This document shows positions 1 through 64,000 of a stretch of DNA of 64,000 bases, piece after piece. The stretch is from NCBI GenBank assembly GCA_963701855.1, contig CAVPBK010000007.1, positions 1 through 64,000 on the forward strand, in the 5' to 3' direction. Under the pieces are notes generated by a model. The model was not told the DNA's origin, made no database searches, and saw only the letters and a program-made list of their open reading frames with translations. Position 1 is the first letter of the stretch; every line of letters starts with the position of its first letter. The position numbers were made by a program, and so were the translations under genes. This DNA is from Nitrospirota bacterium. GTDB taxonomy: Bacteria; Nitrospirota; Nitrospiria; Nitrospirales; Nitrospiraceae.

Positions 1-294
1 GCGTTGCGTCATGATTGGCGACTTATGGCCAAGCAACCGCTGAACCTTGTAAAGATCCACGCCCGCCTGAACGAGCCGCGTCGCGAAGGTATGCCGCAAA
101 TCGTGAAAGCGAAAACCTTCGATCTTGGCCTTGCTCAACGCTAACCGGAATGATCGGCGCAAATGCCCCGACTCTATCGGCGTGAAGGTTTTGTTGCACA
201 GAAGACCACATCCGTTCTCAATGATCGCACCTTGGCCTTCTCCTTCAGCACAGACAGCACTGTGTGACCTTCCCCCAATTCCGTGGACACCTGG

Positions 295-1158
295 TTAAGC
301 CACTGCCGTCCTCGCTTCGTACTCGGCTGGGGAGTCATAGCCAAGGGTCGAATGACGACGCTGCCGGTTATAGAACACCTCAATGTACTCGAAGATCTCC
401 TGTCTCGCGTCTTCACGGGTCGTGTAGTGCCGATGGTACACGAGCTCGCGCTTGAGTGTCCCAAAGAAGCGTTCGACACAGGCGTTGTCCCAGCAGTTGC
501 CTTTACGACTCATGCTGGTGGTGATGCCGTGCTCGTCGAGCAGATGCTGGTAGCTCGTGGCCGCATACTGACTGCCGCGATCCGAGTGGTGTAGGAGCCC
601 GGCCGCGGGTGTCCGGTTCGCCAGCGCCATGATGAGGGCACGCTCGGCCAGCTCCACGGTCAGCCGGTGGCCCATCGCCCAGCCGATCACGAGGCGCGAG
701 TACAGAGCGAGCACGACGGCGAGGTAGAGCCAGCCTTCCGTGGGCCAGACATACGTGATGTCCCCAGCCCACACCCGGGTGGGCGGCATCACCGTGAACT
801 GACGATTGAGCGTGTTGAGGGCTACGGGTAGCCGATGAGTCGACTGGGTGGTGGCGCGCCACTTCTTGACGGTCTTGGCCCGGATCCCCTCCTGCCGCAT
901 CAACCGAGCGATGCGATGCTCGCCGACGTCGTGCCCCTGCTTGATCAAGGCGTTCCAGATGCGGGGACTGCCGTCGGTCTCGCGGGACTCGCGGTGGATC
1001 ACCCGGAGCTTCGCGACGAGCGCCCGGTTGACCGCCCCGCGCACACTCTCAGGCCGCGCCCGCCAGGCATAGTCGCCGGCGGATGAGACCGCGAGGGCGC
1101 GGCACATGAGCCGGATCGGATAGCGACGGTCGTATGCCTGGATCGCACGGAATCTCAC
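295..1158 (-). CDS. IS3 transposase OrfB (DDE/rve domain)
   Basis: WAGDITY, HHSDRGSQY, GNCWDNACVERFF, YNRQRRHSTLG motifs; a few normally conserved residues are altered (DGSPR, LALYSR), so possibly decaying. Confidence 0.93.
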   Translation of the reverse strand: MRFRAIQAYDRRYPIRLMCRALAVSSAGDYAWRARPESVRGAVNRALVAKLRVIHRESRETDGSPRIWNALIKQGHDVGEHRIARLMRQEGIRAKTVKKWRATTQSTHRLPVALNTLNRQFTVMPPTRVWAGDITYVWPTEGWLYLAVVLALYSRLVIGWAMGHRLTVELAERALIMALANRTPAAGLLHHSDRGSQYAATSYQHLLDEHGITTSMSRKGNCWDNACVERFFGTLKRELVYHRHYTTREDARQEIFEYIEVFYNRQRRHSTLGYDSPAEYEARTAVA

Positions 1159-1472
1159 TGCGATTCCCTCGCGAAGAACGCCGCCGCACGTTGTAAAAAA
1201 TCCCGCTCCTTCCGGAGCGTCTCGTTTTCTCGTGTGAGCCGTGTCAGCTCGTCCTGCTCGGCCCGCACCGCCTGGCGCGTGCGGCCCTGGGATTCGACCG
1301 GTTGCTGCTCACTCCTCCAGCGATACAGCACATTGTCAGAAATTCCGAGCTCCCGCGCCACCTGGGCCACCGGTCGACCCGATTCCCGCGTGAGCCGTAC
1401 GGCCTCGGACTTGACTGCCTCGGTAACCTGACGTCGCGTTGTTGTTGCCATGCTGACCGCCAATTTCATCAT
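1155..1472 (-). CDS. IS3 transposase OrfA (HTH)
   Basis: VAQVARELGISDNVLYRW HTH, LRKERDFLQRAAAFFA coiled coil; 4-nt overlap with orfB. Confidence 0.9.
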   Translation of the reverse strand: MMKLAVSMATTTRRQVTEAVKSEAVRLTRESGRPVAQVARELGISDNVLYRWRSEQQPVESQGRTRQAVRAEQDELTRLTRENETLRKERDFLQRAAAFFARESQ

Positions 1473-1743
1473 TCTCCCCCGTATGGAGGTGGCTGTGAAA
1501 TCAGGGGAGGGTCAGTTTGATCCTTGAAAATCCCACAACACGTTGATAATGCAGATTTCTGTTCAGCCATGAAAAGGCAAGGGACTCACCTCATGCGCAA
1601 ACAGCGGCCGACAGTAAATGGCGACCGAATTAGTTTCTCCCTCTCTTTCGCCACTCTTACGGTGGCACGGCATAGGTGAGTCATTGATGGTATCTGTTAC
1701 GCCAGGCATGGCGCAGGATTTTGGGAGGACTCGCGGAAGGGTA

Positions 1744-1781
1744 ACTGGCGGGGCCTTGAGTAGTCAGAAGGCCCCGCCAGT
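1744..1781. terminator. 14-bp-stem hairpin downstream of the 1799-2308 gene
   Basis: ACTGGCGGGGCCTT ... AAGGCCCCGCCAGT perfect inverted repeat. Confidence 0.6.
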
Positions 1782-1798
1782 GGCCACACAGAACGCGC

Positions 1799-2308
1799 CT
1801 ATGCCGTCACGTTGACCTGGTTTGTGGTGCTGCTCTGTGATGTGGGTACTGTGGATGCGATCGCTTGCTGATACTGTGCTAGCAAGTCATTGGCAATTTT
1901 ACTCGCAAGCTTGTCGATGAAAGACCCACCAGTCGCACTCGAGGTTGCCGAGCCCGTAGTGGATGATCCGGATCCCGCCGAGGCCCCGTTCCCGGTAGCC
2001 TTCTGGAGATCGGTGACGATCGATAGGGCGAGTTGATCCATAAAGGAGCTGCCACCTTGACCACCACCATGATGATGGTGATGATGGTGTCCTTGTGGCC
2101 CATAGACGCCCGACGTTTGAGATGGATCAGGGGCTTGCGAAGCCTGGTTTGCATTTAATTGGACTGCTTGTTGGGAGATTGAGGTGGTGTCATTTGACGA
2201 AGACAGACACCTACTAGACGACGGACTTCCAGTCGCAGACCCGGCACTGGAGAGGTTGTTTTGGAACCACTGCACCATAGGGGAAGATCCGACACCTGAT
2301 ACGGACAT
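1799..2308 (-). CDS. Ser/Gly-rich low-complexity protein with His7 tract
   Basis: ORF with GGAGG RBS before MSVSGVG; GHHHHHHHGGG; two similar helices (SFMDQLALSIVTDL / SFIDKLASKIANDL). Confidence 0.7.
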   Translation of the reverse strand: MSVSGVGSSPMVQWFQNNLSSAGSATGSPSSSRCLSSSNDTTSISQQAVQLNANQASQAPDPSQTSGVYGPQGHHHHHHHGGGQGGSSFMDQLALSIVTDLQKATGNGASAGSGSSTTGSATSSATGGSFIDKLASKIANDLLAQYQQAIASTVPTSQSSTTNQVNVTA

Positions 2309-2579
2309 AGAACCTCCTTGGCAATCAATGAGTCTCGCGATCCGTGCTTGGTGACCCACTGATCTCGGAACAACGGGCAGCCCGTCCCTGTGCTGCCCAC
2401 CAACAATGTATCGGTCTCTTGAACCGATGTCTGTAGCTGTTAAAGGGGAGCAAGGACCGCGCCTGTATCAAAGGTCCATCACGCACCGGAACGGCGCATT
2501 CCAACTGCTTCTAGGCGGTGTGCAGCAATCAGCTCGGCAAGAGTTGCCGCTCTTGAGCCGCATGGCGCTTGTCTGCCAG

Positions 2580-2830
2580 GCAAGAGTATCCCTTTACAAA
2601 TTGCCGAACCAATCGCTTCATGTCATGGGCCAAGTGAGCCTGGGTGTGCCGCTCATCAATCGCCACAGTCTTCACCGAGAACGCCGGTCCTCTCGATCAC
2701 CGCACTAGCATTAGGGATCTCGATGCGGGGCTCATTCGGAAGGGGGACCGTGAGCGAGAGGGGTTCTGCCGGCCGCATGGGCAGATCACCAGTGAGTCGC
2801 CAGACCCTTCCTTCCTGGCTGATGGACCGC
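2580..2830 (-). pseudogene. Degraded PilZ-domain gene
   Basis: WRLTGDLPMRPAEPLSLTVPLPNEPRIEIP, then frameshift to VR*SRGPAFSV...RHTQAHLAHDMKRLV; resembles small PilZ proteins (from recall). Confidence 0.55.
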
Positions 2831-2935
2831 AGCCTAACAGAGGTCCGTCCTTCTGGCTCATTCAGTTTTCTGGGAGGAGGGCACGTCAACCCCCTGTCCA
2901 AGGTGGGCGTCCACCGGATATTGGTGCGGGTTCTG

Positions 2936-3499
2936 CTAGGGCGTTTCCCGTTTCTGTTCTTCCTTTTCGAGTCGGTCAAAGGCACGGTCAGCATTCTTAC
3001 GCACAAAATCTCGCATCTGACCGTTCAGCTCTTTCGACTGCATGAGCATGTCTTTCACATCCGCGAGATCCATTTTGACCACCACGTAGTAGATCCCTTT
3101 CTTTTCATCCTGATATCGGTCTACAGATCGAACGCCATTCAGAGTGGCTGCCGCAAACGTTTTTGTCGCTTCCTCGATGTGTTGCTCCTCAGCCGTCTTT
3201 TGGAAATCCGCTGCCGTCGTGGACGCCGCATAATCGCGCATCAGATAGGCCGTATAGGTGGAGAGTATTTTCACCATCTGCGCCCGCGCCCGATTCTCCG
3301 CCGCATCCCAGGCGAGGGGTTCATTCCGAATACCCATCACTTCGCCGATCCCATAGAAGGCCTTGGCATCCTGGCTCGTGTAGGTCCCAGTCTTGACCCA
3401 CTTCGGGGTACTCTCGCAGGCGCTTATGGTAAGGGTCACAAACACGCCGCCCAGTATCATCGCGGTGAGCTGCTTCCACCGAGTGCTTGCCTCTATCAT
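2936..3499 (-). CDS. LPP20-like lipoprotein
   Basis: Lipobox ISAC, PKWV after Cys, AWDAAENRARAQM helix, YYVVVKM strand; GGAGG RBS before MIEAS. Confidence 0.7.
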   Translation of the reverse strand: MIEASTRWKQLTAMILGGVFVTLTISACESTPKWVKTGTYTSQDAKAFYGIGEVMGIRNEPLAWDAAENRARAQMVKILSTYTAYLMRDYAASTTAADFQKTAEEQHIEEATKTFAAATLNGVRSVDRYQDEKKGIYYVVVKMDLADVKDMLMQSKELNGQMRDFVRKNADRAFDRLEKEEQKRETP

Positions 3500-3618
3500 G
3501 GCTACCTCCATCCACTGCCGCGTGGTGTTCGCTTCCAAGAACAGTATATCACTGACTCAGAGGCATCAGATTTCCGATCCAGCAGTCTGGTTTTCAGAGA
3601 AAGGCTAGGCCTGACCAC

Positions 3619-3800
3619 AAGCCATATCTAGATATAACCCCTATCTGTTCCCGGCGTGTTCATTCTACGGCACAATACGCCCTAAAGGGCATCACTTCAC
3701 GTGAAGAGAACCAAATGCTCAACCAGGCGCACGGCGGTTCTCTGAGCCACGTTCCTCTGTGCTGACTAGGGTTTATGTGGAAGTACTGGAAAGGCTTAGA
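3619..3800. repeat. att-like element, tRNA-Arg(TCT) family, copy 1 (diverged)
   Basis: Alignable with 7067-7290 and 17164-17386 (CGGCGTGTT..., GTACTGGAAAGGCTTAGA); ends inside the anticodon-loop core. Confidence 0.7.
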
Positions 3801-3826
3801 TAGCGTTGCTGCCTCATTGTTTCACC

Positions 3827-6346
3827 CTAGGAGGGGTATGCTGGCCGTAGTAGGAAAAGGTAGTCTGCGGCGGCTATCGTATAGGCGCCGACGGTGGTCC
3901 AGCCTTGGGTACACCTCTCCGAGGCAACCCGATCACCCACACTCCCGTCGTTGTTGAGCGCGTGAATGTGGACGTTGTTGCCGTCGCGTCCGAACCCTGA
4001 CGCCTTCAGCAGGAAGAGATACGGCGCTCCGCCAGCCGCATATGCAATGGCGGTGGTCCAGCCTTGGGTCCACTTATAGGAGGCGACGCGGGCGCCCACA
4101 CTCCCGTTGTTGTTGAGCGCGTGGATGTGGGCGTTGTTGCCGTCGCGTCCGAACCCTGACGCCTTCAGCAGGAAGAGATACGGCGCACCTCCAACCACAT
4201 AGGTAATGGCGGTGGTCCAGCCTTGGGTCCACTTATAGGAGGCGACACGGGCGCCCACACTCCCGTTGTTGTTGAGCGCATGGATGTGGGCGCTGTTGCC
4301 GTCGCTCCCGAATCCCGTCACCTTCAGCAGGAAGAGATACGGGGCACCTCCAACCACGTAGGCAATGGCGGTGGTCCAGCCTTGGGTCCACTTGTACGAG
4401 GCAACCCGTTCTCCCACGCCGCCATCACTGTTGAGCTTGTGGATGTGGACGTTGTTGCCGTCGCGGCCGACCCCCCTTGCTTTCAGCAGGAGGAGATACG
4501 GGGCACCGCCAGCCACATAGGCAATGGCCGTACTCCAGCCTTCGGTCCACTTGTATGAGGCAACCCGTTCGCCCACGTCGCCGTCACTGTTGAATTTGTG
4601 GATGCGGACATTGTTGCCGTCGTTTCCAGTGCCTATTCTTTTAAGGAGCAAGAGATAGACTTGCCCTTCGAGTGTATATGTAATGCCCGTGGTCCAACCG
4701 TTTGTCCAATGCTGTGTGTCACGACGCCGGCCGAGGGTCCCATTCGGCTGTAGAACATGAGCATGCAAGATTCCCCGAGGCAGGCTGTCCAGCGTCGCCA
4801 AGTCAGTATTGGTGAGTGTGTTGCCACCCATGTTGGCAGGGTCTCCAGTACAGGTTGTCGGGTCCGCCGAGGATTTGAAAGTGAGCGTGGGGCAGATGGT
4901 GACGTGCCCATCCACTGTGCCGTTCACCCCGAGTTTCTCGATGTGGACGTTGTTGCCGTCGCGTCCGAACCCACCCGCATTGAGCAGGAAGAGAAATGGC
5001 GCACCGCCAGCTGCATAGACAATGGCGGTGGTCCAGCCTTGAGTCCACTTGTAGGAGACGACGCGGGCGCCCACGCTCCCATTTTTGCTGAGCGCGTGGA
5101 TGTGAACGTTGTTGCCGTCTCGTCCGAACCCCGACGCCTTCAGCATGAAGAGATACGGCGCACCGCCAACCACGTAGACAACGGCAGTGGTCCAGCCTGG
5201 TGTCCACTTGTTCGAGGCAGCCCAATCGCCCACGCTCCCGTTGTTGTCGAGCGCGTGGATGTGGACGTTGTTGCCGTGGCTCCCGAACCCCGACGCTTTC
5301 AGCAGGAGGAGATACATGGCACCGCCAGCCGAGTAGGCAATGGCGGTGGTCCAGCCTTCGGTCCACTTGTATGAGGCAACCCGATCGCCAAAGTCGCCGT
5401 CACTGTTCAACTTGTGGACGTGGACGTTGTTGCCGTCGATCCCGAACCCCGACACCTTCAGCAGGAAGAGATACGGGGCACCTCCAACCACGTAGGCAAT
5501 GACGGTGGTCCAGCCTGAAGTCCACTTGTACGAGGCAACCCGATCGCCCACGCTGCCGTCGCTGTTGAGCTTGTGGATGTGGACGTTGTTGCCGTCGCTT
5601 CCGAACCCCGATGCCTTCAGCAGGAGGAGATACGGGGCATTGCCAGCCACGTAGGCAATGGCGGTGGTCCAGCCTTCGGTCCACTTGTAGGAGGCGACCC
5701 GATCGCCCACGCTGCCGTCGCTGTTGAGCTTGTGGATGTGGACGTTGTTGCCGTCGCTTCCGAACCCCGCCGCCTTCAGCAGGAAGAGATACAGGGCACC
5801 GCCAGCCACGTAGGCAATGGCGGTGGTCCAGCCTGAAGTCCAATAATAGCCCCCACGTCCGAATGCGCAGCTCCGGTAATGCATGACAGAAGAGAAGTCG
5901 TACAACCCGTGCTCGCTTCCCTCACTTGCGCTATGTTTCTCGAAGCAGTGCTGTTTTCCGTCCTCAATATTCTCCCAGTGCACGTTGACAAACCGATCGC
6001 GATCGCGCCTCGAATGCTCATGTCGCATCCCGATGGCATGCGCGATCTCATGGACCACCGCATCGGATTTATCGCAGGTGTGCTTGTTCAGCTTGACGTC
6101 TTGCCGGCCCCCTTGCCGTCCGTATGGCGAGCTGCAGGCTTCGCCATGGGCGAAGCGTATGTAGTCGCTCTGATGTGACCGTTCGACGAACCGGAGGTGA
6201 GTCTGCTCCTGGAGGATCTGGATCGCCCCAGTCGTCGCCGTGTCACCCTCGATGAATCTCCGGAGGTTCTCAACGGAACTGTCGATGACATACGGAATCG
6301 TACCCCCGAACCACCGTAGATGTTCCTCCTTCACTGTGGAGCCCAT
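3827..6346 (-). CDS. Astacin-like (M12A) zinc metallopeptidase with twelve 53-aa beta-propeller-type repeats
   Basis: HEIAHAIGMRHEHSRRDRD zinc motif, SVMHY Met-turn; repeats WTxGWTTAIAYVxGGAPYLFLLKASGFGxDGNNVHIHxLNxxGSVGxRVASYK. Confidence 0.9.
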   Translation of the reverse strand: MGSTVKEEHLRWFGGTIPYVIDSSVENLRRFIEGDTATTGAIQILQEQTHLRFVERSHQSDYIRFAHGEACSSPYGRQGGRQDVKLNKHTCDKSDAVVHEIAHAIGMRHEHSRRDRDRFVNVHWENIEDGKQHCFEKHSASEGSEHGLYDFSSVMHYRSCAFGRGGYYWTSGWTTAIAYVAGGALYLFLLKAAGFGSDGNNVHIHKLNSDGSVGDRVASYKWTEGWTTAIAYVAGNAPYLLLLKASGFGSDGNNVHIHKLNSDGSVGDRVASYKWTSGWTTVIAYVVGGAPYLFLLKVSGFGIDGNNVHVHKLNSDGDFGDRVASYKWTEGWTTAIAYSAGGAMYLLLLKASGFGSHGNNVHIHALDNNGSVGDWAASNKWTPGWTTAVVYVVGGAPYLFMLKASGFGRDGNNVHIHALSKNGSVGARVVSYKWTQGWTTAIVYAAGGAPFLFLLNAGGFGRDGNNVHIEKLGVNGTVDGHVTICPTLTFKSSADPTTCTGDPANMGGNTLTNTDLATLDSLPRGILHAHVLQPNGTLGRRRDTQHWTNGWTTGITYTLEGQVYLLLLKRIGTGNDGNNVRIHKFNSDGDVGERVASYKWTEGWSTAIAYVAGGAPYLLLLKARGVGRDGNNVHIHKLNSDGGVGERVASYKWTQGWTTAIAYVVGGAPYLFLLKVTGFGSDGNSAHIHALNNNGSVGARVASYKWTQGWTTAITYVVGGAPYLFLLKASGFGRDGNNAHIHALNNNGSVGARVASYKWTQGWTTAIAYAAGGAPYLFLLKASGFGRDGNNVHIHALNNDGSVGDRVASERCTQGWTTVGAYTIAAADYLFLLRPAYPS

Positions 6347-6808
6347 GAGGTAACTCTCTCCTCTTCACACTTCTTTGAACAGGGGCGACCTAACTCTTGT
6401 GTATACTGACCGCGTAGTGTGCACAGCCAGAATGAACACTGGCGTGTGATTCTTGCGCCTATTCAATCACCCGTCAACGCTTCCTCTAGCGTCGCGTCAG
6501 CCTGTAATTCAGATCGGCATGATTATGTTATCGCTGCATATCTGCGAAGGGTTGAAACCTCAGTCTGTACTTCGAAAAGAAGGTTTGCAGATAGACCCTT
6601 AAATATTCTTCGGAGACACTCATAAGAACTATCCCACTTCTAGTGGCCAAGGTTTTTTAGATTGGCAACCTTTACTTCTTGCAGTTTGGCATGGTCAAAA
6701 TCATTTGTTTCTGAACAGGCGGAAGGATACGCGTGTCTTCCATTAAAATCGAGGTGGTACCATGGGATTGTTTTTAGGGTTTTTGACCTCCCCTTTCTTC
6801 GGGCGTGA

Positions 6809-6981
6809 CTGTAGCTTAAATGTAGCGGAACCATCGTGCTCGATCTGGTTTGATCGGTCTTTCATCTGCCTCTGGCCTTCGTGAATGATTGAGATAGAAC
6901 CGATACGGTGAGGTCAGGCCCTATAGTCTCTGGGACATCGGTGGTTTCAAATCTCGCCCCTCCGCCTAAGAGCAGGAGCAG
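6809..6981 (+). repeat. att-like element, tRNA-Ser-like 3' end family, copy 1
   Basis: Near-identical to 15116-15288; begins with TGTAGC direct repeat (11-bp period); contains T-loop/acceptor-like TTCAAATCTCGCCCCTCCGCC. Confidence 0.7.
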
Positions 6982-7066
6982 CTTCATTACCATGGTTATC
7001 CTCCATCTCGAATTCCTGGTACATACCCTATAGCTGAATGGAAACGTATAGGTTACTACCCCCAAA

Positions 7067-7290
7067 ATCTTGCCCCCAGTCTTTCCATTGTGCATCCAAA
7101 AAGCCATTTCTAGATACAAACCCTACGTGTTCTCGGCGTGTTCCATTTACAGCAAAAAAGGCCTAACACGGCCTCACTCCACCTGAATAGAACTAAATGG
7201 CCAAATCAGCGCGAAGCCGCTATAGGATGGACCTTCAGCTCTACTGGCAAGGGTTTGCGCGGACGTACTGGAAAGGCTTAGAAGGCTGAT
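7067..7290. repeat. att-like element, tRNA-Arg(TCT) family, copy 2
   Basis: Near-identical to 17164-17386; ends GGCTTAGAAGGCTGAT (reverse complement = anticodon arm ATCAGCCTTCTAAGC). Confidence 0.85.
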
Positions 7291-7365
7291 CCGTGATCAA
7301 CGGGCGCTATATTGCGAATAGAGCCGATCGACCGCTAAACTCCCATCCAACAAAAGGAGCCGACA

Positions 7366-7926
7366 GTGATGAACGATGCAAAACGAAAAGTTGCCGATGC
7401 ACTCATGGAAGCAGCCATTGGAGATAAAGGGATACGAGCCGCATACCAGAAAGCGTTGGGATCGTTAGCCATCAATTTCTCGCTGCTGCACTTTACCCTC
7501 GAAATGTTTTCATGGGAGGTGTTTGCAGTTGACCACCAAACTGGCCAGATTCTCACCAAGGACCTCCCGACCACGAAACTCATTCAAAAGCTCCGATCGT
7601 CCTGTGGCCATAGAGCGATCAAACCTACAGAGCGCCATCAGCTTTCAGACCTCTTGAAACAGATAGAAAAGGCCGCCGAGCGTCGCAACGAACTCTTGCA
7701 TAATTTGTGGTTCATTTCCGAAGGCCAACCGGTATTTTGCTACAAGCGTGGAAGTGGTAAGGGTAAAGTTCAGCCCGCACCTACTGCTTCTGAAATCACT
7801 GAGTTCGCTCGGTCGATAGAGATCCTGATCCTCATGCTGGTTGATTTCAAAAATACGGCCTCGATCTCGATTCCCTCATTTGCTGGTGAAGGGCACCCCG
7901 AGAACCTAATTCGTCGTCAGCCATAG
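7366..7926 (+). CDS. Hypothetical protein with HEPN-like RxxxxH motif
   Basis: AAGGAG RBS; helical protein with LGSLAINFSLLHFTL and RRNELLH. Confidence 0.6.
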   Translation: MMNDAKRKVADALMEAAIGDKGIRAAYQKALGSLAINFSLLHFTLEMFSWEVFAVDHQTGQILTKDLPTTKLIQKLRSSCGHRAIKPTERHQLSDLLKQIEKAAERRNELLHNLWFISEGQPVFCYKRGSGKGKVQPAPTASEITEFARSIEILILMLVDFKNTASISIPSFAGEGHPENLIRRQP

Positions 7927-7929
7927 ACT

Positions 7930-8071
7930 TTGGTGCCAAGCTGGTGCCAAAACACCGTGACGCACCATGATCAATGATGATCTGATCCATCACGAATCTT
8001 TCCCTTTCGCTGATGATTGTTCTTGCTGAGTGTTCTGAGATAGGTCTTCGGCAGGACTCTTAATCAGCGGG
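7930..8071 (+). repeat. att-like element, tRNA-Lys(CTT) family, copy 1
   Basis: TGGTGCCAAGCTGGTGCCAA arm repeat; ends GGACTCTTAATCAGCGGG; homologous to 22881-23022 and 25800-25928. Confidence 0.85.
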
Positions 8072-8561
8072 ACCTCGTATGGTCTCAGTGATCTCGACGG
8101 CCTTGTCATCGTCACCGAGAAGTCAACGAGTGGATCACGTCCGTTGTTTCAATGAAACCTATCGAACTCGCGAACTACTACTGCCCCGAGAAGCACGCTA
8201 AGCTATGCGATCGCAGGATGCCTCTGCGTCTGGGGCTGAGCTTCGGCTCGCCCGAGGTGCGGGAGGTGATCGGGACCCGGTGGAAGAGGTGCGTTGATTC
8301 GAGTATACTCCGGCTCTCACCATTGGCGAATGCGCGAAGTTCACAGGGCGGAGGCTGGACTGGAGGCTAGGATCCTTGGTGCACCTGGTCGACCCGCAGC
8401 GGAACGACCGAGCAAGGGCTTTTGAAGTTGCTTATGGCTTTCTTGACTGTAAGAGAGGGATTTGAGACTTCCTATCCTCCCTGAATTCTGAGACGCAATT
8501 CGGGAGGATTTTATTGTATTATAATCAATGATTCAGCTTGTCCCCATCCTGCAGGATAAGC

Positions 8562-10805
8562 ATGTTCAAAAAGAATGTTCTCCGTTGGAACGTCTGGCTT
8601 CTTTTAAGTTTCGGGTTGCCCCTCAGTGTCGGAGCGGACGATACCACCCTTGACCATCCGGGATTCGCACTCAGCACCCTGGACGGGTCAGGCAACGTCG
8701 GCCAATACAGCTCAGTGACCATCGGGGCTGACGACCTCGCCCTCATCAGCTACTACGACGCCACCAACGGCGACCTCAAGGTGGCCCATTGCGCCAACGT
8801 GGCCTGCACCTCCGCCACCCTCACCACGGTGGACAGCGCAGGCGACGTCGGCCAATACAGCTCAGTGACCATCGGGACCGACGGCCTAGCCCTGATCAGC
8901 TACTACGACGCCACCAATGGCGACCTCAAGGTGGCCCATTGCGCCGACTCGGCCTGCACCTCCGCCACCCGCACCACGATGGATAGCGCAGGCAACGTCG
9001 GCCAATACAACTCAGTGACCATCGGGACTGACGGCTTAGCCCTCATCAGTTATTACGATGAGACGAACGGCGATCTCAAGATGGCCCACTGCGCCGACTT
9101 GGCCTGCACCTCCGCCACCCGCACAACCCTCACTTTTCTCCAAAGCGAGGGCAATGTCGGTCTGTTCACCTCAGTGACCATCACCGGTGGCCACGGCCTC
9201 ATCACCTACTATGACAGCACTGACCAAGTCCTCAAATTGGCCTTCTGCCCAGACTTAGCCTGCACCTCTCCCACCGTCACGAATACCCCGGACCGCACAG
9301 GCAACGTCGGCCAGTACAGCTCAGTGACCATCGGGACTGACGGCCGAGCCCTCATCAGCTACTACGACGCCACCAATGGCGACCTCAAGGTAGCCCACTG
9401 CGCCGACTCGGCCGACTCGGCCTGTCCCTCTGTGACCCGCACAACCCTCCAAACCGAGGACAATGTCGGTCAGTTCACCTCAATAACCATTGGGACCGAT
9501 GGCCTAGGCCTCATCAGCTACTACGACGCCACCAATGGCGACCTCAAGGTGGCCCATTGCGCCGACTCGGCCTGCACCTCTGCCACCCGCACAACCCTCC
9601 AAAGCGAGGACAATGTCGGTCAGTTCACCTCAGTAACCATTGGGACCGATGGCCTGGGCCTCATCACTTACTACGACGTCACCAATGGAAGCCTCAAGGT
9701 GGCGCATTGCGCCAACGTGGCCTGCACCTCTGCCATCCGCACAACCCTGGATGGAGGAGCCCATAACGTAGGCGCGCCGTCTTCGATGATCATGGGAGCC
9801 GATGGCCTGGGCCTCATCAGCTACTACGACACCACTAACGGCGACCTCAAGGTGGCGCATTGCGCCAACGTGGCCTGCACCTCTGCCACCCGCACAACCC
9901 TGGACGGAGGAGCCCATAACGTAGGCGCGCCGTCTTCGATGATCATGGGAGCCGACAGCCTGGGCCTCATCAGCTACTACGACGCCACCAACGGCGACCT
10001 CAAGGTGGCCCACTGCGCCAACGTGGCCTGCACCTCCGCCACCCTCACCACAGTGGACAGCCCAGGCAGCGTCGGCCAATACAGCTCAGTGACCATCGGC
10101 ACTGACGGCTTAGCCCTCATCAGTTATTACGATGAGACGAACGGCGATCTCAAGATGGCCCACTGCGCCAACGTGGCCTGCACCTCCGCCACCCTCGCCA
10201 CGGTGGACAGCATAGGCAGCGTCGGCCAATACAACTCAGTGACCATCGGGGCCGACGGTTTGGCACTCATCAGCTATCACGATGAGACGAGCGGCGACCT
10301 CAAGGTGGCCCACTGCGCCAACGTGGCCTGCACCTCCGCCACCCTCATCACGATGGACAGCCCAGGCACCGTCGGCCAGTACAGCTCAGTGACTATCGGG
10401 TCCGATGGTTTGGCACTCATCAGCTATTACGATAAGACGAACGGCGACCTCAAAGTGGCTCACTGCGCCAACGTGACCTGCACCTCCGCCACCCTCACCA
10501 CGGTGGACAGCATAGGCACCGTCGGTCAGTACAGCTCAGTGACCATTGGGGCCGACGGTTTGGCACTCATCAGCTATCACGATGAGACGAGCGGCGACCT
10601 CAAGGTGGCCCACTGCGCCAACGTGACCTGCATCTCCGCCACCCTCATCACGATGGACAGCCCAGGCACCGTCGGCCAGTACAGCTCAGTGACTATCGGG
10701 TCCGATGGTTTGGCACTCATCAGCTATTACGATAAGACGAACGGCGACCTCAAAGTGGCTCACTGCGCCAACCTATTCTGCGTTCCTTACCACCGCCGCC
10801 GCTGA
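8562..10805 (+). CDS. Secreted protein with 14 ~50-aa Cys-pair repeats (probable double 7-bladed beta-propeller)
   Basis: Signal peptide MFKKNVLRW...SVGA; 14x VGQYSSVTIGxDGLALISYYDxTNGDLKVAHCxxxxC. Confidence 0.85.
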   Translation: MFKKNVLRWNVWLLLSFGLPLSVGADDTTLDHPGFALSTLDGSGNVGQYSSVTIGADDLALISYYDATNGDLKVAHCANVACTSATLTTVDSAGDVGQYSSVTIGTDGLALISYYDATNGDLKVAHCADSACTSATRTTMDSAGNVGQYNSVTIGTDGLALISYYDETNGDLKMAHCADLACTSATRTTLTFLQSEGNVGLFTSVTITGGHGLITYYDSTDQVLKLAFCPDLACTSPTVTNTPDRTGNVGQYSSVTIGTDGRALISYYDATNGDLKVAHCADSADSACPSVTRTTLQTEDNVGQFTSITIGTDGLGLISYYDATNGDLKVAHCADSACTSATRTTLQSEDNVGQFTSVTIGTDGLGLITYYDVTNGSLKVAHCANVACTSAIRTTLDGGAHNVGAPSSMIMGADGLGLISYYDTTNGDLKVAHCANVACTSATRTTLDGGAHNVGAPSSMIMGADSLGLISYYDATNGDLKVAHCANVACTSATLTTVDSPGSVGQYSSVTIGTDGLALISYYDETNGDLKMAHCANVACTSATLATVDSIGSVGQYNSVTIGADGLALISYHDETSGDLKVAHCANVACTSATLITMDSPGTVGQYSSVTIGSDGLALISYYDKTNGDLKVAHCANVTCTSATLTTVDSIGTVGQYSSVTIGADGLALISYHDETSGDLKVAHCANVTCISATLITMDSPGTVGQYSSVTIGSDGLALISYYDKTNGDLKVAHCANLFCVPYHRRR

Positions 10806-10853
10806 GCAGTTGAGGATGACCGCGTCGCACGATGAAACAGGGCGTAACCAAGT

Positions 10854-10974
10854 TGTAAGCCCTCGATTAATTTAAATAAGCGAGAAACCAGACGGAAAAT
10901 CAGGGTGATAAGAAATTCCCTCTTACGGCCTCATAACCCAAAGATCGAAGGTTCAAATCCTTCCCCCGCAACCA
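10854..10974 (+). repeat. att-like element, tRNA-fMet family, copy 1 (attR-like)
   Basis: Arm homologous to 14766-14855, followed by tRNA 3' half. Confidence 0.85.
10930..10974 (+). tRNA. 3' half fragment of initiator tRNA-Met(CAT); non-functional
   Basis: CTCATAACCCAAAGATCGAAGGTTCAAATCCTTCCCCCGCAACCA; no D-arm or 5' acceptor strand upstream. Confidence 0.85.
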
Positions 10975-10982
10975 AGACTATC

Positions 10983-11013
10983 AAGGGGTTCAGCCATCCG
11001 GCCGAGCCCCCTT
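10983..11013 (+). terminator. Hairpin directly after the tRNA-fMet fragment
   Basis: AAGGGGTTCAGCC...GGCCGAGCCCCCTT imperfect stem. Confidence 0.5.
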
Positions 11014-11169
11014 CTGTTATGAAGTTCACAGGAAGTTAACGGGATGGTGGCAGGACGTGGAATAACGGGTACTCGCGGGCACAGTCAAGCGCACACTGTA
11101 CGGCGGTGAATGGCAAGAGTCATGGACGAGGTTTCATGCGATAATGTACTTCAAAGGTATCTGACTTGA

Positions 11170-12660
11170 GTGAATTGTTTAACACGAACTCTTTCTCATT
11201 GTTTTAACAAGGCGGTCACTGTGATCCGACCATTCGCCCTTCTTGCACTGATGCTCGCGATGTCGGCATGCACGCCCAACCGCATCATCTATCAGCACGC
11301 GGACCTCCTTGGCGGCCAGCATGACCTGTATGTGGTGCGGGAGGATGGGTCGAACCGGGCCGTGTTGGCGAAGAGTCCGGATGAGGAAACTGCCTGTGGC
11401 GTGACGACCGACCGCCGCATTGTCTTTACGCGTCAGACGCCCAATGGCGGCGATATTTATGTTGTGAATGAGGACGGAACGGGATTAGCCCCGGTGCGGA
11501 CCACCTCGGCTGATGAAGCCTGCTTTGGGGTCACGGGCAACAACATGGTGATTTTTGGGGTCACCGTTAGCGTAGTCAACCATGACCTCTATAGTATCTT
11601 CGTCAACGCAGCGACCACGGACACCCCTATTACACTCTCCGCGGCCCCGCGCGATGAACTCCCGATGGCGATTGGTTGGGACAATCGGATTGTGTATGCG
11701 AAACAGGATGTCGACGTGGCGATTGACGGACATCGGTACTCGTATAACAGCATCAATGATGACGGCTCGCAGTCGGCCCATGTCGCCGGCGTGTTCGAAG
11801 AGCCACGCTATGTCGCAATTAGTCCAGGGCACCGGATGATTTGGACGAGACCGGGTTCCCCGCCGAATGGCGGACTGTTTAGCACGACCACGGGACCAGC
11901 GCCGACCACTGCGGCGTTGAATACGTTTCTCCATAACCTCGGATGGATCGAAGACCGCTTCTGCGGCTTTACCCCGAATGGCCGACTCCTCCTCACGTCC
12001 CGCGGCTTTTATCCGGTCGACGGAATCCCGACAGGCTTTGCCAGCATATATGTGATGGCAGATGACGGCGGTGGCCGAGTGTTGATCAATCCAGGGCCGC
12101 GGAATTTTAATGAACTGTGCGTCGGTGCGACGGACGACTGGGTCATCGTGGCCCGCTACCCCGATACCATCGACCCCACTCGGGGAGGGCCCACGGCGCT
12201 CTGGAGTTATCCGATCAATGGCACCGGCCGTCCTGTTCGAATCGCAACTGCGCCATCCACCAATAGCTTCGCCCTCGCTTTTGAAGGGGTTGCCGTACAA
12301 GGTCGTGTGCTCTTTACGACCTACGATGCGGCTTCCCAGCAATATTCGCATTTCAGCATCAATCCGGATGGGTCAGGACTGGTCACCTTAACGGTCAGCA
12401 CCGGTGGCCCCACGGCCTTAACCCTGGGACAGGTGGTCTATTCCTTACAAGGAGGGCAGCAATATAACCTCGGAATTGTTCCCGCCGGTGGGCAGAGCGC
12501 ACTCACCAATCTCGCTGGGCAGGCGGTCGAAAATTGGACCTCCTTCGTGTATCGCACGGATTTTATGACCGGCACGGCCACACGCTGCCGCGTCTGCTGG
12601 CCCCACAGTATCGTCGATCGCGGCGGGATTCCAATCCCGAGCCCTCTGCCGCCACCCTAG
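11170..12660 (+). CDS. TolB/PD40-like beta-propeller lipoprotein (start possibly GTG 11221)
   Basis: Lipobox MSAC; repeated DLYVVREDGS / DIYVVNEDGTG / SINPDGSG motifs. Confidence 0.7.
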   Translation: MNCLTRTLSHCFNKAVTVIRPFALLALMLAMSACTPNRIIYQHADLLGGQHDLYVVREDGSNRAVLAKSPDEETACGVTTDRRIVFTRQTPNGGDIYVVNEDGTGLAPVRTTSADEACFGVTGNNMVIFGVTVSVVNHDLYSIFVNAATTDTPITLSAAPRDELPMAIGWDNRIVYAKQDVDVAIDGHRYSYNSINDDGSQSAHVAGVFEEPRYVAISPGHRMIWTRPGSPPNGGLFSTTTGPAPTTAALNTFLHNLGWIEDRFCGFTPNGRLLLTSRGFYPVDGIPTGFASIYVMADDGGGRVLINPGPRNFNELCVGATDDWVIVARYPDTIDPTRGGPTALWSYPINGTGRPVRIATAPSTNSFALAFEGVAVQGRVLFTTYDAASQQYSHFSINPDGSGLVTLTVSTGGPTALTLGQVVYSLQGGQQYNLGIVPAGGQSALTNLAGQAVENWTSFVYRTDFMTGTATRCRVCWPHSIVDRGGIPIPSPLPPP

Positions 12661-13051
12661 CGGGACGGCCGTGTCGCATCACGGTCGGATATACGATCCC
12701 TCCTATGGGCTGGCGCTGCATGCCTCAGACATATCTGGGTTGAAGTCCGAAGATGTCTATACGTCTTTGCAGACTGACTGACAAGGAGGAACCTCGCCAG
12801 ATCAAGGCAAGACATTCCAAAATCTTGCGAGTGCGGCGTCCACTGCTCGAGCAATGGCAGCCAAACTTGAAGGGAAGGAGCCAACGATCCCCTGTACAAT
12901 AACTCCAGTTTTCGTCGGTTACGAGAAGCTTCGCACACAGGCGCAGATACCTGAATTCGAAACGCTGTGCAGGGACCCCAAGACATATTAAGGGGTCCAG
13001 CCTGGTCAATTGTCTAGGTCTTCCGGCTAGGATGTACGTGAGGATAGCCAA

Positions 13052-14659
13052 ATGAACACTAATATACCCGCAATAGATAAGGTTTTTGTCCTTGTGCTTG
13101 AAAATAGATCATTTGATCACATGCTAGGCTTCTCCAATATTCAGGGAACCGACGTCATCACTGGAAAGACCCGAACAATTAATGGTCTCACGGACGGTAA
13201 ATATTTCAACCTAGATCCGCAAGGGCAGCTCGTTTATGCCACGATTGGTGCGTCAGCGAGCCTGACAAGAGATCCAGGCCATGAGTTTAAGGATGTACTA
13301 GAACAGTTGTGTGGGACAGGCGCATCAATCGACACCTCGACCGGGGCGTATCCCAAACTCACTAATTCCGGATTCGTCTCAAACTATCGATCTCACGCTA
13401 CTGAGCCAGGACCTGTGCCGGTAATGCAGGGCTTCGGACCAGGCCAGCTTTCAGTGCTCGAAAGCCTTGCCAGAGAATTCGCTGTGTGCGATTCATGGTA
13501 TTCCTCGATTCCTGGAGCGACGTGGCCAAACAGGTTCTTTTTTCATGCGGCTTCCTCGGGGGGCATGGTCGAAAGTGCCTCAGACTGGGCCATGTTCAAC
13601 AGTACCTTTTTCCAAGGATATAACTTTCAACACGGTACAATTTTCGATTTGCTCGACGCCGCAAAGATAGACTGGTGTATATACGAAGGCGACGCATTCC
13701 CCCAGTCTTATGCAATGAAAGGGATGACCAGGCAATGGATTAGGAATAAGCGATTTTTGGACTTCTCGAGGTTTGCTCGAGATGTCTCACAGACCACCTT
13801 CAGCCCTCGGTACGTTTTTATAGAACCAAATTATGGACGGGATATTCTGCCACCAGCGGATTTCGTTGGCGGAAACTCCCAACATCCATTGGACGACGTT
13901 TTTATGGGAGAGAAGCTAATAAAAGATGTCTATGAAGCAGTGAGAAATTCGCCGCACTGGGAACGCAGCCTATTAGTCGTATCCTATGATGAGCACGGAG
14001 GATTCTATGATCATGTTCCTCCACTTACTGCAGCTATACCTCCTGGTGATGCTGCAACTGTGCCTCGACAGCCGAAATTTGATTTCAGACAATACGGCGT
14101 TCGCGTACCGACGATAATCATATCGCCCTATACAGCTCGCAACCTCATTGATAGTACGCTGTATGATCATTCATCACTTCTGAGAACCGTTGAATTGTTA
14201 TTTGACCTGCCAACGCTAACTGACCGCGACGCCAATTCCGCTGACTTTGTCCATTTGCTTCGATCAGTGCAACAGCCCCGCAGTCTTGCACCTCCCACGG
14301 TCCCATCGGGGTCTGCACCAAGACAGATGTCTAAAGACCCGGCTGCTGGGAACGGTGGTCCTGACTTTTTTGCTCCGGACAAGGTACACTCTGATGACTC
14401 AAAGAATGAAGAGTCAAAGATAACTCGTATAGAGATTGATATAGAGAATAGACTTTTGAAACCTCATCAGTATGATTGGTTACATGTCGCGTTTCTCAGA
14501 GATTTGGCAATCCGCCAACACGACCAACCTGACGCGTTATCGTTAGACCAGCTACGTCGAGAAGTGGTCCCTATCAGAACGGTTGGCCAGGCCCGGAACT
14601 ACATGGAGACAGTGCGTCAGAAAGTGAAAGAATTTAAGCGTCGATTGGATCTGTTGTAA
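13052..14659 (+). CDS. Phosphoesterase / phospholipase C-like (alkaline phosphatase superfamily)
   Basis: VLVLENRSFDHMLG, TWPNR, YDEHGGFYDHV, GVRVP, YDHSSLLRT; visibly more AT-rich than flanks. Confidence 0.9.
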   Translation: MNTNIPAIDKVFVLVLENRSFDHMLGFSNIQGTDVITGKTRTINGLTDGKYFNLDPQGQLVYATIGASASLTRDPGHEFKDVLEQLCGTGASIDTSTGAYPKLTNSGFVSNYRSHATEPGPVPVMQGFGPGQLSVLESLAREFAVCDSWYSSIPGATWPNRFFFHAASSGGMVESASDWAMFNSTFFQGYNFQHGTIFDLLDAAKIDWCIYEGDAFPQSYAMKGMTRQWIRNKRFLDFSRFARDVSQTTFSPRYVFIEPNYGRDILPPADFVGGNSQHPLDDVFMGEKLIKDVYEAVRNSPHWERSLLVVSYDEHGGFYDHVPPLTAAIPPGDAATVPRQPKFDFRQYGVRVPTIIISPYTARNLIDSTLYDHSSLLRTVELLFDLPTLTDRDANSADFVHLLRSVQQPRSLAPPTVPSGSAPRQMSKDPAAGNGGPDFFAPDKVHSDDSKNEESKITRIEIDIENRLLKPHQYDWLHVAFLRDLAIRQHDQPDALSLDQLRREVVPIRTVGQARNYMETVRQKVKEFKRRLDLL

Positions 14660-14765
14660 GGGAACGCGGAGCGCCGACATGCTACCAAAAATGCTCTGCT
14701 AATTTTGTGCGAAAGAGCATCGAAACGAATAGAATTATTAGGAGTGACCGCAACAAATAGAACGC

Positions 14766-14855
14766 TGTAAGCCCTCGATTACTTTATAATAGCGAGAAAC
14801 CAGACGGAAAATCATGGTGTTAAGAAAATACCCCTTACGGCCTCATACCCCAAAG
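14766..14855 (+). repeat. att-like element, tRNA-fMet family, copy 2 (core only)
   Basis: Homologous to 10854-10943; ends CTCATACCCCAAAG, then unrelated sequence. Confidence 0.8.
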
Positions 14856-15115
14856 TGCACATCGTGCAATCAAGTACTCCAGATCGCTTGGTACATGCGT
14901 TCTGGACTTTCCCTGAAAATGGTCCCCCGTTACTAGTTCCCAACAAGGGAAAGCTCGCCAGCGTGGAGGCACCACACCTCAAAGAAATCTTAGAAAGGGT
15001 CGATGCGACAGACCGTTTCATAGATGGGTTCTTTAAGGCCATGCTTCCAATCAATAATCCCTCATCTGGATCACTCCCGCTCCCAATCTAGGGAAACATC
15101 TTGAGGGCTCTTTTG

Positions 15116-15288
15116 CTGTAGCTTAACTGTAGCGGAACCATCGTGCCCGATCTGGTTTGATCAGTCTTTCATCTGCCGCTGGCCTTCGTAAATGATTGAG
15201 ATAGAACCGATACGGTGAGATCAGGCCCTATAGTCTCTGGGACATCGGGGGTTTCAAATCTCGCCCCCTCCGCCTAAGACAGGAGCAG
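15116..15288 (+). repeat. att-like element, tRNA-Ser-like family, copy 2
   Basis: CTGTAGCTTAACTGTAGC arm repeat; TTCAAATCTCGCCCCCTCCGCC at 15253-15274. Confidence 0.7.
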
Positions 15289-15386
15289 GCACAGGCAGAC
15301 ACCTGTATCAGGAGCAGCATCACCGGATACCGAACGACCACGGGCATGAACTCGGTATGCCACCGCCGCTCTCTTCGCTTCCGCAC

Positions 15387-15848
15387 TCACTTGAGCGACC
15401 GCTCAATCAATCGGGCTTCGACCATTAACCGTTTGTGCTCCAGATCGAGCCGTTTTTGCCAGAATGTATCCAGATTCTTCCGATACTCCCGTTCATGAAT
15501 GGTCCATTTCTGGAGCAGCCGCGATTTGTCGTCCGGATTACGGTTCGACGCAATCATCTGAGCTTTCACAAAGTGCAGATGGTTCAGCTGCAGCACCAAT
15601 TGTTGCTGTCGCAGTTGCGAGTGGATTAGATCCATCGCTCGAAACGCTTGCAGCATCGTGTCCTGCGTATCGGGGAACTGCTCGAGTTCTTCAAGTCGTT
15701 TTGTGGCACGATCGCTGCTCACATCAAAATGGATGATGTCGTCGTTCAATATGCCCAGCACCGGATCCACGAATTCCGCTGGCTGATGGGCAGCATTGGT
15801 CGTCCCGACGCATCCCACCGTCACCACCAACAGGAGACTCGCTCCCAT
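15387..15848 (-). CDS. Hypothetical coiled-coil lipoprotein
   Basis: Lipobox TVGC; helical charged composition. Confidence 0.6.
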   Translation of the reverse strand: MGASLLLVVTVGCVGTTNAAHQPAEFVDPVLGILNDDIIHFDVSSDRATKRLEELEQFPDTQDTMLQAFRAMDLIHSQLRQQQLVLQLNHLHFVKAQMIASNRNPDDKSRLLQKWTIHEREYRKNLDTFWQKRLDLEHKRLMVEARLIERSLK

Positions 15849-16130
15849 TGCTTGCTATCGTTTTTCCGTGCCGCTCATATTCCCTCCCTCCCTCCCTCCC
15901 TCCCTCATGTTCACCCAGCTCGCGCTGAGATCGGTACGAGTCGGGATCTGGCGTCTGGTTACCAGGTTAAAGCTATCTGGGTCAATCCAGGTCGGTTGTA
16001 GATGGGTTCGATGATAGCAACAAAAAAATCAACAAACGGCTTTGAGACCAGACGCTAGATTATGCGCTTCCCTGTGTCATCTCCTCCCTTCAACAGATGG
16101 CTACTCTCCTGACCACTTTTCGAACTCCCC

Positions 16131-16700
16131 CTACTGCTGCGGGACGCAGGACGTGTGCTCCGGAAGAGGGGAATAGCCAGCTCCAACATTCTCCTTAAAT
16201 TCGGCGATTTCGGTCCTACCTGTCTGCCACACATGGAGGCAGTCGGCAATCAAGAAGAGCTCGGTCTTCGGCAGGCCGTTCACTACGACCGGTCGTCTGC
16301 TCGTGGTTGTTCCCACAACGATGAAGCGGTTCCCGTTTTGTAGATCCTGAAATTCAAGTGCTCCTGGATAGAGAAAGGCGAATTCATGGTCACCAGTTCT
16401 ATTGACATCTTCCGTGGGTCCATACACGGGATGGTTCACGATGGGAAGTTGTTCCGCGACAACCATGATGCCTTTGTCGTTCCTGGTCACCTGTACGATC
16501 CGGCCCCCCAGCTGGATTTTAATATCTGAATCGGAACTTCCTAATAAATTCATGGGAGGCGCATCACGCCACGCCTCAAAATCAAAATCCGGAGAGACCT
16601 TTTCCAACACTTTGGGTGGGAACGGTGTGGCAGGGGCGCACCCAGACAGCACTGCGCATACGGTCATGATAGTGAATGTGATGAGATGAATCCGTTTCAT
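16131..16700 (-). CDS. Slp-family outer membrane lipoprotein
   Basis: Lipobox LSGC, IQLGGRIVQV, EQLP, RFIVVG, CLHVW; GGAGG RBS. Confidence 0.8.
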   Translation of the reverse strand: MKRIHLITFTIMTVCAVLSGCAPATPFPPKVLEKVSPDFDFEAWRDAPPMNLLGSSDSDIKIQLGGRIVQVTRNDKGIMVVAEQLPIVNHPVYGPTEDVNRTGDHEFAFLYPGALEFQDLQNGNRFIVVGTTTSRRPVVVNGLPKTELFLIADCLHVWQTGRTEIAEFKENVGAGYSPLPEHTSCVPQQ

Positions 16701-16829
16701 GGGACGACCTCCTTTGTTAGGTGGATAGTCGTATTAATCGAAAATCGCAATTTTCCCCAAGATTCAATCCCAGCCTGGGGCTGCCTGCTCACCTTCAAGA
16801 ACGCGCCTGGAATGTAGAAAACGCTTGGT

Positions 16830-17041
16830 GGACGGGTGGATGGTCGGGGGTGTTGGCTATTATGGAAAATCCAAAAACTTCGCTGATAAAGCGGCTGGGC
16901 CTCGCTGTATTGTTCTTGAACCTGATACGGGTTGGTGAGACGGATCGCTCTATTAGGCTGATCAGGAGTGCGCGCCACCTGGTCAATCCGGAGCGCCCTC
17001 CTACCAAGGATCTCTGCCTCGTTCCATTGGGTCAAACACAC
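16830..17041 (-). pseudogene. TPR-protein remnant
   Basis: EAEILGRRALRI and QYSEAQPLYQRS TPR-like segments. Confidence 0.4.
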
Positions 17042-17163
17042 TGTGGTGCCTCACAGCACAGCGGTTCTTGACCTTTTTTACCAGCTCTAATCTACTCCGC
17101 TTGGAGTCCAGCGCATGCTAGTGAAAACCCTAGCCATCGAGATTGGATGCGGAATTACTGCAG

Positions 17164-17412
17164 ATCTTGTCCCCAGTCTTTCCATTGTGCATCCAAAAAG
17201 CCATTTCCAGATACAAACCCTACCTGTTTCCGGCGTGTTCCATTTACAGCAAAAAGGCTTAACACGGCCTCACTCCACCTGAATAGAACTAAATGGCCAA
17301 ATCAGCGCGAAGCCGCTATAGGATGGACCTTCAGCTCTACTGGCAAGGGTTTGCGTGGACGTACTGGAAAGGCTTAGAAGGCTGATGCTCTATCCGACTG
17401 AGCTATGGGTGC
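17164..17412. repeat. att-like element, tRNA-Arg(TCT) family, copy 3
   Basis: Arm near-identical to 7067-7290, joined to tRNA 5' half. Confidence 0.88.
17372..17412 (-). tRNA. 5' half fragment of tRNA-Arg(TCT); non-functional
   Basis: Reverse complement GCACCCATAGCTCAGTCGGATAGAGCATCAGCCTTCTAAGC: acceptor 5' strand, D-arm and anticodon loop; T-arm absent. Confidence 0.85.
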
Positions 17413-17660
17413 CCGCCCTTCGCACGTTCCGCGTTCTCTTCTTCGACCATAGCGCTGTTTCAACCTCATCCCACGGAATATATTTTCGTATCGCTGCGGA
17501 TTTCTGTTGGAGAGAGGACGCTCCCTTGCATGCCCGTCGAGCAGAGATAACAAGCTCGTTTCTCACTTCGGCCACCTTGATCAGCCATAGCAGCATCTTG
17601 GATTCGACAATGTGGTTATAGGCGTATCTGGCATCTCGGATCGCTTTGCTCTTGCGGCGG
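17390..17660 (-). pseudogene. C-terminal fragment of a conserved hypothetical gene
   Basis: Protein-like RDARYAYNHIVESKMLLWLI...AAIRKYIPW segment; upstream part of the ORF does not look coding. Confidence 0.45.
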
Positions 17661-17996
17661 CACGCCCCTTTGTCGTTGCGTAACTCGGACGGTTCGACGG
17701 CAGAGGAAGGCTTGACAGAGTTCGCTACTGCCGCTCCCAGCACTTGTTGCACAGCAGGTGCTGCAGGTACCGTTGCAGTTGCGTGACCATGCGACCTGGA
17801 CCTGACGGTAGACAATATACATTGCATAATGTAATGTATGCATGACACATTCTTCGAGAGTAACCGTCTTTTTGACTGGTCTCTGGTCGCAGAGGTCAGT
17901 GGTATGGACATGCGATCAGCCGTTTGGAAATTGGTAGAACACGAAACGGTAACGGTCGGTCGTTACTTATACCATCTTTATATTTGAGGACTTATC

Positions 17997-19115
17997 ATGC
18001 GCTACAACCGTGGAAGGCGATGGGCATCTATTGTTCTTTTCATGGTTGTAGCTCCCCTGATCATGCTCCCCCCAATCGTGCTGGCAGATCTCGATGACAT
18101 TTGTCAGACATGCTACAACATGGTCAATCGGATTTTTCCTCCAGCGCCAAAGGAAGATATTGAGAAATACCGAAAGAGTTGGAATCCGTTTGCGGCCGGT
18201 CCGATGCTGAATCCAGCAATCGATATTCAGCCGCAAGGGCAGACGGTCATCCATCCCTATTTCTTCGGAACCATAGGACACCAACAGTTCGGGAATAAGT
18301 TCGGGACGAACACGTCAGACTCGCCGACGCACCTCAGTGCGAGCTTGATGCTGCTGCCGATTGAGTATGGCGTGACCGACTCGATGGAGGCTTCGGTGGC
18401 ATTCAGTTTTATCGACTGGTTTGCCACCCAGCAGAACTTCAATCCCGACAAAACCCACAATGCAAATGGACTCGGGGACACCTCGATCTTTCTCAAACAC
18501 AGACCCATTGTCCAGGATCCGGATAGTTGGCGTCCCACGGTGACCTTCTACCATAGCGTCGTCTTGCCGACCAGCCAATGGGCGGGCACCACTTCCATTC
18601 CAGGAGGATTCGCCCCCATCGGTCGACTCCCAGCCACACGATTCGGTGATCTGACCCTCACCGAGGGAATCATGATGCGCAAAAATATTCAGCCGTTTCG
18701 GTTCATGGGTGCGGTGTACTATTCCTATGCCACCCCCGGAAACACCGCAGGGATGAACAAGTACCCGAGTGATCTTATCAATTGGCGTCTGATGATGGAG
18801 CACGTCCTTGATGACTCCAAGGGGTTTGGCTATATGATCGAATTAATAGGGCTGCACGCTCTTCCCTGGCGAGCCGATGGACATGATATCAATGTGCCTG
18901 CGACCGCTCCCGCCAAGGGATTTCCTCCCAGCGGTCCCACCTTTTCAGTCATTGGGGTCCAGCCATCGATAGAGTACAAGTTTTCGAACAACATTGTGTT
19001 GGCTGGTGGTGTCCTCTTCACCCCATTTGGTCAGAACCAGCTGGATGCGATCTATCCCAACTTCACGCTCTATTATTACTGGGGTAGTAAAGACCGGCCT
19101 GTCACGATGCGATAG
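17997..19115 (+). CDS. Probable outer-membrane beta-barrel (MetA-pathway/transporter-like)
   Basis: Signal peptide; IEYGVTDSMEASV, GLGDTSIFLK, terminal amphipathic strand FTLYYYW. Confidence 0.6.
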   Translation: MRYNRGRRWASIVLFMVVAPLIMLPPIVLADLDDICQTCYNMVNRIFPPAPKEDIEKYRKSWNPFAAGPMLNPAIDIQPQGQTVIHPYFFGTIGHQQFGNKFGTNTSDSPTHLSASLMLLPIEYGVTDSMEASVAFSFIDWFATQQNFNPDKTHNANGLGDTSIFLKHRPIVQDPDSWRPTVTFYHSVVLPTSQWAGTTSIPGGFAPIGRLPATRFGDLTLTEGIMMRKNIQPFRFMGAVYYSYATPGNTAGMNKYPSDLINWRLMMEHVLDDSKGFGYMIELIGLHALPWRADGHDINVPATAPAKGFPPSGPTFSVIGVQPSIEYKFSNNIVLAGGVLFTPFGQNQLDAIYPNFTLYYYWGSKDRPVTMR

Positions 19116-19425
19116 AATAACCCACTACCTGGGAGATCCTTATGCATTGGGGGATGTCCGGTCCCGGTCCCATTCCAATAAGACCTCAAAAAACTCTACG
19201 AGGTTGTTGGTAATGACGCCCGCGTCCTCTTCTGTCAAGGACACGTCATGATAGCCCTGCCAGGCCTGGCGCGTCTGCGTGACCTACGCAGAGGAGCAGG
19301 GTTTCCGACGGTGAGGGGTCGCCATGCTAACTCCCGTCGAGATGATCTTCACGCTCGTCTGCTTGCAGAGGATCGTACGGGATCCACCGAGGGGGGCACC
19401 TCCAAAGCAATGAAAGCAATGTGCT

Positions 19426-20210
19426 AATGAAATGGACCCAGCCTTCTTCCACCCGAGTCTCACGCGAGGCACAATGGGTAGTGTTGCGCGCGCAACCCAC
19501 ACGCATCGTCAGGAAGAAAGGAGGGGCTGTTATGCGCAGTACAACCTTGGAAATTGATCTGGCGAAAAACGTGTTCCAGTAGTACGGGATGATGCTCGAG
19601 GGCACGCCGTGCTAGCCGATGCGTGAAGCGTCAGCAGGTATTGGATACGGTGGCGAACCTGCCGGCCTGTGTGATCGGGATGGAGGCATGCGGGAGTGCG
19701 CATTCATTATTGGGGTCGAGCGTTTGAACAGCTCGGGCATTGCCTCTAGTTGATGAGTCCCAGATATGTCCGGAATGATCGTCACGATGCGGAAGCAATC
19801 TGCGAAGCGGCGAGTCGGCCCACCAGGCGCTGTGTCTCGATCAAGACGGTGGAACAAGTCGATCTGCAGGCTGTGCACCGGACGCGGTCGCTCTTTGTGA
19901 AACATCGGACCGCCGTCATCAATCAGATTCGGGATTTGTTGGCCGAGTATTAGTGATTGGACAATCTCTGGAGAAGGTCCGGCCCGCCCTCGTCCGTTTT
20001 CTGGATGACGCGGCGTCGGGATTGACCACCTTTGCCCGGGAGATCTTCGCCAAGTTGTACGCGCAACTGACGGAGCTCGACGCGCATATTGAGCGGGGGA
20101 CGCACCGGATAGAGTGCTTGTTCCGGACGCATCCGGTGTGCCGGAAACTGGCCACGGTGCCGGGGAGTGGTCCGTTGAAGGCCACCGCGGTGCTGGCGAC
20201 TATCGGTGGA
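19426..20210 (+). mobile_element. IS110-family transposase pseudogene (3' truncated)
   Basis: IDLAKNVFQ*, IGMEACGSA, NDRHDAEAICEA, RTAVINQIR, LATVPGSGPLKATA across frames, with stops and frameshifts. Confidence 0.85.
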
Positions 20211-20520
20211 CCCGCTGAACCGCTTCCATGGGAAACCTCCGGCCCTCCGGGGGCTTTCCTCCCGATTGAATCAGATGAAGAAAGACAAATTGGTGCTGCG
20301 TCTTATAGCGTGTGGGCTTCTTCGCCGCTTACTCGTCGATCATTTCGGCAGCCATGCGGTAGCAGGTCTCCCTAACCTCGTGCCTTCTCAAGCGATTGTC
20401 AGCCGCAGCACACTAACAAACCGCAGGTCATCACGGTGATTGAGACTGTGCTTTGCGCAACCCGACAAGCTGAAAATATCGGCAAATCGGAGGGCAAGCA
20501 ATCTGATGACAGTGATGGGT

Positions 20521-22560
20521 CTATTGAGCCGTCAGATGGTGCGAGAAACGAACCCTGCCGCTATCATCGATGATGGTCACGTCCAGCGTAGTTCCCCGCA
20601 CAGTCACCTTGCCAAAGTTCATGAAGCCGCCTTCACTGAACAACGTGGTTGGTCTGAAGGCAGAATCTGGCAGGAGGGGCGCCATGGACGCGCCGGACAG
20701 AGGCCCACAGATGAACTCATGAAAATCGATCACCCCGTCGCCGTTCGCATCATAGGCGTTCGCTTGCACGTAATGGACGTCTCCGGCTAACCAGATGACA
20801 TTCCGAATCTTCCGTGAAAGAATCGTATCGACAATCACGCGCAATTCAGTTTGAAACCCCGTTCCGTCCGTTCCCCTCGCCCAACTGTCATTGCCCGGCA
20901 TAGCCAAGCTCCCGGCCTTCGGGGACGATAACGGCACGCTGCTCGCGATCAGCTTCCACTTCGCAGTGGAGTGGGCTAGTCCATTCAGTAACCACGCGAG
21001 TTGCGTCTGTCCCAGCATCGTCTTATTCGGCCCATCGAGATCGGCGTTGCGGCTCCGATACTGGCGAGTATCCAGGATAAAGACCTCGATATCGGTGCCA
21101 TAGCGCAGTTGCCGATACAACCGCGTTGGATCACCGGGAGGTGTGAGAATCGGCCAATACTCTAACAGCGCCTGCCGGCCTAGCGGCATCTGAGGATCAT
21201 ACGGACCAGAAAAATTGTTCCTGACATCGTGATCATCCCACGTTACCCAGATCGGAACCGACGCAAGAAACCGTTGCAGGGCTAACGATCCATGCTGGTA
21301 ACGATGCTTCGCTCGATACTGACTCAGAGTGGATGCCGTGAACTCGCTGCCCGAGGCATTGGGAGGGGATGGACACTGGTCATCGCCGTAGATGAGATCG
21401 CCCAACAGAATCGTAAAGTCCGACTTCTGAGCCCGCAATATATCGAAAATCGGATAGCCAGTCTGTTCGTCTCGACAACGATGTTGTCCCCCAAGATCGG
21501 CACTCCAGAGAAATGTGGCGGGAACAGACTCGTCCGACGAAGGTGCGGTCATGAATTCGCCTTGCATTGCTATTGTCGTGGATCCAGGCGGCTGTGCGGG
21601 CTGAATTGTGCGAACATCATAGCGGTAGCGGGTGGCTGGGATTAGACCTGTCAGTGGGACCTTCGCCGTAAAGTCCTGCTCCGTATTCGTGGAAAGCTGT
21701 TCTGTTTTCCTCAAGGATTGTTGTTGCGCCCCTCCCAGTTCAACTTGCTCCCAATTCTTGACTGTGGCAAAACGGACTTCGACCTGAGCGGGACCATCCG
21801 TCCGTAACCAGACTAAGGCAGAGTCATGGGTCACATCGCCTGTCGCAATTCCATGGGACACGGCTCCAGTCCATGAGAAAGAAGACGTCTCGAACGGATT
21901 GTCGATACAATAGGTTTGGTGTTTTAATGGGTAATATCCACCAGGCAAATTAGGGAAGTCACTGATCGCATACCGACCGGTTTCCCACATGTGCACACAT
22001 CGGGCGAGTACATAGGGAGCCAGCCTCTGGACGCCATTGATGGTGACTTTTTGGGTTCCTTTCACGAGTCCCACCAGGATGAACTTATTTCCTTGCTGGA
22101 GCCCTAGAGGATCTAGGCGTCCCTTGTACAGAAACACAAACCAGCCAGTAGATTTGGCGGTCTCCACAACCCCAGTCGCTGCTTGAGTGAGAGGCAACTC
22201 CTCGGCTGTAATTAGAGGCCCATCAGATGTCTGCTCAATGGCGATGATCCGACCGCCTGCTTGGGCAAGATGGTCTTTGAAATAGACGTCGGCCTCCGGA
22301 TTAGAGATCCCCATTTGCAGAGCAGGGTCCAGATCCTTGACCGCAGAGGGTGGGAACAATGGTTTCGCACATGACACCACAGAGAATGCAAGGAACGTCC
22401 CGCATAAGCAGATCAGCAGGTTGGCCTTCCACGCAATCTTCCCATGCGAATGACAGGGCGACACTGCATGGAGTAAGGATTTTCTGAAGGCGATAGGGGG
22501 AGGAATCATGTGTGCAGGATTCACTCTTTCTGATGAGCTCGCATCGCTGACTTCAAGCAT
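20521..22560 (-). CDS. phoD: Slp-domain / PhoD alkaline phosphatase fusion lipoprotein (true start likely downstream)
   Basis: Lipobox VVSC; Slp motifs GGRII, EELPL, CVHMW; PhoD motifs GIATGDVT, LGDLIYGD, WDDHD, LDTRQYRS, GDVH in one frame. Confidence 0.85.
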   Translation of the reverse strand: MLEVSDASSSERVNPAHMIPPPIAFRKSLLHAVSPCHSHGKIAWKANLLICLCGTFLAFSVVSCAKPLFPPSAVKDLDPALQMGISNPEADVYFKDHLAQAGGRIIAIEQTSDGPLITAEELPLTQAATGVVETAKSTGWFVFLYKGRLDPLGLQQGNKFILVGLVKGTQKVTINGVQRLAPYVLARCVHMWETGRYAISDFPNLPGGYYPLKHQTYCIDNPFETSSFSWTGAVSHGIATGDVTHDSALVWLRTDGPAQVEVRFATVKNWEQVELGGAQQQSLRKTEQLSTNTEQDFTAKVPLTGLIPATRYRYDVRTIQPAQPPGSTTIAMQGEFMTAPSSDESVPATFLWSADLGGQHRCRDEQTGYPIFDILRAQKSDFTILLGDLIYGDDQCPSPPNASGSEFTASTLSQYRAKHRYQHGSLALQRFLASVPIWVTWDDHDVRNNFSGPYDPQMPLGRQALLEYWPILTPPGDPTRLYRQLRYGTDIEVFILDTRQYRSRNADLDGPNKTMLGQTQLAWLLNGLAHSTAKWKLIASSVPLSSPKAGSLAMPGNDSWARGTDGTGFQTELRVIVDTILSRKIRNVIWLAGDVHYVQANAYDANGDGVIDFHEFICGPLSGASMAPLLPDSAFRPTTLFSEGGFMNFGKVTVRGTTLDVTIIDDSGRVRFSHHLTAQ

Positions 22561-22880
22561 TTGCGCCTCACTTGTTACTTTTAACGGGTTACTTTTTCAC
22601 CTGTGACTATCATCCCATGTAGAAGTATCGCATGATCGCCATCAAATTGAATTGCGGAGGGACATCCAATGAGGAAGCATCGCAATATGATAACACCACT
22701 AACTCATTTTTCCCTCCTCCTCTGAAGTGAAGCCCGTATCTGCTACCACACTGCGACTAGGACAGGACAAATGATCCCCGTAAGGCCCCATGTCGAGAGC
22801 ACCCTGGGTTATGGTTCCTTGTGGGGTTAGGTTGTCTGAGGTTGGGTTATCGGAAATTCGCAAACTGCAGGCCATGGCGA

Positions 22881-23052
22881 TTGGTGCCAAGCTGGTGCCA
22901 AAATACCCTGACACACCATGACCCCTCATGAGTTGTCCCATCACGGATCTTCCTCTTTTGCTGCTGATTTGTTCTGCTGAGTGTCCTGAGGTAGGGCTTG
23001 GGCGGGACTCTTAATCAGCGGGCCGTAGGTTCGACCCCTACACGGCCCACCA
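22881..23052 (+). repeat. att-like element, tRNA-Lys(CTT) family, copy 2 (attR-like)
   Basis: TGGTGCCAAGCTGGTGCCAA arm plus tRNA 3' half. Confidence 0.9.
23006..23052 (+). tRNA. 3' half fragment of tRNA-Lys(CTT); non-functional
   Basis: GACTCTTAATCAGCGGGCCGTAGGTTCGACCCCTACACGGCCCACCA; 5' anticodon stem, D-arm and acceptor 5' strand missing. Confidence 0.88.
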
Positions 23053-23774
23053 AGTTCTTCAATGTGCCGAAGAAATAGGTGGAAGTAGCAGAGTATCGGC
23101 GGTCAGGCCGCCGTCAGTGCGATTGCTTCAATTCTAAACTCTAGTGCGCGAGTTAAGGATAGTTGTATACTTCCCCCTGGCAAAGCCCAAAGGTCAGGAT
23201 GAAGCAGGGGCGTGGAACTTTCGAGAAGTTCCACGAGACATCATCATTAAGGCCAAGATCCAGGCGGCTGTTGAGAGCAAGTTTGTGAAAGCCTTGCTCA
23301 TAGATCTCGTGGAAGTGCATTGGCAGGAGTTAGAGCGGAAAGGTATCTTGCCGAAGGGCAAGTGACGGGCGCTTATTGTCTAGCAGGTTGGGGAAAAACT
23401 CGCTCGTTCATTGGGCGAAGCCCGTAAAAGCACGGTTTTCGATTGAATAAGTAATTGAATAAGTAAAATGTCTCGGCATGGGCTGTTCGCCTGTCCTAAT
23501 CGAAGTAAATGCGGTTTTCGAATAAGTTTGAGGTCATTCCAGACATCGAAGTCCACGCTTCGGAAGAGGCTAGAAAATGTTTTTTCGCAGTCTGCTGTTA
23601 GACAGGTACTTTGTGCGTCTTGCAATTCGGCAGGGGGAGGATCCCACGGTGTGGCTCATTCCGTTTCTCCATCGCCTTGCGATTGAATGCAAATCCTAGC
23701 CGCCGGGTATCTGCCAGCTTGTCTGCAGGAGCTGGAAAAGTAGGGCCTCCTGCCGAAGGGAAAGGGATAACCGC

Positions 23775-24062
23775 ATGAGCAAGATTGTCAATTATCGGGA
23801 ATACACCATCAGTTCTAACCCTTTGCAACTGTTGGGAAGAGGCGAATGGAAACCGGAAATTTTGATTTCCTCCCAGCGTGAGGGGGTCGTGACATCGGAG
23901 CCTTATGCGGATGAAACCATCTACACAACGGAAGAGGCAGCTGATAACCATGGGATCACGTTGGGCCAAGAGATTATCGACGGAAAGGTCCCGGAATTGT
24001 CGGGGAATTACGACGAGCACGAGCTTTTTAAAGCAAGCACGCCATTCACCGATCGGAAATAA
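23775..24062 (+). CDS. Small hypothetical protein
   Basis: Protein-like YREYTISSNP...TEEAADNHGITLGQEIIDG; purine-rich RBS. Confidence 0.6.
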   Translation: MSKIVNYREYTISSNPLQLLGRGEWKPEILISSQREGVVTSEPYADETIYTTEEAADNHGITLGQEIIDGKVPELSGNYDEHELFKASTPFTDRK

Positions 24063-24253
24063 TGAGAGAGACAGGCTTCAAGGGGCATCGCCTTCAATGG
24101 CGTTCCACTGTGTGTGGTAGTACCTCTCAGCCTCAATCAACATTATCGCTACTGCACTACTACCAAAACAAGTCAAACCATCCCAACCCATCAAGCTGAG
24201 TGATACGTTGAGCCGGGCGGCCACACAAATTCATTTTTAAGGAGACCTCCTAG

Positions 24254-25270
24254 ATGCCCAAGAAGCTGTCACCACCGGAAATCATGCGGAACCTCACCAT
24301 CGGATATTGGGTCGCACGACTTATTCACGTCGCCGCGACACTCAAGCTGGCCGACCTCCTGAAGAAGGGACCACGCACGGTCGAAGATTTGGCAGCAGCT
24401 ACGGGCGTTCAGCCGCACGGGCTCTACCGTATCCTCCGCGCGCTGGCGAGCGTCGGCATCTTTGCAGAGACCAAGAACCGGCGGTTCAAACTCACGCCGC
24501 TCGCCGCAACCCTTCAAACAGGCGTCCCGGCCTCCATGCACGCCTGGGCGCTGATGATAAACGACAACTGGCAATGGAATGCCTGGATGGAACTCCCCCA
24601 TGGAGTCAAGACCAGCGAGGTACCGTTCCTCAAGGCCCACGGTGTTCCGATCTTCGAATATCTTGAAAAACACTCCGAGGACCTCCAGGTCTTTGGCGAA
24701 TCGATGACCAGCCTCTCCAGGACCGAAAACCCCACAATCCCAGCCGCGTATAAATTCTCCGGAATCCGGACCCTGGTGGATGTCGGCGGTGGACATGGCA
24801 GCCTCCTGGCCACCATCCTCAAAGCGAACCCAAAGCTGAAGGGTGTGCTCTACGACCAGCACTCTGTCGTCTCCCGCGCTGAGAAGGACCAGTACGTGAC
24901 TGCGAAAGGCATCAAGGAACGCTGCAGGCTCGAATCCGGGAACTTCTTCGAGGCCGTGCCAACAGGCGGCGATGCCTACATCATGAAATATATCCTCCAC
25001 GATTGGAACGATGAAGAGTGCGTGAAAATTCTTGCGAACTGCCGCGCCGCCATGAATGAGAAGGGGAAGGTTCTCATCGTCGACAACGTTATCGATTCCG
25101 GCAACGACCCAAGCTGGGGCAAACTCCTCGACATTCAAATGCTCATCATCGGAGGACGCGAGCGCACGAAGAAGGAGTTCGCTTCGATGTTCGCAGAGGC
25201 CGGCTTGAAGCTGACCCGAGTGGTGCCGACCAAGGGTCCTCTCAGCATTGTCGAAGGAGTTCGAGCATGA
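24254..25270 (+). CDS. SAM-dependent O-methyltransferase (family 2, with dimerisation domain)
   Basis: LVDVGGGHG, GNFF, YIMKYILHDWND, GGRERT; AAGGAG RBS. Confidence 0.93.
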   Translation: MPKKLSPPEIMRNLTIGYWVARLIHVAATLKLADLLKKGPRTVEDLAAATGVQPHGLYRILRALASVGIFAETKNRRFKLTPLAATLQTGVPASMHAWALMINDNWQWNAWMELPHGVKTSEVPFLKAHGVPIFEYLEKHSEDLQVFGESMTSLSRTENPTIPAAYKFSGIRTLVDVGGGHGSLLATILKANPKLKGVLYDQHSVVSRAEKDQYVTAKGIKERCRLESGNFFEAVPTGGDAYIMKYILHDWNDEECVKILANCRAAMNEKGKVLIVDNVIDSGNDPSWGKLLDIQMLIIGGRERTKKEFASMFAEAGLKLTRVVPTKGPLSIVEGVRA

Positions 25271-25799
25271 CGGTCTGGACTAGGAAGGCGGCGGAGTGGA
25301 ACTCTCGTTGCTTCGATGCGAAGCGTGGTCGCGGGGGCTCTCAATCGTCGTCGGTGGTTTATGTCGTGTCTTGTCCAGCAACCGCGTGTTTCGGTCTCCT
25401 GCATGAATGACTGAGGCACGAGGGGCCGGCGAACGGTCGTCGGTAGCCAGTGTGCGAGGAGCGTCCTGCTGTCTAACAAGCACTTCTAGCCAACGAGCGC
25501 GGCGTATAGAATTCGCGGGCCGCTGCGATGCCACGTTCCAATCCAAACGAAGACCACCCCATGGTACTGTTCTAAATTTTGGCTAAAGATCTGCACTACG
25601 GATCAAGTTCTACAGAATCAATAGAATGCATGGAATCATCTCAAGCCCTTGTTCGCTGAGAAAAAACAGGGAAACTGCTACCGCCACACAAATATTTTAT
25701 TTCGCCAAACACAACATGCTCATGATCCCAATGGCCATTGCCCGAAAGAAGAAGTATGGTGGCAAGAAAGATCGGACTCTCAGGAAGCCAAAACTAATC

Positions 25800-25928
25800 C
25801 TGGTGCCAAAACACCCTGACACAGGATGATTCATGTTGATATGCGAAATCACAAATTCTCCTCCTTTGCTGCTGATTCGTTCTGCTGAGTGTTCTGAGGT
25901 AGCTCTTCGACGGGACTCTTAATCAGCG
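25800..25928 (+). repeat. att-like element, tRNA-Lys(CTT) family, copy 3 (core only)
   Basis: CTGGTGCCAAAACACCCTGACAC...TGCTGAGTGTTCTGAG...GGACTCTTAATCAGCG. Confidence 0.85.
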
Positions 25929-26192
25929 TGCCGACGGCGAAACCGATCCTCTATGCGGCCTCTCATTCGTCCAAGCTAGCGCTTCTTGCTCAGCGCGGGG
26001 ACGCGCTAGCCATGTTCTCGCACACTCGAAGTCTTTCCTGAGAATTGAATGGAGTTGGGAGTTTTATTGACACATGGGGGGTATCGGTCCAGTGTTGCAT
26101 TGTGCGGGTGGGCTGGTGGGGGTGATGCCGGATCTGCTGTTGGCCTGCACCGCGGTGGTGTGAAAGCAGATTGTTATGAGGATGGATCGCCT

Positions 26193-26540
26193 ATGAAGAA
26201 GGAATATTGGCTTTACGGTTTAGCTCTCGTGACTGGAATTCTGGTGTGGGTCGTCGTGTCCAACGCCACCGGACGGAGAGAGGCGTGGGACTCCCAGTGG
26301 TATTTTCTCATTAGCGTTCCAGTAGTCTGCATCGTATCTGCCGCGCTCGGTTTTGTTGAGCCGAACAGGCCGTGGCGATGGGGGGTCGCTCCTCTTGTGG
26401 GCCAGTTTTCCTGGATGCTGTTCACTCAAGGGCCGGGTAATCTGCTGCCGCTTGGGGTAGTGGTGTTCGGTATGCTCTCCGTGCCATCGATCATTACGGC
26501 GCGGATCGGCGCATTTTTTGGAAGCAAGCGTGTGAAATAA
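26193..26540 (+). CDS. Small integral membrane protein
   Basis: Several hydrophobic segments from MKKEYWLYG; REAWDS and PWRW motifs. Confidence 0.7.
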   Translation: MKKEYWLYGLALVTGILVWVVVSNATGRREAWDSQWYFLISVPVVCIVSAALGFVEPNRPWRWGVAPLVGQFSWMLFTQGPGNLLPLGVVVFGMLSVPSIITARIGAFFGSKRVK

Positions 26541-26924
26541 CATGAAGCTTCGCGCAGTGTTCTGGCTGGTCGATGCCTTCGTGATCAGCTTCTTCGCCGT
26601 GGGTTTTCCCTATCGGCAGATCCCCTACGCAAAGGTTTCGCTGTCAAGTGCCTTGTACGAACGGGTTTGCTTGTGGTCGGTGTTCTAGCCGCTGCCGCCC
26701 GCGCAGTTGGAATCATCCTAGCCATCCCGTAGTAAAGTAGTAAGTCGGCCCTGCTGGATGGCCTTTTGAGCATCCTGCAAGAGCGTTCTTGGACCACATG
26801 TGCAGACCCTCGAAGCTCTCGCGTGCCGAAATGGTTGTTCTGCAGCCTGTTAGGTAAGACATACCGCTTAGCACAGGTGGTGCTCTCGTGATCGAGGAAA
26901 CGATGAAAGAGGGGAGGAGTCGAG

Positions 26925-27222
26925 GCAACTGACCCTCATCCGTCTCGATACCAAGGTGCTTCTCAGGCTCAGGGCCGCTGCAGCAAAACGGCACGTCCTG
27001 TATCAGTTGCTCATTAGCGACTTGTTGGCGAGCGAAACAAAGAAGGTGGATTAAGTGGTATCGAAACGCATTCTGAGGAAGCGACGGCATCAGAGATAGC
27101 CTGACATGCTCCCAGAGTATGACTTCAGCAAAGGTATCTGTGGGAAATATGCGAAACGGTAGGCAGAGGAAGGGAATGTCGTCGTTCTTTCCCCGGGCAT
27201 GGCCAAGGTATTTCCAACTTCT
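26925..27222 (+). pseudogene. Two tandem antitoxin (BrnA/CopG-like) remnants
   Basis: QLTLIRLDTKVLLRLRAAAAKRHVLYQLLISDLL and DMLPEYDFSKGICGKYAKR*AEEGNVVVLSPGMAKVFP. Confidence 0.55.
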
Positions 27223-27654
27223 GTCTGGTCAGGGTGGGGGAGAAAGCGAACGAGAAAACTGTCGGCGTGACAGGCGCCTGTTCACCCAGGATTGCCAGGA
27301 TATTAAAGCCTGACCATGAGTTTTTGTCCGCGGCCGATTATATTGGCAACCGACACCTCCTAACATGCTTAATGCATTGACTATTCCAGCCTCAATTTAT
27401 ACTGCTTGACTCCCGTACTCATTGCGTCCAGGGTGATGGTGCGAGGTGTGAAGCTCGCTGACTGTCCCATCTCTTGCGCTTCCTGATTCTTCCTGGCGTG
27501 ACCGATTCTCCAGTCTTCTCCGTTTCAATGTCAGAGTTTCTCTGAACGGCTGTATGCCTTGTGTCATGGTCTGCTGATGGAGGCGGCCAGGACGTCGGCC
27601 ATGTGCCGGAGGACCGTTCGACTCACGCTCGCATTCCATAGAAAGGAATGAGCC

Positions 27655-27822
27655 ATGCTTTACTACGCACTGGTGTTCCTAGTGGTCGGTGTGATTGCCG
27701 GCGCCCTGAATCTTGCCGGGGTGTCCGCGGTTGCGGTGCAGATCTCTTGGGTTCTATTTTTGATCGGGATCGTGTTGGTCGCGATCCATGTGATCACAGG
27801 GCGCTCCGCTCGGGTTGCATGA
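27655..27822 (+). CDS. DUF1328 small membrane protein (absent from ORF track)
   Basis: MLYYALVFLVVGVIAGALNLAGVSAVAVQISWVLFLIGIVLVAIHVITGRSARVA. Confidence 0.88.
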   Translation: MLYYALVFLVVGVIAGALNLAGVSAVAVQISWVLFLIGIVLVAIHVITGRSARVA

Positions 27823-27920
27823 TCGGAAGCTGTCGGGATGTCCGACAGTGTCTCGGCGCGATGATCTGACGTTACACAGTGAAGCTCGAGCATCGATTTT
27901 TCACACAGGAGGATGATGCG

Positions 27921-28151
27921 ATGAATGCTGAACAACTCAAGGGGAAATGGACCCATTTCAAAGGCGATTTGAAACAGCAGTGGGGCGAGTTTACCGATGA
28001 TGATTTGAAGCAGATTGAAGGGAACTACGAGAAATTTATCGGCAAAGTTCAAGAACGGTATGCCGGGAAAAAGGTCGAGCTGATGAAGTGGGCGGACGCG
28101 TGGCATGCGAAGCCTGCCGCGCCGAAAGTCGTGGAGAAGAAGCCCCGCTGA
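27921..28151 (+). CDS. csbD: CsbD-family stress protein
   Basis: MNAEQLKGKWTHFKGDLKQQWGEFTDDDL...VQERY; AGGAGG RBS. Confidence 0.9.
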   Translation: MNAEQLKGKWTHFKGDLKQQWGEFTDDDLKQIEGNYEKFIGKVQERYAGKKVELMKWADAWHAKPAAPKVVEKKPR

Positions 28152-28214
28152 ATGGATGCAACTCATGAAAGTCGTTTGACGACACACTTTTACATTTCGG
28201 TTAAGGAGAAGACT

Positions 28215-28772
28215 ATGAACACACGCTATATACTGACACTCTGCACGGCCTTGGTTATCGGTGGGGCACTGATCACCGGATCGGCCCATGCGCTCAGCAA
28301 GGCCGACGAGAAGACGACGATCACCGACACATGGCTCACGGCGAAAACCAAGATCGCCCTCGCTGCCGATGGTCGGGTCAAAGGGAGCGAAATCAATGTC
28401 GAGACCTCACAGGGCTCGGTGATCATCCGCGGCAAGGTGGATTCTGACGAGGCGAAGCAGGCGGCGGAAGGGATTACCACAGGGATCGACGGCGTCAAGA
28501 CGGTGAAGAACGAGCTCCAAGTCGTCGCCCCTGCCAAACGCGAGGCGATCGATGACAAAGATTCGTCAATTACGATACTGGTCATTGCGAAGATTGCGAA
28601 AGACTACTCTCTGAGTGGTGCCGGTATCCATGCCCAGACCAATGCGGGCGTGGTGTCGCTGAGCGGCGAAGTGCCGAGCCTGATGACCAGTGCCCAAGCG
28701 TCTTGGACTGTCTGGCAGGTTCCCGGCGTGAAGTCGGTGAAGAATGATCTGACGGTAAAGGAAAAAGCCTAA
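28215..28772 (+). CDS. Dual BON-domain (OsmY-like) protein
   Basis: Signal peptide; DTWLTAKTKIALA, INVET, GVKTVKNEL, GVKSVKNDL. Confidence 0.9.
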   Translation: MNTRYILTLCTALVIGGALITGSAHALSKADEKTTITDTWLTAKTKIALAADGRVKGSEINVETSQGSVIIRGKVDSDEAKQAAEGITTGIDGVKTVKNELQVVAPAKREAIDDKDSSITILVIAKIAKDYSLSGAGIHAQTNAGVVSLSGEVPSLMTSAQASWTVWQVPGVKSVKNDLTVKEKA

Positions 28773-29079
28773 GATTTTACTCGCAAGACACGGGAGCTCT
28801 ACGTCCGTCGATATCCGATCATAGTGGTGTCGACGGACGACAAGGTTCGGCCAGAATGATCATCTTTGTCACCACCATGTTTTTGTTTCCGCTTGGGCTC
28901 GTGGCCCTCCACCTCTATTTGTCCGGCGTGTTCACAAAGAGAGCGTAGACCTTGTGAGCTCTAAGATGGCTGCCTGAGCGGAGCGAGGGCGTTTCAAGGC
29001 CACTGGCATGGCCATATATGAAAATTGTAGAGGAGTGACCGAGGATGCGCCGGGATATTGTGCACTTGGTGCGATAAGT

Positions 29080-29200
29080 CATGAGAAAAAGCCGCCGCGC
29101 GCGTACTGAGGTTCATCAATGCAAGTTGCCCGACGCACCTACGAACTGTATGAGCAACGGGGACGAAGAGTACTGGGGCTTGGAGGATCAATCTATAAGT
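29080..29200 (+). pseudogene. DUF2934 remnant
   Basis: QVARRTYELYEQRGR, then LEDQ in a shifted frame. Confidence 0.55.
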
Positions 29201-29605
29201 GTCGGTCGTCTCGCTCTACCCTGCCCTCCCGAGGAGCCGCCTTTTGCTCATTTCATTCTGCCGACGATGTTGCCGCTGCGACGTGTCATCCTATCGCTGT
29301 CGCACTGCACGGTTATGCCCCCGTCGCCGTTCTGTCGATCTATGCCCGCCGGCGGTATCGTAACCATGTCGGTTGTCAGACTCACGCGCTGAGTCGCAGA
29401 CTTGAGCCCCACCATGAATGAACACCCGGGAAATCATTGCACGATGCCTGCTGTCATTAACAGGCATCGGAAGAACTATAGTGGCACAATGGAAATCCAA
29501 GGGTCTGCCCGTTTGGCTTTCCAGAAGAACACTCCCGCAGGATAGCCGATCGTGAGGAGGAGCGTATGCGGTGAGCGAGCCCCACGTTCTCATCTCATGC
29601 GCCCT

Positions 29606-29866
29606 TTATTTCTTCTGTGGGAGAACATCATTTCTATTCATATTCTTGGCTCTTTCAATCACGCACTCACTGTTCTCGCAAACCTTCGCTTTTGCTTGCT
29701 GCCTCTCCGCACAAGAACGCGTATCCTCTTGGCTAATGGCATTATCGAGGCATTGTTTCAGCTGTGCCTGAGCTGCCTTGATACAGTCTTCGCAAGGGTT
29801 TTGTGCATAGACTGGAGTGCCAAAAAATAGTAATAAGACCAACGCGAATACGAGCGTGACGTTCAT
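29606..29866 (-). CDS. Small secreted Cys-rich protein
   Basis: GGAGG RBS, signal peptide ending VYA, six Cys. Confidence 0.65.
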   Translation of the reverse strand: MNVTLVFALVLLLFFGTPVYAQNPCEDCIKAAQAQLKQCLDNAISQEDTRSCAERQQAKAKVCENSECVIERAKNMNRNDVLPQKK

Positions 29867-29939
29867 AGCAGTGCCTCCCGCGAGAGATGCTGAGGAAAAA
29901 TTCACCGCATGCTGATGATTCATGGCGGCTCTCCGCATA

Positions 29940-30443
29940 TCAGCCACGATCAACCAACTTGATGGCAGCTTGAATTTCGGCGAGGGCGCTCAATTCTTGT
30001 GTCATGTCTCGGCCGTGAGATTGTGCGAGATCTCGGGCACAGAACTGTAGTAGGGGGATCAGAATGCGGCACTCACTCCGCAGATGCTGATCGAAGGTGA
30101 ATCGCCGCAGATTGGGCTCAACCATCTGACGGGCTTCGTGTTCATACCGGGGATCGGCATGATCGAGCCGGCGGAGCGTCTCCACTTCCTGCTCCAACGC
30201 GGCCTCCAGTTTTTTGATCAGCGCCAGAAGGAAGTCCAATCGAAAGCGGCCGTCAATCCATTGAGTGGCGATGTGCGCATCGAGAGACGAATCAGGCACG
30301 GCAGCCCTGCGGATCGTGCCGCCTGTGGCACGATTCCGTTTCAACCACTCACGTGCGACCCGCAACACATAATAGCTTACAGCGCTGGCGGCGACAGTAC
30401 CCAACAACAGAAAGAGAATGGAGGTCATGTCCAGATCTAACAT
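29940..30443 (-). CDS. Hypothetical membrane-anchored protein
   Basis: N-terminal TM helix; helical body. Confidence 0.55.
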   Translation of the reverse strand: MLDLDMTSILFLLLGTVAASAVSYYVLRVAREWLKRNRATGGTIRRAAVPDSSLDAHIATQWIDGRFRLDFLLALIKKLEAALEQEVETLRRLDHADPRYEHEARQMVEPNLRRFTFDQHLRSECRILIPLLQFCARDLAQSHGRDMTQELSALAEIQAAIKLVDRG

Positions 30444-30489
30444 AATGGTTGTCTCGTGACTGCGGCAGTGCGCTCATGAGTGTATTCGG

Positions 30490-31023
30490 TTAAATTCCTG
30501 CGAACAGAACAATTTCGACACGTCGATTCATTTGCCGCCCTTCTTCAGTCTCATTGGTCGCGATTGGCCGGATGTCCCCAAACCATTCAATGATAAAGCT
30601 CTGCGAATCCATTCCGTCCCCCTTCAGCACACCTACCGTTTGAGTCGCACGGGCTTTGCATAAGGCCAACCTCTCGAAATACTGGTTGGATCCATCAGAG
30701 GCCGAGGCCTTGTCGGCGTGCCCAACCACTCGGATTTCCTTGAGTGAAGCTGACTTAAAGAGTACTCCCATCTGCCTCAACACATCGATAGCATCCGGCT
30801 TGATCTCATGACTCCCGGCATCGAAGAGCAGACGTTCAGCAATCATGACGGTGAGATGATCGCTGGTCCGTTGCATCCTGACGTCACCATCGCGCAATGC
30901 TGTTTGAAGCACCCGCTCCAACTCATTCTGCATCAGTCTCAGCCGTTGCTCGGCACTGTCTGCACAACCGATCACCAAAGTCAGGCTCATCAGAACACTA
31001 GCAAGGAACAACACGGTCTTCAC
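30490..31023 (-). CDS. OmpA/MotB C-terminal domain lipoprotein
   Basis: Lipobox VIGC; LLFDAGS, VVGHAD, RPIATNETEEGRQMNRRVEI. Confidence 0.88.
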   Translation of the reverse strand: MKTVLFLASVLMSLTLVIGCADSAEQRLRLMQNELERVLQTALRDGDVRMQRTSDHLTVMIAERLLFDAGSHEIKPDAIDVLRQMGVLFKSASLKEIRVVGHADKASASDGSNQYFERLALCKARATQTVGVLKGDGMDSQSFIIEWFGDIRPIATNETEEGRQMNRRVEIVLFAGI

Positions 31024-31175
31024 AGTCTTCCTCTCCCGCTTTCTCACACGTGTCACCGAACCGATCATGCGTCGACACATCCATGACAAGATCCGGACAT
31101 ATCTCGCTACAATGCCCTGCACATGAAGACTGCTCCCTGATGGGAATCGCAGCCGGGGAGACGATCGTTTCCTTA

Positions 31176-31403
31176 CTACACTCTCCTGGCTCCACTGATC
31201 AGCAGTACAATGCCTCCGACCAGTGCTAATCCCCCGACAAGGGGCGTCAGCGGAATCGTCTGCTTTGTGTCGACCGTGGCTTGGAGAGGGCCGAGATCGA
31301 TCACCTTTTCGCGGGTCGTATAGGTGATGCCTTGGTAGGTGAACGCCATGACACCGAGCACGATGAGTGCGATGCAGAGAATTGTTGCTGCTTTCATGAT
31401 CAT
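31176..31403 (-). CDS. Small two-TM membrane protein (DUF3185-like)
   Basis: LIVLGV...GITYTTREKVIDLGPLQ...IPLTPLVGGLALVGGIVLL; AAGGA RBS. Confidence 0.7.
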   Translation of the reverse strand: MIMKAATILCIALIVLGVMAFTYQGITYTTREKVIDLGPLQATVDTKQTIPLTPLVGGLALVGGIVLLISGARRV

Positions 31404-31614
31404 GTCCTTTCGCGTGAGGCTACACAGCCAGCCTCTTTCGCGCGGCGCCAGTTCCTTACCATCGAAGAGGGGCGCCACGTGAGAGTTCGAAAAGTCGTTA
31501 TCAGTCACTCAGCATGCCGGCTGGCCGAGGCGACAGGTCAGAGCTAGGATGACCAGAAGAAGAGGGTTAATTCAGCTCCCACTTTGGCAATATCCCTGAC
31601 GTTGCACTTCGCCG

Positions 31615-31935
31615 TCAGACCGTCTTCTCGCCAGACAACCGTTCACGCTCCCGTGACATAGCAGCACGCCCAGCATCGACCGCCTCGGTGAGGACGGACT
31701 TTTTCTCCTGGACGAACTCGCGTCCCCTATCCACCGCCTGGTCCATGAAATCGGTGGTTTTACCGGCCAGCTCATGGACATTTTCTTCGGCCCGCCGCGC
31801 ATACCCGCGCACCTGCTCCCGTGATTCACGACCAGACTGCGGCGCCAGCAACAGTGCCATCGCTGCCCCCACTAATCCTCCGCCCACAAACGCTAATCCC
31901 ACCGCTCCTAATGAACACCCGCTGTCATCTGCCAT
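31615..31935 (-). CDS. YtxH domain protein
   Basis: GGLVGAAMALLLAPQSGRESR. Confidence 0.9.
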   Translation of the reverse strand: MADDSGCSLGAVGLAFVGGGLVGAAMALLLAPQSGRESREQVRGYARRAEENVHELAGKTTDFMDQAVDRGREFVQEKKSVLTEAVDAGRAAMSRERERLSGEKTV

Positions 31936-32329
31936 TGTTCGTCCCTCCTTCTCGATGAATATGTGCCTTGACTACGCCCGTCGTAGCCTTGAAACCTGCC
32001 ACTATGCTGACCAGGTTGACCAGGAACGATCGGCTCGTGCCCTGTACCGTCTCATGGACCCGTTGCACAGTGTCGCCCAATGCCCCTGCCGCATGCAGCA
32101 GCACCGCCGCATGCTCGACCCCACCACGCGCATGCTCGACGAGCATATTCAGGTTCTCCGTCGTCGTCCGCATCTCTTTGAGCAACAACGGCAGCTCGGC
32201 GTTCATACGGGCCAAGAGGTATTCCGATTCCGCCACCGGTTTCCTGAGTTGTATCAACAGTGGAACCAGTAAGCCGACCATCACCGCCAACGCTCCTGCC
32301 CCCACACAGAGGGCGATCTCGACAAGCAT
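31925..32329 (-). CDS. DUF948 (YoxC-like) protein
   Basis: TM followed by coiled coil (LIQLRK...ELPLLLKE); directly upstream of YtxH, as is typical. Confidence 0.75.
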   Translation of the reverse strand: MLVEIALCVGAGALAVMVGLLVPLLIQLRKPVAESEYLLARMNAELPLLLKEMRTTTENLNMLVEHARGGVEHAAVLLHAAGALGDTVQRVHETVQGTSRSFLVNLVSIVAGFKATTGVVKAHIHREGGTNNGR

Positions 32330-32387
32330 ACAAACTCCTCCTCCGCTATCAGACTCCCGCTAGACCAGCAGGTCTTCCACATGCGTC

Positions 32388-32471
32388 TTATCGAAGGACA
32401 CCGAAGGCCCAGAGGACGACGATTAACGTGACCGGCACGCCCAGCAGCCAGAGAATGAACCCTTTTCCCAT
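32388..32471 (-). CDS. 27-aa membrane peptide (absent from ORF track)
   Basis: MGKGFILWLLGVPVTLIVVLWAFGVLR with AAAGGAGAGG RBS, inside a co-oriented gene run. Confidence 0.75.
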   Translation of the reverse strand: MGKGFILWLLGVPVTLIVVLWAFGVLR

Positions 32472-32522
32472 GATGGCCTCTCCTTTCCTACCCCGCTAAC
32501 GACCAGGATTTTGAGCATGCGC

Positions 32523-33134
32523 TTACGCGCCCAGTTCTTTGAGGAGGCTGGCCAGATCCTCTGCATGCTCTTCTTCTTGCGCAAGAATCCCCTCCAAAAC
32601 TTTACGCGTCGTGGGATCATCCGGGCCGACATAGGCGACCATTTCGCGATAGCTGTCGATTGCGATCCGTTCGGCAATCAGGTCTTCCGTGATCATCTCC
32701 ACCAAGGACCCGCCTTCGACATATTCCGAGTGGCTCCGGCTCAGCAGCCCTTCCGGGGACAGATTCGGCTCCCCCCCGAGTTGGACAATGCGTTCGGCCA
32801 ATTGATCGGCATGGAGTTGTTCCTCTGTGGCGTGCTGGAGAAACTCGCCCTTCACGCTGAGAGAACTGATTCCGGTGGCCATGAAATAATGGCGCTTATA
32901 GCGCAGGACGCACACGATTTCTGTGGCGAGGGCTTCATTGAGCAGCGTGATGACCGTCTCCGCTTTGGCCTTGTACCCTGCGGTCATGGCGCCGTCTTCA
33001 ATCCCTTGGCGTGCCCGAGCCCGGAGCGTCTTCACATCGGTCAGACCGATGGCTTCTTTTATGATTTCTTCCTTTCGGGGGGTGCGTGGCGCCGTTGTTC
33101 CAGGTTGCCCCGTTATCGCTGCGGCTGCTTTCAT
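32523..33134 (-). CDS. Ferritin-like / bacterioferritin-family protein
   Basis: LNEALATEIVCVLRYKRH, EEQLHADQLAERIVQLGG, EDLIAERIAI, EEEHAEDL. Confidence 0.88.
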   Translation of the reverse strand: MKAAAAITGQPGTTAPRTPRKEEIIKEAIGLTDVKTLRARARQGIEDGAMTAGYKAKAETVITLLNEALATEIVCVLRYKRHYFMATGISSLSVKGEFLQHATEEQLHADQLAERIVQLGGEPNLSPEGLLSRSHSEYVEGGSLVEMITEDLIAERIAIDSYREMVAYVGPDDPTTRKVLEGILAQEEEHAEDLASLLKELGA

Positions 33135-33208
33135 GATGTCCTCCTTTCGGGGCGTACCCCGGTTGTTATGCTGCCGATCACAAGTTGCCCAAGGCGATCC
33201 GGTCATCC

Positions 33209-33844
33209 TCAGGCGGCTTTCACCAACGCCGGCTCGCCGAGCTGCAGCCGCTTCTCCACGGCCTTCCAATCGATGTTGGTGAAGAACGCCTCGATGTAGG
33301 CCGCGCGCTCTGCAGGCTTGTAATCGAGGAGATACGCGTGTTCCCACACGTCCATGACGAGGAGCGGAATGAACCCCGCCACATGCCCATGTTCATGCAG
33401 ACTGATCCAATGGTTGGAAAGACGGCGGCTCGCTGGGTTTAGGGAGCACACAGCCCAACCCACGCCGCGCATTTTCCCCACGCTGGAAAAATCCAATTTC
33501 CACATGTCATAGCTGCCGAAACTGTCTTCGGCCGCTTTCACAAATGCCGAGCCTCGATCGGGCTTGGTGGTTCCGCCTTTCTGCACATTCTCAAAGTAAT
33601 ATTCGTGCAAGACCATCCCGTTATATTCAAACCCTAAACGTCGTGTCAGTTCCGAATAGGCCGGCATTTCCTCATGATCAATCCGTCCATCTTTGAGCAT
33701 CTCGCCAATCTGGGTCGTGAGCTGGTTCGTGGCCTGCACGTATCCCTCATAGAGCTTGAGATGCATCTCGAGCGTGCGGTCGGAAATCCCGACTAGCCCG
33801 TGTAAGTCGAACGGCTTGACGTCGTAGAGATTGTTCAATTTCAT
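33209..33844 (-). CDS. Fe/Mn superoxide dismutase family protein
   Basis: HLKLYEGYV, LHEYYF, MDVWEHAY. Confidence 0.9.
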   Translation of the reverse strand: MKLNNLYDVKPFDLHGLVGISDRTLEMHLKLYEGYVQATNQLTTQIGEMLKDGRIDHEEMPAYSELTRRLGFEYNGMVLHEYYFENVQKGGTTKPDRGSAFVKAAEDSFGSYDMWKLDFSSVGKMRGVGWAVCSLNPASRRLSNHWISLHEHGHVAGFIPLLVMDVWEHAYLLDYKPAERAAYIEAFFTNIDWKAVEKRLQLGEPALVKAA

Positions 33845-33948
33845 ATCCTGCCCCCTGTGTTCCTTTGATTGTTCAACTGATCACCGCCATGGCTGTCTGT
33901 GCGTCTCTCTGTGGCCAGAATTCTTCAACGTCGTCTCCCTTATGACAG

Positions 33949-35382
33949 TTAGAGCACGCGTAGAAAGGCGACCAGGTCCTGTTTCTCCTCCGTCGTCAAC
34001 TGGGTCCCTAACACGAGGTTGAAGAACTCCACAGTATCCTCTAACGTCAGCAACCGCCCATCGTGCAAGTAAGGAGGCGAATCCTTGATGCCCCGCAAAG
34101 GAAACGTCTTGATGGGGCCATCCGCGCTCGCCATGCGTCCATTGATCATCCGCGGCGTGTAAAAGCGTTCTACTTTCAGATTGTGCATGGAATTGTCCGT
34201 GTAATACGGCGGCTGATGGCACTCGGCGCAGGCCGCTTTGCCGAAGAAGAGGATCTGTCCGCGCTTCTCCGATGCGGTGGCTTTTTGAGGATTCACCTTG
34301 CCGTCAATGCCCAGTTTGGGTGCCGGCGGAAAATCCAGGAGTTCCTGAAACTCCGCCATGAAATGCACCTGGCTCCCTCGTTCGAGTATGTTGGCCCCTT
34401 TCTTAGTCCCGATCACATGATCGCCATCAAAATACGCGCCGCGTTGCTCAAACTCCGTGAAATCCTCCACGCTCTTGAGTGCCCGCTGCGAGCCGAAGAG
34501 TCGCTGGATGTTGAGACCGCGTAACGTGGGAGTATCGATTCGATGACGGAACTCCTGTGGGCGGACGTCTCCGGCCAGGTGGGTACTGGCGTTCGTGTGG
34601 CCGTTCGCATGACACTCGAAGCAGGTGACGCCGCGGCTGGGACGCATGGTGCGGCGATCCTCTGTCTGATTGAACTGTTGCTGCGGGAATGGCGTGACGA
34701 GCAGCCGCAAGCCCTCGAGCTGTTTCGGATTCAAAATCCCGTTGAAGAATTCGTAATAGTTGTCGATGGTCACCAATTTGCCCTGGGACAGGTCGCCGAG
34801 ATCGGGCCGTGTCGTGAGATAGAGGGCGGGCGGAAACTCCGGTAAAAAATGGGTCGGTATGTCAAAATCCAGATCGAAGCGCGTGAGATCACGGCCCTCC
34901 TGCTTCTGAATCTCCTCGATCTGGAACGTAGGGAACACCATCCCACCTTCAGGATGGTTGGGATGCGGAAGCGGAAAGAATCCAGCCGGAAATGAATCCC
35001 TCTCCCGGATCTCTTCGGGGCTCATGGCCTGGAGTTGTTCCCAGGTCAATCCCTTCGGTAGTGTGACTCGTATCCCTTCCTGAATAGGCTTACCGCGGGA
35101 CATCGAGACACCTTTGGCTGGGCGGTTTGCGAGGTCGTACCGCTCCTTGAGCAAATCCATCTGCCGTTTCATGACCTCAGGCTTTGCGGCGTTCATGCGA
35201 GCGATGACGTCGGCCATGTCCTCCTTGAGATCAACGGGTGCATAGCTCGTCCCCTTCTGGGGTACGGCTTGTGCGTTCGTGGTCTTCTCTGTGGCCTTGC
35301 CCGACGCGGTCACCGGGGCCGCGGTGAGCATGGCTCCGACAACCAGTGTGGTGCAGAGTGTGATCAAATTGTGTGTCTTCAC
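33949..35382 (-). CDS. Di-heme cytochrome c (cytochrome c peroxidase/MauG-like superfamily)
   Basis: Signal peptide; CFECH and CAECH; DTPTLRG, KTFPLRGI, PPYLHDG. Confidence 0.85.
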   Translation of the reverse strand: MKTHNLITLCTTLVVGAMLTAAPVTASGKATEKTTNAQAVPQKGTSYAPVDLKEDMADVIARMNAAKPEVMKRQMDLLKERYDLANRPAKGVSMSRGKPIQEGIRVTLPKGLTWEQLQAMSPEEIRERDSFPAGFFPLPHPNHPEGGMVFPTFQIEEIQKQEGRDLTRFDLDFDIPTHFLPEFPPALYLTTRPDLGDLSQGKLVTIDNYYEFFNGILNPKQLEGLRLLVTPFPQQQFNQTEDRRTMRPSRGVTCFECHANGHTNASTHLAGDVRPQEFRHRIDTPTLRGLNIQRLFGSQRALKSVEDFTEFEQRGAYFDGDHVIGTKKGANILERGSQVHFMAEFQELLDFPPAPKLGIDGKVNPQKATASEKRGQILFFGKAACAECHQPPYYTDNSMHNLKVERFYTPRMINGRMASADGPIKTFPLRGIKDSPPYLHDGRLLTLEDTVEFFNLVLGTQLTTEEKQDLVAFLRVL

Positions 35383-35457
35383 GATTACCCTTCTCGTCCG
35401 TGTACAGCCTTAAATATGTGCGTCTAGGGCCAAGCTAACAATTCCATCGTGTGTAGT

Positions 35458-35475
35458 CTGGTCACAATTGCTCAG
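35458..35475 (-). promoter_or_regulatory. 18-bp regulon box upstream of the cytochrome c/SOD/ferritin run
   Basis: CTGAGCAATTGTGACCAG on the minus strand; TAGCTT 20 nt downstream. Confidence 0.75.
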
Positions 35476-35521
35476 ATGCTGAGAATCTCTTTTCATAATC
35501 CAAGCCGTCTGGTCGATTTGA

Positions 35522-35701
35522 AATAGGCCGGCATTTCCTCATGATCCACTTTGCCGTCCATTGATAGATCAAAAATACGTTCATTCAACTCATTGGTGGC
35601 GATGACATCCCTCTGTCCATGGCCACGGTCCTGTCGGATATCCCTCTCGGGCTATTCAAATTAAACACGTGGGGCTTATTCATTTCGAGGGCCTTGATCA
35701 T
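35522..35701 (-). pseudogene. 5' remnant of a second SOD copy
   Basis: FNLNSPRGISDRTVAM resembles FDLHGLVGISDRTLEM; AATAGGCCGGCATTTCCTCATGATC identical to 33655-33679. Confidence 0.65.
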
Positions 35702-35727
35702 GATGTCTCCCTTGTCGAGCCGCTTCG

Positions 35728-36411
35728 CTATTCCTGCACTCGTTGGATTCGATCGCCGGTCGCGGGATGTGTTGCGAAGAAGCCTCCGGCCCCCACACCT
35801 TCGGCCTCCATCAGCCACGTCAGCGTGGCCGCCATGACCCGTTTGCCATTGCGTCCGGTACGCTGGAGGATGTCGGCGCTATGGCGATCGGCCGCGTACT
35901 CCGCGTCACGCTCGTAGGGCCGCGCGATCAGTAGATCACCGGCCATCGGTGCCAGCCCTGCGCCTGGCACACCGAACGCGTTGAGCAGAACAGCGGCAAT
36001 ATTCGTCCCCGTCCCGATGGTCTGCAACCTGGTCACGTGTCCGAGATCCGCATGCGCAACCTCATGCGCGAGCGAGCCCGAGAGCTGCTCATCATTCGCC
36101 TTCATAAGAAGTCCGGTCGTCACATAAAATTCTCCGCCACCTGCATTGGCCGCATTGATGTGGGAATCATCCATCAGCCCGACGCGGATCTGATCCAGCG
36201 GGATCGGGTGGTTCATCTTCTGCAGCAGGGGGGTCATCACCGTTTTCAGCCGCTCGGCTTGTTGCAGATCTAATTGTCGCCCCTCGGGCGCTGACTGCCG
36301 GTCGGCGGTCGCCGCCTGAGAGCTGTCCATCGCCCACCCTGCCAGCGCAAGGGCCAGGCCAAGGGCAGGAGCAGTGGGGCGCCATGAGATGGAGGGTTGG
36401 TTCAGAGGCAT
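35728..36411 (-). CDS. M48 family zinc metallopeptidase
   Basis: INAANAGGG, LAHEVAH, EYAAD, FATHPATGDRI. Confidence 0.9.
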   Translation of the reverse strand: MPLNQPSISWRPTAPALGLALALAGWAMDSSQAATADRQSAPEGRQLDLQQAERLKTVMTPLLQKMNHPIPLDQIRVGLMDDSHINAANAGGGEFYVTTGLLMKANDEQLSGSLAHEVAHADLGHVTRLQTIGTGTNIAAVLLNAFGVPGAGLAPMAGDLLIARPYERDAEYAADRHSADILQRTGRNGKRVMAATLTWLMEAEGVGAGGFFATHPATGDRIQRVQE

Positions 36412-36432
36412 GGATGTGCGTTTCCGTATGCT

Positions 36433-37008
36433 TTAGGCCTTCTCCTTCACTGTGAGATCGTTCTTCACGGATTTCACACCGGGGACTTGGCGGGTCGTCC
36501 AGGACGCCTGGGCACTGGTCGCGATGTCCGGCACCTCACCGGTCAGCGAGACGACCCCTGCATTGGTATGAACGTTAATATCGGCGTCCTTGAGACGCGA
36601 GTCCTTTATCAGAGTCGAATCCTTGGCGATATACTCTTTGACCCGTGCAGTAATAGCCTCATCCTTCTCCTCTTCCGCCTCGCGTGCTGAAGGAGGGACC
36701 ACCTCTAGGTCATTCTTCACCGTCTTGACGCCATCGAGCCCCGCGGTGATCCCCTCTGCCGCACGCTTCGCCGTATTGGAATCGACCTTCCCTCGGAGCA
36801 GCACCCGTCCCTCTGTAGTCTCGACTTCGATCTGTCTCCCTTTGACCCGGGAATCGGCAGCGAGGGCGATCTTGGTTTTCGCCGTCAGCCACGAGTCGTT
36901 AACCAGCGTCTTTTCTTTGGATATGTCAACGGCGATGGCCGGCACTGTGATGAGTGCCGCCCCGATAACCACAGCGGCGCAGAGCGTGATCAAATAGTGT
37001 CTCTCCAT
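36433..37008 (-). CDS. Dual BON-domain protein (paralog 2)
   Basis: Homologous to 28215-28772. Confidence 0.9.
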   Translation of the reverse strand: MERHYLITLCAAVVIGAALITVPAIAVDISKEKTLVNDSWLTAKTKIALAADSRVKGRQIEVETTEGRVLLRGKVDSNTAKRAAEGITAGLDGVKTVKNDLEVVPPSAREAEEEKDEAITARVKEYIAKDSTLIKDSRLKDADINVHTNAGVVSLTGEVPDIATSAQASWTTRQVPGVKSVKNDLTVKEKA

Positions 37009-37334
37009 TATATTCTCCTTAAGTGAAATGTGACCGTATTGGCAAACAATATTTTCTTGATGACTTCCCCTCTGCGCGTCATTTCATTCGTGGCTTCCGG
37101 TTGGGACCGCTGCTGCCGCTCGTCCGCCCATTTCATGAGTTCGTCCTTTTTCTCGCCATATCGCTCCCGGACCAAGCTGACACAGTTACCACCGTAACGT
37201 TCCTGAAGTAGGCCGATAATCTTGTCGTAGCTCCCTTCGGTTTGTTGCAAGTCATTATCCATAAACTTGCCCCATTGCTGTTTCCGTTCGCCTTTGAACT
37301 GCATCCATTTTCCTTTGAGTTGATCCGCGTTCAT
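37008..37334 (-). CDS. csbD: CsbD-family protein (paralog 2; internal duplication, extended C-terminus)
   Basis: MNADQLKGKWMQFKGE; QERYG...RERYG duplication. Confidence 0.85.
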   Translation of the reverse strand: MNADQLKGKWMQFKGERKQQWGKFMDNDLQQTEGSYDKIIGLLQERYGGNCVSLVRERYGEKKDELMKWADERQQRSQPEATNEMTRRGEVIKKILFANTVTFHLRRI

Positions 37335-37443
37335 GGCGTTCTTCTCCTGTGAGATGGCGCTGCCGCACTGTTCGTATCAATCTGGCCTGTCCTCCACAAT
37401 CTCTGCCTGTCCTGATGATTATGGCGAGAAGGACGGCAGCGGT

Positions 37444-37461
37444 CTGGTCAAGATTGCTCAG
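37444..37461 (-). promoter_or_regulatory. 18-bp regulon box plus -10 (CATAAT) for csbD-BON
   Basis: CTGAGCAATCTTGACCAG; CATAAT exactly 20 nt downstream. Confidence 0.8.
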
Positions 37462-37660
37462 GTTGAGAGCACTAATGAGGGATAAGCCCGGGCAGCGCTG
37501 TCGTATCCACCAGCTCTATTTCAACGAAGAGAACTCGGCCAACATTGGGCTTCGGTCGTGGATCTGGTCATTGCCGAGTCACAATTGAGGTCAAGACACC
37601 TCTTCTGGCCTCGTTCACGGACTAGGAACGCGTCACCTAAAAGTTAGAAAATTTTCAGAC

Positions 37661-37678
37661 CTGGTCAAAATTGCTCAG
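37661..37678 (+). promoter_or_regulatory. 18-bp regulon box (flipped orientation)
   Basis: CTGGTCAAAATTGCTCAG 70 nt before ATG 37749. Confidence 0.75.
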
Positions 37679-37748
37679 CCTGCAGGACTTCGAAGAGCAC
37701 ACGGTTAGATGTATACGTGTGTTACATCTAATAACCGAGGAGGTTCCC

Positions 37749-38150
37749 ATGGTAGCTATTTCAAAATTCGTCGGTGTCATCTCTTGCGGTTTCTTGCTGT
37801 GCCTGGGTCTGTCCAATGTCGTGCAAGCAGAGCCTGCGCCCTCAGACGTTATGAAAACCTACTCCGTCACTGATCAGAGAGGTTTTCAATCTGATGATGA
37901 CAAGCAAAAGAACGTGAACGATGAGAAGGGAAGTAACCGTGCAGACGGCGCCAACACGATCAAGGGCGCACTGTTTCGCGTCGAAGACGGGAACTATTTC
38001 GTCAAGGGGAAGGACGGCAAGGAAGTCCGTTTACATACAGATAAGACCACCCAGATGACGGGAGAAATCAAAAAGGGTGATCGTATTGAGGCGCAGGTGA
38101 ACAATCAGAATCACGCGCTGTCGATTCGCTCGGCCCGCGGAACTGAGTAG
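37749..38150 (+). CDS. Secreted small beta-barrel protein
   Basis: Signal peptide; IKGALFRVEDGNYFVKGKDGKEVRLHTDKTT...KKGDRIEAQV; paralog of 43359 and 44292. Confidence 0.75.
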   Translation: MVAISKFVGVISCGFLLCLGLSNVVQAEPAPSDVMKTYSVTDQRGFQSDDDKQKNVNDEKGSNRADGANTIKGALFRVEDGNYFVKGKDGKEVRLHTDKTTQMTGEIKKGDRIEAQVNNQNHALSIRSARGTE

Positions 38151-38276
38151 TAGTGACTGCAGTTGACGCCTGCAGGTCGCTAGGCCTAGGGTCGCGGCCT
38201 GCCGATTGTTCGAGCCACGGATCACACGAAAAGTCCCTCTTCTCGAATTTCAAGACAAGGAATAGGGGAGTACCCA

Positions 38277-38791
38277 TGACCGGTCACACGACTGTGCCTG
38301 ACCGTGTATGGTTGATCGTCTTGGCAGGGAGTAAGGGATATGCCCCCCTCCTTCTCGCCTGCGCATTGTTCGCAGGCGCCTGTGCCAAGCCGGCGGTTTA
38401 TCGAGCGACTCCCACGGATTCCCTTCTTCCATCGATGGTGTGTCAGGTCAGAAACTGCCATGTCCTCGCCGGTGAGTGGGAATATGTTGACGGCGCTGCC
38501 GTTCGGCTGACGCTCGACGAGCAGGGCAATGGCCGCTATGCTTGGAAAGACGGGCGATTCGAGACACGTACGCTCATTGATCATACCTGGCAGGGCAGGT
38601 GGTTTCAGAAGGAGAATGACCGGGAGGGTGGATTTACAGTCGAGCTCTCGCCAGACTTTTCAGAAGGGGAGGGACGTTGGTGGGTGAGCCGCATCGGAGC
38701 CGACCAGACAGCCACGCAAAAGGGCGGGACGTTTCATCTCTCCAAGAAGACCGCTCTTCTGAACCGGAGCCATACTCCTCCGGCACCGTGA
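38277..38791 (+). CDS. Hypothetical lipoprotein-like protein
   Basis: GGGGAG RBS; FAGAC; LAGEWEY, WQGRWFQ beta-rich body. Confidence 0.55.
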
Positions 38792-39016
38792 GAAGCTCCT
38801 CACGCCAATTCATTCGGCTTGTTGAACGTTGAACGTGCTAGTCGGATTTTTCCCAATGGGAGCGGGGATGTGTGAGGCACAGACGTTCCCACTCCCTGCC
38901 GGGAAAGTCTTGGTCAATATGCGGTCGATGGCAGGTTTGAGCGAGTGCCCCTTCACCTCGTCGGGTCGATTCTGCAATGCTGCATCAAACGACGGAAGCA
39001 GACCGAGGATGTCTAG

Positions 39017-39278
39017 CAGGCTGTTGACAAACCCTCTCCTGCTGCGGCCGTGTTTATGATAAGAGGGGTGTCCATCAGGAGGGCACCCCGATGATGGGCA
39101 TATCCGATCCACAGCCGTCGATGTTCTACCACATCAACCTGGAGCAGTTTGTGACCGCCGATCACCCGATGCGGAAGATCCGCCCGTTGATCGATATGGC
39201 GCGACTTCGGCAGCTCTGCGAACCACTGATTCCGAGGTCGGCCGTCCATCGATTCCGCCGGAGCAACTGTTTCTGGCC
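39017..39278 (+). mobile_element. IS5/IS1182-like left-end remnant with transposase 5' fragment
   Basis: IR CAGGCTGTTGACAAA; QPSMFYHINLEQFVTADHPMRKIRPLID, then frameshifted GRPSIPPEQLFL. Confidence 0.8.
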
Positions 39279-39285
39279 CGAGAGT

Positions 39286-39978
39286 TTATCGATGTGCTGG
39301 GTCGCTCGCGGAGCGAGAGTGCCGTTCGCGGCGGTTGCCGATGACTATCTGTACAAGGGCGGGAACAGTTTGACGGACCATCTCACGGAGGAGACTGCGT
39401 CCGAATTGGATGAAGCCCTTCCTTGCCACACCGAGTTCATCTTGGAGTGTTCGTTCCACCTCGACCCATATCGTTGATCGATCGGTCCGGCCTTGCTCCC
39501 TTCCCTCATAGGCCGCCGCGGAATGGGTATGGAAAGGGTATACTCCGGATTCCCACCGCTCGGGAGCTGATGAGCCACTTATAGGCATCACCGCCGCATC
39601 CGTCACTCCCTGTGGGTAATAGGGAATTACTCCTGTGGTGATTCGCCGGCCTCGACGATAAATAGCGCCCACTGCATAGCCAAGACAGACTGCCGCGCCC
39701 ACGGACATCCACGGGTGGCGTGTTACAGGAACGCGTGGATCGAGGACTTCCTTGGTCACCTGCGCCGTTTCACGCACAGAGGACGTCGTCTTGTCCGCAA
39801 GCTCAGTCATCATCGTCCTGGCATGCCGCATTGTTGATCCGACATGTTCCTCGATGGCTCCAAGCTTTTCTGCAATCGCCACTCTGGTCTGGACGATATC
39901 TCTCATGTCTTGGGCAATACGCCCCACACCGTTATCCATGATCTCCCTCTCTTCCTTAGCACGTTTATGAAGGCTCAC
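39286..39978 (-). CDS. DUF3618-like stress-associated protein
   Basis: IAQDMRDIVQTRVAIAEKLGAIE; RHPWMSVGAAVCLGY. Confidence 0.6.
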   Translation of the reverse strand: MSLHKRAKEEREIMDNGVGRIAQDMRDIVQTRVAIAEKLGAIEEHVGSTMRHARTMMTELADKTTSSVRETAQVTKEVLDPRVPVTRHPWMSVGAAVCLGYAVGAIYRRGRRITTGVIPYYPQGVTDAAVMPISGSSAPERWESGVYPFHTHSAAAYEGREQGRTDRSTIWVEVERTLQDELGVARKGFIQFGRSLLREMVRQTVPALVQIVIGNRRERHSRSASDPAHR

Positions 39979-40042
39979 TCACATGATCGCCCCTCCGCTG
40001 AGAGACCATTGGATATGACGGCGCCAGGCCCTGCTCTGGGAT

Positions 40043-40387
40043 TCAGTGCTTCCAGGATCGAGAGAGCAGATATCCCATTGAGAACCCAATCAAGAGGGCC
40101 TGAAACGGATAGCGACGGATAAGAGATTCTACGTCCTCGACCGCACCCACTATTTCATCCCCTATAAGATAATCTGTAGAGGTCTGGATGCCATCCGAGA
40201 CATTCTTCATCGCGACACGAGCACTCCTTTTCGTTCGGCGCAACGTATCATGTACGGCCTCCGTCGCCGTCTCTACGGTTTGACCGGTCGACCCGACCAA
40301 TACCTCGGCTCGTTCAGTCACGCCCACCACCGGCTGTAAGCCGGACTCTCCGTTTGGTTCTATGTCGTATTCTTTTTCTGACGCCAT
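40043..40387 (-). CDS. ElaB/YqjD/DUF883-like protein
   Basis: C-terminal IRRYPFQALLIGFSMGYLL tail anchor. Confidence 0.65.
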   Translation of the reverse strand: MASEKEYDIEPNGESGLQPVVGVTERAEVLVGSTGQTVETATEAVHDTLRRTKRSARVAMKNVSDGIQTSTDYLIGDEIVGAVEDVESLIRRYPFQALLIGFSMGYLLSRSWKH

Positions 40388-40430
40388 CTGAGACCTTTTT
40401 CTAATCAAGCTGCGAACCCATGCCCCCTCT

Positions 40431-40988
40431 TCAGCCTCCTGGCCTGTAGGAAAGGACTCGACGGATTGCAGAAGCTGTTTCCCGCGCGCTGACAATTACA
40501 GGCACCCCCAGAAGCCAGAGCGTTTTTTGTTCCAAGCTCTGACGCCGCTCGATCACGCGTTTCGTCAGTCGGTCCCAATCCACGTCTGCCTTCTCCGCTT
40601 GACGAAACATCTTCTCCTCCTCCTCTTTGATATGGTACGTGACGTGTTCGCTCAGGGCCGTAAACATGGCATTGTACCTTTCGTCCTCAGGATCCATTTT
40701 CTTGAGCTCTTCGATCAGCACGTGAGCGACATGGTGCTCGGCGAGGGCCTCGTCCGTCAGACTCTGCTCGTCCACGTGTTCCTTCCAGGCAGGGTAAATC
40801 AGCTCCTCTTCGAGTGTTGCGTGGACCTCCAAGACCGCGATCGCCGCCGCCACGATTTTCAGATTCTCATTTGTATTCGTCGATTCGTTAAATTGATCAA
40901 ATAGCCGTTTGATCTTCTGATGGTCTTCGCGGAGCATCAACGTGATGAGGGTTGCCCTGGCATCGATCGTGTTTCCTTGATTCGCCAT
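40431..40988 (-). CDS. Hemerythrin HHE domain protein
   Basis: LREDHQKI, HATLEEELIYP, EALAEHHVA, HIKEEEEKMF. Confidence 0.88.
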   Translation of the reverse strand: MANQGNTIDARATLITLMLREDHQKIKRLFDQFNESTNTNENLKIVAAAIAVLEVHATLEEELIYPAWKEHVDEQSLTDEALAEHHVAHVLIEELKKMDPEDERYNAMFTALSEHVTYHIKEEEEKMFRQAEKADVDWDRLTKRVIERRQSLEQKTLWLLGVPVIVSARETASAIRRVLSYRPGG

Positions 40989-41327
40989 ACATCCTCCTTA
41001 TGTGTGGTTTGCGTTTAACCACTGCTACAATTCACGTGCGCTAGTGTCGTTCGCTGGGCCTCGCCTCGATCGTGGCCGCTTTGTGCACGTTGTTGGCTCA
41101 ATTGCCTCAAGTCCAACGACCTGACGCGAGACCCTTCCGAATAACTCCGTTGAACGGTCTCCAACTTATGATAATGAATACATGAAACTCGTGCCGCGAC
41201 GAACACGAACAGGAAGTGTTGTGAGCGCACAAGGGATCTTTTGTATATCGATCTGGCCCTGTCATCTCAAAAATTTCCCCGTAACCTCCCTGCGAGTCAC
41301 AGTTATGACTAGATGACCGGCAGCGGT

Positions 41328-41345
41328 CTGGTCAGAATTGCTCAG
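41328..41345 (-). promoter_or_regulatory. 18-bp regulon box
   Basis: CTGAGCAATTCTGACCAG; CATAAC 20 nt downstream. Confidence 0.75.
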
Positions 41346-41649
41346 ATAGCAAGTATTGGTTCGGCAGCATCCTGGTGGTGACTACATGCTTGTACGACTG
41401 GAACTGGTTTCTGGGCCGATCTTTTCAACAGGCAGGCGAGATTTTCTGCCGGAGAGTGTGAGCTATGCGTGAGGCTAGATCACGTGTGGTCGCTTGTGGC
41501 GAATAGTCCATGAGACGCCTTCACAATCGACGACAGCCTTTCCCCTGAATCAAAAAAACAGAACGCTCCTCTAAGTCGTCCGGGTGGGCACTCTTAAATA
41601 CTTGAAAGCACTGGACACTTTTGTTTTGCTTTGATAGCGTGCGGCATTA

Positions 41650-43203
41650 ATGGCGCTCTTGATTCAGACAGAGCACAGCGCGGACCCTCTTCCTCTTACG
41701 TGTAAGTCGCGCCCTCGCGTAGCCATGGCTTCCCAAGCTTCAGTGCTTTTCTTCATGTCACTCCTGCTGCTGGTGTCCACTCCCGACATGGCGCTGTCGT
41801 ATACCCAGGGCGATCTCTATCGCCAGGCCAAGGCGTCGACCGTGTTGATTGTGGGTATTAACGATGAATCCAATGCCCTCTCGTTCGGCAGCGGTGTGTT
41901 CATCTCGGAGCAGGGCGTGATCCTGACCAATGCCCACGTGGTGGAAGATTCGACCCGACTCTTTGTCTATATCCGTAATCAAACCATCGATTCCGGGGCA
42001 ACTGTACTTGCGATCGATTCCGACCTCGATCTCGCCGCACTCCGCATCCACACGGACCTTCCGGTTCCGTTCCTTCCGTTGGCGGCGGAGGTTCCAGACG
42101 ACGGCACGCCGACGATTGCGGTCGGATATCCGCGTGTATCAGATGTCTTGCATATGGGGTTGACGCTGCATGCGTCGGTCATTCCGATGACGATTACCGG
42201 TGCAGCCATGGGACGGTCCAGAACGGCAGGGTTGCCGGTACCCTTCGTGCAAACCGTGGGTATGCTGAACGCTGGGAGTAGTGGAGGGCCGCTGGTGGAC
42301 AGCGAGTCCGGTGAGCTTGCGGGGCTGGTCGTACATACGGTGCCCTATATGGAACCGGTCAAGAATGCTGGAGGGGAGCGGCTGGGCGCGGTGATGATGC
42401 GAGCCGGCCTCAGTTATTCCATCCCCGTGTCTCGACTGCGCGAATGGTTGCAGAAGAGCCGCATTCCCTTCCCGACGAAGCAGACGCGTGAGGGTTCTCT
42501 CACCTTTCTAGAGAAGGAGCGCCCAATTCGTGCCTTTCTCACGACCGCGCACCTTCTTCATCTGATGGCGGCAGTTCTGCACCAGGATCGCGATCTCCTG
42601 GATCTCGCCATTAAACATTATGAATCGGCTCTGCAACTCGAACCGGAACGGCCTGACGTGTTACGGAATCTCGGGCTCGCGTTAGCGGCGACGGGGGAGA
42701 CGGACCGGGCACGCGTGACGTATGAGCGGGCCTTTGCCCACACACCGAGCGATCCCGTACTCTTAATGAATATGGGTGAACTCAGATATCGTACGCGCGA
42801 CACCCAGGGCGCGGCAGACCTGTATCGAGCGGCCATTCGGCAAGATGCCTGTTTAGTGCGCGCCTCCTTAGGGTTAGAGGTGGTTCTCCAGGCGCAAGGT
42901 CGAGCGGACGAAGCGAAACAAGTTCTCAAGCGTGCGGCGGCCTGTCCGTCGTATTCGCCCGATGCGGCCTATCACGTGGGCCTTGCGTTGGAGCAACAGG
43001 AGCTGGGACGTGATGCGGTGCAGGTATGGGAGGATGCTCTTAAGCAAGCCGACAGTACCTCTGTCACCGAGCGACCAATTCTCAATAAGATTCGGGAGCG
43101 AATCGTCCAACTTCGTGCCCAACTCACGCTGCAGGACCGAGAGGTCAATGTGGCGCCGGTATCCTCAAGCGCACAATCCTTCGTGCCCAAAGACCCCAAC
43201 TAA
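41650..43203 (+). CDS. Trypsin-like (S1C) serine protease with TPR repeats
   Basis: GSGVFI, LTNAHVV, DLAAL, NAGSSGGPL; C-terminal TPR helices. Confidence 0.88.
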   Translation: MALLIQTEHSADPLPLTCKSRPRVAMASQASVLFFMSLLLLVSTPDMALSYTQGDLYRQAKASTVLIVGINDESNALSFGSGVFISEQGVILTNAHVVEDSTRLFVYIRNQTIDSGATVLAIDSDLDLAALRIHTDLPVPFLPLAAEVPDDGTPTIAVGYPRVSDVLHMGLTLHASVIPMTITGAAMGRSRTAGLPVPFVQTVGMLNAGSSGGPLVDSESGELAGLVVHTVPYMEPVKNAGGERLGAVMMRAGLSYSIPVSRLREWLQKSRIPFPTKQTREGSLTFLEKERPIRAFLTTAHLLHLMAAVLHQDRDLLDLAIKHYESALQLEPERPDVLRNLGLALAATGETDRARVTYERAFAHTPSDPVLLMNMGELRYRTRDTQGAADLYRAAIRQDACLVRASLGLEVVLQAQGRADEAKQVLKRAAACPSYSPDAAYHVGLALEQQELGRDAVQVWEDALKQADSTSVTERPILNKIRERIVQLRAQLTLQDREVNVAPVSSSAQSFVPKDPN

Positions 43204-43273
43204 ATTTCCACTCACCCGCTAGTCTTATTCCAGATCCAATGATTCCGCGAAAAAACTAGGAATTTTCGCCGGC

Positions 43274-43291
43274 CTGGTCAAAATTGCTCAG
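43274..43291 (+). promoter_or_regulatory. 18-bp regulon box (flipped orientation)
   Basis: CTGGTCAAAATTGCTCAG; CATACA 19 nt downstream. Confidence 0.75.
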
Positions 43292-43358
43292 AAAGCAAGA
43301 CTCTGGGGAGCATACAGTTGCATGAATACGTATTTTACATCTAACCCAGGAGGCTTCC

Positions 43359-43781
43359 ATGGTTTCTACTCTCAAAGTCGTCGGTGTCCTGTCTTGCGGT
43401 TTTCTGCTGTGCCTCGGTTTGTCTAACGCGGCGCAAGCAGAGCATGCGCCTGCGTCATCAGACGTTATGAAAACGGACTCCCAAACTGAACGGCAAGGCT
43501 TCAAATCTGATGATGACAAGCAAAAGAACGTGAAGGATGAGAAGGGAAGTCCCGGCGCAGGAGGCGCCAAGACGATCACGGGCGAACTGTTCCGTGTCGA
43601 AGACGGAAACTATTTCGTCAAGGGGAAAGACGGCAAGGAAGTACGGTTGCATACAGATAAAACGACCCAGATGATGGGAGAAATCAAGAAGGGTGATCGT
43701 ATTGAGGCGCAGGTGAACGATCAGAATCACGCGCTGTCGATTCGTTCGGCCCGAGGAACTGATGCCAGTCACGGAAATTAA
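43359..43781 (+). CDS. Secreted small beta-barrel protein (close paralog of 37749-38150)
   Basis: Near-identical protein and upstream region. Confidence 0.8.
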   Translation: MVSTLKVVGVLSCGFLLCLGLSNAAQAEHAPASSDVMKTDSQTERQGFKSDDDKQKNVKDEKGSPGAGGAKTITGELFRVEDGNYFVKGKDGKEVRLHTDKTTQMMGEIKKGDRIEAQVNDQNHALSIRSARGTDASHGN

Positions 43782-43850
43782 CCTGGCCGCGAGTTGAACA
43801 ACTCAGGTCTTGGCAAACCCCACAGAGAGAGATTTCTATCTCCTGACCCG

Positions 43851-43886
43851 CGTTGCTCTTGATGACAGCTGTTGTCAAGAGCAACG
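43851..43886. terminator. Hairpin between convergent genes
   Basis: CGTTGCTCTTGA...TCAAGAGCAACG 12-bp perfect stem. Confidence 0.55.
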
Positions 43887-44291
43887 TCGCGCCATGACGA
43901 CGACCAACCTCCCAGCGCCCGTCACCGAACTGTCATGTCTTCGGGTAGCGACCTGTCGACTCTTCGAGTAATGTCGCGGGAGTGGACAATCTGACCTGGA
44001 TGGACAGGTCAGGAATACGCGGCTCCGAAGCGAAGGCGATCTCGGTACCCTTAAAGTCCTTATCCTTGTGACGGTCCTTACAGGATAACGACTGTCAGGA
44101 GAAATCCGGTGAGTTCCAGCCCAAACCCAAGGAGGGAAAGTATTAATGTGAAGTAGCGCATGGTTGCTCCTGCCTGCTTGATTGTTGAGGATTATGGCCT
44201 GAATCCCATGAAGTTCTTCTCGATTGGATTGGGCCAGCTACGGGCCTGGCCTAATCTCTGTGCCGGAACTTCCACTTTCGTATCCCGGAAC

Positions 44292-44588
44292 CTACATCTT
44301 AGGCTGCACATGTTTAATAGACGCGGCGTGGTTCTTTTCCGTGGCCTGGGCCTCGAGTTTGTCGCCGACCTTGATGGTACCGTCCATGGCAGTGGTCTTG
44401 TCCACATGCAGGCGGATTTCCTTGCCTGCCATGTCCTTCACCACATAAAATTCCCCGTCGATCTTCAGCAGGTCCCCGTTGATCGTCTGGGTGCTTGGCG
44501 CGGCCATGTCACTAGCCGCATATGAGTAGACTGCCATCACGACACCGACGATCATGGCGAACACGAACGGACCGATTAGCTTCTTCAT
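44292..44588 (-). CDS. Secreted small beta-barrel protein (distant paralog)
   Basis: MKKLIGP signal; INGDLLKIDGEFYVVKDMAGKEIRLHVDKTT. Confidence 0.8.
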   Translation of the reverse strand: MKKLIGPFVFAMIVGVVMAVYSYAASDMAAPSTQTINGDLLKIDGEFYVVKDMAGKEIRLHVDKTTAMDGTIKVGDKLEAQATEKNHAASIKHVQPKM

Positions 44589-44678
44589 GGTTGAACCTCC
44601 TTGTAAATGAATGTGGTGCTTGCGATTGCGCCGACCCACTGGCTTTGAAACACAATCAGCGATGCGTTGATCAAAGCC

Positions 44679-45236
44679 TTAGGCCTTCTCCTTCACTGTG
44701 AGATCATTCTTCACCGATTTCACGCCCGGTACAAACCAGGCAGTCCAGGACGCATTGGCACTGGTCATGAGGTCCTTCACTTCGCCGGTCAGCGAGACGA
44801 TCCCCGCATTGGTCTGAACGGCAATATCTGCTTTCTTTAGATCTGCGTTCTTCGAGATCTTGCTTTGGACGCGCGCTGTAATGGCGTCATCCTTCTCCTC
44901 CACCGCTTCGCGCTTGGACGAAGCCACCACTTGTAGATCGTTCTTCACCGTCTTGACGCCGTCGAGCATTTTGGTGATGTCCTCCGCCGCCTGCTTGGCC
45001 GCGTCGGAATCGACCTTGCCGCGGAGCATCACGACGTTCTTCGTGGTCTCGACATCGATTTGCCGCCCCTTGACCCGACCATCGGCAGCGAGGGCGATCT
45101 TGGTTTTCGCCGTGAGCCATGTGTCGTTGATCGGCGTCTTCTCATCAGCCTGGCCCAGCGCGTGCGCCGATCCGGTGATAAATGTCCCACCAATAACCAG
45201 AGCCGTGCAGAGTGTCAGTACATAGCGTGTGTTCAT
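44679..45236 (-). CDS. Dual BON-domain protein (paralog 3)
   Basis: Homologous to 28215-28772. Confidence 0.92.
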   Translation of the reverse strand: MNTRYVLTLCTALVIGGTFITGSAHALGQADEKTPINDTWLTAKTKIALAADGRVKGRQIDVETTKNVVMLRGKVDSDAAKQAAEDITKMLDGVKTVKNDLQVVASSKREAVEEKDDAITARVQSKISKNADLKKADIAVQTNAGIVSLTGEVKDLMTSANASWTAWFVPGVKSVKNDLTVKEKA

Positions 45237-45299
45237 GATTTGCTCCTTAACCGAAACCTAACGGTGTGTCGTCAAACGTCTTTCGTGAACTGCTGCCAT

Positions 45300-45527
45300 T
45301 CAGCGGGACTTCTTCTCCATAGTTTTCGGCTCCGACTTCTCATGCCACGCGTCCGCCCACTTCATGAGCTCGTCTTTTTTATCGCCATATCGTTCCTGAG
45401 CTTTTCCGACGAATTTGTCGTAATTGCCTTCGATCTGCTTCAAATCATCATCGGTGAATTTACCGTACTGCTGTTTCAGTTCGCCCTTGAACTGCATCCA
45501 TCTTCCCTTGAGTTGATCCGCGTTCAT
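45300..45527 (-). CDS. csbD: CsbD-family protein (paralog 3)
   Basis: MNADQLKGRWMQFKGELKQQYGKFTDDDL. Confidence 0.92.
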   Translation of the reverse strand: MNADQLKGRWMQFKGELKQQYGKFTDDDLKQIEGNYDKFVGKAQERYGDKKDELMKWADAWHEKSEPKTMEKKSR

Positions 45528-45621
45528 GATGTCTCCCTCTCCTGTTAGATACGGTGTATTGGCTTTCTCTTCTCTTATTGGCCATTATGTTGGTCAGTAT
45601 GCTTAGAAGACCGGCAACGAT

Positions 45622-45639
45622 CTGGTCAGAATTGCTCAG
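45622..45639 (-). promoter_or_regulatory. 18-bp regulon box plus -10 (CATACT)
   Basis: CTGAGCAATTCTGACCAG; CATACT at 45596-45601, 20 nt downstream. Confidence 0.82.
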
Positions 45640-45899
45640 GTTGGAAGAATTAAAATAGCAGACGGCATGACTCTGCCTTCACGCCAAGATCACCGGTAAT
45701 AAAAGAACCTGGTCGTGGAGGACGACATTGAAGAGGGAGCTGTGCACGTGCCGCCGTTAGTCGATGAAGCACACCCGTTGCCGGAGAGGCTCGACTGGCG
45801 ATGCGCGCCGCAGAGAGGCTAGGTGAACGCCGCGCTGCTCATTGATCCTCTGGCGGGCGACCGGAATGTTGTGTCGAACGCCATATGTTTTACGGATGA

Positions 45900-46151
45900 A
45901 GACCACGGTTGAATGGTGATGTTATTCTCAACCCGTAGAACCCCTTCCACTTGACGCGCGATCTCTTCCGTCCGATTCTTGGCTTGCATTGTCGGCGCTA
46001 CGCCCGTGAGATAGACGATGTTCTCGACTGTTTTGACGCTTATTGAGTCATCGACTTGAGCGGACCCTCCGTTGCAAGATGCGCCTTGACTGATGTCGTG
46101 ATGGCTGTATCGTCGATGTAGTGCCCCGTGGGCTGGGGATTCGATGTACAA
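45900..46151 (-). pseudogene. Single BON-domain gene remnant
   Basis: ISVKTVENIVYLTG...EEIARQVEGVLRVENNITIQ; 5' part disrupted. Confidence 0.6.
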
Positions 46152-46274
46152 CCGATGGTGAGAAATATGGAGACACCTACAGCCATCAGAATGTGTGGAG
46201 TCCGAGTCGTATGAGTCCTTCCTCTGCTCAGGTGAGCGATCTACAGCTTGCCATGATGATTGAGTAGGTCTTAA

Positions 46275-46434
46275 CAGGATGCTGAAAAAGTCCGCCGGAC
46301 TGTCTTGCTCATTTGGTCTGTTCGGTTTGTCCGGTTGAATTGTGGACTAGCCAGATGGACCAGACAGACCGGGGTTGCCCTAGACGGGAGATCCATCGAG
46401 ACTCTCGCGAGCCAGCAAAATTTTCCTCAGCCTG
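46275..46434. mobile_element. MITE with CAGG...CCTG termini and TTAA duplication
   Basis: TTAA-CAGGATGCTGAAAAA ... TTTTCCTCAGCCTG-TTAA; internal hairpin; related end at 26750-26777. Confidence 0.7.
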
Positions 46435-46587
46435 TTAAATCCGACCGGTCAACAACAGAACGACCACGACCAACAGGACCAAGCCTAGCCCGCCGCTGGG
46501 GCCGTAACCCCAGTTCACGCTGTGAGGCCAGGTAGGCAACGCGCCAACAAGGAATAGGATCAGAATGACGAGGATTATGGTGCTCAT
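46435..46587 (-). CDS. DUF3309 small membrane protein (absent from ORF track)
   Basis: MSTIILVILILFLVGALPTWPHSVNWGYGPSGGLGLVLLVVVVLLLTGRI; GGAGG RBS. Confidence 0.9.
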   Translation of the reverse strand: MSTIILVILILFLVGALPTWPHSVNWGYGPSGGLGLVLLVVVVLLLTGRI

Positions 46588-46681
46588 ATTCCACCTCCGC
46601 TTACGTTAATAATATTTTGGCCTGGTACATTGCTTTCAACCACCGGCCCAGCTTTAACCTGACGGTTCCATCTCTTGCAGT

Positions 46682-46836
46682 CTGCTCACAATTCTTCACA
46701 GTATGGTCTCGGGATACTCTATTCATTGGCCTCGCCGAAAGGCGTCCCGACACTCAGGCATCACAAGGACGTTCGCAGTCGGAGGTGGCTCTATTCTGCG
46801 CTGAGCACGAGACGCAGTCTGGTCACAATTGAGCAG
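46682..46836 (-). promoter_or_regulatory. Two regulon boxes upstream of DUF3309 (46682-46699, 46819-46836)
   Basis: GTGAAGAATTGTGAGCAG and CTGCTCAATTGTGACCAG (the latter with CAGAAT 20 nt downstream). Confidence 0.65.
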
Positions 46837-47280
46837 TTTATAAAACTACCAGGACGAATCAGTCCTGTGGCTCGCTTCCTGACAGACGTTGCAGGTGGGA
46901 GGAATCATTGTGGATAGCGCGTGTCCATTTCAGCCTCTTAAAATAAGGTGTGAAACGATGAGATAGTCCTTGTTGCGGATCCACACGGTGGAAACAGGTT
47001 TGATCTTGCTCTGTCGGGTACCCTCGGTCTCGTGATGACCTTCATCAACCTCGACCTTATCTATTGGCACGATTACGCTCGCTCACGTTATTCATATGCC
47101 TTGCATTACAACCGTGGATACGCGCTGCAACGATCTTCGTCCCTTGTCGTTCCAGACGAGATGCGCTTCACGCATTGCGAGAATGTCGTGACGAACTGTC
47201 GTCAATAATGTGAGCGAACAGTCCCTCGCGGCTACGTCCAGTATGCCTTGCTGCCCATTTGCCGCATGAATTATTCCGAC

Positions 47281-47324
47281 CTGAGCAATTGTGAACAGAT
47301 TTCAATCTATCCTCGCGCCATACT
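47281..47324 (+). promoter_or_regulatory. Regulon box plus -10 (CATACT)
   Basis: CTGAGCAATTGTGAACAG-N20-CATACT. Confidence 0.8.
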
Positions 47325-47369
47325 GTTGTTGAGACTTACCATCTGTCTCAGAAAAGAAGGAGGCAACAT

Positions 47370-47583
47370 CATGAGTTGTCGAGTGGCTCGGTTGTCCTCA
47401 GACCTTCTCCGTATAAACTTGGTTTTCTGCTGTGAATGTGGTTCATCCGATCTGGAGATGTGCTCCGCCTCGAAAGCCCTGGGGCCTCATCTGTGCCTGA
47501 CCTGCGCCCAGTCCATGGTCGAGTACGGAGCGTCGAAGGAAACCTGGATGCGATTGCCGATGTGTGGGCAGCCTGTAGCCTGA
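47370..47583 (+). CDS. Small Zn-ribbon-like protein
   Basis: AAGGAGG RBS; CCECG and CLTC. Confidence 0.5.
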
Positions 47584-47646
47584 ACCGGCGCCGTGCCTCC
47601 ATGTGAAACTCAAATATGAGCGATAACGAAGCCAGAAGGAGAGCGT

Positions 47647-47886
47647 ATGGTCTGTGAACGCTGCAGGGGGCTGCTCGTCCATGAAAACTTCGATGATCTG
47701 AGAGAGGAAGTAGGTGCCATGTGTCAAGCAACTCGATGCATCAATTGTGGATATATCGAGGACTCCGTGATGCGTGCCAATCGCCTCCGTCCTCCTGCAG
47801 CAAAACGAGCGGTGCCTCGCAGGATGACTGGGAGGGGAGGAGTCCTGTCCCTAAGACCTCATTCTGAAAGATACCACTCCGTATGA
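47647..47886 (+). CDS. Small Zn-finger protein
   Basis: CERC...CINCG; AAGGAG RBS; paralog of 53849-54037. Confidence 0.7.
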   Translation: MVCERCRGLLVHENFDDLREEVGAMCQATRCINCGYIEDSVMRANRLRPPAAKRAVPRRMTGRGGVLSLRPHSERYHSV

Positions 47887-48113
47887 GCCGAAGGTCTTGC
47901 GGCGGTTGTGTCGCGACGCTTGATGCCCTCCGATTTCTCCTGAGGAGAACATTCTTCCACCGATTTAATCTTGTCTCCCAGGGAGTCTCGATCTGTAACT
48001 CAGGCATGGACAGAGTCTACATCGAGTTCTCAGCTCATAGGTAACAATGACAGGGGGAATCGCCACGCTCGAGATACCCGAACTCTATTTGCAACATAAG
48101 GAAGTATTCAAAG

Positions 48114-48602
48114 ATGATCGACGGAACTGAGATACGAAATGGCCAGGAATCGCACATGCAGCGTGGACAGGGACTGTCCTCCTCTGAGCCTGGTGCGAAG
48201 AGTGCATCGGTGCGCTCACGACCGGGCATTCTGATCTTTTCGCGCAGGCAGCAGTTGCTGCATATGAATCGTCTGGCCTTGGAACTGATGAGCGATTTCA
48301 ATCAGAGCGAGATCGGACCAGTCAACGAAATCCTTTTGGCGCCGGTGCGTGAACTCAGTGTTCAGATCCAAAAGGCCCTGGATAGCCGCAAAGAGGCCAA
48401 CAGCTGGGAAACTTTCGAATTGAAGCGCGTCATCTTTGACGCCGGGCGCAAAATCCTGGTCCGTGGATTCGGGCTGGCGGGCCGGAATTCACACGACGAC
48501 TCAAGCATTGTGATTGTGCTTGAGGAGGTCGGTCTTCGGCAGGAACACCAGCCTCAGCCGACGCCGGACTTCTCTCCACAAAGTCTTCGCGCCAGCCCCT
48601 AG
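48114..48602 (+). CDS. PAS-like domain protein without HTH
   Basis: PGILIFSRRQQLLHMNRLALEL ... ILVRGFGL ... IVIVLEEV PAS-like pattern. Confidence 0.6.
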   Translation: MIDGTEIRNGQESHMQRGQGLSSSEPGAKSASVRSRPGILIFSRRQQLLHMNRLALELMSDFNQSEIGPVNEILLAPVRELSVQIQKALDSRKEANSWETFELKRVIFDAGRKILVRGFGLAGRNSHDDSSIVIVLEEVGLRQEHQPQPTPDFSPQSLRASP

Positions 48603-48752
48603 AAGTCAGCAGGACGCCGATCCAAAGGACGCGGTGAACGCATCGCGGTGAGATTGTTCGGCATGAGTGATTGCACGTCATGACGTGTCGATGCGTTCGA
48701 TCAGGCATGAGTGAAATGACCTCCCATGAAATACTTCGAGAATATCTCCAAG

Positions 48753-48770
48753 CTGAGCAATAGTGATCAG
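48753..48770 (+). promoter_or_regulatory. Regulon box upstream of the RRM gene
   Basis: CTGAGCAATAGTGATCAG-N21-CATACT. Confidence 0.75.
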
Positions 48771-48840
48771 ACGGCTAGTGCTCCTACAGGCATACTGGAT
48801 GTGTACTCGATGACCTGTTATTCACCAGGAGGGATTTTCC

Positions 48841-49257
48841 ATGGGTACGCGTATCCATGTTAGCGGGCTATCCTACTTTTGCACCGATGATAAGCTCCGT
48901 CAGGCCTTCACCCCGTTTGGGACGGTGGGGTTGGCGCACGTTGTCCGGGATGAGTGGGGTCATTCTCTCGGTCTCGGGATCGTGCACATGGCCTGTTCCG
49001 AGGACGTGGAGCGGGTCTTCAATGAGCAGCAGCACTTTGAAATCTCGGGCTCACGTGTGGACCTCTGGGAACCCGCAGAGCCGGAGGAGCCCCAAGCTGA
49101 GCAAATAGTGGTCTATAATCTGCGAGATACGTCAGCTACACAGACAGGCCAAGACGTGGGACATGAGAAGAGCCAGAAGGCACTCAGGTCCTTGGCGGTG
49201 TTCTGGCGTCGTCTCGTCCAGCCGCTGATAGCCTGTGCCAGGACCGTCAAACACTAA
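48841..49257 (+). CDS. RRM RNA-binding protein (degenerate RNP1)
   Basis: IHVSGL, LRQAFTPFGTV, VVRDEWGHSLGLGIVHM. Confidence 0.75.
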   Translation: MGTRIHVSGLSYFCTDDKLRQAFTPFGTVGLAHVVRDEWGHSLGLGIVHMACSEDVERVFNEQQHFEISGSRVDLWEPAEPEEPQAEQIVVYNLRDTSATQTGQDVGHEKSQKALRSLAVFWRRLVQPLIACARTVKH

Positions 49258-49476
49258 CGTTCGCTACAGCCGGCGCCCGCATGCCTCTCCACATCTCGGG
49301 ATACGGTCCCTGGGCAGTTTGCGGCTTTTCTCGTAGCCACATGCACAATTGCCATATTCGTCGGCTCTGTTCTCTTTTGCGAAGAGAAGATCGGCTTGAA
49401 CGGCAGTAGGTTCACTCCTTCGCGCAGAGTCAGCGCCACGCGACCGGCCTTCATCCATTCAGTTCATTCAATCACG

Positions 49477-49494
49477 CTGAGCACTTTTGACCAG
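49477..49494 (+). promoter_or_regulatory. Regulon box
   Basis: CTGAGCACTTTTGACCAG-N20-CAGAGT. Confidence 0.7.
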
Positions 49495-49639
49495 ACCTCC
49501 ACCGACTTTCTAGGCAGAGTGTGACAAACCCTCTGTGAGGCACGCGCTCGCTGGCGATCGCCACCTTCGTCGGCATATTTGTCGTCACCTGGAAGACCGG
49601 CCACATTGCGAAAACGAATCCAGTGGCGGTATATGCGGT

Positions 49640-49779
49640 ATTATAGTGCGCTGCGCTTCTGGGGCTGGCTCTGGGGGGTAGGGGGTCTGCTGCTCGCGAT
49701 TCCCATCATTGGCATTGTGAAGGTTGTTTCCCAGCATATAAAAGAACTCCACCCTCTGGCTGAGTTGTTGAGAGAATGA
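49640..49779 (+). pseudogene. 3' fragment of an AI-2E family transporter
   Basis: FWGWLWGVGGLLLAIPIIGIVKV. Confidence 0.7.
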
Positions 49780-50651
49780 AGGCGTCATTCCATACCATGT
49801 CGTGTAGCCTGAAAAAGTATCTGAGCCCTCGTGACGCCAGCACATGCTTCGCGTTCATCTTCGTGATCGCCGCGCTCGTGTCCACCTCTGTAGAGGCTGC
49901 ACCTATTGCGGTGCGGTTTCCGGAGGGTATGGGGCACGGCTTTCTGCTCGTGCGATCGCTCGCCGGGGAGATCATCGGCCATGGTGAGATGACCCAAGTC
50001 GTCAAAGAGGGAGATCAGGTCGAAAGCCACTTGGTGTTCACTTTCAAGGACGGCTCTTTGCACGATGAGAAAGTAATCTTCTCACAACAGCGCGTGTTTA
50101 CGATGCTCCGTTATCACCTGCTCCAGCGCGGCCCGTCGTTTCCTGACCAGATCGAGGTTTCGATAGACCGAAGCACGGCGGAATACAAAGTTCGCTCAAA
50201 AACGGAGGAGGATGGGAAGGAGGAGGTGCTGACCGGAGCGTTTACTCTGCCTAAAGATGTGTACAACGGCCTCTTTGTCACGCTGTTGCTGAACCTGCCG
50301 AAAGGGGCCAGCGAAACGGTGAACTTTCTCGCCTTCACGCCGGCACCAGAGGTCATCAAACTGGAGCTGAATCTCATAGGTGAGCACACCGTCCGCATCG
50401 GCGACCTGTCACGTAAGGCGGTACAGTATGCCTTCAAGCCGGATATCGGAATGATTCGGAAATTGCTCGGTGAGGCCACCGGCAGGCTCCCGGCCCAGTT
50501 TCACTATGATTGCTGGGTCCTGGATGATGAGGTGCCGAGTTTCGTGCAATTCGAAGGACCACTGCAACTCATGGGGCCGATCGTGCGAATCGAACTGGTG
50601 AGTCCCCACTTGCTGACAAAGCCCCAGGACAAGAAAATTTCTTCAAAATAA
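49776..50651 (+). CDS. Secreted beta-rich hypothetical protein
   Basis: Signal peptide ending VEA; long protein-like ORF. Confidence 0.7.
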   Translation: MKASFHTMSCSLKKYLSPRDASTCFAFIFVIAALVSTSVEAAPIAVRFPEGMGHGFLLVRSLAGEIIGHGEMTQVVKEGDQVESHLVFTFKDGSLHDEKVIFSQQRVFTMLRYHLLQRGPSFPDQIEVSIDRSTAEYKVRSKTEEDGKEEVLTGAFTLPKDVYNGLFVTLLLNLPKGASETVNFLAFTPAPEVIKLELNLIGEHTVRIGDLSRKAVQYAFKPDIGMIRKLLGEATGRLPAQFHYDCWVLDDEVPSFVQFEGPLQLMGPIVRIELVSPHLLTKPQDKKISSK

Positions 50652-50866
50652 CGTTGACTCGGTCATGTCCGGTCATTCCGAACATCTGCTATACAATGTT
50701 GTCTGACATGTATAGGCACGAGGCGCTCACGCTGCAGTTTCCTTTCGATCAAGTTCTGGAGGTCGGGCCTCATTGACTGTTACCGTGGTATGCACGTACA
50801 GGTTGTCATGTTCATGGGATCGTCGTGTGAGGGCGGAGACAAGCGGCCTGCCTCTTCCCCTCTGAA

Positions 50867-50884
50867 CTGAGCAGTTGTGACAAG
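50867..50884 (+). promoter_or_regulatory. Regulon box (variant)
   Basis: CTGAGCAGTTGTGACAAG-N19-TATCCT. Confidence 0.55.
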
Positions 50885-51292
50885 GCTACACTTTTGGAAC
50901 CGTTATCCTGAAACGGATCACCATTTTGAAACCGTGAACGGCCAAGGCCCAGGACTTCCTACCCACCCTATGCCGGACTAGCGCGATATTTCTACGGAGT
51001 ATGTCGTGTCTGGGGCTGAGCATTACCCCTTTTACGCAGACGTTCAAACTGCTGCTGCAAGATTTCCAACTTCCGATCGGATAAATTTTCTAAATCGATA
51101 AGGCTATATCGAGTCGAAAAAATATTCGTGGAAGACCAGGGTGGTAACCGGTACAGTGGTGTTTCCAGATTCCAAAGTCATGAGGCCTGGATGCCCGATG
51201 GCGCACCTGTCCCACGACCTCTTGCCCCCTGTTCAGACTTGTGATCAAGCACCGCATGATGAATATCATACTGTCAAATTTTGGAGACGCCG

Positions 51293-52162
51293 ATGGACCT
51301 GCAACTTTGTTATACCGCCAGCGAGGATACCTTTCCCTTACCTCGACACTTCAAGGAGCGCTATGGCCCGTTTGGGTTTCCTGCACCTGCCGACACCCGT
51401 CGCCCGTATATCTCTTCCAACTTTGTGATGGGGCTCGACGGCAGGGCCTCGTTTAGAGAATTGACGGACCGTGCCGATGGCAATATAGTTTCAAGGAGCA
51501 GAGAAGATCGCTGGCTGATGGATTTTTTGCGAGCGCACCATGACGGGCAATTGATCGGTGCGAGCACGCTCCGTGAGGAACTGAACCCTGCGGGGCGAGG
51601 TTGGGACTACGGCATCGATGACGAGGAATTGCGGACATACCGACAGGATACTCTCAGGCTCGCCCGGCAGAAAGTCCTCGTTCTCAGCGGTTCAGGAAAC
51701 ATCGATCTCACTCTTCGCATCTTCAGTTCTCCGCGAGTTGAAGCCTGGGTCATCACCGCTCAGGAGGGGGAAAAGAATCTCCGGTCGCAGATCAAGAGAT
51801 TAGGCCTTGAGAAAACAATTGAAATCCTCTCCGTGGGTGAAGGAACGAGGGTTGATCTTGTCGCGGCCACACAACTGCTCAGGCAAAAACATGGCATCCG
51901 GACACTGCTCTGTGAAGGCGGACCCACTCTGTATGGAGAGTTCCTCAAGAACCAACTGATCGATGAGGATTTTCGGACGATGTCGCTTCAAGTATTGGGT
52001 GAGTCCACCAAGTCCGGGATAGACCGACCGACGGCGTATGGTCACGTGAGCTATACGCCAGGAAGCGCACCGTGGTTTCGATTGATAAGCCTTCACTATG
52101 CTCTGCCTTACCACGCATTTTTCCGCCTTCGGTACGAGGGTCCAAGAACGTTTCGAGCCTGA
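51293..52162 (+). CDS. RibD C-terminal / dihydrofolate reductase-family protein
   Basis: PYISSNFVMGLDG, LIGASTLREE, LLCEGGPTL. Confidence 0.85.
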   Translation: MDLQLCYTASEDTFPLPRHFKERYGPFGFPAPADTRRPYISSNFVMGLDGRASFRELTDRADGNIVSRSREDRWLMDFLRAHHDGQLIGASTLREELNPAGRGWDYGIDDEELRTYRQDTLRLARQKVLVLSGSGNIDLTLRIFSSPRVEAWVITAQEGEKNLRSQIKRLGLEKTIEILSVGEGTRVDLVAATQLLRQKHGIRTLLCEGGPTLYGEFLKNQLIDEDFRTMSLQVLGESTKSGIDRPTAYGHVSYTPGSAPWFRLISLHYALPYHAFFRLRYEGPRTFRA

Positions 52163-52259
52163 GTTGCTGAGGTCGGCATGTCGACGAGACGTGACGACAG
52201 CAGCATCCGGCAACGAAATCCTCGCCGCCTCTTCATCAAGGAGGCCGGACTCGTGTCGG

Positions 52260-52604
52260 TTATACCGGCGTGCGAAACGGTTTAAACTTCCGTTCGGCTT
52301 TAGCCGCCAAGATAAAGTCGCTTTCAGTCAGAGCCTTAATTTTGTGCGACCAGATCTCGATCTTGCACTTCCCCCAGGCCAGATACAGATCAGGATGATG
52401 GCCCTCGGCCTCCGCGACAGCGCCCACCTTGTTCGCAAATGCCAGCGCCTGCGCGAAGTCCGTGAAGGTGTAGCGCCGCTCCAAATGCCGTTTTCCGTTG
52501 AGTTTTCAGCCCTGGCCGAGTTCCTTCAACAACTCCCTCGCGCGAAGAACCTTCAACGGAGACACACTGGCTCCATCACTACAGTTCTTATCCGCCAGTT
52601 TCAT
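52260..52604 (-). pseudogene. Pterin-4a-carbinolamine dehydratase with one internal stop
   Basis: MKLADKNC...LGQG*KLN...[27 protein letters not shown]...[21 protein letters not shown] at 52506-52508 where Trp is expected. Confidence 0.8.
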
Positions 52605-52642
52605 CGGAGCCTCCCTTCAATTGTTCTCGAAGGCGCGTTCAC

Positions 52643-53263
52643 TTACTGAGGCGGCCTAGTTGGATTACTGGTTTGATCACTGGTTTGATCACTTGCTCCC
52701 TCAGTGGTCGTCGTAGTACTGGTGGTGGTCGACGTTGAGCTTCTTGGACTACTTGTTTTATCACTGGGTTGCTCACTGGTACGGCCACTGGGTTGCTCAC
52801 TGGTTTGACCACTGGTACGGCCCCTGTTTTGCTCACTGGTTTGAGCAGCGGCCTGGCCGCCCTGTCCTCCAACCTTGATTACTCCTTGAATGTTGATATC
52901 GCCAGTCGTCTTGCCTGATTCCATTCTGACGATATACCGGAAATAGCCGGGATCTCGGAAACAGACGCTGGCGGTTTCGTTTTTGCCCAGTTGGGCTGTG
53001 TCGCTCGGTGTCATCCACCCACCCACATTATTCTTGCATGACAACTGCTTGTCCAACATAGCGTCGAGAAAGATGACTCGCACAGGTTGGGTCCTTTTGT
53101 TGATCCACCGAACTTCATCGCCTGTATTGACGACTATTTCTCTTGACGACAGGTCATCCCCAATAAGGATGTCTTTGACATCCCCAGTTCTCGTCACCGT
53201 GGGCGTGCCTTGACAGCCCAACACGAAAAGTAGCGCAACTCCTAGATATCGGATCGGGTTCAT
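52643..53263 (-). CDS. Cupredoxin-fold-like lipoprotein with Q/S/T-rich repeat tail
   Basis: Lipobox VLGC; VNTGDEVRWIN, FRDPGYFRY; QTSEQ/RTSEQ/QTSDQ repeats. Confidence 0.65.
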   Translation of the reverse strand: MNPIRYLGVALLFVLGCQGTPTVTRTGDVKDILIGDDLSSREIVVNTGDEVRWINKRTQPVRVIFLDAMLDKQLSCKNNVGGWMTPSDTAQLGKNETASVCFRDPGYFRYIVRMESGKTTGDINIQGVIKVGGQGGQAAAQTSEQNRGRTSGQTSEQPSGRTSEQPSDKTSSPRSSTSTTTSTTTTTEGASDQTSDQTSNPTRPPQ

Positions 53264-53699
53264 GGAAGTACCTCCTTGTTGAAGTTTGAAATTCGCCAAC
53301 TAAATTTCCATCGGCTCTTTCCTGACAATCACAACATTCACGCTGGCAGGTGGTCAATGGGCGCGGTCGTGGTGATGCGGGATGTGTTGCATACTACGAG
53401 TAGGAAGGGATACACGTCCGATCAATACAGCTCACTTTGAAAAATTGACGAGGCTGGCAATACGATGGCGCCGCCCCTGCGCGAAGCGCAGCTGAGATTA
53501 GAAAAATTCCTTGTGATCATCACGGTGACTTGGCCTGCGTGCCTGATTTGTCTCGCGAGTTCCTAGACAATGCGCGCGCGCAACACAGACTTACTGCCAT
53601 GACGATCTATTCAGCTCGCAGGCCATGCGAGTGCTCAGTGCACATATCTCCACCGGGCGACCGATAGCGCTCGACTCCAGTTCAAGAGAATCCTGCAGG

Positions 53700-53867
53700 T
53701 CAGGAGACCCGGGCGGGGCGATTCATGGCCAGATGGATCACCAGCAACACGATCCCGATTATGAACAGGATCCAGGAAATCTGGACCGCCACTGCGGCTA
53801 CCCCGGCCAGATTCAGGGCTCCGGCAATAACTCCAACCACTAAGAACATCAGTGCGTAGTACAGCAT
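53700..53867 (-). CDS. DUF1328 paralog 2 (absent from ORF track)
   Basis: MLYYALMFLVVGVIAGALNLAGVAAVAVQISWILFIIGIVLLVIHLAMNRPARVS; AAGGAG RBS. Confidence 0.88.
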   Translation of the reverse strand: MLYYALMFLVVGVIAGALNLAGVAAVAVQISWILFIIGIVLLVIHLAMNRPARVS

Positions 53868-54037
53868 AACGTGCTCCTTTCAATAAGGCGATTCTCGAGA
53901 ATCACGGAATCGTCGATGGACCCACAGTTCACACATCTCACACATTTCATTCTCCAGAGACGTTTATCACGGACATAATTGACGGGCTCCCCCCATTCGT
54001 CGATCACCAAAAACCCACCGCATCGTACACAGGCCAT
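53849..54037 (-). CDS. Small Zn-finger protein
   Basis: CVRC...CVNCG; AGGAGG RBS. Confidence 0.7.
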   Translation of the reverse strand: MACVRCGGFLVIDEWGEPVNYVRDKRLWRMKCVRCVNCGSIDDSVILENRLIERSTLCCTTH

Positions 54038-54633
54038 AAGTCCTCCTATTCTGCTCTATTCGAGAGCCTTTGGACGTTGTTCACGTGTCAGGCGACGATC
54101 AGACGCCTCCTCTAGCCACACAATGATGCTGGACCTTTGGCTGAATGGAAGCTGACCCAAACTGCTCACTTTGAAAAAAATGATGAGGCAGGCGATATGA
54201 CGCGTCCCCTGCGAGAAGATAAGCAGGAATAAGGGAAAGGGTCGTGCGGGACGATATTGAGGAGAGAACTGTGATCTCGTGACGATCACGAAGGCATGGC
54301 CTGCCTACGCCATTGTGCCGGGAAACAACAAATCTACTTCTATCAAACGAAAGGCGCTATCCAATGGTGATCGCGTGGATACTGGTATCGGCTCACCTCG
54401 TCTGAGTTCTTCACGAGCGCTTTCCGACTCCAATCCACCGTGCTCCGCTTATTGAACTGAATAGCATACCCAGCGAGCCAACCCACCATCCAGAGGAAAT
54501 GAGTGGGCTGTACCCGCACTTCAGTTTGCCGATGATTCATCTTTGATGCGTAGGCGAACTAGCAATCGGACCAACCAGTCTCGGAAAGAAGATCCTCCTA
54601 GAGTCCACTGCCTCGCAGAGGCAGTCTTCACCA

Positions 54634-54651
54634 CTGAGCAATATTGACCAG
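54634..54651 (+). promoter_or_regulatory. Regulon box
   Basis: CTGAGCAATATTGACCAG-N21-CACACT. Confidence 0.78.
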
Positions 54652-54753
54652 ACTCTGTTACGGCTCATCAGTCACACTGTGACGGTAAACTAATGGTGGT
54701 GCAGCGCATCACGCAAGATCGCGATGTTTCACATTCTTACCAAGGAGGTCCCG

Positions 54754-55029
54754 GTGAAGAAAATTACGATCGCCGCTATGGCTTTTCTGTTTGTGTTCGT
54801 TGGCATTCAACATGTTGCTCAAGCCGATGAGGTAAAAGCCGCTGTTGAAGACATGAAGGGAAAAGCGAACGCGAATGCTGAGGAGGCCAAGGGGGAAGTG
54901 AAAGCCCTCACGGAGGAGGCCAAAGGAAATAAAGTGAGCGGCGCGATGGAACGGACGAAGGGGAAAACCAAAGCCGCCGGAGAGCGAATCAAAGGCGAGG
55001 CGAAAGAACTGAAAGCCAAGACAGAGTAA
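54754..55029 (+). CDS. Secreted K/E/A-rich CsbD/LEA-like protein
   Basis: AAGGAGG RBS, signal peptide ending AQA, EEAKG/ERxKG repeats; hairpin at 55053-55088 downstream. Confidence 0.75.
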   Translation: MKKITIAAMAFLFVFVGIQHVAQADEVKAAVEDMKGKANANAEEAKGEVKALTEEAKGNKVSGAMERTKGKTKAAGERIKGEAKELKAKTE

Positions 55030-55273
55030 AATCAATTGAGAGTCTGTTTGCGAACACCCAGTGGAGAGGCGTCTCTTCACCGGGTGTTTCTATAGGAGGG
55101 GGAGAGGAGACAGCGGTCAGGTCACATTGTTACCGGAATACCCGTAGAAATGGCAGCGTCTTCGATACATCACTCACCTGCGTGCCGATGAAGCGACAGG
55201 GTTACACTACGCTACGTCCCTCTCCATTCGCTGAAGGAGCCGTCCAGGGTGACTAGGCTGTCGGCGGAGAGGG

Positions 55274-56110
55274 TTACGGAAAAATGATCGCGTGCTTGGA
55301 GTAGCCGATTGCCTTGAGCGTCGTTTCAAGCGCGTCGGCCATCGGCGGCGGGCCGCAGAGAAAAATCAGGGTGTCAGGACCGGGCGGCGGCAGATGCTCG
55401 CGCAGCATGGCCTCGGTGATTCGGCCCGTGCCTTGCGACCAATCTGCAGGCGGCTGCTCCAACACATGATAACAATGGAAGCTTGCGTGCTCGCGCGCAT
55501 CCTCGTCCCACTCGTCTTGGAAAATGATGTCGGCCTCCGCCTTGTTGGCAAAGACCAGAAATAGTTCAACCGCGAGGCTCTGGACGAGAATCCAGCGAAT
55601 GATGGCAATCATCGGGGTGATGCCAGTGCCGCCGGCCACAAACCCCACCTGCTTCGCCATGCCGTCCACCCAGTGGCCGCCAGAATTTGGCCCGCTCATC
55701 AGCACGCGGTCTCCGGGCCCCCGCGCATGGAGATACTTCGACACCACGCCGGTTTCGTACCGCTTGACCGTCAAGTCGAAGTACCCCCTGGTGCCGGGCA
55801 CCGACGACGGCGTGTAGGGCCGTTTCGCCGGTATTCCGTCGATCGTCGCGTGGACGTACAGGTGATCGCCGGGCAGCATGTCCAACGTGGCGTCGTCAGG
55901 GAGGGCAAAGCAAAACGTCTTCGTGTCGTGGGTATTGTGATGAATAGCCGTGATCTCATAGGGTACGGGCGTCTTCGACTTGATGCGGATGATAGGATCA
56001 GAACTCATAAATCTTTCATACGAGCTTGATTGTGAGAATTTCAATACCGTATCAGACAACGCGTTTGCCAATTCATCTTGTGCGCCTTCACGATTACCAT
56101 TTTTCTTCAA
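55274..56110 (-). CDS. FAD/NAD(P)-binding oxidoreductase (cytochrome b5 reductase/FNR-like); start may be 56008
   Basis: RPYTP, GVVSKYL, VAGGTGITP, LCGPPPM. Confidence 0.9.
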   Translation of the reverse strand: MKKNGNREGAQDELANALSDTVLKFSQSSSYERFMSSDPIIRIKSKTPVPYEITAIHHNTHDTKTFCFALPDDATLDMLPGDHLYVHATIDGIPAKRPYTPSSVPGTRGYFDLTVKRYETGVVSKYLHARGPGDRVLMSGPNSGGHWVDGMAKQVGFVAGGTGITPMIAIIRWILVQSLAVELFLVFANKAEADIIFQDEWDEDAREHASFHCYHVLEQPPADWSQGTGRITEAMLREHLPPPGPDTLIFLCGPPPMADALETTLKAIGYSKHAIIFP

Positions 56111-56751
56111 AGGTTCTTCCGCAATCGCACGACCCTGCCCAAGATGCGCTGTTGGCTCGTCACGGGGAGATCGTTATACCGTTGATTGAGGGGATGAAGG
56201 ATGGTCTGCCTGCCGATTTCCTTGAGCTGCCTCAAGAGGGCTCCCTCTGGGCGGCCCTCCTCACTATCGACCAGCACATACTGACCGGGCTCACTCGGAA
56301 GATCAGGGTTGACGAAAATGACCTCGCCCTCGCTGAAGAGAGGCTGCATGGAATTGTCTTTCACCTGCATGGCAAACGTACGTGTCCCTGGAACGTCTGT
56401 TTCGAGCATCGCTTCAGCTTGGATGACACGAGACGGCTCTTCGGGCATGACCATCTGATCGATTTGATCCCACTTCAGGAGTGGAACCTTCCTCATCTGG
56501 CCGAGGGGAGAGGGAGTGGCGCTTTCTTTGAGATCGAACTGTCCCGCTGAGTGTGGCGGGCCACCGATTTGGAGGAAATCTATGTCCATACGAAAAAACC
56601 GCGCAAAGTGTTCCCAGATTGCGCGCTCTTGAGGGGGGTCGTCGGCCAGAATATTCGTGATCGTTCGCACAGAGACCCCAATCGTAGAGGCCAACTCCTC
56701 TTCGGTCAGGCCCTCACCGAGTTCTCGATGAACAAGCCCTTTCAGGTCCAT
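56107..56751 (-). CDS. XRE-HTH plus S24 peptidase-domain regulator (CI/LexA-like)
   Basis: LTEEELASTIGVSVRTITNI; KVPLL, VKDNSMQP, LHPLNQRY, ILGRVV. Confidence 0.88.
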   Translation of the reverse strand: MDLKGLVHRELGEGLTEEELASTIGVSVRTITNILADDPPQERAIWEHFARFFRMDIDFLQIGGPPHSAGQFDLKESATPSPLGQMRKVPLLKWDQIDQMVMPEEPSRVIQAEAMLETDVPGTRTFAMQVKDNSMQPLFSEGEVIFVNPDLPSEPGQYVLVDSEEGRPEGALLRQLKEIGRQTILHPLNQRYNDLPVTSQQRILGRVVRLRKNL

Positions 56752-56769
56752 AATGAAACTCTTTCTTAG

Positions 56770-56994
56770 TCACGTCCAGGTCGGTCGGTTTGTCTTTGCC
56801 GTCCAGCACGCCAAAGTTTGCCGCTCCTCATTCTCCGTGGCAAGCTTGAATCCCCAAGACAGTGAATAGGTCAACTCAGGCCAATGTGCGCTTCCATAGA
56901 TCCGCCCCTCTTTCTGGTCCTCAACAAAGACCCAATGGATCTCCGCAGGTGCCGAGCCTTCGGGAAGATGCTTAATAGATCATCTGAATCGCAT
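56770..56994 (-). pseudogene. Small hypothetical gene with early stop
   Basis: MRFR*SIKHLPEG...WPELTYSLSWGF; GAAGGGG RBS. Confidence 0.4.
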
Positions 56995-57211
56995 GACTAT
57001 TCCCCTTCATAAATTGGCGCCGTCAAACTCCGGTGTGAGGCAGAGCTAATGCCGGTGTGTGAAATGGTGATCTGCCTGACTGTGGCCGTTGCGTTACACA
57101 GTATTTCGGCAGAAAACAAGCACGGATTTCCCATATGTGACATGACGATCAACCTCCCAACTCATCTGTAGCCCAGATGGTGTTGCGTTGATCTCTTGAA
57201 CCCACCACGCC

Positions 57212-57739
57212 TTATTTTTTGTCCTTATGAATATCGATGACCTCTCCCATTTCATTCACTTCGATCGTGACCTGAGAGCCGACAGCGATATCTCTGAACA
57301 TACGACTCTCGGGTCTAAGGCTATAACCCCTCTCTCCTCTCGACGTCAAAAGAGTCATCTGGGACGTGCCATTATCAATTGATGCGAGCGTACCAGTGAT
57401 GAAACGAGGAGCCTTATCGGGCTGGCCTTTCGGATGGGCAGCCATGACCATGTTGCCTTCGTTGACCCAGAGCGTCATTTCATCACCGACTTTCGGGACG
57501 GGCTTGTCTTGACGAAAGGCCGCCGCTTCGGTCAGCGTGAGCGTGGCGCCGGTAGACGACTTGACGATAATGAGACCGGACTTCAGCTCAGTCACTACCC
57601 CCTCGACCTTTTTATGGCCAGCTTTCATATGCGCGACCTCTTCCGGGTCCGCCGGATCCGATTGGGCAGCCAGAGGAGTCATCAGCACGATGGCGGGTAT
57701 GATAAAGAGCGAGAAGATTGAAAATATTTTACGAACCAT
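57212..57739 (-). CDS. Secreted two-domain small beta-barrel protein
   Basis: GGAGG RBS; signal peptide; KVEGVVTEL...KVGDEMTL and ITGTLASI...VGSQVTI. Confidence 0.7.
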   Translation of the reverse strand: MVRKIFSIFSLFIIPAIVLMTPLAAQSDPADPEEVAHMKAGHKKVEGVVTELKSGLIIVKSSTGATLTLTEAAAFRQDKPVPKVGDEMTLWVNEGNMVMAAHPKGQPDKAPRFITGTLASIDNGTSQMTLLTSRGERGYSLRPESRMFRDIAVGSQVTIEVNEMGEVIDIHKDKK

Positions 57740-58774
57740 GGTAGCCCCTCCGTTTGTTTGATTGGCCTTTTCATCACCCATTCTATGGGGATCACCATGC
57801 GGTGAATGTATAAAATGAGACACACTTTCCCCTTTCTTCTATCCAAACATCCGGCTCAGCGCGACCAGAGTATCTTTAGCGATTTCTGGATGCGCCCCCT
57901 TCGAAATCGTCTGTGTGCAATTCTCACATTAGGTCACAGTTCTGTTCAACACTGTTGCTTTTGACTCTATCTTCGTTACGTGAGTCAGTCTTTTGGTCGT
58001 TGGTTTGACCCGATGTGCTCTGGTGCCTTTGGCGTTGACGGCACGCTAGTTCCATCACATGATCAATCCATGAAGGGATAAGGAAGAATTCTTCATCAGG
58101 TTCTGAATGACTTGGAGACACACCGTTAGGGGCTAGGGATCATCTCCACTTGCAATTCGTCTCGATCGTTTCAACCAACTTCCGAAAGTCGTCCTCCGCC
58201 ATAGGCCACGGTACTTTGGAAGGATCAACGATGGCACTGCTTGTCGATACGCCGTCACCTCCGCTTTGCCTTGTTCGCAAACTCCATGCGATTTTCCAAG
58301 TTGGTCTGGCCGTAGACTGCGCTGTGGGGCAGATGGTACTTGGCGCTATGTTGTCGACGAGGGCAAGGGCGCTAATTCCGGTGGCTCAGGCCGTGAAGGT
58401 AATTGGCACCCTTGTGAGGAGCCGGTACAATCGGGAAGCAAGACATCTCATCCCGACTCACTGAATGCCCACGATGCCGCTTACGAAACATCCATGGGGG
58501 GATCGGTTTTGGGCCTTGTCACAGACCACATGTGACATCACGCGGTCTAACTCTCTAGTTGCGCCAAAGGGGAGCGCGACCCAGTATTTGAAAGCCTGCT
58601 CCAGCTCTTCGTGGTGCAACACAGGTTTGACCTTGCATTGTCGGGTATCCTCGGCGCCGTGATGTCTTCTTCGTTCTCAACCAGATCTCTCAGGCTATTA
58701 CACGCCCGTTTTTCTCGCCGGCTAACCGTTCAGTATGTCTCGCTGCGCATCTCCCATATCTCAATTTTTCCAAC

Positions 58775-58987
58775 ATGACCAATTGTGAACAGACAACCGT
58801 CTCTCTTCACGGTACTCTGCCGATCACACTCTCCGTCTGATTGAGACGAGAGGAGATGACATCGTGAGCTGCCGAGTGGCTCCATTGTCCCAAGAACTCC
58901 TTTTTCAGGAGGTTTCGTTGATGTCGAGCAAAGCGAGCGTGGAGTTGCCTGCCATCAGGACTCTTCAAACTGAGCAATTTTGACCAG
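58775..58987 (+). promoter_or_regulatory. Two regulon boxes (58775-58792, 58970-58987)
   Basis: ATGACCAATTGTGAACAG-N20-TACTCT; CTGAGCAATTTTGACCAG. Confidence 0.75.
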
Positions 58988-59044
58988 ACTGGAATCTGTC
59001 TTGTGGGATAGATGTAACTTGTACACCCACCCGATAGGTTATTC

Positions 59045-59761
59045 ATGCCTAACCGCATGATACGAATTCACCATTCCACGGTCTTAGGACTTCTGCTCCT
59101 CTCAGCCCTAGGCATGCAAGGCTGTTTGGCCATGGTGTGGCTGGGCACGGTTGGGATTGATGTGATCCGGACCAGTGACATTGAGTTCCAGCCATTCGAG
59201 AATTCGTGGTTGGTCGCACCGCAAGAACGGCAGCACCTGGCATCGATGAAGAGTATCGCGGTGATGCCGTTCGCCGGAGATCCTGTGATGGCTGAGCGGT
59301 GGACCGTTGTTTTTCGCGAAACGACCAATCTTCGTGTCGTGAGCCCATTCGACGCAACCCGGTATGCGATATCCGACCGCGGGCAGATAGAGCTGGCTCA
59401 GCGGATAGGCGCGGAGCTTCAGGTGGATTGTGTGCTGATCGGGAATGTGACCGGGCAAGAGCCGCAGAAAAGTTTTGTGGGATTAAAGGAAAGTTCCTCG
59501 CGGCGGTTGTATCTACAAATGGTGAGTGCAGAAGGAACCCTCATGTGGAAGACGGAACTGCCCTTCATGACGGTGAAGGGAACAAAGGGTATGGATGAGG
59601 AATTTGTGACACAGGCGCTTTTGACTCATGTCAGATCACAGGCGACAGAGCTTGGGTTGGCTGAACTGGGAGCGACAGCAATACAGGCTGCGCTACGATC
59701 CGTGCGTGATACGCCCGACAATCAAATGGCACGTCCTGTGACGAGGTTCGAGCGTCCTTGA
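59045..59761 (+). CDS. Hypothetical lipoprotein (alpha/beta, CsgG/TolB-N-like)
   Basis: Lipobox MQGC; SIAVMPF, VDCVLIGNV, GTLMWK. Confidence 0.65.
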   Translation: MPNRMIRIHHSTVLGLLLLSALGMQGCLAMVWLGTVGIDVIRTSDIEFQPFENSWLVAPQERQHLASMKSIAVMPFAGDPVMAERWTVVFRETTNLRVVSPFDATRYAISDRGQIELAQRIGAELQVDCVLIGNVTGQEPQKSFVGLKESSSRRLYLQMVSAEGTLMWKTELPFMTVKGTKGMDEEFVTQALLTHVRSQATELGLAELGATAIQAALRSVRDTPDNQMARPVTRFERP

Positions 59762-59859
59762 TGTCCGCATCAATCTACGTACCGTTTGCCTTGTTATGAG
59801 GCATCGTTAATTTTGATCCGAGCGAACGTGACTTTGTCTGTCGAAAGAATTTTTGAGAT

Positions 59860-59877
59860 GTGAGCAATTTGGGACAG
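59860..59877 (+). promoter_or_regulatory. Regulon box (variant)
   Basis: GTGAGCAATTTGGGACAG; downstream ~35 nt resemble 58988-59020. Confidence 0.65.
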
Positions 59878-59952
59878 ACTGCGGTCTGTCTAGTTGGATA
59901 GATATAACCTGTAGTCTACACACGAATTGGCGTGTGTCCAAAGGAGGAAACT

Positions 59953-60306
59953 ATGAGATATTTCGCTATGACGATGCTCGTGTTAGTCATGGGAGTTGCC
60001 GCTGGTTGCTCAATATCCAGCACAGCTTCTGATTTGCGCGGCATAAAAGGGATGGACGGCGATAAGCTGACGCACATCAACACGAGAAACTACGCGATCC
60101 ACCTATTCATGACCAAACCGCTCTGGGGAGACGCCACATTGAACTCGACAGTCCAGAGTTTCGCCGACGTGGCCAAAAAACACGGTGCAACGAAGGTGCG
60201 AATTGTACAGTCTGATGAATCCACAATGTGGTACCTCATCCCGGTCTTGGGGTTTATTTTCACTCCGGTTGCCACGAACGTCGCGGGAGATGCGCTTCTT
60301 CCCTAG
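59953..60306 (+). CDS. Small hypothetical lipoprotein
   Basis: AAGGAGG RBS; lipobox AAGC. Confidence 0.75.
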   Translation: MRYFAMTMLVLVMGVAAGCSISSTASDLRGIKGMDGDKLTHINTRNYAIHLFMTKPLWGDATLNSTVQSFADVAKKHGATKVRIVQSDESTMWYLIPVLGFIFTPVATNVAGDALLP

Positions 60307-60479
60307 TGCAGGAGGTAGGTTGAGCGGGCACGATTTTGCGGACTTCTCCGGAGAAGCGGCAAAGATGGACTGCCGAGACGAATGCAGAGGAACCCCTTCT
60401 GAGCGGTGACCAAGATCAAGCATGACGCGGTGAACTCGGCGCGTAGTTATAGCAATGTCCACGAAGGGAGATCGACAGC

Positions 60480-61694
60480 GTGAGCCAAACGATGTCAAAC
60501 CAGTGGGTCGTGGAGCCGGGGGCTAGGCCCCCGGTGAGGTCCGCGCAACTCAACTCAATCTCCGCCGGCCATGCACTCCGCGTCGCGTACGTGGAGGCGG
60601 ATCGGTTAGCAACCCTGCTAAAAGTTTCGCCATCCACAGTCCTAGGTATCGTCTGCCATGAGCAGAGCCTCGGGCAACCCAATGGCTTGGGGGCCTATCC
60701 TGTTGTCTGTCTCGATATCCCGCAATTCAACAGGCCTACATTGGCCGAAGTGTGGACGAGCACCCTGCCGCTTACCTATTACCAGGCCGATGGAGTCCAC
60801 TGCGCCATGAACGATGAGGTGCTCTTTGGTGCGTTGCAGTTGGAAGAAAGCCCAGGGGCGCTGCTGGACACCGTGACCTACACTGCCTATCGACGCCTGC
60901 TCGCCCAAGCTCGTGCCCTGGGCTACCCGCACTTGTTGCGGGTGTGGAATTACTTCCCTCATATCAATCGTGAATCCGATGGGCTGGAACGGTACCAGCG
61001 ATTTTGCGCCGGTCGACATCTGGCTCTAGCCGAGGGCCTGGCTGGTTTCCCTCAAACCCTGCCTGCGGGGACTGCCGTCGGGACGATGTCCGGCCCGCTG
61101 AAAATCCATTTCTTGGCGGCGAGGCAGCCTGGAACACACGTCGAGAATCCGCGACAGGTGAGCGCGTACGAGTATCCCCGTGTCTATGGTCCGTGCAGCC
61201 CGTCGTTTGCGAGAGCCTCCCTGCGGCCATCCAACACCGGGTTCCACCTGCTCATCGCCGGTACGGCGAGCGTGGTCGGTCATGTGAGTGTACATATCGG
61301 TGATCCGTATAAGCAGACCCTGGAAATCATGCAGAACCTCAATGCCTTGCTCACACATACTGAGCAGTTCCACGGAATTACTCGCGGACAGTGGTATGGG
61401 CAGGCCCTCTTCAAGATTTATATTCGACACCCGGAACACTTTGCGATGATCCGCGACATTCTCCAGAAGCAGCTGCCTTCCCATACTCAGGTTTTGTACC
61501 TTCAAGGAGACATGTGCCGAAGCGAGTTATTATTGGAGGTCGAGGGCGTCCTGGGTCAAGAACGGACCATTGACGTGAGCCAAACAGTGTCGCCGCCCCG
61601 CGTTCGTCTCCGGCAACCTGCGACGTCTCAGCATGCGCAGCCGGATAGGCTCAGGATCGTGTCGTCGGCGGACTCCCTTCCACATGCTCTCTGA
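60480..61694 (+). CDS. Chorismatase, FkbO/Hyg5 (XanB2-like) family
   Basis: RVWNYFPHIN, ERYQRFCAGR, ENPRQVSAY, YGPCSPSFARA, GTASVVGH, CRSELLLEVE. Confidence 0.85.
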   Translation: MSQTMSNQWVVEPGARPPVRSAQLNSISAGHALRVAYVEADRLATLLKVSPSTVLGIVCHEQSLGQPNGLGAYPVVCLDIPQFNRPTLAEVWTSTLPLTYYQADGVHCAMNDEVLFGALQLEESPGALLDTVTYTAYRRLLAQARALGYPHLLRVWNYFPHINRESDGLERYQRFCAGRHLALAEGLAGFPQTLPAGTAVGTMSGPLKIHFLAARQPGTHVENPRQVSAYEYPRVYGPCSPSFARASLRPSNTGFHLLIAGTASVVGHVSVHIGDPYKQTLEIMQNLNALLTHTEQFHGITRGQWYGQALFKIYIRHPEHFAMIRDILQKQLPSHTQVLYLQGDMCRSELLLEVEGVLGQERTIDVSQTVSPPRVRLRQPATSQHAQPDRLRIVSSADSLPHAL

Positions 61695-61725
61695 GATTCG
61701 GGACTGATCTCAACATTGACATCAC

Positions 61726-62607
61726 ATGCATTCACTGGTTCACATGCCATGGCACTTCACCATTGATGTGGACTGGATCCCTGGGTCCGAGGTCGGGCTG
61801 GAAGGCTTGCTGGATTTCTGTGATCGATGGAAGCTCAAGGCGACGATTTTTGTTGCCGGGCGATTTGCGGAAACCTACGCGGATCTTATCAAAGATTGCC
61901 GGCGGCGGGGGCACGAACTCGGAACACATGGATGGGAGCATGGCAGCCTCGAGAGAGACGAGGATTTTAGGTCAGCCAGTTATGATCAGCAGCGAGCATG
62001 GATCCGGTTGGCGACGGAGGCCGTGGAGAAAGCCTCAGGGCTTCGCCCGGTCGTCTTCCGCGCACCGAGCCTGTGGATCGGCGAAACGACCTTGCGCGCA
62101 CTCGAAGACGAGGGATACCGCTACGATTCATCTGTTCCGGCCAGGCGATTTGATTGTGGATTCGGCCGGGTGCACTACCTGAAATACTTTCGTGCGCCGA
62201 GTGAGCCGTACCGCCTGTCGTCTTACCGCCTGAGCCTTCCGGGATACAGCTCGATCATCGAAATTCCCCCGTCAGCGTTTCTGCTTCCCATCAATATGGC
62301 GACGCTCAGGGTGCTCGGTCTGCCGGTGATGAAATGGATGGTCCGCCGGATCTCTCGGGATGTTTCGCGGCTGGTGTTCTATTGCCACCCGCACGAATTG
62401 GTGCATGCCCATCGGCAATCCTTTCCGCGCAATATGTCCAAATGGAATATGCGAGGTATGGGCCCGGAGAACTTCTCGCTCCTTGACATATTCGTCGCTC
62501 ACATGGTGCGGCGAGGATATGTTTCTACGTTGTTTGCAGACTCGTTCGACGAAGCGCGCCCGTCATCCTATGAAGCCCCCCCTCGCGGATACGCAACTTC
62601 CCCATAG
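61726..62607 (+). CDS. Polysaccharide deacetylase (CE4/NodB-like)
   Basis: FTIDVD, KATIFV, GHELGTHGWEH, FRAP, YDSS, FYCHPHE. Confidence 0.88.
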   Translation: MHSLVHMPWHFTIDVDWIPGSEVGLEGLLDFCDRWKLKATIFVAGRFAETYADLIKDCRRRGHELGTHGWEHGSLERDEDFRSASYDQQRAWIRLATEAVEKASGLRPVVFRAPSLWIGETTLRALEDEGYRYDSSVPARRFDCGFGRVHYLKYFRAPSEPYRLSSYRLSLPGYSSIIEIPPSAFLLPINMATLRVLGLPVMKWMVRRISRDVSRLVFYCHPHELVHAHRQSFPRNMSKWNMRGMGPENFSLLDIFVAHMVRRGYVSTLFADSFDEARPSSYEAPPRGYATSP

Positions 62608-62900
62608 CGAGATCGATGACGGCAACGCGCATGCAGCTTTGCCCGAGCAGGGGATGTCTAGGAGACCAATGCCATTACACATGACTTTAGGCGCCGATGC
62701 TGGAGCGTTTCGATGGAGTAATGGTGCGCCCCTAGTCCTCTTTGAGACCTCGCCGGTATTGAGACGGTGAATCAGATGACACCTATACCAACCGAATTGA
62801 TCCGGATGATGAGAGTCAAGATGTCAGCAAGTCTGTCCCGAACAAAAGTGGCCGAATTTTCGCTCGAGACACCGCTAGAAGATTTGGGGCTCGATGTGTA

Positions 62901-64000
62901 ATGGCTGAAAATCTTGGAGTAAAAGATTCCGTGTCCGCACGGCAGGTCCCTGTTCGTAGTACCGTGAGGATCGCGACGGGGGGCGTGGTTTTCGTGCTCT
63001 GTCTCATCCTGGGAATCGTGTCGATCGCGATTGCGGTTGACGATTCCTACATCGCCGGCTACGCCGCTGCTGTCCTCCGACATGAATTTGACGCAACTAA
63101 AGCGTCTCTGCAAGTGCGGGAGGGAGTCGTGACCGTCGATGCCCAGTCGCTCGGCACGGTTGACCAAAGAAAAGTCATTACCGCATTGGAAAGCATTCCC
63201 GGTGTGGTGCGTGTGGAGATTCGGGAGGGCCAGGCTCACACCGATCTCCGTGAATCCGTTCCCATTCAGCAAGAACCTACCAAGCCCGAGTCAAAATTTC
63301 TTCCTCGCGGTCTGCTCGTGACTCCGTTCCATGCGGACCCCCGATGGCCGCATTTCTCCATGGCGTACCGGCAAGTGACATTGGGTCAGCCGGGCGACAC
63401 CGGCTCGGCCAATTTCGGTGAAACGTTTGCCCTCTATCGAAACGCTGCACCGTTGGATGGCCAATGGGAATTCGCGCTCCAGGCCGGCGTCTTCAGTATC
63501 TTCAATATGGGCGCCCCTTCGAAAGATCTCGTCAACGCCGACTACACCGTCGGGTTGCTCACCAGCTATCGGACCGGTCCATTCTCCGGTTTCCTCCGCC
63601 TCCACCATCAGAGTTCACACTTGGGCGATGAATTTATTCTCGATAGCCCGACGCCGGTCAACAGAGTCAATTTAAGCTTTGAAGAACTCGACCTGAAATT
63701 GTCTTACGAACTGACCTCGTGGTTCCGGATCTATGGCGGCGGGGGTTACCTGGTTGATCGAGATCCAGACTATCTCAGACGCGGCACGAGCCAGGTGGGA
63801 ACTGAATTCACCAGCCCCTGGACCTTGTGGAACGGCAAGGTTCGTCCTGTGGCCTATGGAGACTTTCAGGCCAACGCGAGAAGTAACTGGAGGGTCGCCA
63901 ACTCCGTCATGGCGGGGCTGCAATTCGAGAATGCGCGCATCGGAGATCGCAAACTGCAAGTATTGGCAGAGTATTTCTCCGGCCCCTCGCCAAACGGACA
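62901..64000 (+). CDS. DUF1207-domain outer-membrane protein (partial, runs off the window)
   Basis: Open frame from ATG 62901; DDSYIAGYAAAVL, ADPRWPHFS, NADYTVG, HQSSHLGDEF. Confidence 0.75.
   Translation, partial: MAENLGVKDSVSARQVPVRSTVRIATGGVVFVLCLILGIVSIAIAVDDSYIAGYAAAVLRHEFDATKASLQVREGVVTVDAQSLGTVDQRKVITALESIPGVVRVEIREGQAHTDLRESVPIQQEPTKPESKFLPRGLLVTPFHADPRWPHFSMAYRQVTLGQPGDTGSANFGETFALYRNAAPLDGQWEFALQAGVFSIFNMGAPSKDLVNADYTVGLLTSYRTGPFSGFLRLHHQSSHLGDEFILDSPTPVNRVNLSFEELDLKLSYELTSWFRIYGGGGYLVDRDPDYLRRGTSQVGTEFTSPWTLWNGKVRPVAYGDFQANARSNWRVANSVMAGLQFENARIGDRKLQVLAEYFSGPSPNG

Follow-up and report, generated by a model that had tools for sequence, protein, structure and literature searches.

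Small gene blocks patched together at docking sites left by tRNA-targeting elements in a soil Nitrospira genome

CIMEs, or cis-mobilizable elements, were defined for elements of the ICESt1/ICESt3 type as elements that have lost integration and transfer genes and kept their att sites (Pavlovic 2004 and Bellanger 2011, cited in PMC5704250). By accretion, an incoming element enters a resident element's att site, leaving direct site repeats between blocks; in the CIME arrays described in that source, there is a single type of site, placed at the gene it targets (PMC5704250). In Dehalococcoides, tandem ssrA islands form rows bounded by a repeat of the 3′ end of the target, with a conserved sequence beside the repeat, and fifteen islands lacking an integration module were proposed to be CIMEs. 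As reported there, they involve a serine recombinase and a single target, the tmRNA gene, with the anchor gene present (PMC3146451). In Islander, island ends are marked by a regenerated tRNA and a displaced fragment; attP is centred on the anticodon in 2083 islands and lies in the T-stem region in 1836, 5′ fragments accounting for 159 of 3919 (PMC4383910). Finally, the tripartite ICEs of Mesorhizobium interleave att sites of three different recombinases in one genome, where all three integrases occur and work one after another, assembling one conjugative element from three regions (PMC5882170).

Genome growth through docking of tRNA-targeting elements is already known; the mix of site types found here is unusual. 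We analysed a window of 64,000 nucleotides at the start of a 72-kb contig from a soil Nitrospira genome. The stretch from 3619 to 25928 is made up of small blocks of foreign genes, patched together at docking sites that tRNA-targeting mobile elements left behind. As judged from sequence, this array appears CIME-like in that att sites are kept, the integrase is lost and direct site repeats lie between blocks. Unlike the CIME arrays of PMC5704250, it mixes at least six site types, its target tRNA is absent from the contig and it holds many one- to three-gene blocks. It resembles the ssrA islands of PMC3146451 in its row of repeats with conserved sequence beside them and in lacking integration modules, and differs from them by its tyrosine-integrase type, its mixed specificity and its lack of an anchor. 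Islander, as set out in PMC4383910, would reject the region because each member of an array needs its own integrase and fragment. As in the tripartite ICEs of PMC5882170, att sites of different recombinases are interleaved; here, integrases and conjugation genes are missing and the sites are co-oriented in one array.

The original prediction had placed ten repeats of four families in this stretch, which was borne out by repeat search, BLAST and comparison with tRNAs (Table 1). Each site consists of a conserved arm of 75 to 210 nt with a tRNA piece at its end. This piece is the 5′ half of tRNA-Arg-TCT, on the minus strand, in the A family, and tRNA-Ser-TGA from the T-loop to the 3′ end in the S family. 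In the K and M families it runs from the anticodon loop to the 3′ end of tRNA-Lys-CTT and tRNA-fMet, respectively. Compared with the genome's own tRNA genes, the A3 core corresponded to positions 8-41 of tRNA-Arg-TCT (100%, minus strand), S2 to 68-89 of tRNA-Ser-TGA (100%), K2 to 30-76 of tRNA-Lys-CTT (100%) and M1 to 33-77 of tRNA-fMet (97.8%); alignments showed the other six to be shorter or decayed. In a genome-wide BLAST, identities were 96.4% over 224 nt for A2/A3 (E 9e-102), 72.5% over 182 nt for A1/A2 (E 4e-23), 94.8% over 174 nt for S1/S2 (E 5e-72), 83.9% over 143 nt for K1/K2 (E 3e-36), 80% over 130 nt for K1/K3 (E 2e-25) and 88.9% over 90 nt for M1/M2 (E 1e-27).

Table 1. Sites, remnants and cargo of the array and its left edge (positions in the window)
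Feature	Position	Strand	Repeat-search span	Description
Tyrosine integrase fragment	1..204	-		C-terminal; cut by contig start and IS3 copy
IS3-family insertion sequence	263..1515	-		orfA 1155-1472, orfB 295-1158; Pfam HTH_Tnp_1 and rve
A1	3585..3808	+	3585/3673-3808	Diverged Arg-type arm, decayed core; tRNA sense on minus strand
Astacin-family metalloprotease	3827..6346	-		PF01400, E 1.3e-36; 159-nt tandem repeats
S1	6809..6981	+	6809-6981	Ser-type arm, tRNA-Ser-TGA core from T-loop to 3′ end; attP-like internal junction
A2	7067..7290	+	7067-7290	Arg-type arm, truncated core; within left end of Ser-type element
186-aa ORF	7366..7926	+		Without family match; fills slot between A2 core and K1 arm
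K1	7920..8071	+	7920-8071	Lys-type arm, anticodon stem-loop core; tRNA remainder absent after core
755-aa protein	8538..10805	+		Made of 150-nt tandem repeats
M1	10854..10974	+	10854-10943	fMet-type arm, tRNA-fMet 33-77 including CCA
M1-M2 cargo	11170..14659	+		496-aa ORF; phosphoesterase (phospholipase-C family) gene 13052-14659, PF04185, E 3.9e-70
M2	14766..14855	+	14766-14855	fMet-type arm; core cut just past anticodon loop
S2	15116..15288	+	15116-15288	Ser-type arm and core; right end of 8.3-kb S1-S2 element
Post-S2 cargo	15387..17041	-		153-aa ORF, Slp-like lipoprotein (16131-16700), 114-aa ORF
A3	17164..17412	+	17164-17386	Arg-type arm, near-complete tRNA-Arg-TCT 5′ half in minus-strand sense
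5.3-kb cargo slot	17413..22737			Holds multi-copy 0.8-kb segment (19420-20213) and PhoD phosphatase gene
PhoD phosphatase gene	20521-22560	-		Within 5.3-kb cargo slot
T remnant	22738..22874	+		Thr-CGT-type arm, decayed truncated core; abuts K2
K2	22871..23052	+	22871-23022	Lys-type arm, tRNA-Lys-CTT 30-76 including CCA
O-methyltransferase	24254..25270	+		PF00891, E 5.8e-48
L remnant	25555..25675	+		Arm only, core gone
K3	25779..25930	+	25779-25930	Lys-type arm, anticodon stem-loop core; tRNA remainder absent after core

As predicted, the arm lies left of the core in all ten sites (two-sided probability ~0.002), and ARAGORN detected no tRNA gene in the window; the anchor tRNA of the array, if any, is located off the contig. 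The ten sites are not the full set, two further arm remnants being present (T and L). The T-then-K stack seen at K2 recurs in about a third of 28 aligned K copies, and arms of the L family are joined elsewhere to tRNA-Lys-TTT or tRNA-Arg-CCT cores. Genome-wide, 49 tRNA fragments were found in 4.30 Mb, four of them within the 22.3 kb of the array (Poisson P ~1.5e-4, estimated with 50 fragments). Each arm opens with paired direct repeats spaced by about 11 nt. This phased pattern is exact for the heptamer TGGTGCC in 21 of the 28 K copies, for GTGTTC in 14 of the 24 A copies and for TGTAGC in 6 of the 10 S copies; two diverged S copies carry TGTGGC in both repeats, a joint change.

The sites are att-type junctions of tyrosine-integrase elements belonging to several tRNA-specific families, as had been proposed. 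Three observations support this: a copy of every family marks the distal end of an island whose anchor is the corresponding intact tRNA, Arg-type arms adjoin their integrase in four genomes, and phased direct repeats are present in the arms. This distal copy is correctly oriented for all four families. On contig C3, the Arg island shows the 5′ fragment (155770-155852), then an integrase pseudogene (163523-163941), then tRNA-Arg-TCT at 164058. On C9, tRNA-Ser-TGA (489931-490020) is accompanied by an S site at 513574-513734. In relatives, tRNA-Lys is followed by two complete K sites (G023:C21), and tRNA-fMet (1769-1845) is accompanied by an M site at 7198-7295 (G013:C216). In the source genome, an integrase lies 5′ of four tRNA genes, and each of these has a matching 5′ fragment: three fragments are found 7.8-14.5 kb upstream, on the contig of their tRNA gene, and that of Arg-ACG is on another contig; compared with the Islander counts given in PMC4383910, this is many for one genome.

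Among the A, S, K and M families, a cognate integrase is tied to A only. In the source genome it is a two-frame pseudogene; in three genomes (G075:C56, G093:C2, G011:C34), a homologue of this C3 integrase is located 100-300 nt from A sites, on the side of the core. A single K-adjacent xis-int pair, in G056, provides a K-linked candidate, of which the source genome holds no close homologue (best identity 29-31%; no match at E 1e-40). Cognate integrases for S and M were looked for and not found. That an integrase is tied to one family only counts against the accretion scheme set out below, and the pseudogene and the missing K homologue count against an active platform.

We consider it probable that these junctions reflect tandem and nested accretion of small, integrase-less, CIME-like elements, with an interleaving of families that is mostly inherited. 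Integrative elements would recombine inside tRNA genes, each junction joining a P-type arm to a core. Lys-CTT, fMet and Thr-CGT elements would cross over in the anticodon loop, as would Arg-TCT elements, then carrying the 5′ half, and Ser-TGA elements in the T-loop. As had been anticipated, same-family direct pairs bound modules without integrase: S1 and S2 delimit an 8.3-kb element, and nested inside, M1 and M2 delimit one of 3.9 kb. The former is of Ser type, the latter of fMet type. The left end of the Ser-type element is the usual composite, in the order S core, about 100 nt of spacer, A module and K module, which is also found on C9, as the left end of the Ser-type element located at the genuine tRNA-Ser-TGA, and recurs in G088, G011 and G018. 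From S core to A module, the window is colinear with C9 (window 6946-7288 matches C9:489998-490343 at 78%), G088 (93%) and G011, and the K module directly adjoins the A module in C9 and G018. Moreover, the G088 and G011 copies share the right flank of S1, part of which also occurs next to the genuine tRNA-Ser on C9. Therefore, the composite was inherited, and interleaving does not require several integrases on one platform, as first thought; separate activity of four integrases at this place was considered and rejected, since inherited composite ends account for most of the interleaving. To the right of S2, the skeleton would be repeated as A3, T with K2, and K3, with different cargo in its slots, cargo being gained and lost between copied modules. 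The order of events is our reconstruction, and the sites are presumably now mostly relics, mobile only with an integrase in trans. One feature is not fully explained. The core ends abruptly just past the anticodon stem in 12 of 28 K copies (including K1 and K3) and in several A and T copies, and the arms of these copies are still 80-95% conserved. Such ends would not be expected if displaced tRNA halves had simply decayed, which counts against the accretion scheme.

The cargo is a mosaic of separately acquired blocks, as predicted, since the astacin block is nearest a G095 locus and other blocks are nearest in other genomes or without match. G095:C27 carries the astacin block (3801-6396) at 92% identity, with a tRNA-Thr-CGT fragment on either side of it; the gene is thus flanked by different site types in the two genomes. 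Homologues of the 755-aa protein (79-85%) were found at six fetched loci, five without a site (L028-L032) and one with a K site about 4 kb off (L033). The post-S2 cargo has its nearest copies at two separate places of G015:C25 (81-86%), and the M1-M2 cargo had no match at E 1e-20 in five relatives searched. Up to about three genes had been expected between sites; the A3-to-K2 interval contains six ORFs of at least 88 aa in the ORF list. The array is strain-specific accessory DNA: G015 is 94-97.5% identical to the source genome over a 16-kb core region, and no counterpart colinear with any part of the 72-kb contig was found in it. Gene order differs in relatives, where an identical order would have spoken against the prediction.

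Integrons are rows of small gene blocks with recombination sites between them. The original prediction saw here an integron-like platform; its att junctions and separately acquired blocks stand, but several integrases are not needed and the integron hallmarks tested (adjacent integrase, hairpin-forming sites, common gene orientation) are lacking. Cores are tRNA-derived, the sites do not fold as hairpins, gene orientation is mixed and the only integrase beside the array is an IS-cut fragment. The finding is narrowed and not refuted, as arms occur beside intact tRNAs and integrases, relatives differ in gene order and independent metagenome contigs bridge M2, S2, A3 and K1. We regard as rather unlikely an active exchange platform, on which selection would keep modules as docking sites while integrases supplied from other loci of the genome or by incoming elements swap one- to three-gene cassettes. 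It would fit modules with sharp edges on both sides and 80-95% per-column conservation in 14 other genomes, even without the tRNA remainder, as well as the differing sites around the astacin gene. Integrase-less arrays also recur, with five A-type sites in 14.5 kb of G088:C24 (none of 23 scanned ORFs matching PF00589) and K-K pairs 0.5-1.5 kb apart in G056, G082, G063, G018 and G044, and in the ORF list five plus-strand ORFs end 0 to ~290 nt upstream of a module. However, the array has no adjacent integrase, the A-type enzyme is pseudogenized and the K-linked candidate lacks a close homologue here, cargo orientation is mixed and inherited composites account for the heterologous order. No sign of present activity was found: contigs from four metagenomes contained no clean excision joints.

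Cargo between the A core and the K arm measures 0, 0.63, 1.9 or 5.3 kb in different copies, and neither site is duplicated. The filling of these slots is not explained by site-specific insertion, which would duplicate a site; this further disfavours the platform and also counts against the accretion scheme. It would suit integrase-free swapping by homologous recombination, in which modules of 150-250 nt serve only as portable homology and a double crossover replaces their content with DNA of relatives. Modules are indeed 72-96% identical between copies and genomes, and one cargo gene has differing flanking sites. Nevertheless, homologous recombination works poorly on sequences 70-85% identical over ~150 nt, and the origin of the sites and of the direct pairs S1/S2 and M1/M2 is left unexplained. 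We find such swapping slightly less plausible still than the platform, although it can be compatible with accretion without necessarily replacing it.

It is very improbable that the modules are genes for tRNA-like or tRNA-mimicking non-coding RNAs and not DNA recombination sites. The whole module is highly conserved, and in a predicted fold the K anticodon stem may be extended by an upstream complementary heptamer (z = -1.78). Yet no Rfam match to the sites appeared at E up to 5, z-scores of six strands tested ranged from -1.78 to +0.70, and an anticodon-adjacent A-to-C change in seven K copies left the heptamer unchanged in six, the heptamer also being changed in one; in addition, sites lie at island ends, beside tRNAs and integrases.

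Misassembly is scarcely conceivable: although an IS copy marks the start of the contig and cores identical to tRNA interrupt short metagenome contigs, contigs from other runs bridge 12643-16131 (M2, S2) and 16103-17918 (A3) in X2, 7261-8233 (K1) in X3 and 12554-15145 (M2) in X1, copies differ by 4-28% and 16 of the 24 genomes sampled in the genus contain these families.

The window had been thought free of integrase. The fragment at its left edge, however, matches PF00589 (57.7 bits) and is 81% identical (tblastn) to an integrase fragment beside tRNA-Thr-CGT on C6; no other integrase remnant was found elsewhere on the contig. The neighbouring IS3 has a 99% identical copy at C5:8806-10057 and about ten more at 79-88%.

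The contig carrying the array is 71,959 bp long and belongs to a 4.30-Mb assembly of 15 contigs with 55% G+C. A repeat search of the window bore out the four families of the original prediction and their positions (Arg-TCT, or A; Ser-TGA, or S; Lys-CTT, or K; fMet, or M), with the arm on the left at all ten sites. BLAST across the whole genome gave between-copy E-values of 1e-23 to 1e-102. The cores were compared with the genome's own 45 tRNA genes; those of M1, S2, A3 and K2 match long stretches, and the other six are shorter or decayed. A1, A2, K1, K3 and M2 retain only the portion around the anticodon stem-loop. Because A3 carries its tRNA sequence on the minus strand, family A holds the 5′ half of the tRNA and not the 3′ half. 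Two arm remnants, T and L, had been absent from the original prediction. No intact tRNA gene was found in the window by ARAGORN, as anticipated. Two statements had to be corrected. The window is not free of integrase sequence, as its left end holds a PF00589 fragment, truncated by the start of the contig as well as by an IS3 copy. Moreover, the intervals between sites are not limited to about three genes, since the A3-to-K2 interval holds six ORFs.

Features of the window and of compared contigs (window positions unless a contig of the genome, C3 to C14, is named)
Feature	Coordinates	Description
A1	3585-3808	Arg-TCT family
A2	7067-7290	Arg-TCT family
A3	17164-17412	Arg-TCT family; core = tRNA positions 8-41, minus-strand sense, 100%
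S1	6809-6981	Ser-TGA family; core = T-loop to 3′ end of tRNA
S2	15116-15288	Ser-TGA family; core = T-loop to 3′ end of tRNA, positions 68-89, 100%
M1	10854-10974	fMet family; core = tRNA positions 33-77 including CCA, 97.8%
M2	14766-14855	fMet family
K1	7920-8071	Lys-CTT family
K2	22871-23052	Lys-CTT family; core = tRNA positions 30-76 including CCA, 100%
K3	25779-25930	Lys-CTT family
T	22738-22874	Arm remnant, Thr-CGT type; directly abuts K2
L	25555-25675	Arm remnant; family joined on other contigs to tRNA-Lys-TTT or tRNA-Arg-CCT cores
Integrase fragment	1-204	PF00589, minus strand
IS3-family element	263-1515	99% identical copy on C5; about ten copies elsewhere at 79-88%
Astacin block	3801-6396	Begins directly at the end of A1
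Astacin repeat protein	3827-6346	Units of 53 aa (159 nt); astacin protease domain at N-terminus
Second repeat protein	8538-10805	Units of 50 aa (150 nt)
Multi-copy segment	19420-20213	0.8 kb; three small minus-strand ORFs (92, 97 and 88 aa), no Pfam match
505-nt repeat	37650-38146; 43261-43762	Copies 83% identical
BON-domain genes	27901-28772; 36433-37354; 44678-45527	Three paralogues, 68-79% identical
tRNA islands with 5′-side integrase	C9:482153-489970; C3:155770-164134; C11:258524-273153; C14:109746-110396 with C10:10229-10267	Ser-TGA, Arg-TCT, Thr-TGT and Arg-ACG genes
tRNA-Lys-CTT array	C6:1490129-1524011	Real tRNA followed by its own tandem array
170-nt module	C9:490494-490666 (L023:6494-6666)	About 170 nt; follows K core

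The integrase fragment is closest to a tRNA-Thr-linked integrase. Between 205 and 64000, neither PF00589 nor integrase tblastn matches were obtained, and tblastn with 19 of the genome's own integrase frames recovered no other remnant on the contig. The IS3 copy, which lies inside the integrase fragment, is the probable cause of the contig break; on the left the contig stops in this IS copy, 3.3 kb before A1.

The original reading of the sites as att junctions of elements with tRNA-targeting tyrosine integrases appears right from sequence comparison. It is borne out by the tRNA-derived cores, by tRNA-anchored islands, by integrases linked to A sites and by paired repeats in the arms. First, the arms were found beside intact tRNAs in this or related genomes, as proposed, for all four families: the same arm and core recur in the proper orientation and close an island at the end opposite its cognate tRNA. 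On C9, tRNA-Ser-TGA is followed 23.7 kb downstream by an S site, and an A-type 5′ fragment lies on C3 8.2 kb upstream of tRNA-Arg-TCT, which is adjoined by an integrase pseudogene. In relatives, two complete K sites are found downstream of tRNA-Lys (G023:C21) and an M site 5.4 kb downstream of tRNA-fMet (G013:C216). Second, a cognate tyrosine integrase adjoins A sites in four genomes, on C3 of this genome and in G075, G093 and G011. In the three relatives, homologues of the C3 integrase accompany A sites at a distance of 100-300 nt on the core side (G075:C56, G093:C2, G011:C34), a placement that would be expected for an internal junction between tandem elements carrying the tRNA 5′ half. The prediction of cognate integrases beside the arms was thus upheld for A; for K a single candidate xis-int pair was found, 1.4 kb from a K site in G056, and for S and M none was found beside the sites in the compared loci. 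The window itself contains nothing beyond the 1-204 fragment, which is unrelated. Third, the arm starts with two direct repeats about 11 nt apart, a pattern exactly kept in 21 of 28 K, 14 of 24 A and 6 of 10 S copies; in the M arm, a suggestive pair is visible by eye. In two diverged S copies both repeats are altered identically. Such co-variation fits paired binding sites for one protein, and the phased repeats may be putative arm-type sites of this kind.

Fourth, scars of this sort are plentiful across the genome, which contains 49 tRNA fragments outside tRNA genes (E <= 0.01, a few of the shortest being possibly chance matches) and 24 PF00589 matches, several of them broken. Four tRNA genes have a co-directional integrase on their 5′ side together with a displaced 5′ fragment spanning positions 1 to 39-41. 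In three cases the fragment shares the contig of its tRNA gene and is 7.8-14.5 kb upstream; the Arg-ACG fragment is on another contig. In the array that follows the real tRNA-Lys-CTT on C6, the 3′ fragments at 1507962 and 1517867 measure 46-47 nt, and those at 1491404 and 1523994 are shorter; the arms of this array show no relationship to the window's K family.

Four integrase-less blocks lie between direct att repeats in the window: S1/S2 (8.3 kb), M1/M2 (3.9 kb), K2/K3 (2.7 kb) and A2/A3. The left end of the S1-S2 block is composite. From the S core, across about 100 nt and into the A module, the sequence is colinear (78%) with what directly follows the real tRNA-Ser-TGA gene on C9. Copies of this stretch are also present in G088, at 93% over 482 nt, and in G011. 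A K module comes directly after the A module on C9 and in G018, and behind it lies a further conserved module of about 170 nt. Given this colinearity in the window, on C9 and in relatives, A and K modules travel as passengers in the left end of the Ser-type element family. S1 is thus an internal, attP-like junction where two Ser-type elements meet in tandem, and S1 and S2 bound one complete integrase-less element. The M1-M2 element, with a 496-aa ORF and a phosphoesterase as cargo, is nested inside it, and the skeleton is repeated after S2 with A3, then T and K2, then K3. No neighbouring functional element able to mobilise the array in cis is visible on the contig.

We also considered the A module as a native flank of tRNA-Ser-TGA genus-wide. 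This was rejected, as the match ends in most genomes at the tRNA or about 50 nt beyond it. The 170-nt module, found after an M core in G013, is 79-89% identical in many genomes of the genus among the matches listed, and may be a common left-end arm of these elements.

Stacking of modules is also seen in relatives: G013 has a K module followed by an M module, G056 has an A module followed by two K modules within 1.1 kb, and T precedes K in about one third of the 28 aligned K copies. The distance from the A core to the next K or T arm varies, from 0 kb on C9 and in G018 to 0.63 kb between A2 and K1, 1.9 kb in G088 and 5.3 kb between A3 and T. In none of these copies was a site duplication observed at the A-to-K/T slot. 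Therefore, site-specific insertion at A or K is not sufficient alone to fill the slots. Homologous recombination between modules could fill them, maybe alongside the main mechanism.

The S, A and K families are present in 16 of the 24 sampled genomes of the genus and in none of 16 genomes from three sister families. M arms were found in at least about 20 further genomes (83-94% identity, among the matches listed, with three candidates scored per genome). Most copies stand among ordinary accessory genes, far from integrases; on G088:C24, five A-type sites occur within 14.5 kb and no integrase is present among 23 ORFs. The recurrence of these site families across the genus provides concrete markers for mapping gene flow in nitrifiers, and the arm-plus-core sites with the candidate integrases are possible recombination tools. 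As judged from homology, the cargo is a mosaic. The astacin block is 92% identical to a G095 locus, in which a tRNA-Thr-CGT fragment flanks it on either side. For the 755-aa repeat protein (8538-10805), homologues in six loci were compared, five without a site and the sixth with a K site about 4 kb away. The M1-M2 cargo had no counterpart in the five relatives searched. Both large repeat proteins of the window are made of ten or eleven head-to-tail units each.

Gene order was not identical in relatives. G015 shares 94-97.5% identity with this genome over a 16 kb core around the tuf-region tRNAs, yet nothing in G015 is colinear with the 72-kb contig or a part of it, so the whole contig belongs to the flexible genome. 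At least 72 kb of accessory DNA, absent from so close a relative, is organised by leftover att sites. An S copy on C4 that is syntenic with G015 was examined as a sign of function and rejected, the two genomes being too close for synteny to be meaningful. Copies of the multi-copy segment were found on C12 (two), C6 and C9, and four in G094.

No sign of present activity of the array was found, either in the sequence or in metagenome contigs from four runs. In this genome the A-type integrase gene is broken into two frames; an intact A-type integrase frame, of 406 aa, is present on G016:C148. The K-linked candidate of G056 has no close homologue here; 81% homologues exist in G005 and G045, on contigs without recorded K coordinates. 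Part of the window is contained in 20 of the 24 metagenome runs listed, from 14 studies; in runs X1-X5, 54-82% of the sampled words are present. Contigs of four runs (X1-X4) were mapped onto 6500-26200; they are short, break at tRNA-identical cores and could not reveal rare excision. Five joints were obtained; each was seen in a single contig from one run and extends 20-34 nt on its shorter side. Two of them link same-family sites, 67 and 127 nt out of register, so that the predicted circle or excision junctions did not appear as a clean joint in these short contigs. Misassembly of the repeats, which had been raised as a concern, is ruled out, since M2, S2, A3 and K1 are bridged by metagenome contigs of four independent runs.

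Arrays of this kind have known relatives. Integrative elements are described as decaying to CIMEs, cis-mobilizable elements that keep att sites without integration or transfer genes, and as accreting at att sites (PMC5704250). Here too, blocks between direct att repeats contain no integrase or transfer gene. Rows of islands, some without integration modules, are described at the tmRNA gene of Dehalococcoides (PMC3146451). Among islands found through the tRNA-plus-fragment signature by Islander, 5′ fragments account for 159 of 3919 (4%), with only four arrays of three or more reported (PMC4383910). Tripartite ICEs are described with interleaved att sites of several recombinases and retained integrases (PMC5882170), whereas the present array has none save the IS-cut fragment. 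Among the listed titles of literature joining Nitrospira, genomic island, integrase and tRNA, none concerns such arrays. What is particular here is that at least six specificities are mixed in a single co-oriented, anchor-less array, spread through a genus of nitrifiers. Island finders that require a single tRNA, fragment and integrase for each island will overlook such mixed-specificity stacks.

The original prediction went further and viewed the array as an integron-like exchange platform. This is only partly right. The junctions are indeed of the att type, but all three integron features tested fail. No integron integrase with a primary site and promoter stands at an end of the array, the sole PF00589 match on the contig being the IS-cut fragment. 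The sites are not hairpin-forming palindromes, as the fold z-scores of six module strands range from -1.78 to +0.70 and the cores are tRNA-derived. Finally, cargo orientation is mixed: of the main ORFs from 2.7 to 25.3 kb, the plus strand carries seven and the minus strand about ten.

A bolder reading starts from the shape of the cores. In the 28 aligned K copies, the tRNA remainder is complete in 10, partial in 6 and missing in 12; these 12 end sharply after the anticodon stem, with arms still 80-95% conserved per column. The A and T families show the same sharp-ended pattern. In addition, one arm family can carry two tRNA cores: A arms are joined to Arg-TCT or Thr-TGT 5′ halves (L048 and L049; G088:C24, C5), and L arms to Lys-TTT or Arg-CCT 3′ parts (the window remnant compared with C5:91370-91580 and C6:1557816-1562150). 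This pairing suggests target switching within one integrase family. Sharp-ended cores and dual-core arms are more in keeping with modular sites, which may still function, than with simple decay. On this basis, arm plus anticodon-stem-loop modules might be kept by selection genus-wide as a shared docking system, by which recombinase-less cassettes of one to three genes are moved between genomes and site types by any integrase present; we consider this improbable. If true, the system would parallel the cassette exchange of integrons but be derived from tRNA, with core-only sites and dual-core arms as working parts and not debris. That the modules are instead genes of non-coding RNAs finds no support, as Rfam at E up to 5 on 1-30000 gave four weak unrelated matches, none on a site, no folded strand of the six had a z-score beyond -1.78, and compensatory changes were absent in six of seven relevant K-module copies, one copy being altered on both sides.

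Returning to the att junctions and their surroundings, partial copies of the 505-nt repeat were observed on seven other contigs, several near att sites or integrases; one (C9:488282-488440) lies just upstream of the tRNA-Ser-linked integrase. The BON-domain genes stand in the right half of the window among stress-type genes (CsbD, ferritin-like, hemerythrin, M48 peptidase).
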